A stretch of DNA of 64,000 bases from Actinomycetota bacterium (GTDB taxonomy: Bacteria; Actinomycetota; Acidimicrobiia; Acidimicrobiales; Acidimicrobilacustridaceae). The position numbers and the translations under genes are program-made. Of the stretch, positions 1-64,000 are shown one piece after another (the first letter of the stretch is position 1; every line of letters begins with the position of its first letter). The stretch lies in NCBI GenBank assembly GCA_026393455.1, contig JAPLAE010000097.1:9458-73457 (forward strand), read 5' to 3'. The notes under the pieces are model-generated. The model had not been told where the DNA came from. It saw only the letters and a program-made list of their open reading frames with translations, and did not search any database.

Positions 1-401
1 CCGCAGCCGCCTACAGCGTCGATCACCTGTGGCTTGTGGGTTCACCTTCACCAACCGATGCCAAAGTTCAGAAGACTGCGCTTGGTTCACAGAAATTCGT
101 CACCACGACAGCTTGCGAAACTTCAACCGAAGCACTCGCTGCAGCTCATGCCGCTGGCTATCAGATTGTTGGTGTCGAACTTGCCGAAGGTGCCGTGCCG
201 CTCCATGAGACTGACCTTTCAGGCAACATTTGCATCGTGATGGGCCACGAGGATCGCGGACTTTCAAAAGACCTGCTTGCCGGCGCTGATGCCCTTGCCT
301 ATATCCCGCAGTTAGGAAAGATAGGTTCGCTCAACGTCGGTACTGCCGCGGCTATCGCAATGTATGAAACGCGACGCGCAGGCTGGACCGCCGAAGACTG
401 A
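1..401 (+). CDS. TrmH/SpoU-family RNA 2'-O-ribose methyltransferase (5' end beyond window edge)
   Basis: SPOUT motifs ICIVMGHEDRGLS and IPQLGKIGSLNVGTAAAIAMYE; frame is open back to the window start. Confidence 0.85.
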   Translation, partial: AAAYSVDHLWLVGSPSPTDAKVQKTALGSQKFVTTTACETSTEALAAAHAAGYQIVGVELAEGAVPLHETDLSGNICIVMGHEDRGLSKDLLAGADALAYIPQLGKIGSLNVGTAAAIAMYETRRAGWTAED

Positions 402-407
402 TCGCCA

Positions 408-437
408 CTTCCGACTCCACCGTCGCGTGGGTCGAAG
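408..437. terminator. Possible hairpin terminator between convergent trmH-like gene and priA
   Basis: Imperfect inverted repeat CTTCCGACTCCAC...GTGGGTCGAAG in a 38-nt convergent gap; no clear U-tract. Confidence 0.3.
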
Positions 438-439
438 CG

Positions 440-2302
440 TTAGAACCTGAGCGGGTCGACTTCGATACGGAGTCGTCCCGATGGCCGGCTTGCAGTGGCG
501 AGCGCGTTGCAAAGAGTGTCGTGATCGGACGCACGCACGATCCAACGACCATCGGCAGGGCCGAGGACTTCAATGCCGATCGGGGCGACGAAGGCGCTCA
601 CCCACGCCTCCGCTGACGCACCTGAGATCAACGCCATCACCTTGGCTGGCGGGAAGCCGAGCGACTCACGCCGGGCTCGTTCTGCGTCAGAGACTCTCGT
701 GGGTTCGGCGAGCAACGCTCCCTGGAGTACTTCGTGATGCGGAAGTCGGGTCTGCACAAGCAGACGACCTCCGCCCTCACGTCCACCAACAACACGAGCG
801 GCGCGAGCAAGTAGTGCCATCGCTTCCTCAGCCGCCCGATATCGAGGAGCAAGAAGTTCCTGATCGAAATCAAGAAAGGCCACAACATCGGCGTTGTGAA
901 CTCTGTAGAGCGCAGCTTCGGTACCCACGATGACTCGGGTTCCGGTTCCACCTGCATCAGTACCACGCTCGGCGGTGAGCTCAGCGACTGGTTCGCGCAC
1001 AAGAGCTTCGAGTTCCTCTCGGACACGGTTCACGCCGGCGCGCAGGTTCTTCATCTTTGTGCCGCCGCACTTGACGCAGAGCAATGGGCGAACGGTGTCG
1101 CAGCGAAGACAAACAAGAGATCCATCATCTCCCTGCACCACCGCTGCCGCGCACTTCTCACATGCTGCGACCTCACCGCACGCAGCGCATGACGAAAGCC
1201 GCGAACGTCCTTTTCGATTCAAAATGCACACCACTCGGCCATCGCTACGCAACGCGTCGACCAAGCGTTCGCTAAACAGACCTGAACCTGGCGGCTCGTC
1301 ACGCCTGTCGATGAGATCGACAAGCGGCCAACCTGCTCGTTCGGCGCTACGCGATTGCGTAATCAATCGCCCAGCATCGAGGGCCTCAAGCGATGGCGTC
1401 GGACTCACCAAAACACAAGGAATACCCGCTCGTCGTGCTCGTTCAATCAACACATCACGCGCATTCCATGTCGGAGCTTGCTCTTGCTGAAACGATTCAT
1501 CGTGTTCGTCGAGGACAACGATTGCCGCCGGTGAAGCGATCGGTGCGAATGCAGCCGAACGCGAACCAAAAACATTCGCCCATCCAGCGCGCGCGAGTGA
1601 CCAATCGTCGGGAAGGAGCGCGACGGGAAGTCCAGCCCTGCGCAGCCGAACCCCAAGGTGTCGCGCCGTCGAAGCAACCGGAGCAGCAACAAGGATTGGA
1701 CCAAGGGCGGCAGCGGCAAGAAGTAACGGATATGGGTCGACTGCAGGCGCAAGGCGAAGAGTGGCAACACCGCCAGCCAGCGCCTCTTGGGCGAGATCGT
1801 GAACCTCGTCTGATCCGATCGGGGCCGGCGGTGGAGTTCTCACCGGCGCACGTGGCAAACCACGCACGACTGCCGATGGTGATGCAGTGTTCAGCAGCGC
1901 TGCTGGTCGACCAGCCCATCGCCACGAGGCCCACTCGGCGAGATCAAACAGTTCGGGCGGCGGCCCCCATCCCGATACTTTCGCCAGCGACTGGAGTTTT
2001 ACGCCTTTTGGCGGATGGACTCGGTCTTCGACAACCCACCCACCGACGCGACGACCATGCAGAGCAATGCGCACGATCGTGCCAACGCGAATCTGCTCAG
2101 ACATCTGCGGCGGAACGAGATAATCGAACGTTTTGTCGATCGCCGGCACATCGGGCCGCACGCGTACAACGTGTTGATCAGACAGGTCGATGTCTGCAAC
2201 CGTTCCCTCGGGAGCAATCGTGATCTCGACGTCAGACTCATTTGAGCCCTCCGACTGTGGCGGCTCAAATGACAGCGAAGGTTGTTGCGGATCGGCGGCC
2301 AT
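440..2302 (-). CDS. priA: Primosomal protein N' (PriA), helicase-degenerate type
   Basis: N-terminal 3'-DNA-binding domain (DKTFDYLVP...VGTIVRI), DEHD motif, four CxxC pairs of the Cys-rich region, VQT and IEVDP C-terminal motifs; lies after metK. Confidence 0.9.
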   Translation of the reverse strand: MAADPQQPSLSFEPPQSEGSNESDVEITIAPEGTVADIDLSDQHVVRVRPDVPAIDKTFDYLVPPQMSEQIRVGTIVRIALHGRRVGGWVVEDRVHPPKGVKLQSLAKVSGWGPPPELFDLAEWASWRWAGRPAALLNTASPSAVVRGLPRAPVRTPPPAPIGSDEVHDLAQEALAGGVATLRLAPAVDPYPLLLAAAALGPILVAAPVASTARHLGVRLRRAGLPVALLPDDWSLARAGWANVFGSRSAAFAPIASPAAIVVLDEHDESFQQEQAPTWNARDVLIERARRAGIPCVLVSPTPSLEALDAGRLITQSRSAERAGWPLVDLIDRRDEPPGSGLFSERLVDALRSDGRVVCILNRKGRSRLSSCAACGEVAACEKCAAAVVQGDDGSLVCLRCDTVRPLLCVKCGGTKMKNLRAGVNRVREELEALVREPVAELTAERGTDAGGTGTRVIVGTEAALYRVHNADVVAFLDFDQELLAPRYRAAEEAMALLARAARVVGGREGGGRLLVQTRLPHHEVLQGALLAEPTRVSDAERARRESLGFPPAKVMALISGASAEAWVSAFVAPIGIEVLGPADGRWIVRASDHDTLCNALATASRPSGRLRIEVDPLRF

Positions 2303-2332
2303 TTCAGCGCCGCTCCGAGTGACCCAAGAGAA

Positions 2333-3526
2333 TCAGAGACCGAGTTCCGACTTGAGAGCATCGACGCGATCGGTACGTTCCCAGGTGAACGCATCGCCTG
2401 TGCGACCGAAGTGGCCATAGGCCGCGGTCTGCTTGTAACGGGGCTTGCGAAGGTCGAGATCGCGAGCAATCGCTGCGGGACGAAGGTCGAAGACGTCGCG
2501 CACTGCTGCGGCGATCTTCTCTTCGTCAACCGTGTTGGTGCCGAAGGTTTCGACCATGATCGAAACCGGGTGCGCAACACCAATGGCGTAGGCAACCTGA
2601 ACTTCACAACGATCGGCAGCGCCAGCGGCCACGACGTTCTTGGCAACCCAACGAGCGGCATAGGCAGCGGAGCGATCGACCTTTGAAGGATCCTTGCCCG
2701 AGAATGCGCCGCCACCGTGACGAGCCATGCCGCCGTAGGTGTCGACGATGATTTTGCGACCGGTAAGCCCGGCATCGCCGACAGGACCGCCGATGACGAA
2801 TCGGCCAGTCGGATTCACGAGCACCTGATAATCGTCATTCGCGAACTGTGCGGGGATGACTGGTCGAATGACGTGTTCGATGAGGTCGGGGCGAATCGCG
2901 TCTTCGCGATCGATACCTTCATCGTGCTGCGTTGAGATCAGGACCGTGCGCAAACGAACTGGCTTGCCATTTTCGTAATCGAAGGTGACCTGCGTTTTGC
3001 CATCGGGACGAAGATACGGAACTGTTCCGGCCTTGCGGACATCGGCAAGACGCTCGGCCATGCGATGGGCAACGTGAATCGGAAGTGGCATAAGCACATC
3101 GGTTTCGTTGCACGCGTAACCGAACATCATTCCTTGGTCGCCCGCGCCCTGCTTATTGAGGATGTCCTCGCCGGAAGTACCGGTGCGAACCTCTTCGGAG
3201 TCGTCAACACCTTGGGCGATATCGGAAGACTGCGCATCGAGGCTCACCATGACGCCAACGGTTTCGCCGTCGTAGCCATAGGACTCGCGGTCGTAACCGA
3301 TGCCCTTGATGGTGTCGCGCACAATGCTCGGAATGTCGACGTAACCCGTGGTCGTAACCTCGCCGGCGATGATGGCCAAGCCTGTGGTCACGAGGGTCTC
3401 GCATGCGACACGACTCATTGGGTCGTTGGCCAGCATGGCGTCGAGAATCGCGTCGGAGATCTGATCGGCCATCTTGTCGGGATGACCCTCGGTGACCGAT
3501 TCTGAGGTGAAAGTCCAGCTGCTCAC
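2333..3526 (-). CDS. metK: S-adenosylmethionine synthetase
   Basis: [19 protein letters not shown] and GGGAFSGKD signatures; AGGAG SD upstream of the GTG start. Confidence 0.98.
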
Positions 3527-3578
3527 GGGAAGCTCCTGTGTGATTGGTTCGGGGGGAAACCTAGTCGGGTCGAGGCCC

Positions 3579-4787
3579 TCAGCGGTCGGACCTCAGCGCC
3601 ACGACAGCATCGAGGACCGCCTTGGCGACCGCTCGTTTGTCGGTGAGGCCAACGCTGACATCGTCGGAAGTAGCCGAAAGAATCGTCACTGCGTTGGTGT
3701 CGTGTTCGAATCCGACGCCAACGGCACTGACATCGTTGGCCACGATCAGATCAAGGTTCTTGCGCTGGAGTTTGCCGCGCGCATTTTCTACGACGTTTGT
3801 CGTTTCGGCGGCAAAGCCCACGATGACTTGTCCGGGAGCTTTGCGCTGACCAAGATCAACAAGGAAATCGTGTGTTGGTTCAAGAACGATTCGGGACTCG
3901 CCTTGCGTGCCCAGTTCATCCTTTTTGATTTTGTGTGCCGCAATCGTGGCCGGACGGAAGTCAGCAACCGCTGCAGCCATCACGATGACATCGTGCGCAT
4001 CGGCTCGGGGCATCACGGCGGCTTCCATTTCGGCAGCGCTCACAACCTCAACAACGTCAACGCCTACTGGAGCGGGCAGACTCGCAGTGGTCACAAGCGT
4101 GACCTTCGCTCCACGTGAGAGCGCTTCTGCAGCAATTGCATAGCCCTGCTTGCCTGACGAGCGATTCGTAATCACTCGCACCGGATCGATCGCTTCGCGA
4201 GTTCCTCCTGCGGTCACAAGCACCCGCACACCCGCTAAATCGTCGTTCGCCGAGAGCGCTCGTTCGATTGCGGCCACGATGTCGGCCGGTTCGGCAAGGC
4301 GACCAGTGCCGATATCACCACCGGCAAGGCGACCTTCGCCCGGAGGCACAATGATGACGCCGCGCGACGCGAGCAGCGCAAGATTGTCCTGCACTGCAGG
4401 GTGCTCCCACATCTCGGTATGCATCGCGGGGCAGATGACAACTGGAGCTCGGGTGGCAATGAGGGTGGCTGTCAGAAGATCATCGGAATAGCCGTGGGCA
4501 TAGGCCGAGATCAATCGAGCAGTGGCCGGTGCGACCACGATGAGATCGTTGTCCTGACCAAGACGAGTATGCGGAATGGGCGAGGATTCATCCCAGAGCG
4601 AGGTTTGCACTTTTTCGGATGCAAGCGCCGACAGCGTTGTCTCGCCGATGAAGTGCCTTGCACCTTCAGTCATGATCGGTACGACATGCGCGCCAGCATC
4701 GACAAGACGACGACAAACGTCGACCGCCTTGTATGCGGCAATGCCCCCGGTTACTCCCAGGACGATGCGACGGGATGCGAGGGTCAT
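3579..4787 (-). CDS. coaBC: Bifunctional phosphopantothenoylcysteine decarboxylase/ligase
   Basis: [45 protein letters not shown]; start set at MTLASRR (4787). Confidence 0.95.
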
Positions 4788-4812
4788 ACCCGCAGAACCG
4801 ACAACAGGTCGG

Positions 4813-5151
4813 TCAGTCTGCCTCGGGTGCTTCGTCGACGGCTTCAGCCAGTTCGACGGTTTCGTCGATGCCCTCGACGACGTCCTCGAGAAGGACCTCG
4901 TTGGGATCAACGCGCACGGGGATGATCATGTCCGCAGAGATTTCTTCAAACGCGATCGATAGCGGCTTACGGGCCAGTGAGGTGACCTGCGGCGGAACGT
5001 TTGAGCCCTGTCCTTCGCCAAGTTGGTTGAAGTAGGCGTTGATCTGCCGTGCGCGCATGGCGCCGAGTGACACGAGCGTGAAACGCGAATCGACCTTCGA
5101 AAGAAGAACCTCGATACGGGGATCCACCATTGAGTCATGAATCTGAGCCAC
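4813..5151 (-). CDS. rpoZ: RNA polymerase omega subunit
   Basis: LLSKVDSRFTLV...RARQIN...KPLSIAFEEI; gmk-rpoZ-coaBC-metK synteny. Confidence 0.93.
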   Translation of the reverse strand: MAQIHDSMVDPRIEVLLSKVDSRFTLVSLGAMRARQINAYFNQLGEGQGSNVPPQVTSLARKPLSIAFEEISADMIIPVRVDPNEVLLEDVVEGIDETVELAEAVDEAPEAD

Positions 5152-5304
5152 AGCACACCTTCGTTACGGATTGGGGACGGACTGACAAGAACAATCTCTC
5201 GCTCTACGGCACCGAACAATCGGCCTCGGAGAGGAGGGACGAGCCTACCGCAGTACCCCCTCCGGGCCACATTGCCGGGTGGCGATGGGTATCGGGCGGT
5301 TCTT

Positions 5305-5841
5305 TTAGGCCGATCGCCGCTCTGCAATCAGAGCAGCAACCTCGGCCACGGTGCGCTCGAGATCGTCGTTGACAATGCAGATCGCTCCGAGACGACGACC
5401 TTCGGCTAATTCGGCCTGAGCCACCGCAATGCGGCGTTCGGCCTGCTCCGGCGGGTCGCCACGGCCACGGAGTCGTTCGGCCTGAACTTCGGCTGATGGG
5501 GGTTCAAGGAGCACAAAGAGGCAATCGGGAACCCGTTCGAGGACCTGCGCAGCGCCCTGAACATCGATTTCGAGGATCACGTCCCTGTCATCGGCACCTT
5601 CAGGCCAAGGGGTTCCATAGAAATTTCCGAGGAACTCGGCATATTCAAGGAATCCACCCGCTGCGACGTGGGCCTCGAATTCCTCTCGAGTCACCCAGAT
5701 GTAGGCATCTTCACGCTCACTCGGGCGTCGTTCACGGGTACTCCACGAACGCGAAAGCCACAGAGACGGATCGGCGTCGATCAGGCGAGCGACAACCGTT
5801 CCCTTGCCTACTCCCCCTGGTCCACAAACGACAATGATCAC
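5305..5841 (-). CDS. gmk: Guanylate kinase
   Basis: GPGGVGKGT P-loop, FLEYAEFLGNFYGT, LEIDVQGA. Confidence 0.95.
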   Translation of the reverse strand: MIIVVCGPGGVGKGTVVARLIDADPSLWLSRSWSTRERRPSEREDAYIWVTREEFEAHVAAGGFLEYAEFLGNFYGTPWPEGADDRDVILEIDVQGAAQVLERVPDCLFVLLEPPSAEVQAERLRGRGDPPEQAERRIAVAQAELAEGRRLGAICIVNDDLERTVAEVAALIAERRSA

Positions 5842-5851
5842 GAGTGCGGAA

Positions 5852-6169
5852 TCAGTTACCGAACGCGCCCAGCAGGGCCTTGCGTTGCTGATCGCCTAAT
5901 CCTCGGAGTCGACGAGTATCGGCGATACCGATCTCGGTCATGGCTCGACGAGCTTTGACCTTTCCGACACCGGGAAGCGATTCGAGAATGGCCATCACTT
6001 TAATACCGGCAACTAGTTCATCGGTACCGGCAAGTTCGAGAACCTGAGCGAACACGAGCTCACCAGTTTTCAATTTGTCTTTGACGATGGCGCGGGCTCG
6101 ACGCGCTTCGGCGGCCTTCGCGAGCGCGGCCTGCCGTTGTTCAGGAGTGAGAGCAGGAGGCTGCGGCAT
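5852..6169 (-). CDS. mihF: Actinobacterial integration host factor (mIHF)
   Basis: PPALTPEQRQAALAKAAEARRARA...LESLPGVGKVKA...RRLRGLG; lies between pyrF and gmk. Confidence 0.93.
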   Translation of the reverse strand: MPQPPALTPEQRQAALAKAAEARRARAIVKDKLKTGELVFAQVLELAGTDELVAGIKVMAILESLPGVGKVKARRAMTEIGIADTRRLRGLGDQQRKALLGAFGN

Positions 6170-6176
6170 GGCGGAG

Positions 6177-6182
6177 ACCCTA
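6177..6182 (-). promoter_or_regulatory. -10 element (TAGGGT) of probable leaderless mihF promoter
   Basis: TAnnnT 7 nt upstream of the ATG; no SD between them. Confidence 0.55.
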
Positions 6183-6190
6183 GCCGTTGC

Positions 6191-6215
6191 CCTCCGACAC
6201 CCGTCCGGGCGGAGG
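6191..6215 (-). terminator. GC-rich hairpin after pyrF (probable end of the pyr operon)
   Basis: CCTCCG...CGGAGG arms with an inner CCC/GGG pairing; no U-tract. Confidence 0.35.
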
Positions 6216-6225
6216 CCATTGCGCC

Positions 6226-6951
6226 TCAGCCAATGGCAGCAGCAACCTCGGCAGCGATAGAAATTGCCGCCTGAATGGGGTCCTCGGCATGGGTTACGGC
6301 TCGCCCTATGACGAGAACGTCGGCGCCTGACGCAATCGCCGATGCAGGTGTAGCCGGTCGAGCCTGATCGTCGACGCTTACTCCCGCTGGTCGGATCCCG
6401 GGCACAACGGTGACGACATCTGGGGCTTGTGAGCGAACGATTGCGAGATCACTCGCCGCGCACACCAAGCCTCCACAACCTGCTTCGAGGACAATGCCGA
6501 CGCGCTGTTCGAGCGCTGCGAGATCGGCCTGCTCACTTGTAAGAACGGTGATGCCAAGGCAGATCGGTGAGGGCAGTCCCGCCGCCGATGCCCCAGCAGC
6601 AACGCCTTCGACTCCAGCACGCAGATGATCGACGCCTGCTCGCGTGTGCACGGTCAGATACGAGACGCCTAACGAACCCATGACGCGTGCGGCTTTGTTA
6701 ACCGTGGTCGGGATGTCGAGCAATTTCAGATCGGCAAAGACGGCGAACCCGTCCTCGATCATTGCTTCGATGGCTTCCGGTCCTGCTGCGCTGAACAGCT
6801 CCAAACCTACTTTTGCCACGCCAAACCATGGTCGTAAGAGGTGCGCGAGACGTCGAGCTCCGACAACATCGTCGACATCGAGCGCAAGGGCGAGACGAGA
6901 ACGGATGGCTTCGGGTGCACCACTAGAGAAGTCAACGATTTCAGCGGCCAT
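6226..6951 (-). CDS. pyrF: Orotidine-5'-phosphate decarboxylase
   Basis: LALALD, AKVGLEL, DLKLLDIPTTV, VPGIRP, VIGRAVT; start taken at MAAEIV. Confidence 0.95.
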   Translation of the reverse strand: MAAEIVDFSSGAPEAIRSRLALALDVDDVVGARRLAHLLRPWFGVAKVGLELFSAAGPEAIEAMIEDGFAVFADLKLLDIPTTVNKAARVMGSLGVSYLTVHTRAGVDHLRAGVEGVAAGASAAGLPSPICLGITVLTSEQADLAALEQRVGIVLEAGCGGLVCAASDLAIVRSQAPDVVTVVPGIRPAGVSVDDQARPATPASAIASGADVLVIGRAVTHAEDPIQAAISIAAEVAAAIG

Positions 6952-7885
6952 GAACAACTCCGATCAGTTCGCGAACCGAAGCAACACTTCGTTCAGCGCA
7001 CCATGCTTCGATCTCATCAAGAACTCGGGCAACACTTCGAGGGTCAGCGAATGACGCGGTTCCGACTTGAATCGCGCTTGCACCGGCCATCATCAATTCG
7101 ATTGCATCGACACCGCGAGCAACTCCGCCGACACCGATGATCGGAATTTCGGGATATGCCGCGTGCACATCGTGTACTGCTCGAACGGCAACGGGATGAA
7201 TGGCTGGTCCAGAAAGTCCGCCGCCTCCGCCACCGAGTCGATAGGTGCGCGTCTCTGTATCGATGGCCATTCCGAGAACGGTGTTGACGAGTGTGACCGC
7301 GTCGGCACCCGCAGAGTGTGCTGCCTTCGCGATGGACGCGAGATCGGAAACATTTGGACTGAGCTTCGCCCACATCGGACGGCCGCAAACTGAAGCAGCT
7401 TGAATCGCTTCTGCAGTTGTTTCGGGAGCATGGGCAAACATCCGATTGCGATCGTGAAGGTTCGGACACGACACATTTACTTCGACAGCAACAACTTCGG
7501 CGGGTGCGTCTCGCAGGAGCTCTGCAGCTAGCGCATAGTCCTCGATCGTTGTTCCCCAAATACTGGCCACCACCGTTGCCCCAGTAGCGATGACGGCCGG
7601 AAGTTCCTCTTCGAGCCACTTGCGCACGCCAGGACCTTGCAGTCCGACGCTATTAATCATGCCCGCAGGGGTTTCATGAACGCGTGGCGCAGCGTTTCCG
7701 GCCCACGGTTCTGGCGACAGCGATTTTACGACCACAGCACCCAATGTCGAAAGGTCGACATAGGCCCCGAGTTCGTCGCCGTGTCCAGCGGTTCCGGACG
7801 CCGTCATTACGGGGTTGGCTAACGTAAGTGAACCGACAGTTGTTGTGAGATCCACTGACCCCTTGGAACCCCGGCGCCGTGCCAT
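6941..7885 (-). CDS. pyrD: Dihydroorotate dehydrogenase family 1, catalytic subunit
   Basis: NPVMTASGT, MINSVGLQGPG, EVNVSCPN, AKLSPN, GGLSGPAI. Confidence 0.95.
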   Translation of the reverse strand: MARRRGSKGSVDLTTTVGSLTLANPVMTASGTAGHGDELGAYVDLSTLGAVVVKSLSPEPWAGNAAPRVHETPAGMINSVGLQGPGVRKWLEEELPAVIATGATVVASIWGTTIEDYALAAELLRDAPAEVVAVEVNVSCPNLHDRNRMFAHAPETTAEAIQAASVCGRPMWAKLSPNVSDLASIAKAAHSAGADAVTLVNTVLGMAIDTETRTYRLGGGGGGLSGPAIHPVAVRAVHDVHAAYPEIPIIGVGGVARGVDAIELMMAGASAIQVGTASFADPRSVARVLDEIEAWCAERSVASVRELIGVVHGR

Positions 7886-10800
7886 CAGGCTGCTCCCCCA
7901 CGACGCACGCCTTGGTGGTATTCCTGCAGCGAGCGCACTTCAAGTGGATGAGATCCGCGATCGGCCATGCCGTTCACTGCAGCCAGACCTGCCGCTGCTG
8001 TGGTAAGAAGTGGGATGTTGTGTTTGCCGGCTGCAGCGCGGATGTGCGCACCATCGGCACGAGGTCCGCGGCCCCGAGGCGAATTCACTACGAGAACAAC
8101 CTCGCCACTTTCGATGAGATCGACCGCGTCCTGACCGTCGGGTTCGCCTAGCTTGGCCACGACTGTTGTGACCTCAACGCCGTTACGAGTCAGGTAGTCG
8201 GCGGTACCCGAAGTGGCCGCAATCGAGAATCCGAGTTCGCGGAAACGCTGTGCGGTTTTCACGCCAACTTTTTTGTCTCGATCGGCAAGCGAAAGAAACA
8301 CCATTCCGGATGTCGGAAGATTTGTGCCGGCAGCAAGCTGGCTCTTTGCGAAAGCCAGACCGAAGGTCAGATCGATGCCCATAACTTCGCCGGTTGAACG
8401 CATCTCAGGACCAAGCAACGCGTCGGCTTCTGGGAAACGACTGAAGGGAAGCACTGCTTCCTTGACGGCGATGTGATCTCCCTGCACCGGTTCAGACAGC
8501 AAACCTTCTGTGCGCAGTTCTGCAAGCGTTGCACCGAGCATGACTCGGGCTGCCACCTTCGCCAGCGGGACACCCGTGGCTTTGGCGACGAACGGCACCG
8601 TCCGGCTAGCACGAGGGTTAGCTTCGATCACAAAGACCTGTCCGCTTTTCACTGCGTACTGCACATTGAGAAGTCCGATGACACCTAGGGCGTTCGCGAT
8701 GCGCTGGCTGTAGTCGGCAAGCACCGCCATCGTTTCGGCCGAGAGTGAATACGGCGGAATGACACAGGCGGAGTCGCCTGAATGCACACCGGCTTCTTCG
8801 ACGTGTTCCATGATTCCGCCGATGACAAAGTCACCGGTTGCGTCGCGGATCGAGTCAACATCGACTTCCGTTGCGTCTTCGAGGAAGCGATCGACAAGCA
8901 CGGGACGCTCGGCGGAAAGTCCGCCTTCTTTTCCGAGACTGCCGAAACTCGCGAGTTGCGCCATGGCGGCACGAAGGCCTTCGTCGTCGTAAACGATTTC
9001 CATCGCTCGGCCACCAAGCACATAGCTGGGACGAACAAGTGCCGGGTACCCAATTCGAGTCGTGATGGCGAGAGCCGCATCGATAGTGGCTGCAGTGCCA
9101 CCAGCAGGTTGCGGTATCTCGAGACGCGCACAAAGTGCATTCCAGAGTTCGCGGTCTTCTGCCGCATCGATCGACGCAGGAGAAGTTCCGGCAATGAGTT
9201 CGGCCGGAAGTGTGTTGGACAGCTTGAGCGGGGTTTGTCCGCCAAGCGACACGATGACACCCACTGGCTTTTCCGCATCAATGACGTTCATCACATCTTC
9301 GTGGGTAAGCGGTTCGAAGTAGAGGCGATCACTGGTGTCGTAATCGGTTGAAACCGTTTCCGGATTGCAGTTCACCATGATGGTTTCGAAGCCGGCATCG
9401 CGCAGAGCGAAGGAAGCGTGGACACAGCAGTAATCGAATTCAATTCCTTGGCCGATTCGATTCGGTCCGGAACCAAGGATGATGACCTTCTTGCGCTCCG
9501 AAGGCGATACCTCGTCGGTGTCTTCCCATGTTGAGTAGTGGTACGGCGTCTTTGCATCGAATTCGGCAGCGCAAGTGTCGACCGTCTTATAGGTAGGTAC
9601 GACACCAAGTTCAAGGCGACGAGTGCGCACTTCGGCCTCGGTGCGATTCCAAAGCCAGGCCAGCTGCGCATCGGAGAAGCCCAAACGTTTCGCCCGACGC
9701 CAGCCAAGACGCGTGAGGTCGTTGAAACCGACTTCGGAAAGATGCGCACGTTCTTCGGTGATCGCGCACATTTGATCGAGGAACCATGGATCGACCTTGG
9801 TCGCGGCGTACACCTCGTCGATGGATTTTCCGCGACGCATCACGGCTTCGAGTTGGAAAATTCGATCCGGGGTACCAATGCATGCCTGAGCAAGGAGCTC
9901 ATCGAGCGGCATGTCGTCGTATTCCGCCTCGCCTGGATCACAGTTCAGACCAAAGCGACCTTGTTCAAGCGATCGCAATCCCTTTTGCAACGATTCGGGG
10001 AAGGTGCGGCCGATGGCCATCACTTCTCCTACCGACTGCATCTGAGTACCCAGCACGCCACTCGTACCTGGGAATTTCTCGAATGCCCAACGCGGGATCT
10101 TTGTGACCACGTAATCGATGGTGGGTTCGAATGACGCTGGGGTCATCTTGGTGATGTCATTCGGAATTTCATCGAGGGTGTAGCCAACCGCTAGGCGCGC
10201 GGCGATCTTGGCAATCGGAAACCCTGTTGCTTTCGAGGCGAGCGCAGAGGAGCGAGAAACTCGCGGGTTCATTTCGATAACAACCATGTCGCCGTTTTCG
10301 GGATTCACGGCGAACTGCACGTTCGAGCCGCCGGTTTCGACGCCCACTCGGCGCATCACTGCAAACGCTGCGTCGCGCATGAGCTGGTACTCGTGGTCCG
10401 AAAGGGTCTGAGCCGGAGCGACGGTGATGGAGTCACCGGTATGTACGCCCATCGGGTCGATATTTTCGATGGAGCAAACGATCACGCAGTTGTCGGCGTG
10501 ATCGCGCATCACTTCAAGTTCGTATTCTTTCCAACCTGCAATCGAGGTTTCAATCAAGATCTCGGAGATAGGGCTCGACTCGAGGCCGTAGGCGGCGATC
10601 TTTTCGAACTCTTCCATCGTCGATGCAATGCCGGTTCCGCGTCCGCCCAAGATGTACGCCGGACGAATAACCGCCGGGAGTCCGATAGAGCCGATAACCA
10701 CCATGGCCTCATCGAGGTTGTGCGCTGAACCGGAGATTGGAGTGGCGAGGCCAATTTCGGCCATGGCTTGTTTAAACAATTCGCGATCTTCCGCTGTGGC

Positions 10801-11125
10801 AATGGCGAGCGCATCTGCGCCGATCATTTCCACGTCGTACTGAGCAAGCACTCCTGCTTCTTCAAGAGCCATGGCGAGGTTGAGGGCGGTCTGACCTCCG
10901 AGCGTCGGCAACAGCGCGTCGGGACGCTCGCGTTCGCGCGTCGGCGAAATCTGGATCGGTCATGATCGTGGCGGGGTTCGAATTTGCGAGTACGACCCGG
11001 TAGCCCTCTTCACGAAGGATTCGACATGCTTGCGTTCCTGAGTAATCGAATTCGCATGCCTGACCGATAACGATCGGACCGGAACCGATCAGCAGAATGG
11101 TTTTGATGTCATTACGCCGCGGCAT
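7885..11125 (-). CDS. carB: Carbamoyl-phosphate synthase large subunit; frameshifted at ~10936 as assembled
   Basis: N-terminus [30 protein letters not shown] (ORF 10862-11125) continues in another frame as [19 protein letters not shown]; both ATP-grasp halves and the MGS domain are otherwise intact. Confidence 0.95.
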
Positions 11126-12237
11126 CAGTTGGTTCCCTTCACAGAATCCATAAGTTCATCGAACATGGTGAACAAGTACGCAGCATCGTGCGGACCAGGC
11201 CCAGCTTCGGGGTGGTACTGCACACTGAAGGCTGGGAGATCGAGGCTACGAAGGCCTTCGACAACGCCATCGTTGAGATTTCGATGCGTGACCTCGACTT
11301 TTTTGCCAAGCGAACCGTCGTCGACTGCGTAATTGTGATTTTGACTGGTGATCTCGACGGTTCCTGTGTCGAGACGTCGCACGGGGTGATTTCCGCCATG
11401 ATGACCGAACGGAAGTTTGTAGGTCTCGGCCCCAAGTGCGGTTGCGAGCAATTGGTGACCGAGGCAAATACCGAAGATCGGGACTTCACCCAACAACCCG
11501 TCGATGATCTGCGGAGCTCCGACCACTGCAGCGGGATCGCCAGGACCATTTGAAAGAAACACACCATCGGGATTGCGAGCCAGAACCTCTGAGGCCGGCG
11601 TGCCTGCGGGCACGACTTCGACAGTTGCGATACCCGAGAGATGACGCAGGATCGTGGTCTTTATTCCAAAGTCATAGGCCACAACACGTTTCGGCGTGCG
11701 GCCACTCGGCCCGGTGAATGCATAGTCATACGAAGAGTCGCAGGTCACCAAATCAACGAGATCGACGCCACTTGTTCCGTGTTCGGCTTTTGCCGCAGCG
11801 AGCAACGCCGATTCAGACGCCGTACCGAATGCGCCAGGCATTGCACCGAGATCGCGGATATGACGAGTGAGCCGCCTCGTATCGATACCGGCAATGCCGG
11901 GGACTCCAGCGTTCTGAAGAAACGATTGCAGATCGCCTTCGGAGCGCCAGTTGCTGCGACGCCGAGCCATGTCGCGAATGATGATGCCCCGGGTAAACGG
12001 TCGGCGGGATTCGTCGTCGAACGCTGTGACGCCGTAGTTGCCGATATGTGGATAGGTGAACGTGATGAGCTGTCCGGCGTAGGAAGGATCGGTGATGATC
12101 TCTTGATACCCAGTGAGGGCGGTGTTGAAGACAACTTCGCCAGAGGTGATGCGATCAGCACGCTGAGCCCCAATTGATTCACCCTCGAACACAGTGCCGT
12201 CGGCGAGAACCAGCAGTGCTTCTTCGATACTGCTCAT
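11125..12237 (-). CDS. carA: Carbamoyl-phosphate synthase small subunit
   Basis: [42 protein letters not shown]; start MSSIEE overlaps the pyrC stop. Confidence 0.97.
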
Positions 12238-13607
12238 CGTTGTGCCTCTCCATCGAGAACGGTTGGGACGCCACATAGGAACGTGTGTCGCACCTTTCCG
12301 CGCACGACGCGCCCTGCATATGGCGTGTTGTTGGATTTACTTGCGAGTGCCGATGGGTCGACTGCCCACTCGAGGGCTGGATCGAACACCACGAGGTGCG
12401 CTGGTTCGGCGGCTTCGACATTGCGACCATGCACGTCATCAAGACGGGCAATCGCCGCTGGGTTCCAAGACATCTTGGCGATGAACTCGGTCATGGACAG
12501 CACGCCGGGTTCAACCAGTTCGGTGATCCCGAGAGCAAGAGCGGTTTCGAGCCCGAGCATTCCGCATGGAGCGTGATCGAACGGTGCTTCTTTGACATCG
12601 TCGGTGTGGGGAGCGTGATCGGTGGCAATCGCATCGATGGTTCCGTCGGCCAAGCCTGCCTTTACCGCCGCGACATCTTCAGCAGTACGCAGCGGTGGGT
12701 TGACTTTGAAGACTGGATCGTAGGAAGCGACCTCGGCATGAGTGAGAGTGAAGTGATGCGGTGTCGCTTCAGCCGTGACATTGAGGCCACTGGCTTTCGC
12801 TTCGCGCACGAGCGCAACAGCGCCTTTCGTCGAGAGATGTTGGAAGTGCACTGCCATCCCCGTGAGACGCGAGAGAGCGATGTCGCGAAACACCATGAGC
12901 TCTTCGGCTTCGGCCGGAATGCCGGGGATACCGAGGCGACTCGACCACTCACCTTCGTGCATGTGTCCGCCATGACTCAGCGCTTCCACTTCACAGTGCT
13001 GCGCCAACACCACCGGTTCTGGCAAACCAGACGCGTATTCGAGGGCACGGCGCATGAGTCGATCGTTCTGAACTCCGCAACCGTCGTCGGTGAAAATTCG
13101 AACGCCGGCCGCAGCGAGCTCTGCCATGGGTGAAAGCGCATCGCCTTCGCGGCCGAGAGTGATCGAGGCTGACGACCGCACATCGCATAAGCCTGCTGCG
13201 AGTCCGGCATCGAGTACTTGGCGAACGACCGCGACTGAATCAATGGTCGGTTCGGTGTTCGGCATTGCCACCACTGCGGTGTAGCCCCCGAGCGCGGCGG
13301 CTCGGCTTCCGCTTTCGATCGTTTCTGCTTCTTCTCGGCCTGGTTCACGCAGGTGCGTGTGGATGTCGACGAATCCGGGGGAAACGACACAACCGGTGAT
13401 GTCGAGTACCGGTGCCTTCGTAAGACCCAGTGCTTTGAGATCAAGATCGAGTCCGACAGCGGCAATCGTTCCGTCGGGAGCGATTGCGACGTCGGCGATT
13501 CGTTCACCGGTCCGATCGACGACCCGCCCACCAGTGAGAATCCATCCTGCTGACTCGGGCACAGTTGCCTTTCGGTTCGTCGCGTTGTTGTTTGAGTTCT
13601 TAGACAT
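12234..13607 (-). CDS. pyrC: Dihydroorotase
   Basis: [33 protein letters not shown]; start taken at MSKNSN (13607). Confidence 0.96.
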
Positions 13608-14580
13608 CGGCTTCGCCTCCCCACGTGGTTCCACTTCCGAGGAGAAGGAACAGAACCGCCATGCGCACCGCGACTCCGTTGCGGACCTGGTCGACGATGA
13701 CGGTGTTGGGAAGATCGGCAACCGCAGCATCGATTTCGACCCCGCGATTCATGGGACCGGGATGCATGATCAGGGCGTGGTCCGGAAGCAACTCCGCGCG
13801 CCGTTCATTGAGTCCGTAGCGAGCGCTGTATTCGCGAATAGTCGGAATAAGCGCCTCGGTCATGCGTTCACGCTGCATGCGGAGCATGTAGCAAACATCG
13901 ACCGTTGGCAGTACGGCATCGATATCGGTGCTCACCTTCACCGGCCAACCTTCGAGGCTTGGCGGCAGCAAGGTTGGCGGTGCGACCAAGGTGACGTCGG
14001 CGCCAAGGGCAGTAAAGGCTGCGACGTTGCTGCGGGCGACTCGCGAATGACGGATGTCGCCGACAATGGCGATTCGCTTTCCGGTGATGTCGCCCAACCG
14101 CTGGCGAATTGTGTAGCAGTCGAGCAGCGCTTGAGTGGGATGTTCATGCCATCCATCGCCGGCGTTGATAATTGCGCTTGTTGCCCATTGTGCGATTTGG
14201 CGAGGAACTCCCGCCGAAGCATGCCGAACAACGATTGCATCGACGCCCATGGCCTCGATGGTTTCGATCGTGTCGCGGAGTGACTCCCCCTTCTTCACCG
14301 AAGAAGTGCTCACGCTGAAGTTCATGGTGTCGGCGGAAAGCCGCTTTGCAGCAGTTTCAAAGCTGAGTCGGGTACGAGTGGAATCTTCGAAGAAGAGTGA
14401 GACCACCGTGCGACCGCGCAGTGCCGGGACTTTCGGAATTGTCCGTTCGCTTACCTCGACGAATGAATCGGTGAGCGTCATGACCTCGGAGATGCCCGTT
14501 GCTACATCGGGACCAAGATCGGATATCGACAACAAGCTGCGTAAGCGACCGTGGCGTGGGTTGGTGACTGGTCGATTCAC
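13600..14580 (-). CDS. pyrB: Aspartate carbamoyltransferase catalytic subunit
   Basis: [38 protein letters not shown]. Confidence 0.97.
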
Positions 14581-15143
14581 TTGACCATCTCCCCGAGATC
14601 CACACCATCGGCGGTGACATCGACGGCTTCGTCGCGTCGTGTCGGAAGGTTCTTGCCGACATAGTCGGGTCTGATCGGCAGTTCTCTATGACCTCGATCG
14701 ACCATCACCGCCAGCTGCACCGCGCGAGCTCGTCCGTAGTCGGACAGGGCATCGAGCGCTGCTCGGATTGTGCGGCCAGTGAAGAGCACGTCGTCGACCA
14801 GGATCACGGTGCGCCCGTCGAGGTCGCAGGGAATGTCGGTAACGGTTTCGGGTAACACCGGCCGAAGGCCAATGTCATCTCGGTAGAACGCGACATCGAC
14901 ACAGCCCACCGGAACCTCTGTGCCGTCGATGAGTTCAAGGGCATCGCAGAGTCGAGAGGCAAGCGGCACTCCCCCGGTCTGCAAACCGATGACGACGAGG
15001 TCATCGAGTCCCTGGTTTCGCTCGATAATTTCGTGGGCCATGCGTTTGGTGGCCCGCTTCATGTCATCGGCGGTCATGACCCGGGTGCGGGCAACAAAAA
15101 CGCCCCCATATGGGGGCGTAAGGCGTCGTTCGCGTTCAGCCAC
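14577..15143 (-). CDS. pyrR: Bifunctional pyr operon regulator / uracil phosphoribosyltransferase
   Basis: [54 protein letters not shown]; GTG at 15143 follows a GGAAGGA SD (alternative ATG at 15077). Confidence 0.95.
15093..15119 (-). terminator. Intrinsic terminator at the 5' end of pyrR
   Basis: Perfect palindrome ACGCCCCCATATGGGGGCGT followed by TTTTGTT on the minus strand. Confidence 0.75.
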
Positions 15144-15151
15144 GTTCGTGG

Positions 15152-15202
15152 TCCTTCCTGTCCGTACGGGCCTCACGGGACCCGCTTCACGGGTCAGAAG
15201 GA
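15152..15202 (-). promoter_or_regulatory. PyrR-binding RNA stem-loop
   Basis: GGGUCCCGUGAGGCCC (15168-15183) closely matches the PyrR consensus ARUCCNGNGAGGYU with a CNGNGA loop; outer stem UCCUUCUG/CAGGAAGGA. Confidence 0.85.
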
Positions 15203-15216
15203 GACTCTATCGCGTC

Positions 15217-15624
15217 TTAGCGAACCGCGCCTGCAACGGCCGAGAGCACCCCATTTACATAGCGACTGCTGTCATCGGTGCTGTAGGACTTGGCTAATTC
15301 CACCGCTTCGGAGATGACCACTGCGGTCGGAACATCGGGCCGGTGAATGAGTTCGTAGGTGGCTAAACGCAGGATTGCTCGATCGAGTGCGGGCATACGA
15401 TCCACGTCCCAATTGCGGGCATGGGACGCGATGACCGCATCGAGGTCGTCTTGATTCTCCCCCACTCCAACCACAAGCTGAGCCGCGAACTCATCGGGAT
15501 CAACTGGCAACGCTGCGAGGACGTCTGCAATGGCGTTGCCTTTCATCTCGGTTTCGTAGAGGAGGTGAAAAGCGCGCTCGCGAGCGTCGTGTCGATTGGT
15601 TGCGTTACCGAAGTCTTCGCTCAC
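15217..15624 (-). CDS. nusB: Transcription antitermination factor NusB
   Basis: RHDARERAFHLLYE, WDVDRMPALDRAILRLA, EAVELAK, YVNGVL. Confidence 0.95.
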   Translation of the reverse strand: MSEDFGNATNRHDARERAFHLLYETEMKGNAIADVLAALPVDPDEFAAQLVVGVGENQDDLDAVIASHARNWDVDRMPALDRAILRLATYELIHRPDVPTAVVISEAVELAKSYSTDDSSRYVNGVLSAVAGAVR

Positions 15625-16184
15625 GCCCGGGTCAGATATTCGCCGGTGCGGGTGTCGACCTTGACGCGATCATTCGGATCGACAAACAGAGGGACCTGAA
15701 TGACAAGCCCAGTTTCAAGGGTGGCGGGTTTACGAGCACCTGAAACACGATCGCCCTGAATGCCGGGCTCGGTTTCAGCAATGTTCAATTCGACCGCAGC
15801 TGGCAATTCGATGCCCACGATCTCGTCGCCGTACATCTTGAGAACAGCCTCACCATTTTCCACGAGATAGTTAGAGGCATCGCCAAGTGAGGATGGGCCG
15901 ACGTTGAGCTGGTCGAAGGTCGTGTTATCCATGAAGACATAGTCATCGCCCGAGCGGTAGAGAAACTGCATCTCCCGCTTATCGATCATCGCTCGCTCGA
16001 CTTTTTCACCGGCACGGAAGGTGCGCTCGACGACGGCGCCGTTGCGAGCGTTCTTGAGGGTTGTGCGAACGAACGCGCCACCCTTGCCCGGCTTCACATG
16101 CTGGAACTCAACGATTTCGAACAGCACGCCTTCGATGTCGAGGGCCATGCCATTCTTGATGTCGTTCGTGGTGATCGTGGGCAT
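15621..16184 (-). CDS. efp: Elongation factor P
   Basis: FQHVKPGKGGAFVRT, MQFLY, KPATLETG, VDTRTGEYL. Confidence 0.97.
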   Translation of the reverse strand: MPTITTNDIKNGMALDIEGVLFEIVEFQHVKPGKGGAFVRTTLKNARNGAVVERTFRAGEKVERAMIDKREMQFLYRSGDDYVFMDNTTFDQLNVGPSSLGDASNYLVENGEAVLKMYGDEIVGIELPAAVELNIAETEPGIQGDRVSGARKPATLETGLVIQVPLFVDPNDRVKVDTRTGEYLTRA

Positions 16185-16217
16185 CGGGGCCTTCCTGGTC
16201 CGGAACCGTGACGCAGG

Positions 16218-17363
16218 TCAGGGCTTCGGTGACTTCGTTGTGTGAGTGAGGGTTCGACACCCATCGGGGGTGACGACGACGCTGTCTTCCATACGGACCC
16301 CGCCGTGCGCCGGGAGGTAAACACCCGGTTCGACAGTGACGACGTCGCCGGGCGAAAGCGTATCAGTGCTGGTTGCGGCCACTCTCGGGGCCTCATGGAT
16401 GTCCAAACCAACCCCGTGACCGGTGCCATGGGTAAAGGAATCGAGCCAACCGGCCTCGGCGATGACGGAACGAGCGGCCGCATCGATCTCCGATGCCGCC
16501 ACACCGGGTCTTACCGCAGCGACTCCGGCTTCGTTGGATGCCGTTACAACCTCGAGCATCCGCAGACAGGTGGCATCGACCTCACCGATGGCCACGGTTC
16601 TGGTCATGTCAGAGCAATAGCCATCGACAATGCATCCAAAATCGATCACGACAAGGTCGCCGTCTTGGATGCGACGATCGGTGGGCCGCGCATGAGGCTT
16701 GGCCCCGTTCGGACCGGACGCAATGATGGTTTCAAAACTCGTGCCCGAGGCTCCGAGTTGGCGCATGGCCGAATCGAGGGCAAGAGCGAACTCGGATTCG
16801 GTGAGTCCATCAAGTAAGGAGGATCGACGCTCAGCAAGTGCAGCGTCGGCGATAGCAGCAGCAAGTTCCATGCGAGCGAGTTCTGCGGTGTCTTTCGAAC
16901 GACGAAGTGTTTCTATGAGCCCGGTTGTGGCCACGATCTGATGCGCACTGAACCAGTCGTCGGCATAGCGACGCTGGGCCGACCATGTGATGTGGTCAGC
17001 TTCGAGTCCGATTCGTGATGCCGAACCCGCAATCGAAGCAACGACGTCACGTTGTGCGGTGGAGGTGACCTCGAGGCGTGATGGTGAACTCGAGGCCGAA
17101 AGCTGATCCGCAGCCTGTTCGGTATAGCGACCATCGGTCACGAGAACCATGTCTTCGGCAGTTATGACGACGATGCCAGCGCTGCCGGTAAAACCGGTCA
17201 AATAGCGGATGTTGCTTCTTGCCGTAACCAGCAAAGCATCGAGTTCGTCGTCGACCATTTCTTGGCGCAACCGATCGATGCGATCGGTAACAAGCAATGG
17301 AGGAAGGTTGGCAAAACGTTCGACAATCGAAAGCACTGGAGCTGCCGCAGTCACGTCGTTCAC
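16218..17363 (-). CDS. Xaa-Pro aminopeptidase (M24 family)
   Basis: [46 protein letters not shown]; GTG start overlaps the aroQ stop (alternative 17354). Confidence 0.9.
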
Positions 17364-17803
17364 TTCAACAGTGTTGCCACTGCATCGACGGCGAGGCGGT
17401 ACCCATCGCCACCGAATCCGGCAATGGTCCCCGTGGCCACTGGAGCAACGACTGATGTCTTTCGCCATTCCTCGCGAGCCGCTGGGTTCGAAAGGTGCAA
17501 TTCGATGATTGGCCCATCGAACGCTGCGAGCGCATCGTGAAGCGACCAGGCGTAATGCGTGAATGCGCCAGGATTGAAGATGATGGCCGCGCATCGGCGA
17601 CGCGCTCCATGAATGGCGTCGACAAGTTCTGACTCGGCATTCGACTGCAGATGCTCAATTGTGAGTCCGTGCGCTTCCGCAGCGGCGGTTGCCGTGGCCA
17701 CGTGGTCAGCGAGGGTCGAAGTGCCGTAAATCTCAGGCTCACGATCACCGAGCAAATTGAGGTTCACTCCTGAAAGCAGGAGGACAATGGGAGCGTTCGA
17801 CAT
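17360..17803 (-). CDS. aroQ: Type II 3-dehydroquinate dehydratase
   Basis: GVNLNLLGDREPEIYG, QSNAE, NPGAFTH, ELHLSN. Confidence 0.96.
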   Translation of the reverse strand: MSNAPIVLLLSGVNLNLLGDREPEIYGTSTLADHVATATAAAEAHGLTIEHLQSNAESELVDAIHGARRRCAAIIFNPGAFTHYAWSLHDALAAFDGPIIELHLSNPAAREEWRKTSVVAPVATGTIAGFGGDGYRLAVDAVATLLK

Positions 17804-18819
17804 CAGCGGTCTCCTTCGGCACGGATGGCATCGATTGAGTCTTCGATAAGTGAGATCTCGACTCCGGTGACAGATTCAACCCCATTGGGCCCGTTGAGAA
17901 CGAACGTAATTCCATCGAGGGCCTTTTTGTCACGGCCCATGAGGGCGATGAGTTCGGCGTTTTGCAGACCGGAGGGCAGAGTCATAGGCAGGTCGTAGGC
18001 GCCCACAACACGCCGGTGTTCGGCAACACGCTCTGCATCGATTCGGCCCAAACGGTGTGCGAGTTCTGCAGCAAAGATCAGCCCGATCGCTACTGCTTCG
18101 CCGTGACGAAGATCGTGATCGCCCGCAATCTCGATGGCATGAGCCAACGTGTGCCCGTAGTTCAACGTGGCTCGAGCACCGCCTTCGCGTTCATCGCCGG
18201 CAACAACTGCAGCCTTGATGGCAACGCAAGCGGCCACCTGTTCGTCGATTGGCAACGCATCGATGCCTTCGCCGCCGAGAAAGTGGTACTTGGCGATTTC
18301 ACCGAGACCGCAGCGGTATTCGCGCGGCGACAACGTTGTGAGCAGACCGGTGTCGCACACAACACCAGAAGGCTGCCAATAAGCGCCAACCAGATTCTTT
18401 CCCTCGGGGATATTCACACCGGTCTTACCGCCAATGGCCGCGTCGACCTGCCCAACCAACGTGGTGGAGACATGCACAACAGGCACGCCACGGTGATAGG
18501 AGGCAGCGGCATAACCAGCGGTATCGGTGACAATGCCTCCACCGACCGCAACAACACAGTCGGCGCGCGTGAGACCCCATTGTGCAAACTGTCGGCAAAG
18601 CGACTCGACCGTGGCCATTGATTTCGACTGCTCACCATCGCCCATCGTGAACACCTTGTGTTCACGCCCTGGGTCGACATCGATACCGAGACCTTCTTGA
18701 GTAACGATCGCCACACGCTTGGCCCGTTGCGGAATCAGACGAGAGAGCTCTGAGCGAACACCGTCGCCAACAAGAACCTCGTAGGAACGATCTGCGAGTT
18801 GAACAGGGACGATGATCAT
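17803..18819 (-). CDS. aroB: 3-dehydroquinate synthase
   Basis: GGGIVTDTAG, TTLVGQVDAAIGGKTG, KNLVG, LNYGHTLAHA, HGEAVAIG, DKK. Confidence 0.96.
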   Translation of the reverse strand: MIIVPVQLADRSYEVLVGDGVRSELSRLIPQRAKRVAIVTQEGLGIDVDPGREHKVFTMGDGEQSKSMATVESLCRQFAQWGLTRADCVVAVGGGIVTDTAGYAAASYHRGVPVVHVSTTLVGQVDAAIGGKTGVNIPEGKNLVGAYWQPSGVVCDTGLLTTLSPREYRCGLGEIAKYHFLGGEGIDALPIDEQVAACVAIKAAVVAGDEREGGARATLNYGHTLAHAIEIAGDHDLRHGEAVAIGLIFAAELAHRLGRIDAERVAEHRRVVGAYDLPMTLPSGLQNAELIALMGRDKKALDGITFVLNGPNGVESVTGVEISLIEDSIDAIRAEGDR

Positions 18820-19352
18820 TGAGCATCAACCTCGTTCACCGAGCGAACGATGGTGGCGACCACCTCGGACATTGGAGCAGTGCAGTCGACGGTGAGGTCG
18901 GCGACTTCGCTATAGAGGGATGCACGATCAGATTCCATTTGCGTCAATGTTGCCCGGGGGTCGTTGGCAAGTGCGGGACGGTGCGTCCCTCGAGAAGTAC
19001 GGCCCACAAGAACGTCAACGGGAGCGCGCATCCAGACAACCGTGCCCGATTCACGGAGCGCGGATCTGGTCGCTTCACTCAGGACTGAACCACCGGCGGC
19101 GGCGATCACCGAGGCAACTGGTGACTTAAGAAGATCGGCCATGACATCGGCCTCGATCGCCCGAAACGCCGGTTCGCCGTCGGTGGCGAAGATTTCGCTG
19201 ACAGCGCGGCCGGTCACAGCCACAACTTCATCGTCGGAATCAACGAATGGGCGCGACATTTCCTTGGCAACCCGACGCCCCACAGTTGACTTTCCTACCC
19301 CCATCATCCCGATCAGCACGATGTGTGCCGAACTGGATGCGGTGCTGTTCAC
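18816..19352 (-). CDS. aroK: Shikimate kinase
   Basis: IVLIGMMGVGKSTVG, FVDSD, GEPAFRAIE, GGS, HRP; GTG start overlaps the aroC stop. Confidence 0.93.
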   Translation of the reverse strand: MNSTASSSAHIVLIGMMGVGKSTVGRRVAKEMSRPFVDSDDEVVAVTGRAVSEIFATDGEPAFRAIEADVMADLLKSPVASVIAAAGGSVLSEATRSALRESGTVVWMRAPVDVLVGRTSRGTHRPALANDPRATLTQMESDRASLYSEVADLTVDCTAPMSEVVATIVRSVNEVDAQ

Positions 19353-20614
19353 GCCTTGGGCGCATCGGCGCCGTCGGCGAACGCCTGTCCGGCGTCCCAA
19401 TTGAGCGGCTTCGCATCGGGGTCGAGCGCCGACGAGGTATCGATATGTGAGGTTTGTTCGCGAACCTGAGCGATGAACGTGTCGTGATTACGAACGAATT
19501 CTTCTAACGAGTCGCCACCAAATTTGCGAAGTGCTTCGCTGGCGATCACAAGAGCTGCCATCGCTTCAGCGACAACACCCATGGCCGGAACCGCAGTGAC
19601 ATCGGTGCGTTCGCGAAATGAAACGCCGGCTTCTTTGGTTGCGGTATCAACAGTGGCAAGGACGGGGCGATTGAGAGTTGCAAGCGGCTTCATCGCCACA
19701 TGGGCAATAAGTACTTCTCCGGTTGACATCCCGCCTTCGATACCTCCGGCATTCGCACTTGTTCGCCGATACGTCGACGCAACTTCGTCCCACACGATCG
19801 GATCATGTGCTTCAGACCCTGGGCGAGCTGCAACATCGAACCCATCGCCGATCTCGACACCCTTAACAGCCTGTATGGAAAGCAGCGCTTGTGCCAACAA
19901 TCCGTCGAGACGACGATCCCAGTGCACATGGCTGCCAAGCCCAATCGGAACACCATGGGCAACGACTTCGACAACACCGCCGAGAGAATCGCCAGCCTTT
20001 TGAGCGGCCTTGATCGAAGCGATCATCTCTGCTTCGGCAGAAGCATCGAGACAACGGACTTCAGAATCGTCGACGGGAGCGAAACCGCCCGGCTCGGGTC
20101 GAGCAGCAACCGAGGCGCGGATCGGACCAAGTGCGATCACATGCGAACCGACCTCGGTTCCGAGATGTGACAACAACGCTTTGGCTACGGCGCCGGCGGC
20201 AACACGCGCTGCCGTTTCGCGAGCTGATGCTCGCTCGAGCACATTGCGAGCATCGTCGAAGCCGTATTTCTGCATACCTGTGAGGTCGGCATGGCCAGGT
20301 CGGGGTGTCGTGAGTTTCTGAGTGGTCTGGCCGGGATGAGGCGACATCTCCTCGGTCCATTTCTTTTCCCATTCACTGTTGCCAATTTCGATCGCAACTG
20401 GAGAACCAAGGGTGAGGCCATGACGGACACCAGCGAGAATGGTGACTTCGTCCGCTTCGAACTTCATTCGGGGACCGCGACCGAAGCCAAGGCGGCGTCG
20501 GGCCAGCTCATTTCCGATTTGGTCGACAGTGATGGGCAAACCAGCAGGAAGTCCTTCGAGAATGACGACGAGGGCCTTGCCATGGGATTCACCGGCGGTC
20601 AGATAACGCAGCAC
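19349..20614 (-). CDS. aroC: Chorismate synthase
   Basis: TAGESHG, PRPGHAD, ERASARETAARVAAG, GGIEGGMSTG. Confidence 0.97.
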   Translation of the reverse strand: MLRYLTAGESHGKALVVILEGLPAGLPITVDQIGNELARRRLGFGRGPRMKFEADEVTILAGVRHGLTLGSPVAIEIGNSEWEKKWTEEMSPHPGQTTQKLTTPRPGHADLTGMQKYGFDDARNVLERASARETAARVAAGAVAKALLSHLGTEVGSHVIALGPIRASVAARPEPGGFAPVDDSEVRCLDASAEAEMIASIKAAQKAGDSLGGVVEVVAHGVPIGLGSHVHWDRRLDGLLAQALLSIQAVKGVEIGDGFDVAARPGSEAHDPIVWDEVASTYRRTSANAGGIEGGMSTGEVLIAHVAMKPLATLNRPVLATVDTATKEAGVSFRERTDVTAVPAMGVVAEAMAALVIASEALRKFGGDSLEEFVRNHDTFIAQVREQTSHIDTSSALDPDAKPLNWDAGQAFADGADAPKA

Positions 20615-20620
20615 CGAACC

Positions 20621-20626
20621 AATCTA
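20621..20626 (-). promoter_or_regulatory. -10 element (TAGATT) of probable leaderless aroC promoter
   Basis: GG-TAGATT 6 nt upstream of the GTG. Confidence 0.55.
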
Positions 20627-20673
20627 CCGGCCTGCTCCACCCCTTTCGGAGCCAGTTTCGCTATTGGTCTGAG

Positions 20674-21360
20674 TCAGCCAACAAGCGCTCGGCTGAAAAG
20701 GACCGTGACGAGGGCCCCAATCGCCAAGAACGGACCGAACGGGAAGGCCTGACTGCGACCCCGAAGAACCATGAGTGCGACTCCGCCGACCGTACCGAAG
20801 GCAAACCCGATGAGGAAAAGCCAGAGAACAATGATCACCGCATCACCGAATGAATGCGCCTGCCATCCCACCATCAGGCCGAGTAGTGCCACGAACTTCA
20901 CGTCACCAAAACCCATCCCCTGCGGTGAAATCAAGTGAACGATAAGGAGAACACCAAAGGCCAGAATTGCTGCAAAGAAGGCGTATTGCATTCGATCTGC
21001 GGAGTTGTCGACGATTGAAATACTCGCGATGAGCACCACTCCAATTGCGAGTGACGGCAGGACGACAACATCGGGAAGGCGATATTCAGTGAGATCGATA
21101 ACGCTGGCCAACAACACGACGGCGAATCCTGCGAGATAGGCCAGCAGTTCAGCCCACGATGCATCGGTGAATCTCCAACCCAGAAGTACGAAAACCACCA
21201 TCGTGGTGATTCCGATGGCGAGCGTGCGTCCTGAGATACGAGGACTATCTGAAGGCTGGAATAACGGGCGTTCTGTGACAAACCCTTCGGCAAGGCTGGA
21301 GACCCACGCACCGCACGGAACCGCCAACACGATGCACACGAGGAGGCGGATCGTGTTCAT
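20674..21360 (-). CDS. A24-family prepilin peptidase-like membrane protein
   Basis: Multiple TM segments, SVIDL...LPD, GMGFGDVK, PFGPFL; lacks the N-terminal Cys-rich zinc domain. Confidence 0.88.
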   Translation of the reverse strand: MNTIRLLVCIVLAVPCGAWVSSLAEGFVTERPLFQPSDSPRISGRTLAIGITTMVVFVLLGWRFTDASWAELLAYLAGFAVVLLASVIDLTEYRLPDVVVLPSLAIGVVLIASISIVDNSADRMQYAFFAAILAFGVLLIVHLISPQGMGFGDVKFVALLGLMVGWQAHSFGDAVIIVLWLFLIGFAFGTVGGVALMVLRGRSQAFPFGPFLAIGALVTVLFSRALVG

Positions 21361-21369
21361 CGTCGAGGC

Positions 21370-22212
21370 TCAGCCGAGTTGGTCGGCCACGGAGGCCAGC
21401 ATCACATCGATGGGGGCATCGACTCCGGTCCACAATTCAAACTGCACTGCGGCTTGGTGAGCCAACATTGCAACCCCATTTGCGACAGAAACGCCTCGAA
21501 GGCGCGCTGTCGCCAACAGCGGCGTTTCTAGGGGCTTGTAGACAATGTCAACGAGCGTTTGGCCGTCGTGCAGCACTGACGCGTCGAACGGAACATCGCT
21601 TGCGGCAGGTTCACCCATGCCTATCGAGGTTGCATTCACAATGAGGTCGGCGTCGACAAGATCGGAGTGTGCACCATCGAGCGCCACGACTTCGCCCCGA
21701 TCACCGGCAAGCGCGGCCGTTCGCTCAGCGCGACCAAGCGTTCGATTAACCACAACGATTTCTGAAGCCCCGGCGTCGGCAAGTGCAAGCACGATTGATC
21801 GGGCTGCTCCACCCGCGCCGATAACAACACAGCGCTTGTTCGCCGGTTCGAATGCGAATCCGTGGCGCAGGGAACGGATGAAGCCGTCGCCGTCGGTGTT
21901 ATGGCCGGTCAGAACGCCCCCGTTGTTGACGATGCAGTTCACTGCGCCTAACCGTTCGGCGGTAGGAGAAAGGCGATCGCAACAAGCGGCCGCGCTTTCT
22001 TTATGGGGCATCGTCACCGAAAGTCCAGAAATGCCGAGTGCGCGGACTCCAGCCAACGCATCAGGAAGTTGCATCGCTGCGACCTCCAGTGCGACATAGG
22101 ACCAGTCGAGTCCTGTCGCCCCGAAGGCTGCGTTCATCAACGTCGGAGAAAGCGAATGGCGGACCGGGTCCCCGATCACTGCCGCAAGTCGTGTCTGCCC
22201 GGTGGGACTCAT
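21370..22212 (-). CDS. aroE: Shikimate dehydrogenase
   Basis: GDPVRHSLSP, SVTMPHKE, GAVN, NTDG, GAGGAA, NATSIG, DIVY. Confidence 0.95.
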   Translation of the reverse strand: MSPTGQTRLAAVIGDPVRHSLSPTLMNAAFGATGLDWSYVALEVAAMQLPDALAGVRALGISGLSVTMPHKESAAACCDRLSPTAERLGAVNCIVNNGGVLTGHNTDGDGFIRSLRHGFAFEPANKRCVVIGAGGAARSIVLALADAGASEIVVVNRTLGRAERTAALAGDRGEVVALDGAHSDLVDADLIVNATSIGMGEPAASDVPFDASVLHDGQTLVDIVYKPLETPLLATARLRGVSVANGVAMLAHQAAVQFELWTGVDAPIDVMLASVADQLG

Positions 22213-23483
22213 CAGAACACCCCTCGGGCCTTGGCATCAGCGACTGCCTTGTTGAAATCGGACTGGTTGTTGGTGAAGTAATGATGGCCGTCTTTGTCGG
22301 TGAGCACGTAGAACAGCCAATCACCTGGAGTCGGGTTAAGCGCAGCGTTTATTGATTTCTGTCCCGGCGAATTGATCGGCGCTGGCGGCAGTCCCTTCTT
22401 CAACCGCGTGTTGTACGGCGAATCGGTCTTGAGGTCGGAATCGGTCAGCGTCGCTTTGCGCTTTTGAATGGCATACAACACCGAAGCATCGATCCCTAGG
22501 GTGTCGCCCCGAGCGAGTCGGTTGTAAATCACGCGTGCAATCTTGGCGCGGTCTTCATCGATCTTTGCTTCCGATTCCACGAGCGACGCAACAATGAGTG
22601 CTTCATAGGGCGAGATCGCCTTCGTTCCCGCAACACCTTTAAGTTTTGCCGTGGCGTTAGGCAGCCCTTCACTTTGAGAAATTCGATCAAACGAAACCAT
22701 CATCTGATCGACCAGTTTCTGCGCATTGCCAACATCTTCTTGCGCTATTTCATAGGTGGCCGGGTACAAGAATCCTTCAATATTTCCCGAACCTGCTGGC
22801 TGAAGCGAAGGATGAGTGTTCGCGAGCGCGGCATCGAGCGCGGCTGGATCCATTGTTGGAAACTTCTCAAGCACAAGTTTTTTGAATTCGGAAACCCATA
22901 GACCTTCACGAACGAGAAACAGGATGGTCTTCGGCGGTGCTGGACCAGCCTTCAGGATGTCGACAACATCACCCATGGAACTATTAACTCGTAAACCGTC
23001 GTAGTCGCCGGCCTGAAATGGATCGCCGCCTTTCCATTTCACGTACCACTCGAACACCGATGCACTCGAAATCACGTTTTTTTCTGCCAACGCGGTAGCG
23101 ATTTGCGATGTCGTTGCACCCCTCGGAACAGTAAATGCGACATCCTCACCCTGGCTTCCGGGATTTATCTTGCCCTGCACCCAAAAGCCCGCAGCACCGA
23201 TAAGCAGCGCAATGACTAGGAGCGGCACACCAATCAGTAACGCCCAGCGACCGCCACGGCCACCCCCACGCACCGAGACGTAGTCACCAGAATCGCCATC
23301 ACCTCCATCGCCGGACATCGCCTGATCATCGGTCGCGTCCACTTCGAACTCGGGCGACTGAGATGGCACCGGTTGTGTGGGCGGTGGCGGCAAAGGTAAA
23401 GGCGTAGGAGGCGGAGGCGGAGGCGGCGGAGGCGGCGCGGCCTCAAGCCCAAAGAGTTCGAACGGATCTGGTTGTTCGGGCAC
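22212..23483 (-). CDS. mltG: Endolytic transglycosylase MltG with Pro-rich cytoplasmic extension
   Basis: Single TM, EGFLYPATY, IVASLVESE, IARVIYNRL, SPYNT, GLPPAPINSPG, WLFYV. Confidence 0.93.
   Translation of the reverse strand: MPEQPDPFELFGLEAAPPPPPPPPPPTPLPLPPPPTQPVPSQSPEFEVDATDDQAMSGDGGDGDSGDYVSVRGGGRGGRWALLIGVPLLVIALLIGAAGFWVQGKINPGSQGEDVAFTVPRGATTSQIATALAEKNVISSASVFEWYVKWKGGDPFQAGDYDGLRVNSSMGDVVDILKAGPAPPKTILFLVREGLWVSEFKKLVLEKFPTMDPAALDAALANTHPSLQPAGSGNIEGFLYPATYEIAQEDVGNAQKLVDQMMVSFDRISQSEGLPNATAKLKGVAGTKAISPYEALIVASLVESEAKIDEDRAKIARVIYNRLARGDTLGIDASVLYAIQKRKATLTDSDLKTDSPYNTRLKKGLPPAPINSPGQKSINAALNPTPGDWLFYVLTDKDGHHYFTNNQSDFNKAVADAKARGVF
23406..23435 (-). repeat. Ten consecutive Pro codons (CCG/CCT) in mltG
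   Basis: Read directly: GGAGGC-type tandem array on the plus strand. Confidence 0.9.
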
Positions 23484-23504
23484 GTGTCGCTCTGTGGTTC
23501 TCGA

Positions 23505-23927
23505 TCAGGAATCGGTCTGGTGGGCGAGGCCATCGAGCCACGCTTGAAGCATCACCGCGGCAGCGACCTGGTCGACCATTCGGCGCTGGGAGCGTCCCGG
23601 CACCGCACCCTCCTGCAGCAGTCGGGTGGCCGTCACCGTGGTGAGTCGCTCATCGTAGGGAACCACCGGGATCGATGTCGCCGCGACGAGTTCGGCGATC
23701 TCCGACCGAACCAGCAACGCCGCTGGACCTTCGCTCCCATCAAGGGAAAGCGGGAGTCCGACCACGAGTGTGTCGACCTCCCATTCCGCCGCGATAGCAA
23801 GCAAATTGCGGTGATCAGTGTCGTGATCGGCAGAGCGCTGCACTGTTTCTATTGGCGAGGCCACCGAACCCGAGGAGACCGCCACACCAATTCGGCGCTC
23901 GCCAAGATCGATTCCGAGTGCTCGCAC
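23505..23927 (-). CDS. ruvX: RuvX/YqgF nuclease
   Basis: LGIDLGERRIGVA, VVGLP, DERLTT, VDQVAAAVMLQ. Confidence 0.95.
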   Translation of the reverse strand: MRALGIDLGERRIGVAVSSGSVASPIETVQRSADHDTDHRNLLAIAAEWEVDTLVVGLPLSLDGSEGPAALLVRSEIAELVAATSIPVVPYDERLTTVTATRLLQEGAVPGRSQRRMVDQVAAAVMLQAWLDGLAHQTDS

Positions 23928-26500
23928 TAGGAACGTACCGCCGCCCGGACCAGATCGAGGGCTTCGTCCAGCGCTTCGGGGTCTTTGCCACCAGCAACCG
24001 CGAAGTCGGCGCTCTTACCGCCGCCGCCTTTCACTTTCTTCGCCGCATCAGCAATGAGCTCTGAAGCATTGAGACCAGAATCGGCGGCAACTGCGGCAAC
24101 GATTGTGACGCCGCCACCTTCGGGTGCAGTCCCGAGCACAACGGCCTTGATGCCCGCACGATCGCGAATGGCAACAGCAAGATCGCGAACGCCGTCACGG
24201 TCGAGCCCGTCGACACGCTCAATAACAATGCCGTCGACAGCGAGATCGGCGAGTTCACCCGATCGTCCGGCAGCCGCCTGGCGCTCGAGATCGCGGATGC
24301 GCATACGGAGTTCTTTCACTTCGGCAACGCGACGCTCGACGGCGTCGACAAGTTCGTCGGTGGCTACACCCATGGCATCGGCAGCGGCTTTGATTCGACG
24401 CTCGTCTTCGCGCAGGCGTTCAATGGGGCCAGTACCCGAAACTGCTTCGATCCGGCGAATGTTCGAACCAATAGAAGCCTCGCTAATGATCTTCACCGGA
24501 CCAATATCGCCAAGCGCTTTTACGTGGGTGCCTCCGCACAACTCGGTTGAGTGCGGTCCAGCTTCGAGAACCTTCACAACGTCGCCGTATTTGTCCCCAA
24601 AGAATGCAATCGCACCGCTCGCTTCGGCTTTGTCTTTCGTGGTTTCATAATGGCGGGCAGGAGAGTTTTCCAAGATGTCGGCAGCGACAAGATCTTCAAT
24701 CGCGATGATTTCGTCCTCGCTCAGAGCGTCGTAGTGAGAGAAGTCGAAACGAAGACGATCGGGCCCGACAAGTGAACCTTGCTGCTTCACGTGATCGCCA
24801 AGTGTTTCGCGCAACGCCCAATGAAGTAGGTGCGTTGCGGTGTGATTGCGCTTGATCGCATCGCGGCGTTCGCCATCAATCACTGCATTGGCGGTTTGAC
24901 CGACTTCGATGTCGCCTTCGAGAACCTCGAAACGGTGTCGCACAACACCAGGTGCTCCGTAGACCGTTTCAACAATGCGGGCCCGACCAGTCGGTGAGGT
25001 GATGACGCCGATGTCGCCCACCTGACCGCCTGATTCGGCGTAGAAGGGTGTCTGGTTAAGAACGATTGAATCCTCGGTAACGGCAAGAACCGTTGCATCG
25101 ACGGCATAGGAATCATCGCCAAGAAACAGCGTTGAGCCTTGCTCGGCTGAGATGGCAGCGAAGACTTCGACTCCGCCAGCACCGCCGCCCTTTCGAGCGT
25201 CCTTGGCTCGTCGACGTTGCTCTGCCATTTCTGTAGCAAAACCGTCTTCGTCGACATCGTGACCGCGTTCAAGAGCAATTTCACGAGTCAATTCAAGGGG
25301 AAATCCGTGCGTGTCATGCAGAAGGAAGGCGACCGAACCGCCGATAGTTGCGCCTGGACCAAGTCGATCGAGTTCTGTGTCGAGCAACGCAGTGCCGGAT
25401 TTCAGTGTGGCGCGGAATCGTTCCTCTTCACGCGCAACCACAGTGCGCACAAAGTCTTGCTGCTTGACGAGATCGGGATACGCCTCACCCATAACTTCGA
25501 CAGTTGTGTCGACAAGGGTCGGTGTCACAAGGTCGGCGACATCGAGCAGATAGGCCTCGCGCACAGCGCGACGAATGATGCGACGAAGCACATAGCCGCG
25601 TCCTTCGTTCGAAGGAAAGACTCCGTCACTCACGAGGAAGCTCATGGTGCGCGCATGCTCGGCGAGGATACGCAGCGAGATGTCGGAACGCTCCCCTGCC
25701 CCCAGACGAGTATTGGTGATGCGCTGTGCGGTTTCCACCAGTGGCGCGAGCACGTCGGTTTCAAAAACCGAATCGACACCCTGCAGTACACCAAGAATGC
25801 GTTCGAGGCCGGCGCCGGTATCGATGTTCTTTTTTGGCAGCTCGGTGTCGTGACCATCGGTGTCACGCGCAAACTGCATGAAGACGAGATTCCAAATTTC
25901 AAGGAAGCGTTCGTCGCTACCTGAGGCCGGGCCGCCATCGGGGCCATAGGCCGAACCCTTGTCGACATAAATCTCCGAACAAGGCCCGCAAGGACCGGGA
26001 GGCCCGCCAGGTGGGCCCCACCAATTGTCGGCGTCGAGGAACTGGATGCGGTCGGGATTCACACCAACTTCGTCACGCCAAATATCGGCAGCTTCTTGAT
26101 CGCTCAGATGGCAAGTGACCCAGAGCAGTTCGGGATCGATACCAAAGAGATTGGTGACCATGTCCCAGGCCATAGGGATGGCTTCATGCTTGAAGTAGTC
26201 ACCGAACGAGAAGTTGCCGAGCATTTCGAAAAACGAAAGATGCCGGGCATCGCGCCCGACCTCTTCAAGATCGGAATCCTTGCCGCCAGCGCGAACACAC
26301 TTCTGAACTGTGGTGGCCCGACTGAACGGTGGTTGTTGTTCGCCGAGGAAGTAGGGCTTGAAGGGCACCATTCCAGCGACGGTGAAGAGAAGATCAGGAT
26401 CGTGAGGAATGAGGCTCGCCGAGGGAACAATCGTGTGGCCTCGGGCCTCGAAGAACGAGGTGAATGCTCGGCGCAACTCGTTCGCGGTCATCGGGTTCAT
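23927..26500 (-). CDS. alaS: Alanine--tRNA ligase
   Basis: LLFTVAGMVPFK, FEMLGNFSFGDYFK, IDTGAGLER, editing motifs HTATH and ELCGGTH, GGG C-Ala domain. Confidence 0.98.
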   Translation of the reverse strand: MNPMTANELRRAFTSFFEARGHTIVPSASLIPHDPDLLFTVAGMVPFKPYFLGEQQPPFSRATTVQKCVRAGGKDSDLEEVGRDARHLSFFEMLGNFSFGDYFKHEAIPMAWDMVTNLFGIDPELLWVTCHLSDQEAADIWRDEVGVNPDRIQFLDADNWWGPPGGPPGPCGPCSEIYVDKGSAYGPDGGPASGSDERFLEIWNLVFMQFARDTDGHDTELPKKNIDTGAGLERILGVLQGVDSVFETDVLAPLVETAQRITNTRLGAGERSDISLRILAEHARTMSFLVSDGVFPSNEGRGYVLRRIIRRAVREAYLLDVADLVTPTLVDTTVEVMGEAYPDLVKQQDFVRTVVAREEERFRATLKSGTALLDTELDRLGPGATIGGSVAFLLHDTHGFPLELTREIALERGHDVDEDGFATEMAEQRRRAKDARKGGGAGGVEVFAAISAEQGSTLFLGDDSYAVDATVLAVTEDSIVLNQTPFYAESGGQVGDIGVITSPTGRARIVETVYGAPGVVRHRFEVLEGDIEVGQTANAVIDGERRDAIKRNHTATHLLHWALRETLGDHVKQQGSLVGPDRLRFDFSHYDALSEDEIIAIEDLVAADILENSPARHYETTKDKAEASGAIAFFGDKYGDVVKVLEAGPHSTELCGGTHVKALGDIGPVKIISEASIGSNIRRIEAVSGTGPIERLREDERRIKAAADAMGVATDELVDAVERRVAEVKELRMRIRDLERQAAAGRSGELADLAVDGIVIERVDGLDRDGVRDLAVAIRDRAGIKAVVLGTAPEGGGVTIVAAVAADSGLNASELIADAAKKVKGGGGKSADFAVAGGKDPEALDEALDLVRAAVRS

Positions 26501-26540
26501 GATGAGATCAGCCTAATGACTGTGCGCAGCAACCTTCGAT

Positions 26541-26813
26541 TCAACTCTGCAGCGCGTCGGGCCCATCGAGACCACCATCAGGTTCCCGCTGCGCTGCTGC
26601 GCCATTGTCGTAAACCACTGGCCCGATAATATGGAAACCTTCGCCGTCTTCAATAATTCGAGGCTCCGCTGTTCGGGGAGCCGACGGCAACAGCGTGCCC
26701 GAGTCGATCGCCATCCGTTGGATCGGCTTCGCGCCGCGACGCTTTGACAGCGCCAATTCAATTGCGACTCCCACGATGAGTCCTACAACGATGACGAGAA
26801 CCGCGATGGCCAT
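26541..26813 (-). CDS. Small single-pass membrane protein, hypothetical (90 aa)
   Basis: N-terminal hydrophobic helix followed by KRR; TACAAT -10 lies 5 nt upstream of the ATG; fills the gap between the giant gene and alaS. Confidence 0.65.
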   Translation of the reverse strand: MAIAVLVIVVGLIVGVAIELALSKRRGAKPIQRMAIDSGTLLPSAPRTAEPRIIEDGEGFHIIGPVVYDNGAAAQREPDGGLDGPDALQS

Positions 26814-26818
26814 GACAC

Positions 26819-26824
26819 ATTGTA
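26819..26824 (-). promoter_or_regulatory. -10 element (TACAAT) with AT-rich upstream DNA
   Basis: GGT-TACAAT-GTGTC-ATG. Confidence 0.6.
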
Positions 26825-26852
26825 ACCATTCTGAATAATTTATGTTTGTTAT

Positions 26853-26869
26853 CTGCTTTGACGAAGCAG
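26853..26869. terminator. Short hairpin downstream of the giant gene
   Basis: CTGCTT-N5-AAGCAG about 20 nt after the stop codon. Confidence 0.35.
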
Positions 26870-26888
26870 GTCACATCGAACCCAGGTC

Positions 26889-29800
26889 CTAGTCGCCGAG
26901 AACTGGCTCCAGTTCAGGACTCGCCAGACTCCCCTGCTCCCGGCGCCGAGCGAGAATACCCGCCCCAGCGCCAAGGAGAAGAAGGATCAGACCGAGCGCC
27001 ACAAAGGCCACGACGTCGTTTGAGCCCGTGTAGGGCAGTAACGATCCTGGCGTCGCAACCGGCGTTGTCCCGAGAGATGTGTCCGGTGCTTCCGGAACCG
27101 CAGTGCCCTGAGGAGTAACCGGGGCCGAGATCGAAGGTGCCGCTGAACCAGCCGCGTTCGATGCCGTCACTCGATAAAGAACCGCAACCCCATTTTCCAA
27201 TGGAGCGTCTGTCAAAGATATTCCCGAAGTTGTCGCGACGGTCTGCCAGGTGAGTCCACCATCGAGTGAGCGCTCAACCAAATAGGAGACGGGACTGCCA
27301 CCGTCGCTTACCGATGGTTCCCACGCAAGCGATGCCGAACCATTACCAGGTGTCGCCACGGGAGAGACCGCAGGACTTGGCGACGATGATGCAACCGCAG
27401 CAACCTCTGCCCACGGACTATCTCCTACGACGGTGTAGGACTGAACTCGGAACCAGTAGCGCGTTCCGGTCTGCAAGCCAGTCACGGTGAGTGCTGTTGT
27501 ATCCGCAAGACCTGATCCCATCGGTGACAACACTCCGGCAACTACATAGTTCGTACCGAGCGAGGTCACCATGGTCAAACTATCGATTCCAAGAGCATTC
27601 ATTTTGTTCGATGACACCGATATCGAACGACTCGCCGGAGCAATAGTGAAGACGTCGGGACCGAGTTGGATCGTGTCGGTCCACGTGGATCCGTTCAACG
27701 ATTGCTCGAGTCGGTAACCCACGATCGCAGCACCCCCGTCGTCAACTGGTGGAGTCCATTGAACTGTGATCTGACCCGGAGCACTTTGCGTACTTAAAGC
27801 TGCGGGGACAGTGGGTGGCGCAACTGGAGCTGCAGTCACCCACACGCTTGCTGCTCCGACACCTGCGGCGTTGACGGCCCGCGCACGGAAGACATAGGCG
27901 ATGCCGTTTACGAGACCTGCCACCATCGCCGATGGCGACATCGACGTAGCTCCGGTTTGCCAGGTGCGACCGCCGTCACGAGAAATCTCGACCACATAAC
28001 TCGTGATATTTGCTCCACCGCTCGAAGCCGGAACAGTCCATGTCAATGCAACCTGCCCATTACCAGACAGCGCTGCGAGACCAGTAGGAGCCGACGACGT
28101 CGTTACCGGAGTCGCTGAAGACGTGGACGTCGCTGACGCACCTGTGCCGATCGCATTTGTCGCTGTTACGCGGAATCGATAGGGAGTTCCGTTCGTGAGC
28201 CCAACAACGAGATAGTTCCGAACACTGACCGAAGATGCAGCGATCGTCCATGTCGATCCTCCATCAGGAGAAATCTCGACACGGTAGGAATCGCTGGCCG
28301 GAGCCGACCAAGACAACGCAACCTGTGCGTCACCCGACACCATGACCAGCGAGGTTGGCGCTGTCGGTGTCGCAGCAGGCGTTGCCGTCACCGGGGAGCT
28401 CGCCGCACCGCTTCCTGCCGCATTCACGGCAACAACACGGAATGCGTATGCGGTTCCATTTGTCAGACCAGTCAGCAATGCACCCGTTGTCGCTGTCGTT
28501 GTGGCCGTGGACCACGTGACGCCACCATCGGTGGATCGTTCGACGACATAAGAGGTGACCACAGCGCCACCATCAGAGGTTGGAACGGCCCAGACAAGGG
28601 CAGCAGTTCCATCTGACGCAACGGCGCTCAGGTTGACGGGAGCGGTCGGCGGAGTGCGAGGAGCAATCGCTCCCGAGAGTGAAACCGTCGAACCAGTACC
28701 AGCACCATTTCGTGCAGAGATCCGGAACCGATAGGTCGCTCCGTTCGCCAAACCGGAAACAACAGCCGAACGATCAGCCGTTGTGAGAACGATTTGCCAC
28801 GTTGACCCATTGTCCGTCGACTGTTCGATGAGGTAACTCGTGACTGTCAACCCACCATCGGTTGCCGGAGCGGCCCACACGATGGTGACGGAACCATCTC
28901 CTGCTGTAGCAACCGGATTCAGCGGTGCACCCGGAACCGTTGCCGGGGTTACTGATGTTGCCGAACTCGCGACTCCTTGACCAGCAGCGTTCACAGCGCG
29001 AACACGGAAGGCGTACGTGGCGCCGTTTGCGAGACCCGACGCAACTACCGATGTGCTTGCAGTTGTTCCGACACTTGCCCACGTGAACCCGCCGTCATTG
29101 GAGCGTTCAACCACGTAACCGGTGATTGAGGAACCACCATCGGTGACCGGAGCGGTCCACGCAATCGTTGCGGAACCGTTTCCAAGCGTCGCACTCAAAC
29201 TTGTCGGCGCGCCAGGAATCGAACGCGGTGTCACCGAAAGTGTCGCTGCAGATAATCCGGCTCCAGCGTTATTGAGAGCCGTGATGCGGAACTGCTCTGC
29301 CACTCCATTTGTCAGTCCGGACACCTGAAAGCTCGTACCGGTCACTGATGGAGAAACAACCGTCCAACCGCTGACTCCGAGTGACCGTTCGATGCGATAT
29401 CCAGTGACTGGACTTCCGCCGTCAGTCGATGGTGCAGCCCATGTGAGTAGCACCGTTCTGTCACCGGCGGTGGCGATCGGGCTTACCGGTTGTCCTGGCA
29501 CTGTCAATGGAGTTGCCATCGCAACCGATGACGAGGCTCCAAAACCTGAAAGGTTCGCAGCACGAACACGGAAGACGTAAACGTTTCCATTCGCCAAACC
29601 ATTCACCGTTGTCGTAAGTCCATTCACGGAGGGGAGCGGCGTCCACGATGCACCGCCGTCGAGCGAACGCTCCACGGTGTAACTCGTGATGGGGCTTCCC
29701 CCGTTGCTGACAGGAACAGTCCATGTCAATGTCACCGATCCGTCACCGACAGAGACACCTAACGATGCTGGAGCGCCCGGGACGGTACGAGGCGTCGCTG

Positions 29801-32800
29801 AAACGACGCCGCTTGCCGCACCTGTGCCGGCGGCATTGATAGCACTCACACGGAATGCGACCGCGGCGCCATTCGAAAGCCCTGGAACAAGCGCACTCGT
29901 GACTGCACTGCCGCTATTCGCGGTCACCGTCGTCCACGTGACGCCATTATCAGTCGAACTTTCAACGCGGTATCCGATGATCTGCGTTCCACCAGACGAA
30001 ACAGGAGCAGTCCAAGCAAGAGAAACCTGAGCATCGCCCGGCGTTGCGACAACTGCTGACGGAACGCTTGGCAGTGCGCCAAAGTTCGGCGTCGCGCTTG
30101 ACGACGTTGATGTGCCGCTACCAGCACCGCTGCGAGCGCTGACACGAATCGAAACTGGAGTTCCGTTCGTGAGGCCGCCCACTATCGCGCTGAGCGCAAG
30201 CGAACCAGAGCTCACCGCAGTCCAGGTGGTTCCATTCAGCGACTTCTCGACGATGTACTCGACGATCGGCAACCCACCGGATGAAACAGGAGGTGTCCAT
30301 GTCGCGACAACCTGACCATTACCAGCCGTCAACGCGAGATTGGTCGGGGCACCGGGAACAGATGCGGGAGTAGCAGGAACAAAGGAACTCGGAAGTCCGG
30401 TTCCAGCCGCATTGGTGGCGCGAACTCGGAACGCGTAGGGGATGCCGTTCACAAGACCAGCGATCGTCACTGTTGTTGTCACGCTTGTGGTACCAACAGA
30501 CCAGGTCGCTCCGCCATCAGCAGACGACTCAACGATGTAACCAGTCACTGCGGCGCCGCCATTTTGCGCAGGCGCAGACCACGACAGTTGCACCTGAGCA
30601 TCGCCGGCTACTGCCACTGGAGTGCCAGGGCGATTAGGAACCGCAGAAGGCGTCGCCGTCGCGATTCCACTTGTCGATCCGACACCGGCGAACGTGATTG
30701 CACTGACGCGCATATTATAGACGGTTCCATTCGTCAGGCCGCCGATGACCGCGCCGGTTGCGGGTCCGGCAGTCTCAACGGCAACGACCCACGTCGATCC
30801 ATTCGTCGAAGTTTCAATGCGGTAACCGCTAATGGCCGCTCCCCCATTCGCCACAGGAGCTGTCCACGTAAGTGACAGTTGCTGATCTGCCGACAGGGCG
30901 ACAAGGTTCGATGGGGCCGAAGCCAAGCCTCGGGGTTGCACAACAACCGGCACCGAAGTGATTCCGACCGTTCCAGCGGAGATCGCAGCTATGCGGAATG
31001 CATAGGCCGTTCCATTCGTGAGACCAGTGATCGTCACGGATGTTGCCGAGCTGCCGGTGTTGGAGCGCGAAATCGTCCACGTCGCACCACCATCGATCGA
31101 AACTTCAATCTGGTAGCCGTCGATCGGTGCTCCACCCGATCCCAACGGTGCAGTCCAACCAAGCGTGACCTGGCCATCACCAGGTGTAGCCGCCGGATTC
31201 GTCGGTGCACGATCAGAGCCAGTCGGAGGACCGAGAGGAAGTGCGATCGCGATATTTGATGGGACGGAACTGATGCCCGCAACGTTGATCGAACGAACTC
31301 GGAAACGAACTTCCGTTCCATTTGTGAGCCCAGTGATGCTTGTCATCAGAGCGGGATTCCCCGTATTCGGGATCGCCGTTGTCCAAGTGACGCCACCGTT
31401 GAGTGTTTGTTCAACTGCGTAACCAGTAATTGGTGCACCACCGATGACCACCGGCGCCGTCCATGCCAATACAACAGCAGCATCAAGTCCAACCGCGGTT
31501 AGTGCAGTAGGTGCATCTGGCGCTCGCATCGGCAGAACCGAAACCGGAGCATCTGACATTCCTATGCCAGCAGCATTCACCGCAGAGACTCGGAACGACA
31601 CAGGTACACCGTTCGTGAGACCTGTGACAACGGTTGAGGTCCCGGTGATTGTCGCAACCGTGGCCCACGCCCCACCCGAAACCGACTTCTCAACTCGGTA
31701 ACCAACAATTGTCGAGCCACCGTTCGAGACTGGAACAATCCAAGCCAACGAGGCCTGACCGTCTGCTGCAATTGCTGTGAGAGCTGTCGGTGTGCCCGGC
31801 GCACCAACAGGAACAGCAGAGACAGGATTTGCGGCGTTGGTATCAATCGCATTCACAGCGCTGACTCGGAAGACGTACGTTGATCCGTTCGTCAGTCCGT
31901 TCACTGTCGCCGAAAGCCCGATAACTCCTGTAGATGCAGTGGTCCAGGAGAGCACCGATGTGAGTCGGTACTCGATGATGTAACCGGTCAACGCAGAGCC
32001 ACCGTTCGACGCGGGGGCAACCCACGACAACAGAACTTGAGTGTCACCACCCAGAGCAGTGACAGCAGTCGGAGCACCTGGTCGTGAAGCAGGGACTGTC
32101 ACGACGGGAGCAGAAGCTGCACCCGCACCGACAGCGTTTACGGCAGAAACTCGGAACCAGTAAGCGGACCCATTCGTGAGACCCGAGATCGTCGTGCTTG
32201 TTCCAACAATTCCTGAAGCAACCATGATCCAGTTCAGCCCATCAAGCGAGCGTTCGATGTTGTACGCCGTAATTGCCGATCCACCATCTGTGGCGGGAGC
32301 GTTCCACGTCAGCAATGCAGCTCCATCACCAGGAAGCGGCATGATCGCCAGCACCGTGCCCGGAATCGTCGCGGGCATTGACGACGCCGTTGCGGACGCA
32401 GCGCCTACGCCGACGGCATTGAGAGCCGAAACCCGGACGACATAGTTCATGCCGTTCGTCAGGCCGCCAATCACTGCAGCCGTGACTGACGTGCCCGAGT
32501 TGGCAATAGCCGGCGTCCACGTCGAGCCACCGTTTGATGACAACTCGATCCGGTATCCCATGATCGGCGAACCACCAGTGTTCGTCGGCGCCGACCATGT
32601 CAGAGATATCGCTCCATCGCTTGGCGTTGCCGCCAAAGCGCTGGGTGCCCCAGGAACTGCAGCTGGTGTCGCAGAGGTCGAACTGGAGACAGCCCCGACT
32701 CCACCCGCATTTCGGGCTGAAACACGGAATACGTAAGCCGTTCCATTGGTGAGACCGGTCATCGAACGAGAAGTTGAGATCGACGCCGAATCAGAGACAA

Positions 32801-35800
32801 CGACAACCCAAGTGATTCCGCCATTGTTTGACTGTTCGATTCGGTAACCCGTAATTGGACTGCCGCCATCCGAGGTCGGCGCCGACCAACTCAGGACCAC
32901 CGAAGAATCACTTGGATTCGCCGCCAAAGCGAGAGTGCTCGACGCCGATGTGAACGGAGTAGAAGCCGTTGCCCCTGACGCAGTTCCCACTCCTGCTGCG
33001 TTTCGCGCGCTCACCCGGAAGGTGTAGGGCGTTCCATTTGTCAGACCGACAACCAAGGCAGTCGTCGCGGTTGTTCCCGTAGTTCCAATGACTTCAACCC
33101 AGTTGACACCAGAATCCGTCGAACGCTCAATGCGGTATCCAGTTATGGCCGCCCCACCGTTTGCCACAGGAGTCACCCATGAGAGGGCAACTTGCGTATC
33201 GCCGGCAACACCGGCCAACGATGTCGGAGCACCCGGCGTCGTGAATGGTACCGACGTGACAACCGCACTTCGAGCACCAACGAAGGTGCGAGAACTGGCC
33301 GAGTCCGATGTGATCGCGGCAACACGGAATGAATAGACCCAGCCACTCGTGAGGCCACTCACCGTGGCACTCGTTGTAGTGGTGAATGTGTCCGCCAACG
33401 CTGTCGTCCACGTGACGCCACCATCGACGGACTGCTCAACTTTGTAACCAGTAATCGGACGACCACCATCGAATACCGGCGCAACCCATGACAGCGCAAC
33501 CGAACTCGCTGCAGCGACCGCTGCTATTGCCGTGGGGGAACCCGCGCTCGTAAACGGAACCGCCGACATCGGCGATGAAGCCGCACCTACGCCACCAGCC
33601 GTACGCGCACTCACACGGAATGCATACGTGACGCCATTCGTGAGTCCACCGATCACCGTTGAAGTTGCAGTCGAGGCGGTATCGGAGATGAGAACAGCGA
33701 AGGTTCCTCCACTGGTTGAGCGTTCGATTTGATACCCAGAGATTGCGGCACCACCCGTATCGGTCGGCGCGGTCCACGAAAGACTGACCTGACCGTTATC
33801 TGGCGTAGCCAGAAGCCCAATCGGTGAAGCCGCAGCGCCGTATGGCGTAGCGGCAACAGAAGCGCCCGGAAGACCAGAACCTGCTGAAGTGTTCGCAGCA
33901 ACGCGGAACCCGTACGTCGTTCCATTGGTGAGAGCCGTGATGAGTCGAGTCGTTGCAGTTGAGCCGGTGTCGACAACCGCGACCGTCCACGAGACGCCGC
34001 CATCTGCGGTGACGTCAACGCGGTAACCGGTAATCGCCGACCCCCCGGTTGTTGCCGGGGCTGTCCAGGAAAGCGTTACCCGTCCATCCCCCGCTATTGC
34101 AGTGAGCAATGTCGGAGCAATTGAGACGCCTGTGGGCGTCGCCGTGGCAATCGTCGAGGCAACGCCAAGGCCTGCAGCGTTACGCGCCGCAACTCGGAAC
34201 TTATAGGCAGCGCCGTTCGAGAGACCAGCGATGGTGACACCAAGACCGCCGACCGAACCAGCCGCCACATTCCATGACAAACCATTGTCGCTTGACATCT
34301 CAATCGAATATGAGCTGACCGTGGATCCTCCATCGGAAGAAGGCGCTGACCAAGTAAGCGTTACCGACGTGTCCCCACCAGTTGCTACAAGCGTCGCTGG
34401 CGCAACTGGCACGGTGATCGGGGTGGTCGCTGTCGACGCACTTGGGACACCAGCACCACCGCTATTGATAGCGGTAACACGGAACAAATACGAGGTTCCG
34501 TTTGTAAGTCCGGAAGCCGTAGCCATCGTTGCCGTTGACAACGTGTTGGCCACTACCGACGTCCATGTTGCCCCCGCATCAGTCGAACGCTCGATCCGAT
34601 ACCCAACAATCACGGAACCACCCGTAGAAGTCGGTGCAGTCCACGACAATGATGCCTGAGCATTTCCGGGTGTAGCGACGAGCGAAGTTGGCGCTCCAGC
34701 CAAACCAGCAGGTGTCGCTGACGCGACCGCGGACACGGTGCCAAGCCCAGCAGCGTTACGCGCAGTGACGCGGAATTTGTATGTCGTTCCGTTGGAGAGT
34801 CCGCCGATGGTTGTCGACAACCCGTTCACGGTCGACATAGCGACTGTCCATGTCGTTCCACCATTTGCAGACACCTCTACCTGGTAACTCGTCACCAAGG
34901 ATCCACCATCGGCAATCGGCGTCGTCCACGAAAGCGTGACTGCCGCATCGGAGGCAACTGCGGTCGGCGTCGCTGAGGTACTTGGAATCGTGTACGGCGT
35001 CGCTGATGCAACTGCCGATGATGCGCCGAGTCCGCCTGCATTTCGAGCGGATACTCGGAACGCGAAGTTCGCTCCATTTGTGAGGCCGGTCAGCGTTGTG
35101 GTGAGGCCGACAACCGATGCGGAAGCCACTGCCCACGTCACGCCTCCATCAGACGAACGCTCAACTTGGTACGTAGCGATCGCCGATCCGCCATCACTTG
35201 CAGGTGCCGTCCACGCAAGCACGACCTGTCCATTGCCAGGAGTGACGTTGATCGAGGCTGGGGCAGTCGGAGCACCGACTGGAGTGGCCGACGCAGTCGC
35301 CGAGAACGCACCGGATCCGAGTGCGCTCACCGCAGCAACGCGGAACGTTTGCGTGACCCCACCTGAGAGTCCAGTCAACACCGTTGAGGTCAGCGTGCTT
35401 CCGGTGCTGCCAACAGCAACAGACCACGTAACGCCGTTATCGGTCGATCGTTCAATGCGATAACCAAGAAGTGCCGAGCCACCCGTACCCGCCGGAGCGG
35501 TCCAGGAAAGCGAAACCTGACCGGTACCGGCAGCAGCAACAAGATCAGTGGGCGCTCCCGGGGCAGCGAATGGTGTTGACGTCACTGCTCCTGAATCCGG
35601 ACTGAACCCTGCAGCATTCTGCGCAGTCACTCGCACGGTCACCGGACTTCCGTTCGTGAGGCCGGTGATTGCAAGCGAAGTAGCCGTCGTCGTGGTCACT
35701 GTCGTCCACGTCGCTCCCCCATCAAGACTCTGTTCAACGCGGTAGCCCGTCAAAACTGAACCGCCGGTAGAGGTGGGTGCCGACCACGACAATGAAATTT

Positions 35801-38800
35801 GGCTGTCGCTCGGAGTGACAGTGAGCGAACGCGGTGCACTTGGCGGACCAAATGGCGTTGTGGTGGCAGGCGTTGAACTGGCGCCTGCTCCAGGTGACGT
35901 GAGTGCAGAAACCCGGAATGAATACGCCGTTCCATTCGAAAGGCCAGCAACAGTGACCGACGTCGATGTCGTACCTGTATCGCTAATCGCAACGGTCCAC
36001 GAGGTTCCACCATTTGAGGAAATCTCCACGCGGTAACCGACGATCGACAGTCCACCGGTGGCGACAGGAGCTATCCATGAAAGTGTTGCAGTTGCATTTC
36101 CCGGCGTCGCGGTCAGCGCTGTCGGTGCAGACGCTGCAGTAAACGGCGTCGCCGTCACCGTCGCCGATGTAGTACCCGTGCCAGCAACGTTGATTGCCGA
36201 AACTCGGTAGACGTATGTCGTTCCATTCGTCAGCCCGGTCGAAACGAAACTCGTCGCCGATGACACTGTCGTCGCAATAGTTGTCCATGTAAGACCACCA
36301 TCGATTGACCGTTCAACGAGATAACCAGTAATTGCAGAACCACCAGTCGAGGCCGGGGCGGTCCACGACACGGTGACCTGAGTATTTCCGGCAACCGTCG
36401 TTACATTTCGCGGAGTCGTCGGAACCGAATACGGAGTCGCTGAGATTTCAGAAGATGCCGCGCCCGTACCGACTGCATTAACCGCGCGGAACCGGAACTT
36501 GTAGGTCGTGCCGTTTGTAAGTCCAGTCACCGTGACAGCAGTCGTCCCCAAGCCACTCGTTGACGGACCAGTGATCCATGTGGCCCCATTGTCGGCGGAA
36601 TACTCAACGAGATAGCCGGTAATCAGAGCGCCGTTATTCGAAGGAGCGGTCCACGACAACGTCACTTGGCTCTGTGCAGCCACTGCGGTCGGCGCGGTTC
36701 CGGCAAGCGGAGCACCCGCGGGGGTGACAAGCGCAACGTTCGATGGCGATGCGTCACCGGCAGCGGTGATGACAGTCACCCGGAAGAACACGGGAGATCC
36801 GTTCGTCAAACCGGCAACGATGGTTGAAAGCGCTGACGCTCCGAGCGTCGAACCAACCGTGGTCCACGTGGTCATGTTTGTAGAACGCTCGACTCGATAG
36901 CCGGTCACGTTGACAACGCCGACTGGCGCCAACCATGTAATCGTTGCCGTCGTGTCACCCGCCGCACCCGTAATGGTGATCGGCGCTGCAACCAATGGCG
37001 TTCCCGTTGCTGCAACCGATACTGCACCGGCTCCACCAGCGGTGATCGCCGAGACGCGGAACGAATAGAGCTGTCCAGGCTGAAGCCCCGACACCACCCC
37101 GTAGGTGCTCGGGGTAGCGGTGTTAGTAATGGCGATCGACCAGCTTGATCCGCCGTCAAACGATGATTCGATCTGATAACCGGTAATCGGCGCACCGCCA
37201 GTAGAAACTGGGGCGGTCCACGTGAGAACAACCTGCTCAGCACCTGCGTAGGTGGTGACCGCAGTCGGTGCTGCCGCACGAGCAGCCGGGACGCCTATGA
37301 CCGGAATACTCGAGATGCCCGTACCAAACGCGTTGACCGCGCTCACTCGGTACACGTAGAGAGAACCGTTCGTAAGCGATGCGTTATCGGAATAGGTCGT
37401 CGCCGTAAGCGATGTCGCGATCACCGTCCATGTGGATCCACCGTTCGAGGATCGCTCGACGGTGTATCCCAGAATTGAACTCCCTCCGTCACTGACTGGA
37501 GGAGCCCAGTTGATGGTCACTTGGCGGTCCGCCGGACTCGCTGTGACCACTGTGGGCGAGCCGGGGATGGTGGCCGGCGTAGCGCCGGCTGCCGCACTAG
37601 GCGACCCCGTCCCTCCCCTCGTGATTGCCGACACGCGGAATCCATACGCGGTTCCGTTGGTCAGACCAGAAATGACGCGCAGCGTCGTGGGTGAACCCGT
37701 GTCAGCCACGACCACTGTCCAGGTCGCTCCGCCGTCAGTCGATTGTTCAATCTTGTAACCCGTAATCGACGCACCGCCAGTAGACGACGGTGCTGTCCAT
37801 GAAAGGGCAACAGATGCATTGCCTGGCGAGGCCATCAACGCAGTCGGAACATCAGGAGCACCGTACGGAGTAACACTCAATGCCGCAGTCGCTATTCCGA
37901 CTCCTGCGCTATTGACCGCCTTCACCCGCAGCGCGACATCGACACCGTTTGTGAGTCCCACAATCGTGGCCACTGTGGCGCCACCAGTCGAGGTCTTCAC
38001 GACGGTCCATGTGGCTCCGCCATCACGTGAGAGTTCCACTCGATAGTCAGTGACTGTCGAGCCGCCATCGCTGGCAGGAGCAGTCCATGAAAGTGCGATC
38101 TGGCCATCACCCGACATACCCGCGAGTGAACGCGGCGCGGAAGGAGGACCGTAAGGCGTACTCGACACCGGAGCCGAGAATGAGCCGAGCCCTGCTCCCG
38201 TCAATGCTGCAATGCGGAACCGGTACTGCGTTCCGTTTGTGAGACCAGCAACAGTTGTTGATAGTCCGGTCGTCCCGGTCGTCGGAATCGCGATCGTCCA
38301 AGTAATTCCGTCAAGTGATTGCTCAATCCGATAGCCACTAATTGAGAAACCACCAGTACTCACTGGCGCCAACCACGTGAGCGTCACTGTTGACGCACCC
38401 GCTGTAGCAACAACACTGGTCGGCGGATCAGCCGCCGTTGATGGCGTCACCGATACCGACGTACTTGCAACGCTTTCGTAACCGCCTGAAAGGGTGATCG
38501 CACGCAACAACACTGGAACACCGTTTTCGAGCCCAGTGATCGTTGTTGTCGTGACAGTTCCAACCGTTGTGGCCTCAGACCACGAAGACCCACCATCAAC
38601 GCTGATCTCAACTCGGTAACCGGTAACTGCTGGGCCACCGGTTGCAACTGGAGCAGTCCACGTCAATCGCGCCGAACCGTCACCGCTTGTCGCGACAAGG
38701 GCAGTCGGCGGACCGGCCGGAGCATATGGAGTGGCCGATGCTGCAGAGCTCGGTCGACCCGTGCCCAACGAAGTCACTGCACTGACACGGAACGCATACG

Positions 38801-41800
38801 AGGTTCCAGCGATCAAATCGGGAACCACGAAATTCGTTGCACCGCTCGGCGTCGACGCGATTGCCACCGTCCATGTTGCGCCGTTATTCGTCGAGTATTC
38901 GATCATGTAGCCCGCGATCGACACACCCGTCGCAACCGATGGGGCCGTCCATGCCAGATTTACTGACGTGATGCCTGCCGTTGCCACAAGATTTGTAGGT
39001 GAACCGGCGGTCGCCTGCGGCGTTGCGGTAATCAGGACCGGCCCGGCCACCGCTGATCCCCCGGAGAGGATCGGCGAAATCCGGAAGGCCATCAACGATC
39101 CATTCGTGAGACCGGTTGCGGTGTAAGTGCGCGATGTTGTGCTTGCGGCAAGAACGATGAAGTTCGTGCTCGACGTCGTGCAAGCTGAAAGCGCAGAACA
39201 GGACTCAACCTTGTAGCCCGTCACCGTGGTACCGGCAGGAACTTGCGGTGCAAGCCAGTTCAGCGACACCTGAGCATCGGAAGCTGCTGCGGTCGGCAAC
39301 AGCACCGTAAGCGGAACAACTGCAACCGGTGTTGCCGAAACCTGCGAGCCCGGACCAGCAACTACAGGCGAACCATTCATCGGAGAAATCTGGAAGTCGT
39401 ACAGCGAACCGTTCGTAAGCCCAGTCACGTTGTAATTCAACGCAGTCGTCGTTGTTCCGATTGGTGAACCGGCGACCGCAGCTGCCGTTGACCACACTGT
39501 CGCACCCGAAAGTCGGTACTGAATGAGATAGCCAACCGGAGCCGCGCCGCCCCCCGGAGGAGCCAGCCATGCAAGGGAAACACTTGCCGCTCCCGGTGTG
39601 GCTACGAGGCCGCTAATCGCTCCCAGCGGCCCGGCAACAACCGACGCCGCAAGTCCAGTACCCACATCACTGAGTGCACGAACTCGGAAGTAGTAACTGC
39701 CGCCGCTCACAAGATTGGTTGCGGTGTAGGTGAGCAACGTCTGCGAGGCCGAAAGCGTTGTCCACGTCACGCCATCACTTGACTGCTCAACCATGTAACC
39801 GTTGATCGAAAGACCACCGGTATTTACTGGCGCGGCCCAGGTGAGGACAACTGTCCCCAAGCCCGGCGTTGCGGTGAACGCTGTCGGAGCGGTCGGAGCA
39901 TTAGAGGTTGCCACCGGACCCACCGGAGCACTCGGAGCCCCAGTTCCAATCTGCGTGATCGCAGAGATACGGAACTTGTATCCCTGACCACTCGCCGATT
40001 GTGTGACACCCGGAAGTCGATAGCTCGTATCGGTCGTTCCGGTATTGGCAACGAGTGACGACCAAGCCGTCGCACCCGGCACCATGTACTCAATGAAGTA
40101 GCCAGTGATCGCCCAGCCACCAGTATTTGTGGGCGCGACCCAGGTGAGCACGATGTCACCGTTCGTGTACACCGCTCGCGGTGGCGTTGGTGACGTAACA
40201 GAAGGTGCAGCTGCTGTGAAGTGAGCGGCAACGCGTGATGCGCTGAGAGCACCCGAATAGAGCGCTACTTCGCTCATCGAGCCAACAAATCCGATTGCGC
40301 CGTCAGCAGCGAACGAGTTACCAACGATGAACGGGGTTGTAGCGGTGGAATTCACCACGCCCCATCCATAATTCTCGGCAACAACCTGCCCGTTCACGTA
40401 GATACGAGCAACCGATCCATCATAGGTAGCGACAACGTGGGTCCACTTCCCAGCCACCAATACTCCTGCATCGGTTTTCAACTGCTGAAGCGTCGTCCCT
40501 GAATAGGTGGCGAGAAACAAGGTTCCGTCGCCGTTCACGTAAAGGCTGTAGTTGCGGTTCATCGTGGCCGAACTCCCACGACCAGCCAAGTAGTACCAAG
40601 ACACGCCAGTCAGCGTTGTTGGCTTGGCCCAAAGTTCCATCGAGAACGTAGACAGTTTGAGCGCAGCACCAGTTGGGTTCGCTCCGACGATCGAACCAGT
40701 TCCCGCCGCCGCAGCAGTCGGTGCCGCTCCACCTGGGAATGCGGCAGAGCCTTCGTTCGGCCCAGCGAACGCCGGGTTGCCTGTACCGCTAAATGTCACG
40801 GCACCAGTCACGGTTCCGGCGTTGTTGTTCCCCGACGCATCAGTGATCGTCGTTGATGCCGCTGCGTTATTCAGTCGCCACCACAACAATGGAGAGTCGG
40901 CAGTAATTGCCGAGCCGTAAGAATCGCTTCCAGTATTCGGTGTCAACGACTGAGCAGGACCAGTGGGCTGTCCCGGAAGCGTTGCGGGTGTCGCCGAGAT
41001 TGTTGCCGTTGTGCCGAATGCAGAAGTTCCATTCAAGGTGTACACCGGAGCAACGCGGAACAGCGTCGAGCTGCCATTCACAAGTCCGCTTGTTCCCGCC
41101 GCAACCGTGTAGGTCAATGTTGCAGCAGCTGTCGTTGTAAGCACGGTGTAGGTCGGAGAACCTCCCGAGCAGCCCGCCGTACACATTTCAATGCGGTAAC
41201 CAGTGATTGCGTTACCACCGAGCGCAACCGGCGCGACCCATGTCAGCGTCACTGCCCCGGTATTCGGAGCAGCCGCCGTGAGTCCACCGACCGCACTTGG
41301 CGGCGCAGTCGGAGTTCCTGAGATGACATCGGGAGTCCCCAACCCGTAGGCCGTCATCGCACGAACTCGGAAGGTGTATGCGGTGCCATTGGCGAGACCG
41401 GTCGCTGCGTAGGTACGCAGGGAGGCCGTAATCGTTCGCGATACCTCGGTATACGTGCCCGCAATCGCAGTGCACGTCGGGGCAATACCTGCGCAACGTT
41501 CAACCATCCATGCCGTAATCGGAGCTCCGCCGATATTCGCCGGAGCAGTCCACGAAAGATTCACTGTTCCATCGCCGTTTGCCGCAACGATCGAAGTCGG
41601 GACCGCTGCAGGTCCAAGCGGAAGGCCCGTTGCCACTGAACCCGAACCAGTTCCTTGCGTGTTCAGGGCACTCACTCGAACGCTGACTACGGCACCGTTT
41701 GTGAGACCGGTAAGCGTGTACGTCGTCGCCGTTGATGCGAGATTCGGAGTAATCGGGGTATACGTCGTGCCGCCATCGATCGAATACTCGACCTTGTACG

Positions 41801-44800
41801 CAGAGACAGCAGAAGAACCGATCGATGAGGGTGCGCCCCACGTGAGCACAACCTGCCCGCTTGCAGGAGCAAGCGTCAGATTTGTCGGCGCTGAAGGTGT
41901 CGCCGTTGCAACAGCCGTCGGGATCAAAGCGGTCACCACGGCGGTGTCGCCAAGACCCGAAGGCGCATTGAGAGCACTTACGCGGAAGGTGTACGAGGAG
42001 CCTGTGGTGAGACCACTCACTACCGCCGAAAGTGCACCACCGTTATTGCCGGTGATGACGACATAGTTGACGGTTGTTGCGGTGCATGTGGGCTGGCCAC
42101 CAGCACAACGCTCAATCTTGTACCCAGTGATCGGACTTCCACCGTCGCTTGAAGGAGCAAGCCACGACAACGTGACCGATCCATCGACTGCCGTTGCACG
42201 AAGGTCGATTGGTGCGGTAGGAGCGGTGGTGAACGTCGCACTCAAGATGGCCCACGCACCAACGCCGAGACTTGTCACTGCCGCGACACGGAACTGTCCC
42301 GTGGCGCCGAGACTAAGGCCCGTCACAACATAAGGACTTTGGGCGATGGCACTTACGAGAGTCCATGTTGTTCCGTTGTCGAGCGATTGCTCAAGGCGAT
42401 AGCCGCTTACGGTGAACCCACCTGAAGACAATGGTGCCGTCCAACTCAGCGACGCAGTCCCTGCTCCCGTCACCGTCGCGATCGGATTTTGCGGTGCGTA
42501 GGAAACGCGTCCGGGAACAGCCATCGCGACTGTGGATGCATTCACTACCGAACTCGAGGTCACTGCTTTGACCCGGAAGTAATAGAGCGTGCCGTTGGTC
42601 AAGCCAGTTACCGAATACGTCGTGGCCGTCGATCCCGTATTTGCAACTAATACGGTCCACGCCGCGTTGTTGGTCGACAGTGCAATTTCGTAGCCACTGA
42701 CCGCAACTCCACCGTCATCGATTGGAGTTATCCACGAAAGCACAACGCTCGCGTCACCTGGAGTCGACTGCAGCGCTCGGGGTTCAGCCGCCGGTCCGAA
42801 CGGATTTCCCGCGACCAACGATTCAATACCCGCACCAAACGCTGTGATGGCACGTACTCGGTAGACGTATACCAATCCGTTTACAACATTTGCATCGGTA
42901 TATGCAGTTCCGATTGTCGCTGTGCTGAGCACGGTCCAAGTGACGCCACCATCGGCAGAACGTTCGATCTGGTACGAGGTAATCGTAAATCCGCCCGTTG
43001 TTGCTGGCGCATTCCAATCCAATGCAACCTGCGCATTGCCATTCAGCGCACGAAGCGATCCAGGAGCAGAAGCCGGCGCACCAGGGATCACTGACACCAT
43101 CGTGGCGGCGCCTTGACCGGCCTGTGTGAGTGCGGAAATTCGGAAGTAGTAGTTCGTCCCGTTAGTGAGACCGCCCGCCACATACATCGTTGCAATTGAA
43201 TTCGTGCTTACCGTCAGCACGGTCCACGTACCGGCGCTCAACGAGCAACTGGCGGTACAAACTTCAACCTTGTAACCGGAAAGTGGAGTGCCACCATTAC
43301 TTGCAGGCGCTAGCCAGCGCAGCGTCGCCGTTCCGTCGGTGCCGTCACCGACCATGGAGCGCGGCGCTGAGGCAGGTGCCATTGCAGTGGCGAGAACCGG
43401 AAGGCTCGCAGCCCCAAGGCCACCGGTGAGATCAAGCGGTCCACTTCCTGTAATAGCTGTGACCCGCACGAACCACGATGACCCGTTGGCGAGCCCACCG
43501 ACGGTGTAGTTGAGTGCTTTGGTGTCACCGGCGGTGGTCCACGCCACGCCATCGACAGAACGCTCGACGCGATATCCAAACAGTGCGTAGCCACCAAGAT
43601 TTGCGGGTGCAGTCCATGACACATAGATACTTCTATCGCTACCTGTTGCGGCAACTGCTTGTGGAGCAGACGAAGGAGCGAATGGGACACCTACAACTGT
43701 TGTAGCAGTCACTGCACTGCCAATCGCATTCACAGCTTGCACGGTGTAGGTGTAAACGGTGCCGTTTACGAGCGCAGAATCGGTGTAGGTCGTTGCGGTC
43801 GAACCCGTAGTGGCGACGAGCTGCACGTTGTTACGAACGATGCGATAACCCGTGATTGCTGATCCGCCGCTATCAGGCGCAATCCACGACAACACGACCT
43901 GTGTGCTCCCTGACGTCGACCCAAGCCCTGTAATCGTTCCGGGCGTTGTCGACGGCGTGCCAGTCACCGTTGCCGATGCCCCCAGGCCCGCCGAAGTAAT
44001 GCCGGTGACGCGGAATGTGTATGCCACGCCATTGGTAAGGCCAGTGACGGTCTGCGTAAGTCCGGTCGACTGGGTATTGGGGAAGATTGTCGACCATGTC
44101 GAACCGGAGTTGTCCGAAAGTTCGATCTGATAGCCACTAATCGCAAAACCACCGGTGCTCGTGGGTGCGGTCCACGCCAAGGCGATCTGACGATCGGCTC
44201 GTGTTGCGCTTAGTGCTGTCGGGGCGGCCGCAAGACCCGATGGCACTGCGTAGATGATTGGCTTGAGCGCCCCGGTGACGCCGTTAGAGGTGATACGGAA
44301 TCCAGTTCGCGTTCCGTTCGTCAGGCCAGTCACAACTACCGAAGTGACTCCAGCTGCGACCGCTGTCATTGCGGCAGCGGATGCCTGACCGCTCCATGTT
44401 CCATTCGCAGTCGTCCACGTCGATCCCGCATTTGTTGAAAGCTCAATCAACGTTGTGGTGGTGCTAACTGCAGCAGCCCAAGAGAGTGTCACCGTCGCGC
44501 TGCCTGCAGCCGCAGTGAGGTTTGCCACCGAACACGGAACGTAGACAACAGGGCTTGAAGCGGTGACTGAACATGTCGCCAAAGGCGGAGCAACAATGCC
44601 AACAACCGATGAACCTCCAGCCCCGACCGCTGTAAGAGTTGTCACTCGGAAGCGATAGGCCAAACCAGCGGTGAGCGAAATCTGCGACATCGTTGTTGCG
44701 ACTCCGTAGTTGGCACTCAAGACCAGCCATGTCGCTCCCCCGTCACTCGATTGCTCGACGCGGTAGCCAGTGATCGCCGAACCACCACTGTCGGTCGGAG

Positions 44801-47800
44801 CAACCCATGACAGGTCAACGACCGAACTCGCGGTCGGCACGCCAGATGCCGATACCGCCTCGAGGGCAGTCAGCGCCAAAGGCGCGGCTGGCAGGCCATA
44901 CGGCATGGCCATCGCGATTCCGCCTGTGTAGTTGCAAGCGCCGGACGTGTACGTCGTCACGATTGTGCCCGTTTCGTCACAACCAGAGGTGACCGCCGAA
45001 ACACGGAACCAATACGACGTGCCATTCGCCAAGCCGGTGATGACCTGCGACGTCACATTTGGCGTGCCGGTGTTGCGCACAAGGGCGGTGAAGTACGCGT
45101 TGCCGTACGTTGCGACAGTCGGGCAATAGGCAACCCCAGCGGAGCAAACCTCGATCTCGTAACCCAAGATCGGGAGCCCGCCAGTCGTTGCCGGCGCGGA
45201 CCAGTTCAGTGTGACCCGAGCATCACCCGGAGTTGCCGACAACAACCTCGGTGCCGAAGCTGCGCCGGTAGGTTGCGAAATCGTGAGTGAGTATGCGCCG
45301 ACGCCTTGGCCGGTAATGCCAGCGATACGGAACAGATACACCGTTCCGTTTGTCAGGCCACCAACGGCCTGGGTCGTCGCCAAGGAGTTTGAGTTGGCAA
45401 CAACACTCGTCCACGATGCACCGTTATCGGTCGACATCTCAATTCGGTAACCGGTGATTGCCGTTCCACCCGTATTGACCGGCGCTGTCCACGACAATGC
45501 GACTTGGGTGTCGCTCGGCGTTGCCGTGAGACCCTGCGGCGACGAAGACAAGGAGAACGCTGTGGCCGAAACAACCGATGCTTTTCCGCCCATCGGAGTC
45601 ACACGAATGCCGTACGAAGTACCCAGTGTCAGACCACTCAACATGATCGATGTCGCCGTGTACGAGTTCGTTGAACTCGCTCCCGTCCACACCGTCCAGC
45701 CAGCCGTGAAGTTCGCGTTGTACTCAACGATGTAACCCTTAATCGGCGAACCGCCGGTATCGGCCGGCACATCCCATGTAACGAGAATCGACGAACCAAC
45801 GGGTGTCGCCACAAGGTTGCGGACAGGTCCAGGGTCACCAACTGACAGATACGAAATGATCGATGACGTTCCCGCTCCGGTGATGTTCAACGGAGTAATG
45901 CGAACCCATACAACGAGACCAGTCGGGTAGGCAGGAAGCGACGCGGTCAGAGCCGTCGTTGTGGTGACTTTAGTCCACGTGACTTTGTTGTCCGTCGATG
46001 TTTCGATCGTGTATCCGGTAATCGGCTTGCCGCCCGTATTGGTAGGTGCCGTCCACGCCGCAGTCGCGGTCCAGTTCGGAGTACCAGTATTGGTGATCTT
46101 GAGTTCAATCGGACCTGAAGGGGTTGCTGACGGAACCGCTGAAATCACTGCTGGTGCGCCGCCGGCAACGGCGACACCACCGGCCTGAGTCAGCGGCGTA
46201 ACTCGGAACCACGTCTCTGTTCCGTTCGTAAGACCGTATGCGGTGTACGTCGTTACCGTAGAACCAGTGTTCGCCGTTATGAATGTGTAGTAATTCGGCG
46301 CGTAGTAAGCCGCTCCGATAGGACAATTCGCGACACCGGTGGTGCATCGCTCAATTCGATAGCCAATGATCGGTCGACCACCCAGATCAGAAGGCACAGA
46401 CCAATTCAGCACGACGATGCCATCGCCCGGCGTTGCGCCAAGGCCAAGAACATTCGAAGCGGACGCCATCGGCGTTGCCGAAACAAGTGCAATCCCGCCC
46501 TCGCCGTTCGCCGTTAATGCTCGAACACGGAACCAGTAACTCGTACCATTCGTCAGACCATCGACGGTGATCGTGCCGCTCCTACCGGCATTACCCGAAA
46601 CAACCGTCCAACTCGCTCCATCAGTAGAGCGCTCGACACGGAATCCACTGATCGTTCCGCCACCAGTCACAGTCGTTGCTGCATTCCACGTGAGGGTTAC
46701 CTGACCATCGCCAGCTGCGGAAATTAGCGATTGTGGTGCGCCAGCAATGGTGCCGGGCAGCGAACTCACGACGGCGCCAACGCCTACTCCTGCGGCAGTT
46801 ATTGCCGAGATACGGAACCAGTAACTCGTGCCATTCGTCAGACCATTCACCATGTAGCTCGTCGCGTTGCTACCAGTAGATGCGGTGAGCACAGTGAAGT
46901 TCACCGTGTCGGATGCAACACATACAACCGCGCTCGTTGTACACACTTCGACGCGATAGCCAAGAACGGCCAATCCAGCCAACATCGATGGCACAGTCCA
47001 ATTCAGCGTGGCTGATCCATCCCCCGAAACAACCGAAAGTCCGCCTACAACACTGGCGGTTGCCAGCGGTCGAGCCGAGACGCTTGAGGCCGTGCCGACC
47101 CCACCAGCCGTCACTGCCGAAACCCGGAAGATGTACGTCGTTCCATTCGCCAATCCATTTACCGAATATGCAGTGAGCGTTGATCCTGTTGAAGCGGTAA
47201 GCAGCGTCCACCCTGTCGCTCCAACTGCTTGGTAATCGACCCTGTATCCCGTTGGCGTGACACCAGTCGGAGCGGTCCAAGAAAGAGCGACGGTTCCATC
47301 GCCCGGAGTCGCACGCAGCAGCGGTGAGCCGCCCACCTGCACGGTTCCACCAACTGTTGCCAGTGCTCCGGCGCCTACGACCGCAGCGGCAGTGATCGCC
47401 GAGACTCGATAGGTGTAATACGACGCTGCAACGACTCCTCGCATCGTGAACGTCGTCACCAAACCTGTGTTATCGACAACCGTGGCGAATACACCACCAC
47501 TGATCGATGATTCGATCTTGTACCCAATTACATCGCTGCCGCCGTTGCTGGCTGGGGCAGTCCATGAAAGAGAGACCTCTCCCACAGTGACATTTCTCCC
47601 AGCAGTCAGATTGGTCGGCGCCGAAGCACCGACGATCGGCATCACCGAAACAACAGCACCATCGCCATATCCAGCAACAGTGAGTGCAGAAACTCGGAAC
47701 CAAACTCGCTGTCCCGGAACCAGACCATTGATAGTTGCCGCTACCGAAGTGATACCCGTGTTTGGAGTTATGACTGACCAGTTGGCGCCATCGGTTGACT

Positions 47801-50800
47801 TCTCAACGCGGTAGCCAACAACACCAGCACTTTGGCTACTGACTGCAGTCGCAAGACCGTTGTCGACGGGAGCGCCCCACGACAGCACGACCTTTGCCGA
47901 TGTGCCTGGAGCTGGATTCAGCGCTGGGTATGGTGCGAAAATAGCAGGATCGCTAACCACCGCGGTAAGCAGTGTCGGAGGCGTCGCGATTGTCCACGGC
48001 GTGACTGCGACCGTCGATGACACCGAGCCACCATTCGTGCCATTGACGAAGGCTCCGACATTCGGCGTAAGCGGCGCACGGGTCGCAGTGACACTAAAGA
48101 CGTAGGTATTGCCGTTCACGAGTCCGTTGACGACGTACGTCATGGCGCTAGGCGCAGTGAGCGACGTGATCGCCGTCGGTGCAGCAGAGTTGGTGCTGTA
48201 GGTTCCGCACGACAGGCCAGAGCCAACAATGCAGTAACCCGAAACAAGGTACCCAAGGATCGGCAAGCCACCAGTTGAAATCGGTGCCGACCAGTTCAAC
48301 GTGACCTGGCCGTTCCCTCGAGCCGCGGTAAGCCCAACCGGACCTGTCACCTGCCCAAAGGGAACACTGCTTACGACAGCTGACGCACCTACGCCGACGA
48401 ATGAATAGGCCGAAACACGGAACTGGTAGGTCAAGCCATTCGAAAGCCCCACCGCGTTCCACGCAAGATCGTTTGTCTCGCCGAGGCGAAGCCATGTGGC
48501 TCCCCCGTCGCTGGATCGCTCGACTGAGTAGCCGGCGATATTGACCCAACCGATATTGGTCGGAGCAGCCCACAAAAGATCAATTTCACCGTCAGTCGAA
48601 ACCGTGCGTAGGTTCAAAGGCGCCGAGGGGACTGATTGCGGACGGGATTGAACACTCTGTGTCGTACCCATACCAGCGACAGTGACTGGAGTTACGTAGA
48701 AGGTGTACAACGAGCCATTCGTAAGTCCGGTCACCGTGTAATTCGTAGTAGCCGATCCCGTGTTGTCGGTAAGGATCACTCCGCCGAGTTGGATCTTGTA
48801 ACCGATGACCGGCGAGCCACCTGTATCGACAGGAGCGGTCCAATCAAGGCGCATCTGACCGTCACCAGGAGTGGTCCGAAGCAGTGAAACCGAGCCTCCC
48901 GTTGCCGAGTTCGGAGTCACCGAAACTGTGCCGCTCCATGCACCAAGCCCCATTCGCGTGATGAGCGCGACGCGGTAAAGATAGGTCTGCCCATTTACAA
49001 GCCCTTGGACCTGCAGAGCAGTCGTATTTAATTCGCTGGCGATGCATACCCACGTGACGCCGTTATCACTTGATTGTTCAACTCGATAAAAGGTTGATGC
49101 ATAACCGCCGTTCGAAACCGGCGCAGTCCAGTTCAGATACGCCCAACGGGAGGCATTCGAGTAGACCGAAACGCTTATGGGTGTGCTGGCAATCGTCGAC
49201 GGAAGCGCGAGAACGATCGCATCAGCGCCCGGACCCGAGTCAGTCACCGCTCGGACTCGGAAACTGTAGGTCGTTCCGTTCATAAGCCCGTTCATGACAT
49301 ATCGGGTTTCAGTGGTCCCGGCATTGGGCGTCAGAACATCCCATGCACCGCTATTTCCGACGCGACGATCAATGGCATATCCGAGAATCGTTGCTCCACC
49401 AAGAGAGGTTGGAGCAGTCCACGTAAGAGTGACGCTCGCGTCACCCGTGCTCGATGCAAGTTGACCCACAGCGCTCGCTGCCGCAAACGGTGAAGCAACG
49501 ACGACCGTCGGCGCTCCATCTCCCGCTGTCGTTAGAGGAGTAATGCGGAATCGGTATTGCGCACCGTTCACCAGTCCACGAAGCGTTACGCCCAATGTGG
49601 AAGGTGTCGCCGTAATCGCCAACGGAGTGATGACCTGCCAGTTAACGCCATCAAGGCTCTGTTCAATCCGATAGCCAACGAATGTTCCGGTGTTCGGATT
49701 CTGAACGGTTTGATTCGCCGCTGCCACAAGCGTCACCGAACCATTGCCGGGAGTCGCCGAAACCTGAGGGGCGGCAAGTCGAGCAAACGGAATCGCCGCG
49801 CCGATCGCCCCAAGAATGCTCGTGCCGACCGACGTAACCGTCGAGACTTTGAACCAGTAACTCGTACCATTCGTGAGACCTGTGACGGCGTAGGTGTTCG
49901 CAGCGGGGTCGGCCAATTGCGTCACTACTGTCCACGTCGAACCGTTATTAATGGACGTCTCAATCTTGTATCCGAGGAGCGTGCCGCCGGCGAGGGCCGC
50001 CGGAGCGTTCCACGTCAATGTCGCCGATCCGTCAGTTGCAACAGCATTGACGGCTGCAGGAGCAGCCGGTAGCCCGACCGACATTGCTGCGACCGTTGCA
50101 CCGAGGCTCAGTCCGTTGTAGTTCGTGACTGCCGAAATCCGCCAGGTGTAGCTCGTACCGTTCACCAAGCCAGTTGCAACATACGAAGTAGTTGTGACTC
50201 CTGAGTTCGCAGTGAGGACTACAAACGATGCATTTGATCCACCGCAAGCTCCGGTGCACTGTTCAATTTGATAGCCGAGGATCGCTATACCCGAAGTCAT
50301 TGTCGGTGCAGTCCACGAGACAGTCGCTGTTCCATCGCCGGCCACTGCCGACAAGGCCGTTGGCGCGGCGAACGGCGTTCCGGCAATCACCTTGATCGTG
50401 GAGGCCACAACTGTTCCGCTCAAGACGACAGGGGTAACGCGAACGAACTCTGACCAACCGGTGGTGAAACCAGTGATATCAGCGGTCAACGTAGTTTGTG
50501 ACGCCGAGATGACCGTCCATGTGGTGCCGTTCGACGAACGTTCCACCTTGTAACCCGCCACAGTCGACGCACCAACGACCGCCGGTGCTGTCCACGTAAC
50601 AGTTGCGCCAGTAGGTGTGCTCGTTGAAGAGAGGTTCTGGACCGCGCTCACAGCAGTGAGCGGCGGACCGGTGACAGAAACCACTGTTCCTGACCCAGTA
50701 CCAAAAGAATTACGAGCTGATACACGGAACAACGTGGCGACACCGACAGGCACACCATCAACCGTCGCAGTCGTCGCTGCGCCCCAGTTGCCGATGTACG

Positions 50801-53800
50801 TCCAGTTCACGCCACCGTCGGTTGACCGCTCGATGATCGAAACGTTGGCCGTACCGCCGACATCGGCGGGAAGTGTCCATGAGAGTGTGAGTGTTGCTCC
50901 GGCAAAGGTTCCCGTGAGACCGAGAGGAGCGCTCGGAACATTGCCTGGTAAAGCACTTACAACTGCGGTTGCGCCGGCGCCGGCGGCTGAAACGGCGGAA
51001 ACTCGGAAGTACATCGCCGTGCCATTCGTAAGACCAGTGGCAACATACGGCGAAGTTGCCGCAGTCGACAGAACCGACCATGTCGAGTTGTTCGGAGACG
51101 ACTCAATTCGATAGGCGGTGACGGGGAGCCCCCCCGTCGTTGCCGGAGGGGCCCAAGAGACCGTGACCTGAGAGTCACCGCCTGCTGCTTGGAGCGCTAG
51201 AGGCGCTCCAGCAGTTCCGGGTGGCGCACCACTCGTCTGCACAGGGACCGTCGTGGTCACGATTGAACCGGGGCCCACCCCGGCAATGTTCGTCGCTCGG
51301 ACTCGGAACGATGCCAGAGTCCCTGCAGTAACACCGTTTGGTGCCCAATTGAATGCCACCGCAGTTTGCGTTGAGGAAAGCATCGACCAGGTCGAACCAC
51401 CATTAAGCGAAAGTTCCACCGAATAGGTGCGAGCGATATCGCTACCAAGCACCTGCGGTGCCGCCCAACTCAACGTTACGTAGGTTGCTTGTGACGCCCC
51501 AGTGCCAACGACAAGTGTTGAAGCAGTGAGCGCATCAACGATGCCAGGGACTCGAACGGGTACAGCGGCCACTGTCGCACCGTTTGGATCGAGACCAGCT
51601 GCAGTGCGGGCTCGTAAACGGAAGTTGTAACTCGAACCGTTCGTCAACCCATTAATCGTGAACGACGTCGCCAATGGATCGATACTGCTATCGGCCAATA
51701 TTACCGGGGTCGCGCACCAAGGCGTGCAGTACTCAAGTTGATAGCCAGTGATCGCCGATCCGCCGTTTGACAATGGGGCACGCCAGGTAAGCGTGACGGA
51801 TCCGTCTGATGGAGAACTTGCCAGACCTTGCACAGCACTCGGCGTCGTGATCGGGGTACCCGAGATAAATGCTGGCGCCCCCGCACCCGCTTGTGTAAGC
51901 GCGGTAACGCGGAACTGGTAGTTCACCCCGTTAGTAAGCCCATAGGCGGTGTACGCCACCGTGCTTGCAGGAGTGAGCGGATCAGCAAGAGCCGTCCACG
52001 TCACACCATTGTCTGCAGACTGTTCAATGCGGTAGCCGATGATCGACCACGGACCACCCAGAGCGGTATTGCCGTTTACTTGTGGGGCAACCCAACTCAG
52101 AGCAATGGTCGAGTCGCTAGGAGTCGAAACGAGGTTGTAGGCGGCCGCCGGAGCCACATAGGGCGTGCCCAGCGTCTGCGCAGTCCATTCACCAACTCCG
52201 GCACTCGTGATTGCTGCGACGCGGAACCAAAGCGTGGTGCCATTGGTCAAGCCGGGAACGGTCACAGTGGTTGCAGTCGATCCTGAATTACCGAGAATCA
52301 CATACCAACCTGTCCCGTTATAACTCTGCACCTGGTAGCCAAGAATCGGCAGACCGCCGGTGCTTGGAGGAGCCGTCCAATTCAGAATAATTCGACCATC
52401 GCCTGCAGTTGTCGAAAGATTCTGCGGAGCCAACGGCAATGCATTCGGCTGGCCAGCGACGTACGAGTACTCGCCAACTCCGCGTGCAGTAACAGCAGCA
52501 ACACGGAATCGATACGTCACGCCATTCGTAAGGCCGCGAGCAATGAAACTTCCCGAATACTCAGTGGACTCAAGAACAGTCCAGTTCACGCCGTCGGCAC
52601 TCTGTTCAACCCGATAGCCGTACACCGTGTAGCCACCGTTGTAATTCGGTGCCGCCCAGTTGAGCGTTACCTGACGATCGGCCGCAGCGCTGGTGAACGT
52701 TGTTGGTGCAGTTGCTGTCCATGACACAAACGTGGCGGTCATGGCTCCGTTTGAACTTGCTACACCTGCGTCGGTGATCGCGCTGAGGCGGAAGTAGACC
52801 GTTGTGCCGTTAAGTAGGTTGGTCCAGTCGAAACTGGTGACGTTTGCTCCAAGCGTTGTCGCGTTAGACCACCCCGAAACGAAACTCGTGACGTTGTATT
52901 CAAGTTTGTACCCGAGAAGCGTGAGTCCACCGAGATCAGTTGGTGCACTCCACGTCAGGCGTGCTGTTCCCGACGCTGGCGACGTACCGGCGAAGTCGCG
53001 CGGCGTTCCCGCCAAACCAGATGGCATCGACTCGACAACTGCAGGTGAACCCAAACCGGATGACGTCAATGCGCGTATACGGAAGAGGTATTGCGATCCA
53101 TTGGTCAACCCGCGAACGGTGTACGTCAGACCACTAAGGAATCCGGGCGAAAGCATCGTCCAGTTCGCGCCATGATCATTCGATTGTTCAATCTGGTAAC
53201 CCTGCACGCGCATGCTGCCGAGTTGATTTGGCGCGCTCCACGCAAGGACGACCTGTTGATCAGAAGCGGTAGCGCTCAGGCCATCGGGCATCGACACAAC
53301 GAACGAACTGCCAACAGTGACCGTCGCCGATGCTCCGAGACCAGCCGCGGTGATCGCAGTCAGTCGGAATGTGTAGGCATAGGCATACGACGGAAGCTGC
53401 GCCGAAAATGCCGTGGCACTTCCCGGGATCGACGCGTTCACCACCGTCGTCGGCGTGCACACCAAACTGCTCTGACAACTCTCAAGTTTGTATCCAGTGA
53501 TTGGAAAGCCGCCGGTGTTGGTCGGCGCAGCCCACGTGAAACTGAACGTTTGATCTGAAGTCGTTACAGCGAAATCTCGCGGTGCAGTTGCAACCGTCGA
53601 TGCATTCGTTGAAGCAGTCGCCCACGAACCAACACCCATTGAAGTCACTGCGGCAATGCGGAAGACCATTGTCTGACCATCAGTGAGACCAGTCACCGTG
53701 AATGACGTTCCGATGCTGCCCGTGTTCGGCGTGAGCACCGTCCATGTTCCGCCACCGTTCACTGATTGCTCAACGCGATAACCAGCGACGGTGAGACCAC

Positions 53801-55494
53801 CGTTTAATGCCGGTGCCGTCCACGACAACTGCACCTGACCCGAAGCCGGATTACTCACAGCAAGAGCGACGGGAGGACCAGCCAACCCATACGGAGTTGC
53901 CGCAACTGCAGCACTCGTTGTTCCCGCACCTGCAGAGGTAATCGCCGTCACTCGGAACCAGTACGCGGTTCCGTTCGTCAGTTGTGTGGCCGTTGTAAGT
54001 CCAGTGACGAGGAACGCGGTCGATGCCGACCACGTGTTCGCAACCACCGTCGACCACGTGGGCGACGCGGCTGAACCATTGATTGAGGCTTCGACCTTGT
54101 AGCCGATAACCGCAGAGCCGCCGTTCGATGCAGGGGCTGCCCAATCAAGCCGAACCTGCTGATCGCCCGCAGTTGCGGAAGGAACCACTGCAGCGCCGGG
54201 AGCGTTGCCGGCCGCCTGCCAGTGAGTCTGAATACGCGCAGAACTCAGCGAACTTGCGTACACCGCAACCTGTGCGATCTTTCCTACGAAGTAGGCGTTG
54301 CCAGCGGTGCCTGTTGCATTATTGGCCTGCGCACCGATCATCTCGGGTAAGTCGAACGACGCCGGGTTGATTGCAAGCGAAACTGGCGAGCTCGCAACCG
54401 GAGCACCATTAACGAACAACACAACCTGCGAACCGTCATAGGACATTGCGACGTGAGTCCAACGGCCGGTGGGGATGATTCCACTGGCACTGTCCACCAG
54501 GACCCCACCCGGGAGGTAGGCACGGAGACCACCCCCAACTTGGGTGTAGAGGGCAAAGGCGTCTCTGACCCCTCGAGTAAATCATGTTGATGGCAGCAGT
54601 CGACGACGGGTTTACCCACGCCTCGAACGTGCTCGGGCCCGAAACGAACATCGGCGAGCGAGGCAGGAGGATCTGACTGCTCGTGCCGTTGAAGGTGGCG
54701 GCCGATCCGCCCAAGGGGGATGAGTTGGCAGCCCCGAAGGTCACCGCCGTGGGTGAGCCGTTGAGACCATTGCCCGAGGAGTCCACAGCGGAGGCCGCGC
54801 CGGCAGCTTCATCAAGCTTCCAGTAGCCCACGGGAGAGTCCGCTGCGACCGCGGCCGGGTAACCGCCAGCCGGAATCGGGACAGTCCCCTGGCCTGGGGT
54901 GAGCGGTGAACTCGCGTTGGTGCTCGGGGTGACCGTGGTCGACGAAGCGGGGCCGGTGCCGACCACGTTCGTAGCGGACACGCGCACGTAATACGCGGTG
55001 CCGTTTGTGAGTCCGGCGAGGGTGGTGGTCAACGCTGAAGTTGCGAGGACGGTTGCTGCGGTGCTCCACGCCGCGCCGTCGGTGCTCTTCTCAACGTTGT
55101 ACTGCGTGACGGCACTGCCGCCGTCGCTCTGTGGTGTGCTCCACGTGAGCGTGATCGTTGTCGAGCCGGGGGTGGCGGCAAGAGACAACGGTGCAGACGG
55201 CGAGGTTGTCGCCGCTGACGTTCCATAGGTAACTGACGGCGCGAACGAACCACCAGCCGACGATGTGCCGTAGCTCACCGTTGGTGTGATCGACGTATTC
55301 GCCGTTGCATTCGCGTCAGGGGTGGTTGACGCGTCCGCGGTTTGGGAACTCGGCGTTTCCGTCGAGTCCGATTGACTCGCCGTGGAGGCTGAAGCTGTTA
55401 ACGGGCGCAACGTTGCAGGGACCACCCCGGCCAGCAACGCGAACGCCAGCACAACCACAAGCCCACGACGTGTGGGTTTAGGTATCTGGAGCAC
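26889..55494 (-). CDS. Giant cell-wall-anchored fibronectin type III repeat protein with two LamG-like domains (~9,535 aa; one frameshift near 54565 joins ORFs 54436-55494 and 26889-54497)
   Basis: N-terminal signal peptide; 90 FN3 units (xLxWxAP...GY.VE...GLTNGTxYxFRVxA); two LamG/ConA-like domains; C-terminal LPYTG, TM helix and RRR tail. Confidence 0.92.
27024..27038 (-). other. LPXTG sortase motif (LPYTG)
   Basis: LPYTG-SNDVVAFVALGLILLLLGAGAGILA-RRR. Confidence 0.85.
27110..40200 (-). repeat. Proximal array of 45 FN3 repeats (~97 aa each)
   Basis: Hand count of the strand-B Trp motif in the translation. Confidence 0.85.
40218..40919 (-). other. Internal LamG-like (ConA-like lectin/glucanase) domain
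   Basis: ADSPLLWWRL...DASGN...FSMELWAKP...WTHVVATYDG...IYVNG...GSMSEVALYSGALS. Confidence 0.85.
40980..54200 (-). repeat. Distal array of 44 more divergent FN3 repeats
   Basis: Hand count (one unit lacks the Trp); frequent loop insertions and Cys pairs. Confidence 0.85.
54215..54862 (-). other. N-terminal LamG-like domain, split by the frameshift
   Basis: ADSPVGYWKLDE...DSSGNG...TFEAWVNP | FALY...WTHVAMSYDG...LFVNG...GKIAQVAVY. Confidence 0.85.
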
Positions 55495-55500
55495 CCGGTA

Positions 55501-55506
55501 AATCTA
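55501..55506 (-). promoter_or_regulatory. -10 element (TAGATT) of probable leaderless promoter of the giant gene
   Basis: TAGATT-TACCGG-GTG, 6-nt spacing. Confidence 0.55.
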
Positions 55507-55611
55507 AGGAATCGTCCGCATATTTGTTATTCGGGTACGCGTGTTTTGTGTTCTTAGCGACTTCAAGTCGTTTCAGAAAGACGCTCCATGAGGAACGCAG
55601 TTTCTCGAAAA

Positions 55612-55659
55612 CCCTCAACCTTCAATCGTCAACCCTCAATGAGTTCCTGAGGGTTGACG
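55612..55659. repeat. Four tandem 7-mers (nCnTCAA) overlapping a 12-bp inverted repeat
   Basis: CCCTCAA CCTTCAA TCGTCAA CCCTCAA (55612-55639); CGTCAACCCTCA-N9-TGAGGGTTGACG (55627-55659). Confidence 0.8.
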
Positions 55660-55671
55660 CGAACGACCTGC

Positions 55672-55956
55672 TCAGAGGCCAGCGCGTTCGAGCTGTTTAC
55701 GAAGCAGCGCTTCTGCCTGCTTGCGGGTCTGCTTTGTGGCTTCGGCGTTGGTGCGCATCTCGCCCACAAAAGAAATTCCGCGATCAACCGCCACACGGAC
55801 CCCAGAATCGGCCAATTCCGCAGCGCGAACCGCAGCATCGGTCACGTTCTCGGGCAAATGACGCCGAGCCAGGTCACGAGCCCGCAGGTATCCGACCACC
55901 GTTCCGGTGACACCAACTGCCGTTCCGACAGTGAACCAAGTGACGCGTTTGAACAT
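55672..55956 (-). CDS. Small conserved actinobacterial membrane protein (DUF6167-like)
   Basis: MFKRVTWFTVGTAVGV N-terminus; coupled to the upstream DUF948 gene; family name recalled, not searched. Confidence 0.7.
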   Translation of the reverse strand: MFKRVTWFTVGTAVGVTGTVVGYLRARDLARRHLPENVTDAAVRAAELADSGVRVAVDRGISFVGEMRTNAEATKQTRKQAEALLRKQLERAGL

Positions 55957-56414
55957 CAGCTGGCCCGTCGGTCGCGTCGTGATGTGACGTTGCGCGCGTT
56001 GCGCGAGCGGCGCGATGTGCCCCGTGTTCCGTCGTTGAGCGCCAACGGCTCGACGGCATTGAGTTGCGCATTGTTACGTGCAAGACGGCGAGCGTTGCGA
56101 TCAGTAGCCACGGAAACCGACGCCAACTTCACGAGCGGGTTGCGCATCACTAACCACGCAAGACGTGACGTTGCTTCAACTCGAGCTCCCACAGTTTCGG
56201 CGGTGTCAAGCAATGAGTCGACGCGTTCGATCTCGCCATTGGCAAGAGCGACTGTGGCGCGAAGTTCTGCGACTGCCGACAACGTTTCAGCGCGCAGATC
56301 TTCCACGGTTACCCGAAGCGAACGAAGGGTGGTGATGAGCGACTGCACCGCCATGGCGACGACCACAAGACCGACGATTGCAACCACAATCAGCACGACA
56401 GAAACGGTGCTCAT
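55956..56414 (-). CDS. DUF948-like membrane-anchored coiled-coil protein
   Basis: N-terminal TM, heptad-like region, NPLVKLAS motif; usual position upstream of alaS. Confidence 0.7.
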   Translation of the reverse strand: MSTVSVVLIVVAIVGLVVVAMAVQSLITTLRSLRVTVEDLRAETLSAVAELRATVALANGEIERVDSLLDTAETVGARVEATSRLAWLVMRNPLVKLASVSVATDRNARRLARNNAQLNAVEPLALNDGTRGTSRRSRNARNVTSRRDRRAS

Positions 56415-56416
56415 GA

Positions 56417-57760
56417 CTAAGGCTCTCGATGGTGCTGGTTGTGTTCGTCCATGCGATCTCGGACCTCGGCTTCGGCACCATGGGGGGATGGCTCGTAATA
56501 GACCCGACCCTCGAGTTCAGCCGGCCGGTACTGCTGGTCGACCCAGCCATCGGGCTGCTCATGAGGGTACTCGTAGCCCTGTCCGTGACCGAGGCTTTTG
56601 GCCCCCTTGTAGTGCCCATCACGCAGATGGATCGGCACCTCTCCCCCGGCCTGGTCACGCACATCGGACTGGGCCCGACCAAGAGCCACCGTGACTCGAT
56701 TCGACTTGGGGGCCGTGGCCAGATGCACCACGGCATGGGCAAGATTGAGCTGAGCCTCGGGCAGACCGACGAACTCAACAGCCCGAGCAGCTGCATCGGC
56801 CACCACGAGCGAGTTGGAATCGGCCATTCCGATGTCTTCGCTGGCCAGGATCACCAGACGACGAGCGATGAAGCGAGCGTCTTCCCCCGCTTCGAGCATT
56901 CGGGCCAGCCAATAAAGCCCAGCGTCGGGGTCGGAGCCCCGGATGGACTTGATGAACGCTGAGATGACGTCGTAGTGATCGTCTCGCCCGTACCGCAGCG
57001 CTTTCGTGCCGAGCGCCGCTTCCACGTCGGCCGCGGTGACCCGGAGCAACTCGTCGACGATTGCACCGGAACTGTCGCGGGCAGCATCGGGGTGCTCGTG
57101 GGCAAGCGCAACCGCAACTTCGAGACTGGTGAGTACATGTCGGCCATCGCCATTGGAACGGTCGACCAGTAACTGACGGGCATCGTCGTCGATAGTGGCG
57201 CCCTCTGCCGCCAACCCTCGATCGACGAGTTGCCCACACGCTTCAGCCGAAAGGAGGTCGAGACGAAACAACGTCGAACGACTCAGCAACGGCGGGTTCA
57301 CTTCGAAGAACGGGTTCTCGGTGGTTGCGCCGATAAGAACGAGCAGACCGCTTTCGACCGATGGCAGTAACGCGTCTTGCTGCGACTTATTGAAGCGATG
57401 CACTTCGTCGAGAAACAAGATGGTGCCCTGGCCGCGCATGGCAAGTCGCTCTTGCGCTCCAGCGGCGATTTCACGCACGTCTTTCACCGATGCGCTCACT
57501 GCTGAAAGTTGCTCAAACGCTTTCGCTGTCGTGCGGGCGATGAGCTGCGAGATCGTCGTCTTGCCCGTGCCTGGCGGACCCCAAAGGATGACCGACGACA
57601 ACCGGTCGGCTTCGATGAGCGCCCGCAGCGGTTTCCCGGGGCCGAGCAAATGTTCTTGACCAACAACCTCGTCGAGATTTTTGGGACGGAGCCGAGCCGC
57701 AAGCGGGGCCTGACGTGCGAGCCGATCTTCAGCGGCTGCAGCGAACAGGTCCTCGGTCAT
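56417..57760 (-). CDS. rarA: Replication-associated recombination protein A (MgsA/RarA)
   Basis: PLAARLRP, WGPPGTGKTT, FLDEVHRFNKSQQD, GATTENP, SAFIKSIRGSDPDA, ASEDIG. Confidence 0.96.
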   Translation of the reverse strand: MTEDLFAAAAEDRLARQAPLAARLRPKNLDEVVGQEHLLGPGKPLRALIEADRLSSVILWGPPGTGKTTISQLIARTTAKAFEQLSAVSASVKDVREIAAGAQERLAMRGQGTILFLDEVHRFNKSQQDALLPSVESGLLVLIGATTENPFFEVNPPLLSRSTLFRLDLLSAEACGQLVDRGLAAEGATIDDDARQLLVDRSNGDGRHVLTSLEVAVALAHEHPDAARDSSGAIVDELLRVTAADVEAALGTKALRYGRDDHYDVISAFIKSIRGSDPDAGLYWLARMLEAGEDARFIARRLVILASEDIGMADSNSLVVADAAARAVEFVGLPEAQLNLAHAVVHLATAPKSNRVTVALGRAQSDVRDQAGGEVPIHLRDGHYKGAKSLGHGQGYEYPHEQPDGWVDQQYRPAELEGRVYYEPSPHGAEAEVRDRMDEHNQHHREP

Positions 57761-57766
57761 GGGCCG

Positions 57767-57772
57767 AGGCTA
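57767..57772 (-). promoter_or_regulatory. -10 element (TAGCCT) of probable leaderless rarA promoter
   Basis: GG-TAGCCT 6 nt upstream of the ATG. Confidence 0.55.
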
Positions 57773-57801
57773 CCGGTCGCCTGTGTCGGAACTCCGGAGG
57801 G

Positions 57802-59556
57802 TCAGTCGTTCTTCTTCGTAGGAAGAAGACGCAATCCGAGTTCGTCGAGTTGAGCGGTGTCGATGGGCGTAGGCGCATGCGTAAGTGGATCGGTTCCTGA
57901 CTGTGTCTTCGGGAATGCGATGACCTCACGGATGTTTTCTTCGCCAGCAAGAAGTGCAACAAGGCGATCGATGCCGAAGGCGAAGCCAGCATGAGGCGGT
58001 GCGCCGAATCGGAAGGCGTCGAGCAAGAAGCCGAACTTGCTCTGCTGCTCCTCAGCACCAATACCGAGGAGCTCGAACATGCGGCTCTGGATATCGCCGC
58101 GATGAATTCGCACACTGCCCGAACCAAGTTCCCATCCATTGAGCACAAGGTCATAGGCCTGCGAGCGAACCTTCAACAGATCTTGCGGGTCGCCAGTGTC
58201 GAGCAACGCGACGTCTTCGGCATGCGGCATGGTGAATGGGTGATGCGCAGGCACGGGATTGCCGGCATCGTCGAGTGATTCGAACAACGGGAAGTCGACA
58301 ACCCAAAGGAATTGCAGACCACCTTCGGTAACCGGCGGGCGACCGAGTTCAAGGCGCAGAAGACCAAGAACATGGCAGACCTTCGGACGATCGTCGGCAA
58401 CAAGCAGAAGCAGATCACCGGTCTTTGCTCCAGAGGTTGCAACCAGCCCGGCGAGTTCCTCGGCAGAAAGGAACTTGGCGACGGGTGAATCGAGTTCGCC
58501 CCCATCTTTGACACGCATCCATACAAGACCCTTGGCTCCCCAGCGCTTGGCCTTCTCGGTGAGTTCGTCGAGCTTGGAGCGAGTGAACTCTGCTCCCCCA
58601 TCGACGACAATGCCTTTGACGCAGTCGGCCTTGAAGGCGTTGAACTCCGTTGCCGCGAAGTTCGGCGTGAGTTCGATGAGTTCCATGCCGAAGCGAATAT
58701 CGGGCTTGTCGGAACCAAATCGTTCTTGAGCCTCGTGCCAGGTCATGCGAGGAACATCACCCATCTTTTGACCGGTGACCTCTTCGACCGCAGCCGACAC
58801 GGCAACGGAGATGAACGCGAGAACTTCTTCTTGCGAAACGAAACTGGCTTCGGCATCGAGCTGCATGAATTCGAACTGGCGATCGGCACGAAGGTCCTCG
58901 TCACGAAGACAACGAGCGATTTGGTAGTAACGATCGATGCCGCCAACCATGCACAACTGCTTGAACAACTGCGGACTCTGAGGAAGCGCGTAAAACGATC
59001 CGGGAGACAGACGGCTGGGCACGACAAAGTCACGCGCGCCTTCTGGAGTGGACGCAATCAGCATCGGAGTTTCGATTTCGACGAAACCCTGATTGTCCAT
59101 TGCCCGTCGAAGAGAGGCGTTTACCTTGGCGCGGATTCGAAGATTGCGCTGCATGCGCTCGGTGCGCAGATCGACATAACGGTGCGCAAGGCGAACCATT
59201 TCGTCGACCTCAACACGATCGTTGAGTTGGAACGGCGGCGGCTCAGAGACATTCAGAATCTCGACGCTGCAATCGCCAATTTCGATCTCGCCAGTGGGCA
59301 TGTTCGCGTTGGTCGTGCCGTCGGGTCGCTGGCGAACGGTACCCGTAATGCGAACTACGTATTCCGAACGAAGATCGGCGGCACCATCGACCACGCATTG
59401 CACAAGACCCGTGTGATCACGAAGGTCGATAAAGGCCAGATGTTCGCCGTGCTCACGGCGGCGGGCTACCCACCCACACACTGCGACCTCGCGACCAATG
59501 TCGGAGGCTCGCAGCGTTCCGCAATGGTCGCTGCGCATGGAAACGGGATCAGTCAC
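57802..59556 (-). CDS. aspS: Aspartate--tRNA ligase (probably non-discriminating Asp/Asn type)
   Basis: FIDLRD, STPEGARDF, YALPQSPQLFKQL, RDEDLRADRQ, PPHAGFAFGIDR; GTG at 59556 after a GAAGGA SD. Confidence 0.97.
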   Translation of the reverse strand: MTDPVSMRSDHCGTLRASDIGREVAVCGWVARRREHGEHLAFIDLRDHTGLVQCVVDGAADLRSEYVVRITGTVRQRPDGTTNANMPTGEIEIGDCSVEILNVSEPPPFQLNDRVEVDEMVRLAHRYVDLRTERMQRNLRIRAKVNASLRRAMDNQGFVEIETPMLIASTPEGARDFVVPSRLSPGSFYALPQSPQLFKQLCMVGGIDRYYQIARCLRDEDLRADRQFEFMQLDAEASFVSQEEVLAFISVAVSAAVEEVTGQKMGDVPRMTWHEAQERFGSDKPDIRFGMELIELTPNFAATEFNAFKADCVKGIVVDGGAEFTRSKLDELTEKAKRWGAKGLVWMRVKDGGELDSPVAKFLSAEELAGLVATSGAKTGDLLLLVADDRPKVCHVLGLLRLELGRPPVTEGGLQFLWVVDFPLFESLDDAGNPVPAHHPFTMPHAEDVALLDTGDPQDLLKVRSQAYDLVLNGWELGSGSVRIHRGDIQSRMFELLGIGAEEQQSKFGFLLDAFRFGAPPHAGFAFGIDRLVALLAGEENIREVIAFPKTQSGTDPLTHAPTPIDTAQLDELGLRLLPTKKND

Positions 59557-59572
59557 AGAAGGTCCTTCGGGT

Positions 59573-60862
59573 TCAGGAGAGTCGAGCAGCGAGAACAGTG
59601 GCAGCGGTCGAGCGAGCGACAGCTTCCTGTCCGGTGTCGCCGCGCAGATCACGGATCGTTACGGTGCCGGCCGCTGCTTCGTCGTCACCGATGATGCAGA
59701 CGAATGCGGCGCCGGACTTATCGGCCGATCTCATTTGAGATTTCATGGACCGACCATCGAATGCTCGCTCGGCTCGAATGCCCGCGCGACGAAGTTCGAT
59801 CGTGAGGTCGCGGGCAGCGGTACCGCCCGTTGTGTCGACAACAAATACCTCGGTGGCGCTGGTTGGAATCGGGAAGACTCCCTCGGCATCACAAGTAAGC
59901 AGTACTCGTTCGATGCCAGATCCGAAACCAATGCCAGGCGTGGATGGTCCGCCCAATGCCTCGATGAGTCCGTCGTAACGCCCGCCGCCACCAATAGTGG
60001 ACTGGGCAGCGTCGAGCGCTTCGCCGACAAACTCAAACGTGGTGTGCGTGTAGTAATCGAGACCGCGTACCAAACGAGGTTCAACGGTGAATTCGATGCC
60101 GAGAGCCGTGAGACCTGACTTCACTCGTTCGAATCGCTCAGTGGCTTCGGGCGAGAGTTGATCAGTAATGCGCGGTGCGTCAGAAATCGCTTCAATAGTG
60201 ACAGGTCGCTTCGAATCGAGAACCCGCATTGGGTGGTCGACGACTTTCTCGGCGTCTTTGGGGTCGAGCGTGTCGAGGCGGTTAGTCAGCCATGCCCGCA
60301 CATCTTCGATGTAGCGACGACGATCATCGGCGGTTCCCATTGAATTAATGAGCAGCGTGACCTGCTTGAGCCCAAGCGACGCATAGAAGTCGTGAAGCAT
60401 GGCAATGACTTCAACATCGAGATCGGGATCATCAGAGCCGATTGCTTCAGCGCCAAGCTGGTGATGTTGACGGAAACGCCCGGCCTGCGGACGCTCGTAG
60501 CGAAATGAAGGCGCCGCGTACCAAACCTTCCAAGGCTTTGATTCGCCTTGGGCATGTTGGATCCAGGCTCGAGCGATTGATGCGGTTCCCTCGGGGCGCA
60601 GCGCAATGTGGCGTTCGCCCTTGTCCAGAAAGTCGTACATCTCTTTGCGGACCAGATCGGTGCCCTCGCCGACCCGGGAGAAGACGCCGATTTCTTCGAA
60701 CATCGGGCTCTGCACGAGGCCATATCCGGCCCGAGCAACGTGGGCAGAGAATGCTGCAATCAGGGCTTGCCAGCGCTCGGATTCGGGCGGCAGGACGTCA
60801 CGGGTCCCAGTTGGGGCCTTGAACGGCTCAATGCGCGGTGACGTCGGCTCTGACACGACCAT
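59573..60862 (-). CDS. hisS: Histidine--tRNA ligase
   Basis: GTRD, RKEMY, LRPEGTAS, FRYERPQAGRFRQ, LVRGLDYY, GGGRYDGL; true start may be GTG at 60856. Confidence 0.97.
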   Translation of the reverse strand: MVVSEPTSPRIEPFKAPTGTRDVLPPESERWQALIAAFSAHVARAGYGLVQSPMFEEIGVFSRVGEGTDLVRKEMYDFLDKGERHIALRPEGTASIARAWIQHAQGESKPWKVWYAAPSFRYERPQAGRFRQHHQLGAEAIGSDDPDLDVEVIAMLHDFYASLGLKQVTLLINSMGTADDRRRYIEDVRAWLTNRLDTLDPKDAEKVVDHPMRVLDSKRPVTIEAISDAPRITDQLSPEATERFERVKSGLTALGIEFTVEPRLVRGLDYYTHTTFEFVGEALDAAQSTIGGGGRYDGLIEALGGPSTPGIGFGSGIERVLLTCDAEGVFPIPTSATEVFVVDTTGGTAARDLTIELRRAGIRAERAFDGRSMKSQMRSADKSGAAFVCIIGDDEAAAGTVTIRDLRGDTGQEAVARSTAATVLAARLS

Positions 60863-60948
60863 TGATCCTACCGGGGCCCTGCCCCAAGGACCGAACCACT
60901 TCCTTCAATCAACGCCCCACCACCGAACAACTGCCAGAAGGCTGGTGA

Positions 60949-63207
60949 TCAAGACTGAGGATCGCGCCCATCTTCGCTATCGGAGTCACCCTTGCCGGGA
61001 AGCACTCGATACGCGTCGTAGATGCCATCGATCTTCTTAATCGACCACATCAATGGACTCAGTTGCGAGACATCGCCAAGTTCGAAGTCGAAACGCATAG
61101 AGGAAATTCGGTCGGAACCCGTGATGGTGTTGCACGAAACGATGTTGACGTGATGATCAGCCAATGCTGCCGACACGTCACGCAAAAGACGAGATCGGTC
61201 GAGACCCTTTACTTCGATCGAAGCGATGAAGGTAGCCGAGATGTCGGTATCCCACTCGACATCAATCAGACGATCGGATTGACCATCGGAAAGCGAAAGC
61301 GCATTCGCGCAATCGGAACGGTGCACCGACACGCCGCGACCACGTGTGACAAAGCCCATGATTTCGTCGCCAGGAACCGGCGTGCAACAACGAGACAGCC
61401 GAACCATGACATCGTCGAGGCCTTCGACGTGCACACCCGAGGGACTTGCGCCTACGCGACCCGACCGGCGCGGAGCGCGAACTGTTGTCGGCAGTTGCTC
61501 TTCACGGTCAGGATCGACTGATTCGAGCTTGCGTCGAATCCTCTCGGCAACCGATTGCGCTGATTGATGATTTCCGCCGATTGCCGCATGAAGCGATTCG
61601 AGATCGGTGTAGTTAAGTTCGGTAGCGATTTCATCGAGAATCCGCGACTGGCGGATCTTCTGAACTGGCAGACCTTCACGACGCAAGGCTTTGGTGAGTT
61701 CCTCGTTGCCATTATCGATTTCGTCTTCGCGACGCTCACGCGAATGCCACGCGCGGATCTTGTTCTCGGCCTTGTGCGAGACAACAAAGCGCAGCCAGTC
61801 TTGCGAAGGTCCGCCGCTTTCAACCTTTGACGTGAAGATTTCGATGGAATCGCCGGAATGTAATTCGGTGTCGAGCGACACCAAACGCCCATTGACCCGC
61901 GAACCGATACAGGAGTGGCCGATTTCCGTGTGAATGGCATAAGCGAAATCCACGGTGGTGGCACCTTTGGGCAGTGTGATGACTTTGCCCTTTGGCGTGA
62001 AGACAAATACCTCGTCTTGATCGAGATCGATCTTCAGATTCGCCATGAACTCCGAAGGATCAGAGGTCTCACTTTGCCAATCAACAATGCGGTTGAGCCA
62101 CGCAAGGTCGGCTGTACTTTCGTTGTTGTCCTTGTAGTTCCAATGCGCAGCGACACCGAACTCCGCGCGCCTATGCATTTCCAACGTGCGGATCTGCACT
62201 TCGAGAGGCTTTCCGCCAGGACCAACAACGGTCGTATGCAACGACTGATACAAATTGAACTTGGGCATGGCTACATAATCCTTGAAACGACCCTGCACCG
62301 GTTTCCACGTGGCGTGAATCGAACCGAGAGCGGCGTAACAATCCTTGACGGTGCCGACGATCACTCGAATGGCGACGAGATCGAAGATGTCGTCGAAATC
62401 CCGACCCTTCACCACCATCTTTTCGTAAATACTCCACAGATGCTTTGGTCGACCCGTTACTTCGGCAGTGATGTGGAGTTCGCTGAGTCTGCCGCGCACA
62501 TCTTCGAGAACATTGGTTAGATACACATCGCGTTCGGGTGCACGTGTTGCGACCATGTGGTCGATCTCGGCATAACGCTTGGGGTGCAATGACGCGAAAC
62601 AAAGGTCCTCGAGTTGCTGGCGCAATTCTTGCATGCCGAGTCGGTGAGCAAGCGGTGCGTAAATATCAATTGTTTCCTGCGCAGTGCGATGCTGCTTCCA
62701 CGCTGGCAAGGCCGCAATAGTGCGCATGTTGTGAAGACGGTCAGCGAGTTTGATGATCAGTACCCGGAGATCTTTCGCCATCGCCACGAGCATCTTGCGA
62801 ACGGTTGCCGCTTGCTGAGCCTCTTTGGAATCGAACTTGATGCGATCAAGTTTTGTAACGCCGTCGACGATGCGAGCAACCTCAACACCAAATTCCTTCT
62901 CGACATCGAAAAGAGTGGCACCGGTATCTTCGACAGCATCGTGAAGAAGCGCAGCAGCGATGGTGATGTCATCGAGACCAAGTTCGGCACAGATCTTTGC
63001 AACCGCTACAGGATGTGTCACATACGGTTCGCCAGATTTGCGAGATTGGCCCTTATGCGCCGAAGCAGCGCGGTCGTACGCTTTCGTAATCAGCGCTGCT
63101 GAAGAACGCGGATGATGAGACTGAAAAATCTCGACGAGCGGGGCGACCTCTTCGGATGGCGGGGCGGCGTTACGACGCCACGGCAGCACACGATTGACGG
63201 TCGCCAT
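60949..63207 (-). CDS. relA: Bifunctional (p)ppGpp synthetase/hydrolase (long RSH)
   Basis: RKSGEPYVTHP, LHDAVED, IKLADRLHNMRT, RFKDY, YQSLHT, TGS (VFTPKG), CC...C and ACT domains. Confidence 0.97.
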   Translation of the reverse strand: MATVNRVLPWRRNAAPPSEEVAPLVEIFQSHHPRSSAALITKAYDRAASAHKGQSRKSGEPYVTHPVAVAKICAELGLDDITIAAALLHDAVEDTGATLFDVEKEFGVEVARIVDGVTKLDRIKFDSKEAQQAATVRKMLVAMAKDLRVLIIKLADRLHNMRTIAALPAWKQHRTAQETIDIYAPLAHRLGMQELRQQLEDLCFASLHPKRYAEIDHMVATRAPERDVYLTNVLEDVRGRLSELHITAEVTGRPKHLWSIYEKMVVKGRDFDDIFDLVAIRVIVGTVKDCYAALGSIHATWKPVQGRFKDYVAMPKFNLYQSLHTTVVGPGGKPLEVQIRTLEMHRRAEFGVAAHWNYKDNNESTADLAWLNRIVDWQSETSDPSEFMANLKIDLDQDEVFVFTPKGKVITLPKGATTVDFAYAIHTEIGHSCIGSRVNGRLVSLDTELHSGDSIEIFTSKVESGGPSQDWLRFVVSHKAENKIRAWHSRERREDEIDNGNEELTKALRREGLPVQKIRQSRILDEIATELNYTDLESLHAAIGGNHQSAQSVAERIRRKLESVDPDREEQLPTTVRAPRRSGRVGASPSGVHVEGLDDVMVRLSRCCTPVPGDEIMGFVTRGRGVSVHRSDCANALSLSDGQSDRLIDVEWDTDISATFIASIEVKGLDRSRLLRDVSAALADHHVNIVSCNTITGSDRISSMRFDFELGDVSQLSPLMWSIKKIDGIYDAYRVLPGKGDSDSEDGRDPQS

Positions 63208-63319
63208 AACTCAGCCTCCGGCCTGCACACGACCAGGTGGACATACCCCGGTAGCAGCTCGAAAGGGAGTCTTCATGACTCCACGGTACAGGGGACGAAC
63301 CCCTGCACCGACGCATCGA

Positions 63320-64000
63320 TCAGCGTTTGCGTTGGTTTTTGCGCGGCCGCGGCGGGATGATGCCTGATGGCGTGGAGTTCGTGCTGAGAGCAGTAGCTCC
63401 AGCCGCAGTCGCCGAGGCAGTCGATGGTGCGTCGATCGCCGGAGCACCAGAGGTGACGCCAAGAAGGTCGACTCGAGCCGAAGCATGAGCGACATCGACG
63501 CCCTGAGACTGCAGGCGTTCGCGGATGACCTTGAACTTCGACTGATGTTCCTTGAGCCACACAAGGATTGGAGCCGCCACAAAGATCGACGAATAGGCGC
63601 CAGCGAGAAGGCCGACAGTCAGAGCAATAGCAAACTCCTCGAGGGTGACCGCTCCCATGATTCCGGCACCGACAACGAGCAGCGCAACGACCGGAAGCAG
63701 CGAGACAACCGTCGTATTGATCGAGCGGAGCAGCACCTGGTTCATCGACAGTGAAGTCATCTGACCGTAGGTGAGGCGACCAGACTGGCCAACAAGTCGC
63801 TCGTTTTCTCTGATCTTGTCGTCGACCACGATGGTGTCGTAAATCGAATACCCCAAGATGGTGAGGAACGCGATCACCGTGCCCGGCGTTACTTCAAACT
63901 GGAAAACCGAATAGGCGCCGACGCTGATGAGCACATCGTGAAACACAGCGACAAGTGCGGCCACGGCCATTCGCCATTCCAGGCGGATGGTCAAATAGAT
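63320..64000 (-). CDS. secF: Protein translocase subunit SecF (5' end beyond window edge)
   Basis: FHDV, LTILGYSIYDTIVVDDKIRE, RSINT, GAYSSIFVAAP. Confidence 0.95.
   Translation of the reverse strand: MYLTIRLEWRMAVAALVAVFHDVLISVGAYSVFQFEVTPGTVIAFLTILGYSIYDTIVVDDKIRENERLVGQSGRLTYGQMTSLSMNQVLLRSINTTVVSLLPVVALLVVGAGIMGAVTLEEFAIALTVGLLAGAYSSIFVAAPILVWLKEHQSKFKVIRERLQSQGVDVAHASARVDLLGVTSGAPAIDAPSTASATAAGATALSTNSTPSGIIPPRPRKNQRKR

Follow-up and report, generated by a model that had tools for sequence, protein, structure and literature searches.

Fibrillar adhesins of Gram-positive bacteria are described as joining a signal peptide and an N-terminal binding-type domain to a tandem stalk and a sortase motif (Monzon et al., 10.1101/2020.12.07.414375; PMC9210967), and the actinobacterial plan is outlined as an N-terminal binding domain, a repeat stalk and a C-terminal sortase anchor (10.1101/2020.12.07.414375). 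The words fn3 and laminin are absent from the main texts of these two sources, their supplementary lists aside. Among wall-associated proteins of the largest size class, Ebh of Staphylococcus aureus (~10,000 aa, 1.1 MDa) is presented as a host-binding protein of a pathogen (PMC11573180). The giant-gene replacement island (GGR) of Polynucleobacter asymbioticus, a planktonic freshwater bacterium, is reported as a giant gene at a fixed site that recombines through its flanks (PMC5644125).

The window analysed here is a stretch of 64,000 nucleotides from a small-genome freshwater member of the Acidimicrobiia (assembly 83% complete). It carries on its minus strand a gene whose product follows the plan of the fibrillar adhesins and differs from them in its mass of ~0.94 MDa, its 90 FN3 modules, a second head placed mid-stalk and a free-living lake host. 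The repeat types of Ebh are not those of this protein, although size class and wall association are shared. Whereas the GGR is found in a Gram-negative host with another kind of anchoring and is exchanged within a species, exchange at the present locus appears to run across species and inside the tip (PMC5644125 for the GGR). We consider it probable, at roughly 60%, that the locus encodes one 9,537-residue protein, likely exported and likely tied to the wall by a class E sortase, that would act as a long fibrillar adhesin and hold on to glycans of particles or other cells with its predicted sugar-binding heads. This plan is known and the locus is not a new system: the first-pass annotation had proposed an undescribed one, a proposal that does not survive the likeness to fibrillar adhesins and the existence of FN3-array LPxTG proteins of 3,000-3,800 residues. 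Since all parts belong to known families, the surprise lies in scale, host and tip exchange and not in mechanism. What is new is a patchy gene, a conflict between its tree and those of its flanks, and outer LamG types that assort independently of the stalk types.

The gene (all features on the minus strand) opens with a GTG start and a predicted signal peptide of residues 1-36, recognised by eye from a basic N-region, a hydrophobic core and ASA (55387..55494; 94% conservation across four genomes). A T-R-R-G motif within it is compatible with Sec or Tat. A Ser/Thr-rich linker (55204..55386; 79% conserved) leads to FN3 module 1 (54922..55203; PF00041, E 2e-12, and the own-repeat profile), an outer LamG or concanavalin A-like domain (54204..54921), an outer array of 44 FN3 modules (40983..54203), an inner LamG or concanavalin A-like domain at mid-length (40203..40982) and an inner array of 45 FN3 modules (27108..40202). 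A poorly conserved Pro/Thr-rich spacer, likely spanning the wall (27039..27107), precedes the LPYTG sorting motif (27024..27038), and a TM stretch (26,949-27,008), an RRR tail and the stop codon close the gene (26889..27008). A profile derived from the repeats of the protein itself served to count the modules and gave 91 matches; two of these are halves of one module interrupted by an insertion of ~55 residues, leaving 90 (1+44+45). Together with Pfam and TIGR01167, this profile returned exactly the domain order and module counts of the first-pass annotation. With 8 bases restored, the gene measures 28,614 nt.

The same annotation had taken the span for a single 28.6-kb gene, which holds after this repair but not for the window as assembled, where no single frame stays open through 26,889-55,494. 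The span cannot be divided evenly into codons, and 54,436-55,503 (355 codons from stop to stop) is read in one frame and 26,889-54,581 (9,230 codons) in another, the break being an 8-base gap inside the outer LamG at ~54,562. In all four sequencing runs (from four studies) a bridging contig has 8 additional bases after 54,562, at the full depth shown, and the five full-length relatives have intact ORFs of 9,529-10,114 residues at the identical site. An assembly error in the window most likely explains the break, the contigs leaving room for a rare real mutation; because the four runs and the five relatives are in frame, neither programmed frameshifting nor phase variation at this place was retained as the main reading. 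The mis-assembled repeat array on which the annotation might have foundered was not encountered either. The modules are at most 62% identical (mean 38%), which rules out a mis-assembled or collapsed repeat, and in run X1 three contigs cover 30,500-53,982 with 0 differences at a depth of 9-10. The longest DNA self-match in the gene is 66 bases at 82%. It should be noted that the frameshift was missed in that annotation and that the exchange of tip and gene was beyond its reach. The gene is under strong purifying selection, as dN/dS was 0.07-0.16 in 15 of 15 pairs. Two RNA runs (X20, X21), in which the organism is not clearly contained, yielded only chance pieces of 18-39 bases.

The outer array is the more divergent of the two (mean 35% between modules) and the inner the more regular (mean 43%, with linkers almost absent). 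The outer array also holds 27 of the 29 cysteines, mostly as close pairs, and 28 of the 29 are kept in all six full genes; a VKOR-type disulfide pathway was found in none of five genomes. Module similarity has a period of 2 (p 0.003 and 0.001), and there was no signal for a whole-gene duplication of LamG plus 44 FN3, the similarity at offset 44 being at null level (p 0.81). Module 89, in the inner array, is the one with the insertion of ~55 residues, which is variable. A five-module model reached a pLDDT of 95, with every module an FN3 sandwich and linkers of ~1 residue; its pTM was 0.64, so that an extended shape is not established. The closest solved sequences to the stalk are titin FN3 modules (E 9e-108 over five modules), and the A-band tandems of titin (PDB 8q6t, 8g4l, 8bnq) were also the best Foldseek match, with short linkers and a weak repeat pattern in common. 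The titin-like character ascribed to the protein at first reading is borne out at the level of module type, a likeness that is not orthology. Titin membership was rejected, since no Ig I-set or kinase family appeared in the Pfam scan of the giant protein, which carries export and sorting signals and would be extracellular and wall-anchored. Titin has super-repeats of 7 and 11 modules, as opposed to the period of 2 found here. FN3 modules are ~3.5 nm long, and 90 of them would give a contour length of at most ~0.3 micrometre.

The C-terminus scores 24.3 bits against TIGR01167 (cut-off 15.9) and 19.9 bits against PF00746, just below the cut-off of 20, and LPxTG is present in all eight relatives' C-termini examined, with x being Y, S or Q. 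The window contains no sortase, as the first reading had stated, and two PF04203 matches lie outside it, which disposes of the worry that the genome might lack the enzyme. One of these (L001) is a class E sortase passing NF033747 (162.9 bits, cut-off 160), with intact His, Cys and Arg that are kept in six of six genomes aligned; the second (L002) is without the Cys. Sortase matches occur in all five relatives searched. After the beta3 His, L001 carries Phe and not Tyr, in keeping with LPxTG substrates. SrtE1 has been described as cleaving LPETG besides LAETG (PMC5148588), and a class E sortase of Actinoplanes, according to its description, seems to use LPVTG (PMC13251363). The protein thus combines the marks of an LPxTG protein, namely motif, hydrophobic segment and basic tail, a predicted N-terminal export signal and an intact sortase in the genome, and the proposal of a secreted, sortase-type anchored and very long FN3 chain is supported by this sortase and by the LPxTG kept in relatives. 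The class E sortase likely attaches it to the wall. The chain would leave through Sec, unfolded and N-terminus first; its modules would fold one by one outside the cell, and cleavage at T-G would be followed by linkage to lipid II. One head would stand at the fibre tip and the other half-way. A sortase-assembled pilus was rejected, as the locus encodes one polypeptide, the window is free of sortase genes, and the genome sortases (genome 83% complete) fall far under the class C cut-off.

Both heads belong to PF13385, which the inner LamG of the window matches at E 2e-26 and the outer LamG of two intact relatives at 5e-23 and 1e-23. The outer LamG lies near the N-terminus, away from the anchor, and its lectin-like fold makes it a candidate adhesive domain. 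A model of the inner LamG had domain 4 of AbnA from Geobacillus stearothermophilus as its top fold match (PDB 5hon; Z 21.4, rmsd 2.6 A over 196 residues, 23% identity), with a sequence match of E 3e-5. AbnA domain 4 is reported to bind arabinan with a KD of ~8-11 micromolar (PMC9110388); there it is part of an enzyme, whereas the inner LamG here sits on a non-catalytic stalk, and the Z score of the match is tied within 1 with entries that are not carbohydrate enzymes. The fold is common to pentraxins, sialidase lectin domains, phage tailspikes and neurotoxin binding domains, and these tied scores mean that it does not by itself show sugar binding; the two heads are predicted to be sugar-binding. 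A toxin reading of the Foldseek list was rejected, since the matches have nothing but the jelly-roll fold in common, with 10-18% identity, and a toxin domain is absent from the protein. No RGD motif occurs in the giant protein.

The FN3 module type is shared with metagenome proteins such as P0042 (32 FN3, LPITG), P0050 (27 FN3, LPKTG), P0038 and P0006, the last being 43-44% identical across 1,420 residues including a LamG. None of the 150 top matches has both a LamG and a sorting signal, and the largest FN3 count among them is 63; many of these matches are probably fragments. A search for full-length homologues returned two giants of unrelated architecture among 504 candidates.

In the genus set of 34 genomes (Acidimicrobilacustris, by inference), the gene is present in 11, a 3' remnant of ~200 codons lies at the identical site in one (G027), and 16 have a closed empty site, so that the gene is dispensable and, as the remnant tells, does get deleted. 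The site is bounded upstream by a small conserved gene following rarA and a DUF948-like gene (55672..55956, minus strand), the left anchor of the variable site, and downstream by an ORF of 90 residues, hydrophobic at its N-terminus, that precedes alaS (26541..26813, minus strand) and is also present at empty sites; neither has a Pfam match. Between these conserved flanks lies the full gene, the remnant, nothing or a WS/DGAT gene. The neighbours, mostly read from translations, are rarA, alaS and ruvX-, mltG- and aro-type genes, and no integrase or transposase was recognised by reading among the flanking ORFs. The gene tree conflicts with the flanking genes (AU p 0.0017 and 3e-5), and the locus has the variable content, fixed site and tree conflict of a replacement-type genomic island; the whole gene was likely swapped among related species. 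At E 1e-45, with four candidates scored per genome, it was found in none of 396 genomes of other genera of the order. Carriage by phages or plasmids is unsupported, as viral contigs gave only LamG-level matches of 22-32% and plasmids no match at 1e-15.

Exchange also appears to have reached the tip. The outer LamG core (~residues 276-425; 54225..54669, minus strand) comes in two sequence types, and which of them a gene carries is independent of which of two stalk types it has. Among G022, G012, G020 and L151, the stalk grouping is followed at 26 of 27 informative sites before the core and at 263 of 263 after it, while the swapped grouping prevails at 22 of 27 sites inside, and the DNA identity of G012 and G022 falls from 84-100% to 51-59% across these residues. 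These patterns suggest that the outer head was likely exchanged among related species. Silent donor tip cassettes were found in none of five genomes (in G000 by tblastn), the sole other PF13385 match being a weak one in a protein of 2,545-2,583 residues in three of the five. Homologous recombination with DNA of other cells would replace tip cores and whole genes, which may change the ligand bound or what recognises the cell.

Tip variation is explained by evasion of phages or grazers no less well than by a switch of ligand, and this bears on a rather unlikely competitor of the adhesin, a wall-anchored protective brush or spacer whose long neutral chains keep phages and flagellate grazers off, or which acts as phage receptor or decoy, its tip being swapped to escape recognition. 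D/E/K/R make up 7% of the protein against 25% in 11 housekeeping proteins, and A/G/S/T/V 63%; the patchy occurrence and the swapping of alleles at one fixed site recall the replacement island reported for Polynucleobacter (PMC5644125), and carriers include planktonic oligotrophs described as having no annotated pili or flagella (PMC12381374). A passive brush, however, needs no two lectin-fold domains at fixed positions, of which the outer is 92% conserved within one type, and the enzyme to build a glycan coat did not appear: protein O-mannosyltransferase had 0 matches in G000 and G022 and only weak GT-C matches (E 4e-7 or worse) in three other genomes, leaving O-mannosylation by Pmt unsupported. 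A serine-rich repeat or O-glycosylated adhesin was likewise rejected, given the FN3 body, the housekeeping flanks and no clear Pmt. That the heads instead keep polysaccharide in dissolved or colloidal form close to the cell for surface enzymes and transporters, with no lasting attachment, seems improbable; the closest fold is the carbohydrate-binding module of a glycan-degrading enzyme and the host lineage is oligotrophic, but no catalytic family passed in the Pfam and NCBIfam scans of the protein, the neighbours, mostly read from translations, include no sugar uptake or hydrolase genes, and the tip would be far from any transporter. We give very little credence to a decaying pseudogene in the window, or to a protein shed instead of kept on the wall. 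The frameshift, the G027 remnant and the insertion in module 89, near the wall and possibly a cleavage site, speak for it; the four in-frame runs, the 9,230 codons without a stop, a dN/dS of ~0.08 between the window copy and four relatives, and an LPxTG that is kept while x varies speak against it.

The fibrillar adhesin may be carried further, if only tentatively, to a one-gene, one-chain pilus substitute of planktonic lake Acidimicrobiia, a titin-like fibre of 0.3 micrometre with two lectin heads and a tip core cassette traded between species via conserved flanks. A streamlined oligotroph would then retune its adhesion, or its recognition by phages and grazers, by swapping ~450 bases of a 28.6-kb gene, and tip variation would pass between cells without silent donor copies. 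Streamlined lake bacteria are usually seen as bare and free-living; this lineage of lake Actinomycetota devotes 1.3% of its assembled genome to one strongly selected surface protein, whose gene it acquires, loses and provides with new tips. Should the adhesin reading prove right, it would open a way to study particle attachment or predator avoidance in abundant freshwater Actinomycetota, and would present a clean case of export and class E sortase anchoring of a near-megadalton chain. Natural carriers, non-carriers and the two tip types form a comparison set, and experiments are feasible because records titled as the pure cultures KE-4 and TE-7 (L032, L034) carry the gene.

Upstream of the start, a conserved element (CGAATAAC; 55526..55533, minus strand) is found in 13 of 13 loci. 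The hexamer TAGATT, a likely -10 box (55501..55506, minus strand), is identical in sequence and spacing in all 13, and a sigma-70 scan gave no full promoter at this site. As TAGATT stands six bases 5' of the start codon, the mRNA is likely leaderless. The start codon itself is ATG instead of GTG in two of the 13 loci.

In the window's assembly the single 28.6-kb gene of the first-pass annotation is split into two ORFs in different frames. The longer, on the minus strand, has 9,230 codons (26,889-54,581). Its start is overlapped by the shorter (355 codons, 54,436-55,503), in which a signal peptide is followed by a Ser/Thr linker, a single FN3 module and the N-terminal half of a LamG domain. Outside that assembly the single gene was upheld. 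Break-bridging contigs from four of four public runs (four studies, full depth shown) contain 8 extra bases behind 54,562 and are in frame, and a search of related genomes for full-length homologues found intact ORFs in five genomes of the same genus (9,529, 9,538, 9,540, 9,536 and 10,114 residues), of which two belong to single-contig genomes. These run contigs and intact ORFs set the real gene at 28,614 nt, encoding 9,537 residues (~0.94 MDa). Residue numbers refer to a conceptual read-through of 9,536 positions in which three X bridge the break. The frameshift is most likely an assembly error; as rare variants drop out of contigs, a real minority mutation is a less probable alternative. One of the four runs, X1, otherwise matches 30,500-53,982 with 0 differences in three long contigs; it possibly derives from the sample behind the window, in which case it is not independent.

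Upstream, TAGATT lies six bases before the start codon and a CGAATAAC element precedes the gene in 13 of 13 loci, two of which have ATG in place of GTG. This conservation fixes the start at the GTG/ATG position and suggests a leaderless promoter. A GACAC-AAAA-like motif lies upstream of this promoter (55,535-55,560) in most relatives; GACAC we take to be the WhiA motif.

A profile built from the protein's own repeats reproduced the FN3 count of 1 + 44 + 45, with linkers nearly all of 0-3 residues, while Pfam recognised both domain types (fn3 and Laminin_G_3) and NCBIfam the LPXTG anchor. Because the modules share a mean identity of 38% (maximum 62%) and the DNA self-matches of the gene are short, the array is real and old, and an assembly loop was ruled out. 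Similarity between modules is slightly higher at even than at odd offsets (p 0.003 in the outer array, 0.001 in the inner), and one relative's gene (G020) is six modules longer, the extra ones forming blocks of about two and about four; together these suggest that the array has grown two modules at a time. Compared with the inner array, the outer one is more divergent and more aromatic, and it holds 27 of the 29 cysteines, mostly as close pairs; 28 of the 29 are conserved across all six full genes. All six also have an insertion of ~55 residues with a variable centre in module 89, the last-but-one FN3 (27,400-27,700), possibly a cleavage or binding loop.

In a five-module structure model (pLDDT 95, pTM 0.64) the predicted module folds are sure and the relative angles between modules are not; the closest solved matches to the stalk are titin FN3 tandems. 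For the inner, mid-stalk LamG (model pLDDT 78) the top match was AbnA domain 4 (Z 21.4, rmsd 2.6 Å, 196 residues), in a tie with neurotoxin N-terminal binding subdomains lying within 1 Z; sialidase lectin domains, pentraxins and CBM40 came next. AbnA domain 4 is described as binding arabinan (PMC9110388); a fold shared so widely does not by itself indicate a ligand.

Regarding the anchor, two genes of the window's genome match PF04203. One scores above the class E cut-off and has the His, Cys and Arg, providing the sortase that a sortase-anchored filament calls for; the other lacks the catalytic Cys. Next to the latter (L002, G000:C37:5678-8938) lies a secreted-type protein of 511 residues whose C-terminus consists of VAYTG, a TM segment and a basic tail. 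Sortase matches were obtained in all five relatives searched, one of them without the giant gene, so that the sortase is a general enzyme and not dedicated to the giant protein. The residue after the beta3 His, placed by motif and by alignments to other sortases and not by a printed SrtE1 alignment, is Phe in six of six aligned copies. As described, S. coelicolor SrtE1 has Tyr there and prefers LAETG two-fold, still cleaving LPETG, and a Phe-bearing sortase prefers LPQTG (PMC5148588). In a motif scan of the genome, one other protein was a clear LPxTG substrate, and no LAxTG candidate was convincing. The LPxTG protein (G000:C70:4093-6264), a 724-codon frame with LPTTG and a Ser/Thr linker, has predicted parallel beta-helix-like repeats. 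In relatives of the giant protein the motif is LPYTG, LPSTG or LPQTG within poorly conserved surroundings, and by its sequence the protein qualifies as a sortase substrate.

Among 34 genomes of the genus, one per species, the full gene occurs in six between the same flanks (rarA, a DUF948-like gene and a small gene on one side, a small ORF and alaS on the other). It is cut by contig ends in five, the site is closed and empty (37-591 bases) in 16, and five were left unjudged. In one genome (L130, G027:C3:18500-22000) deletion has left only the last ~200 codons, which cover the final one and a half modules, LPSTG and the TM segment and follow the upstream gene immediately; in another (G016, L129:2206-3750) the site holds a wax ester synthase/DGAT gene. 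The conserved ORF before alaS (26,541-26,813; 90 residues, no Pfam match), whose N-terminus is hydrophobic, is missing in a subgroup whose site measures only 37-91 bases. In the flanking-gene tree, empty genomes adjoin and fall inside carrier clades, which points to repeated loss, repeated gain or both.

The giant gene has dN/dS of 0.07-0.16 in 15 of 15 pairs. Its dS is 0.50 between G022 and G015, against 1.65 for alaS and rarA, and the relation is reversed between G022 and G020 (1.82 against 0.81). In AU tests on six genomes, with groups picked after seeing the tree and dS results and a reference tree of three flanking genes only, the giant protein rejected the flanking-gene clade G005+G015 (p 0.0017) and the flanking proteins rejected the giant-gene clade G022+G012+G015 (p 3e-5). 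Isolates KE-4 (L032) and TE-7 (L034), whose loci encode residues 1-3,963 of the protein in a single frame, share an AAI of 73.1% and 88.6% identity in the giant protein, the latter close to the value for the most conserved flanking enzymes. Under shallow scoring, 396 genomes of other genera of the order yielded no member of the family; a metagenome protein (P0006) is 43-44% identical.

The outer LamG, near the N-terminus, has cores of two sequence types, 47-60% identical to each other: type A in the window's genome, G022, G005, G015, G033, L151 and L154 (74-98% within the type) and type B in G012, G020 and L153 (69-74%), joined by L037 when read by eye. The stalks also fall into two types, and all four combinations were seen. 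Between G020 and L151, identity is 99% to either side of this domain and 55% in its core; between G022 and G012 it is 98-99% and 53%. Informative sites outside the core favour the stalk grouping (26 of 27 and 263 of 263), those within residues 276-425 the swapped one (22 of 27), and DNA identity falls sharply across these residues. The inner LamG has a weaker dip (75-79% for G012-G022). Comparison of these genes clearly indicates that both the tip and the gene have been exchanged among species. Since five genomes searched held no spare copy of the core, the donors are likely other cells. Another LamG protein of 2,545-2,583 residues is encoded at G005:C1:758300, G022:C1:576508 and G020:C23:84947.

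Most likely, the chain would be exported and then fold module by module, and a class E sortase would cut it at T-G and link it to the wall. With 3.5 nm per FN3 module, the chain would reach up to ~0.3 micrometre, with one lectin-like head projecting about midway and the other about its far end. We favour attachment to glycan-bearing particles or cells (probability about 0.6), because the sole non-stalk domains have binding-type folds, positioned as in fibrillar adhesins, and the exchanged part is the tip. Shielding from phages or grazers would account for the exchange as well as attachment does, and we hold it to be a distinctly less probable use. Both fit better than glycan capture, which is improbable, or a decaying or shed product, which is slightly more so.

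The attachment reading likens the protein in its working to fibrillar adhesins, which place binding-type domains similarly; a pilus, a serine-rich repeat protein and titin were rejected as its identity. Long arrays of the same FN3 type are common in metagenomes, the largest among the best 150 hits having 63 FN3; of these hits, three had a sorting signal, two a LamG by our own profile and none both. The literature searched, with most subscription papers and some supplementary tables that could list the protein outside it, gave no description of it. The genus name occurs there in one paper (PMC12381374), in which 'giant' and 'sortase' are absent from the main text and 'fibronectin' and 'giant' from four supplements. 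Giant-protein surveys, in the portions available, name actinobacterial giants that bear LPXTG adhesin domains as well as archaeal ones with LamG, and not the FN3/two-LamG/LPxTG architecture. The giant surface protein is thus real, conserved and so far undescribed; the undescribed system first proposed narrows to a new protein of fibrillar-adhesin type. What sets it apart is its size, given that the host is a streamlined lake bacterium, its second head at mid-stalk and the clear interspecies exchange of tip and gene.

A second, unrelated giant FN3 family lies elsewhere in the genome in members of the genus with an empty site: 8,231 residues with 67 FN3 at G019:C21:5695-30387 (L121, L122), and fragments of 2,300-5,400 residues on G023:C161 (L124), G011:C42 (L125) and G024:C143 (L123). 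These are 29-36% identical to the giant protein, and their C-termini are beta-rich, with no LPxTG where the end is visible.

The window's assembly comprises 2.28 Mb (57.5% GC, 83% complete), and DNA runs containing the stretch and naming a habitat are freshwater or riverine. The two isolates are described as Acidimicrobilacustris europaeus KE-4 and A. thunensis TE-7 (GTDB F1-20-MAGs160), slow-growing oligotrophs, with flagella and pili unannotated in KE-4 (PMC12381374). As their loci carry the gene with similar flanking genes (87-97% identity to the window in KE-4, 76-90% in TE-7), we infer that the window's genus is Acidimicrobilacustris. Despite the unannotated pili of KE-4, a prepilin peptidase A24 gene lies in the window at 20,674-21,360, between aroE and aroC-type genes.
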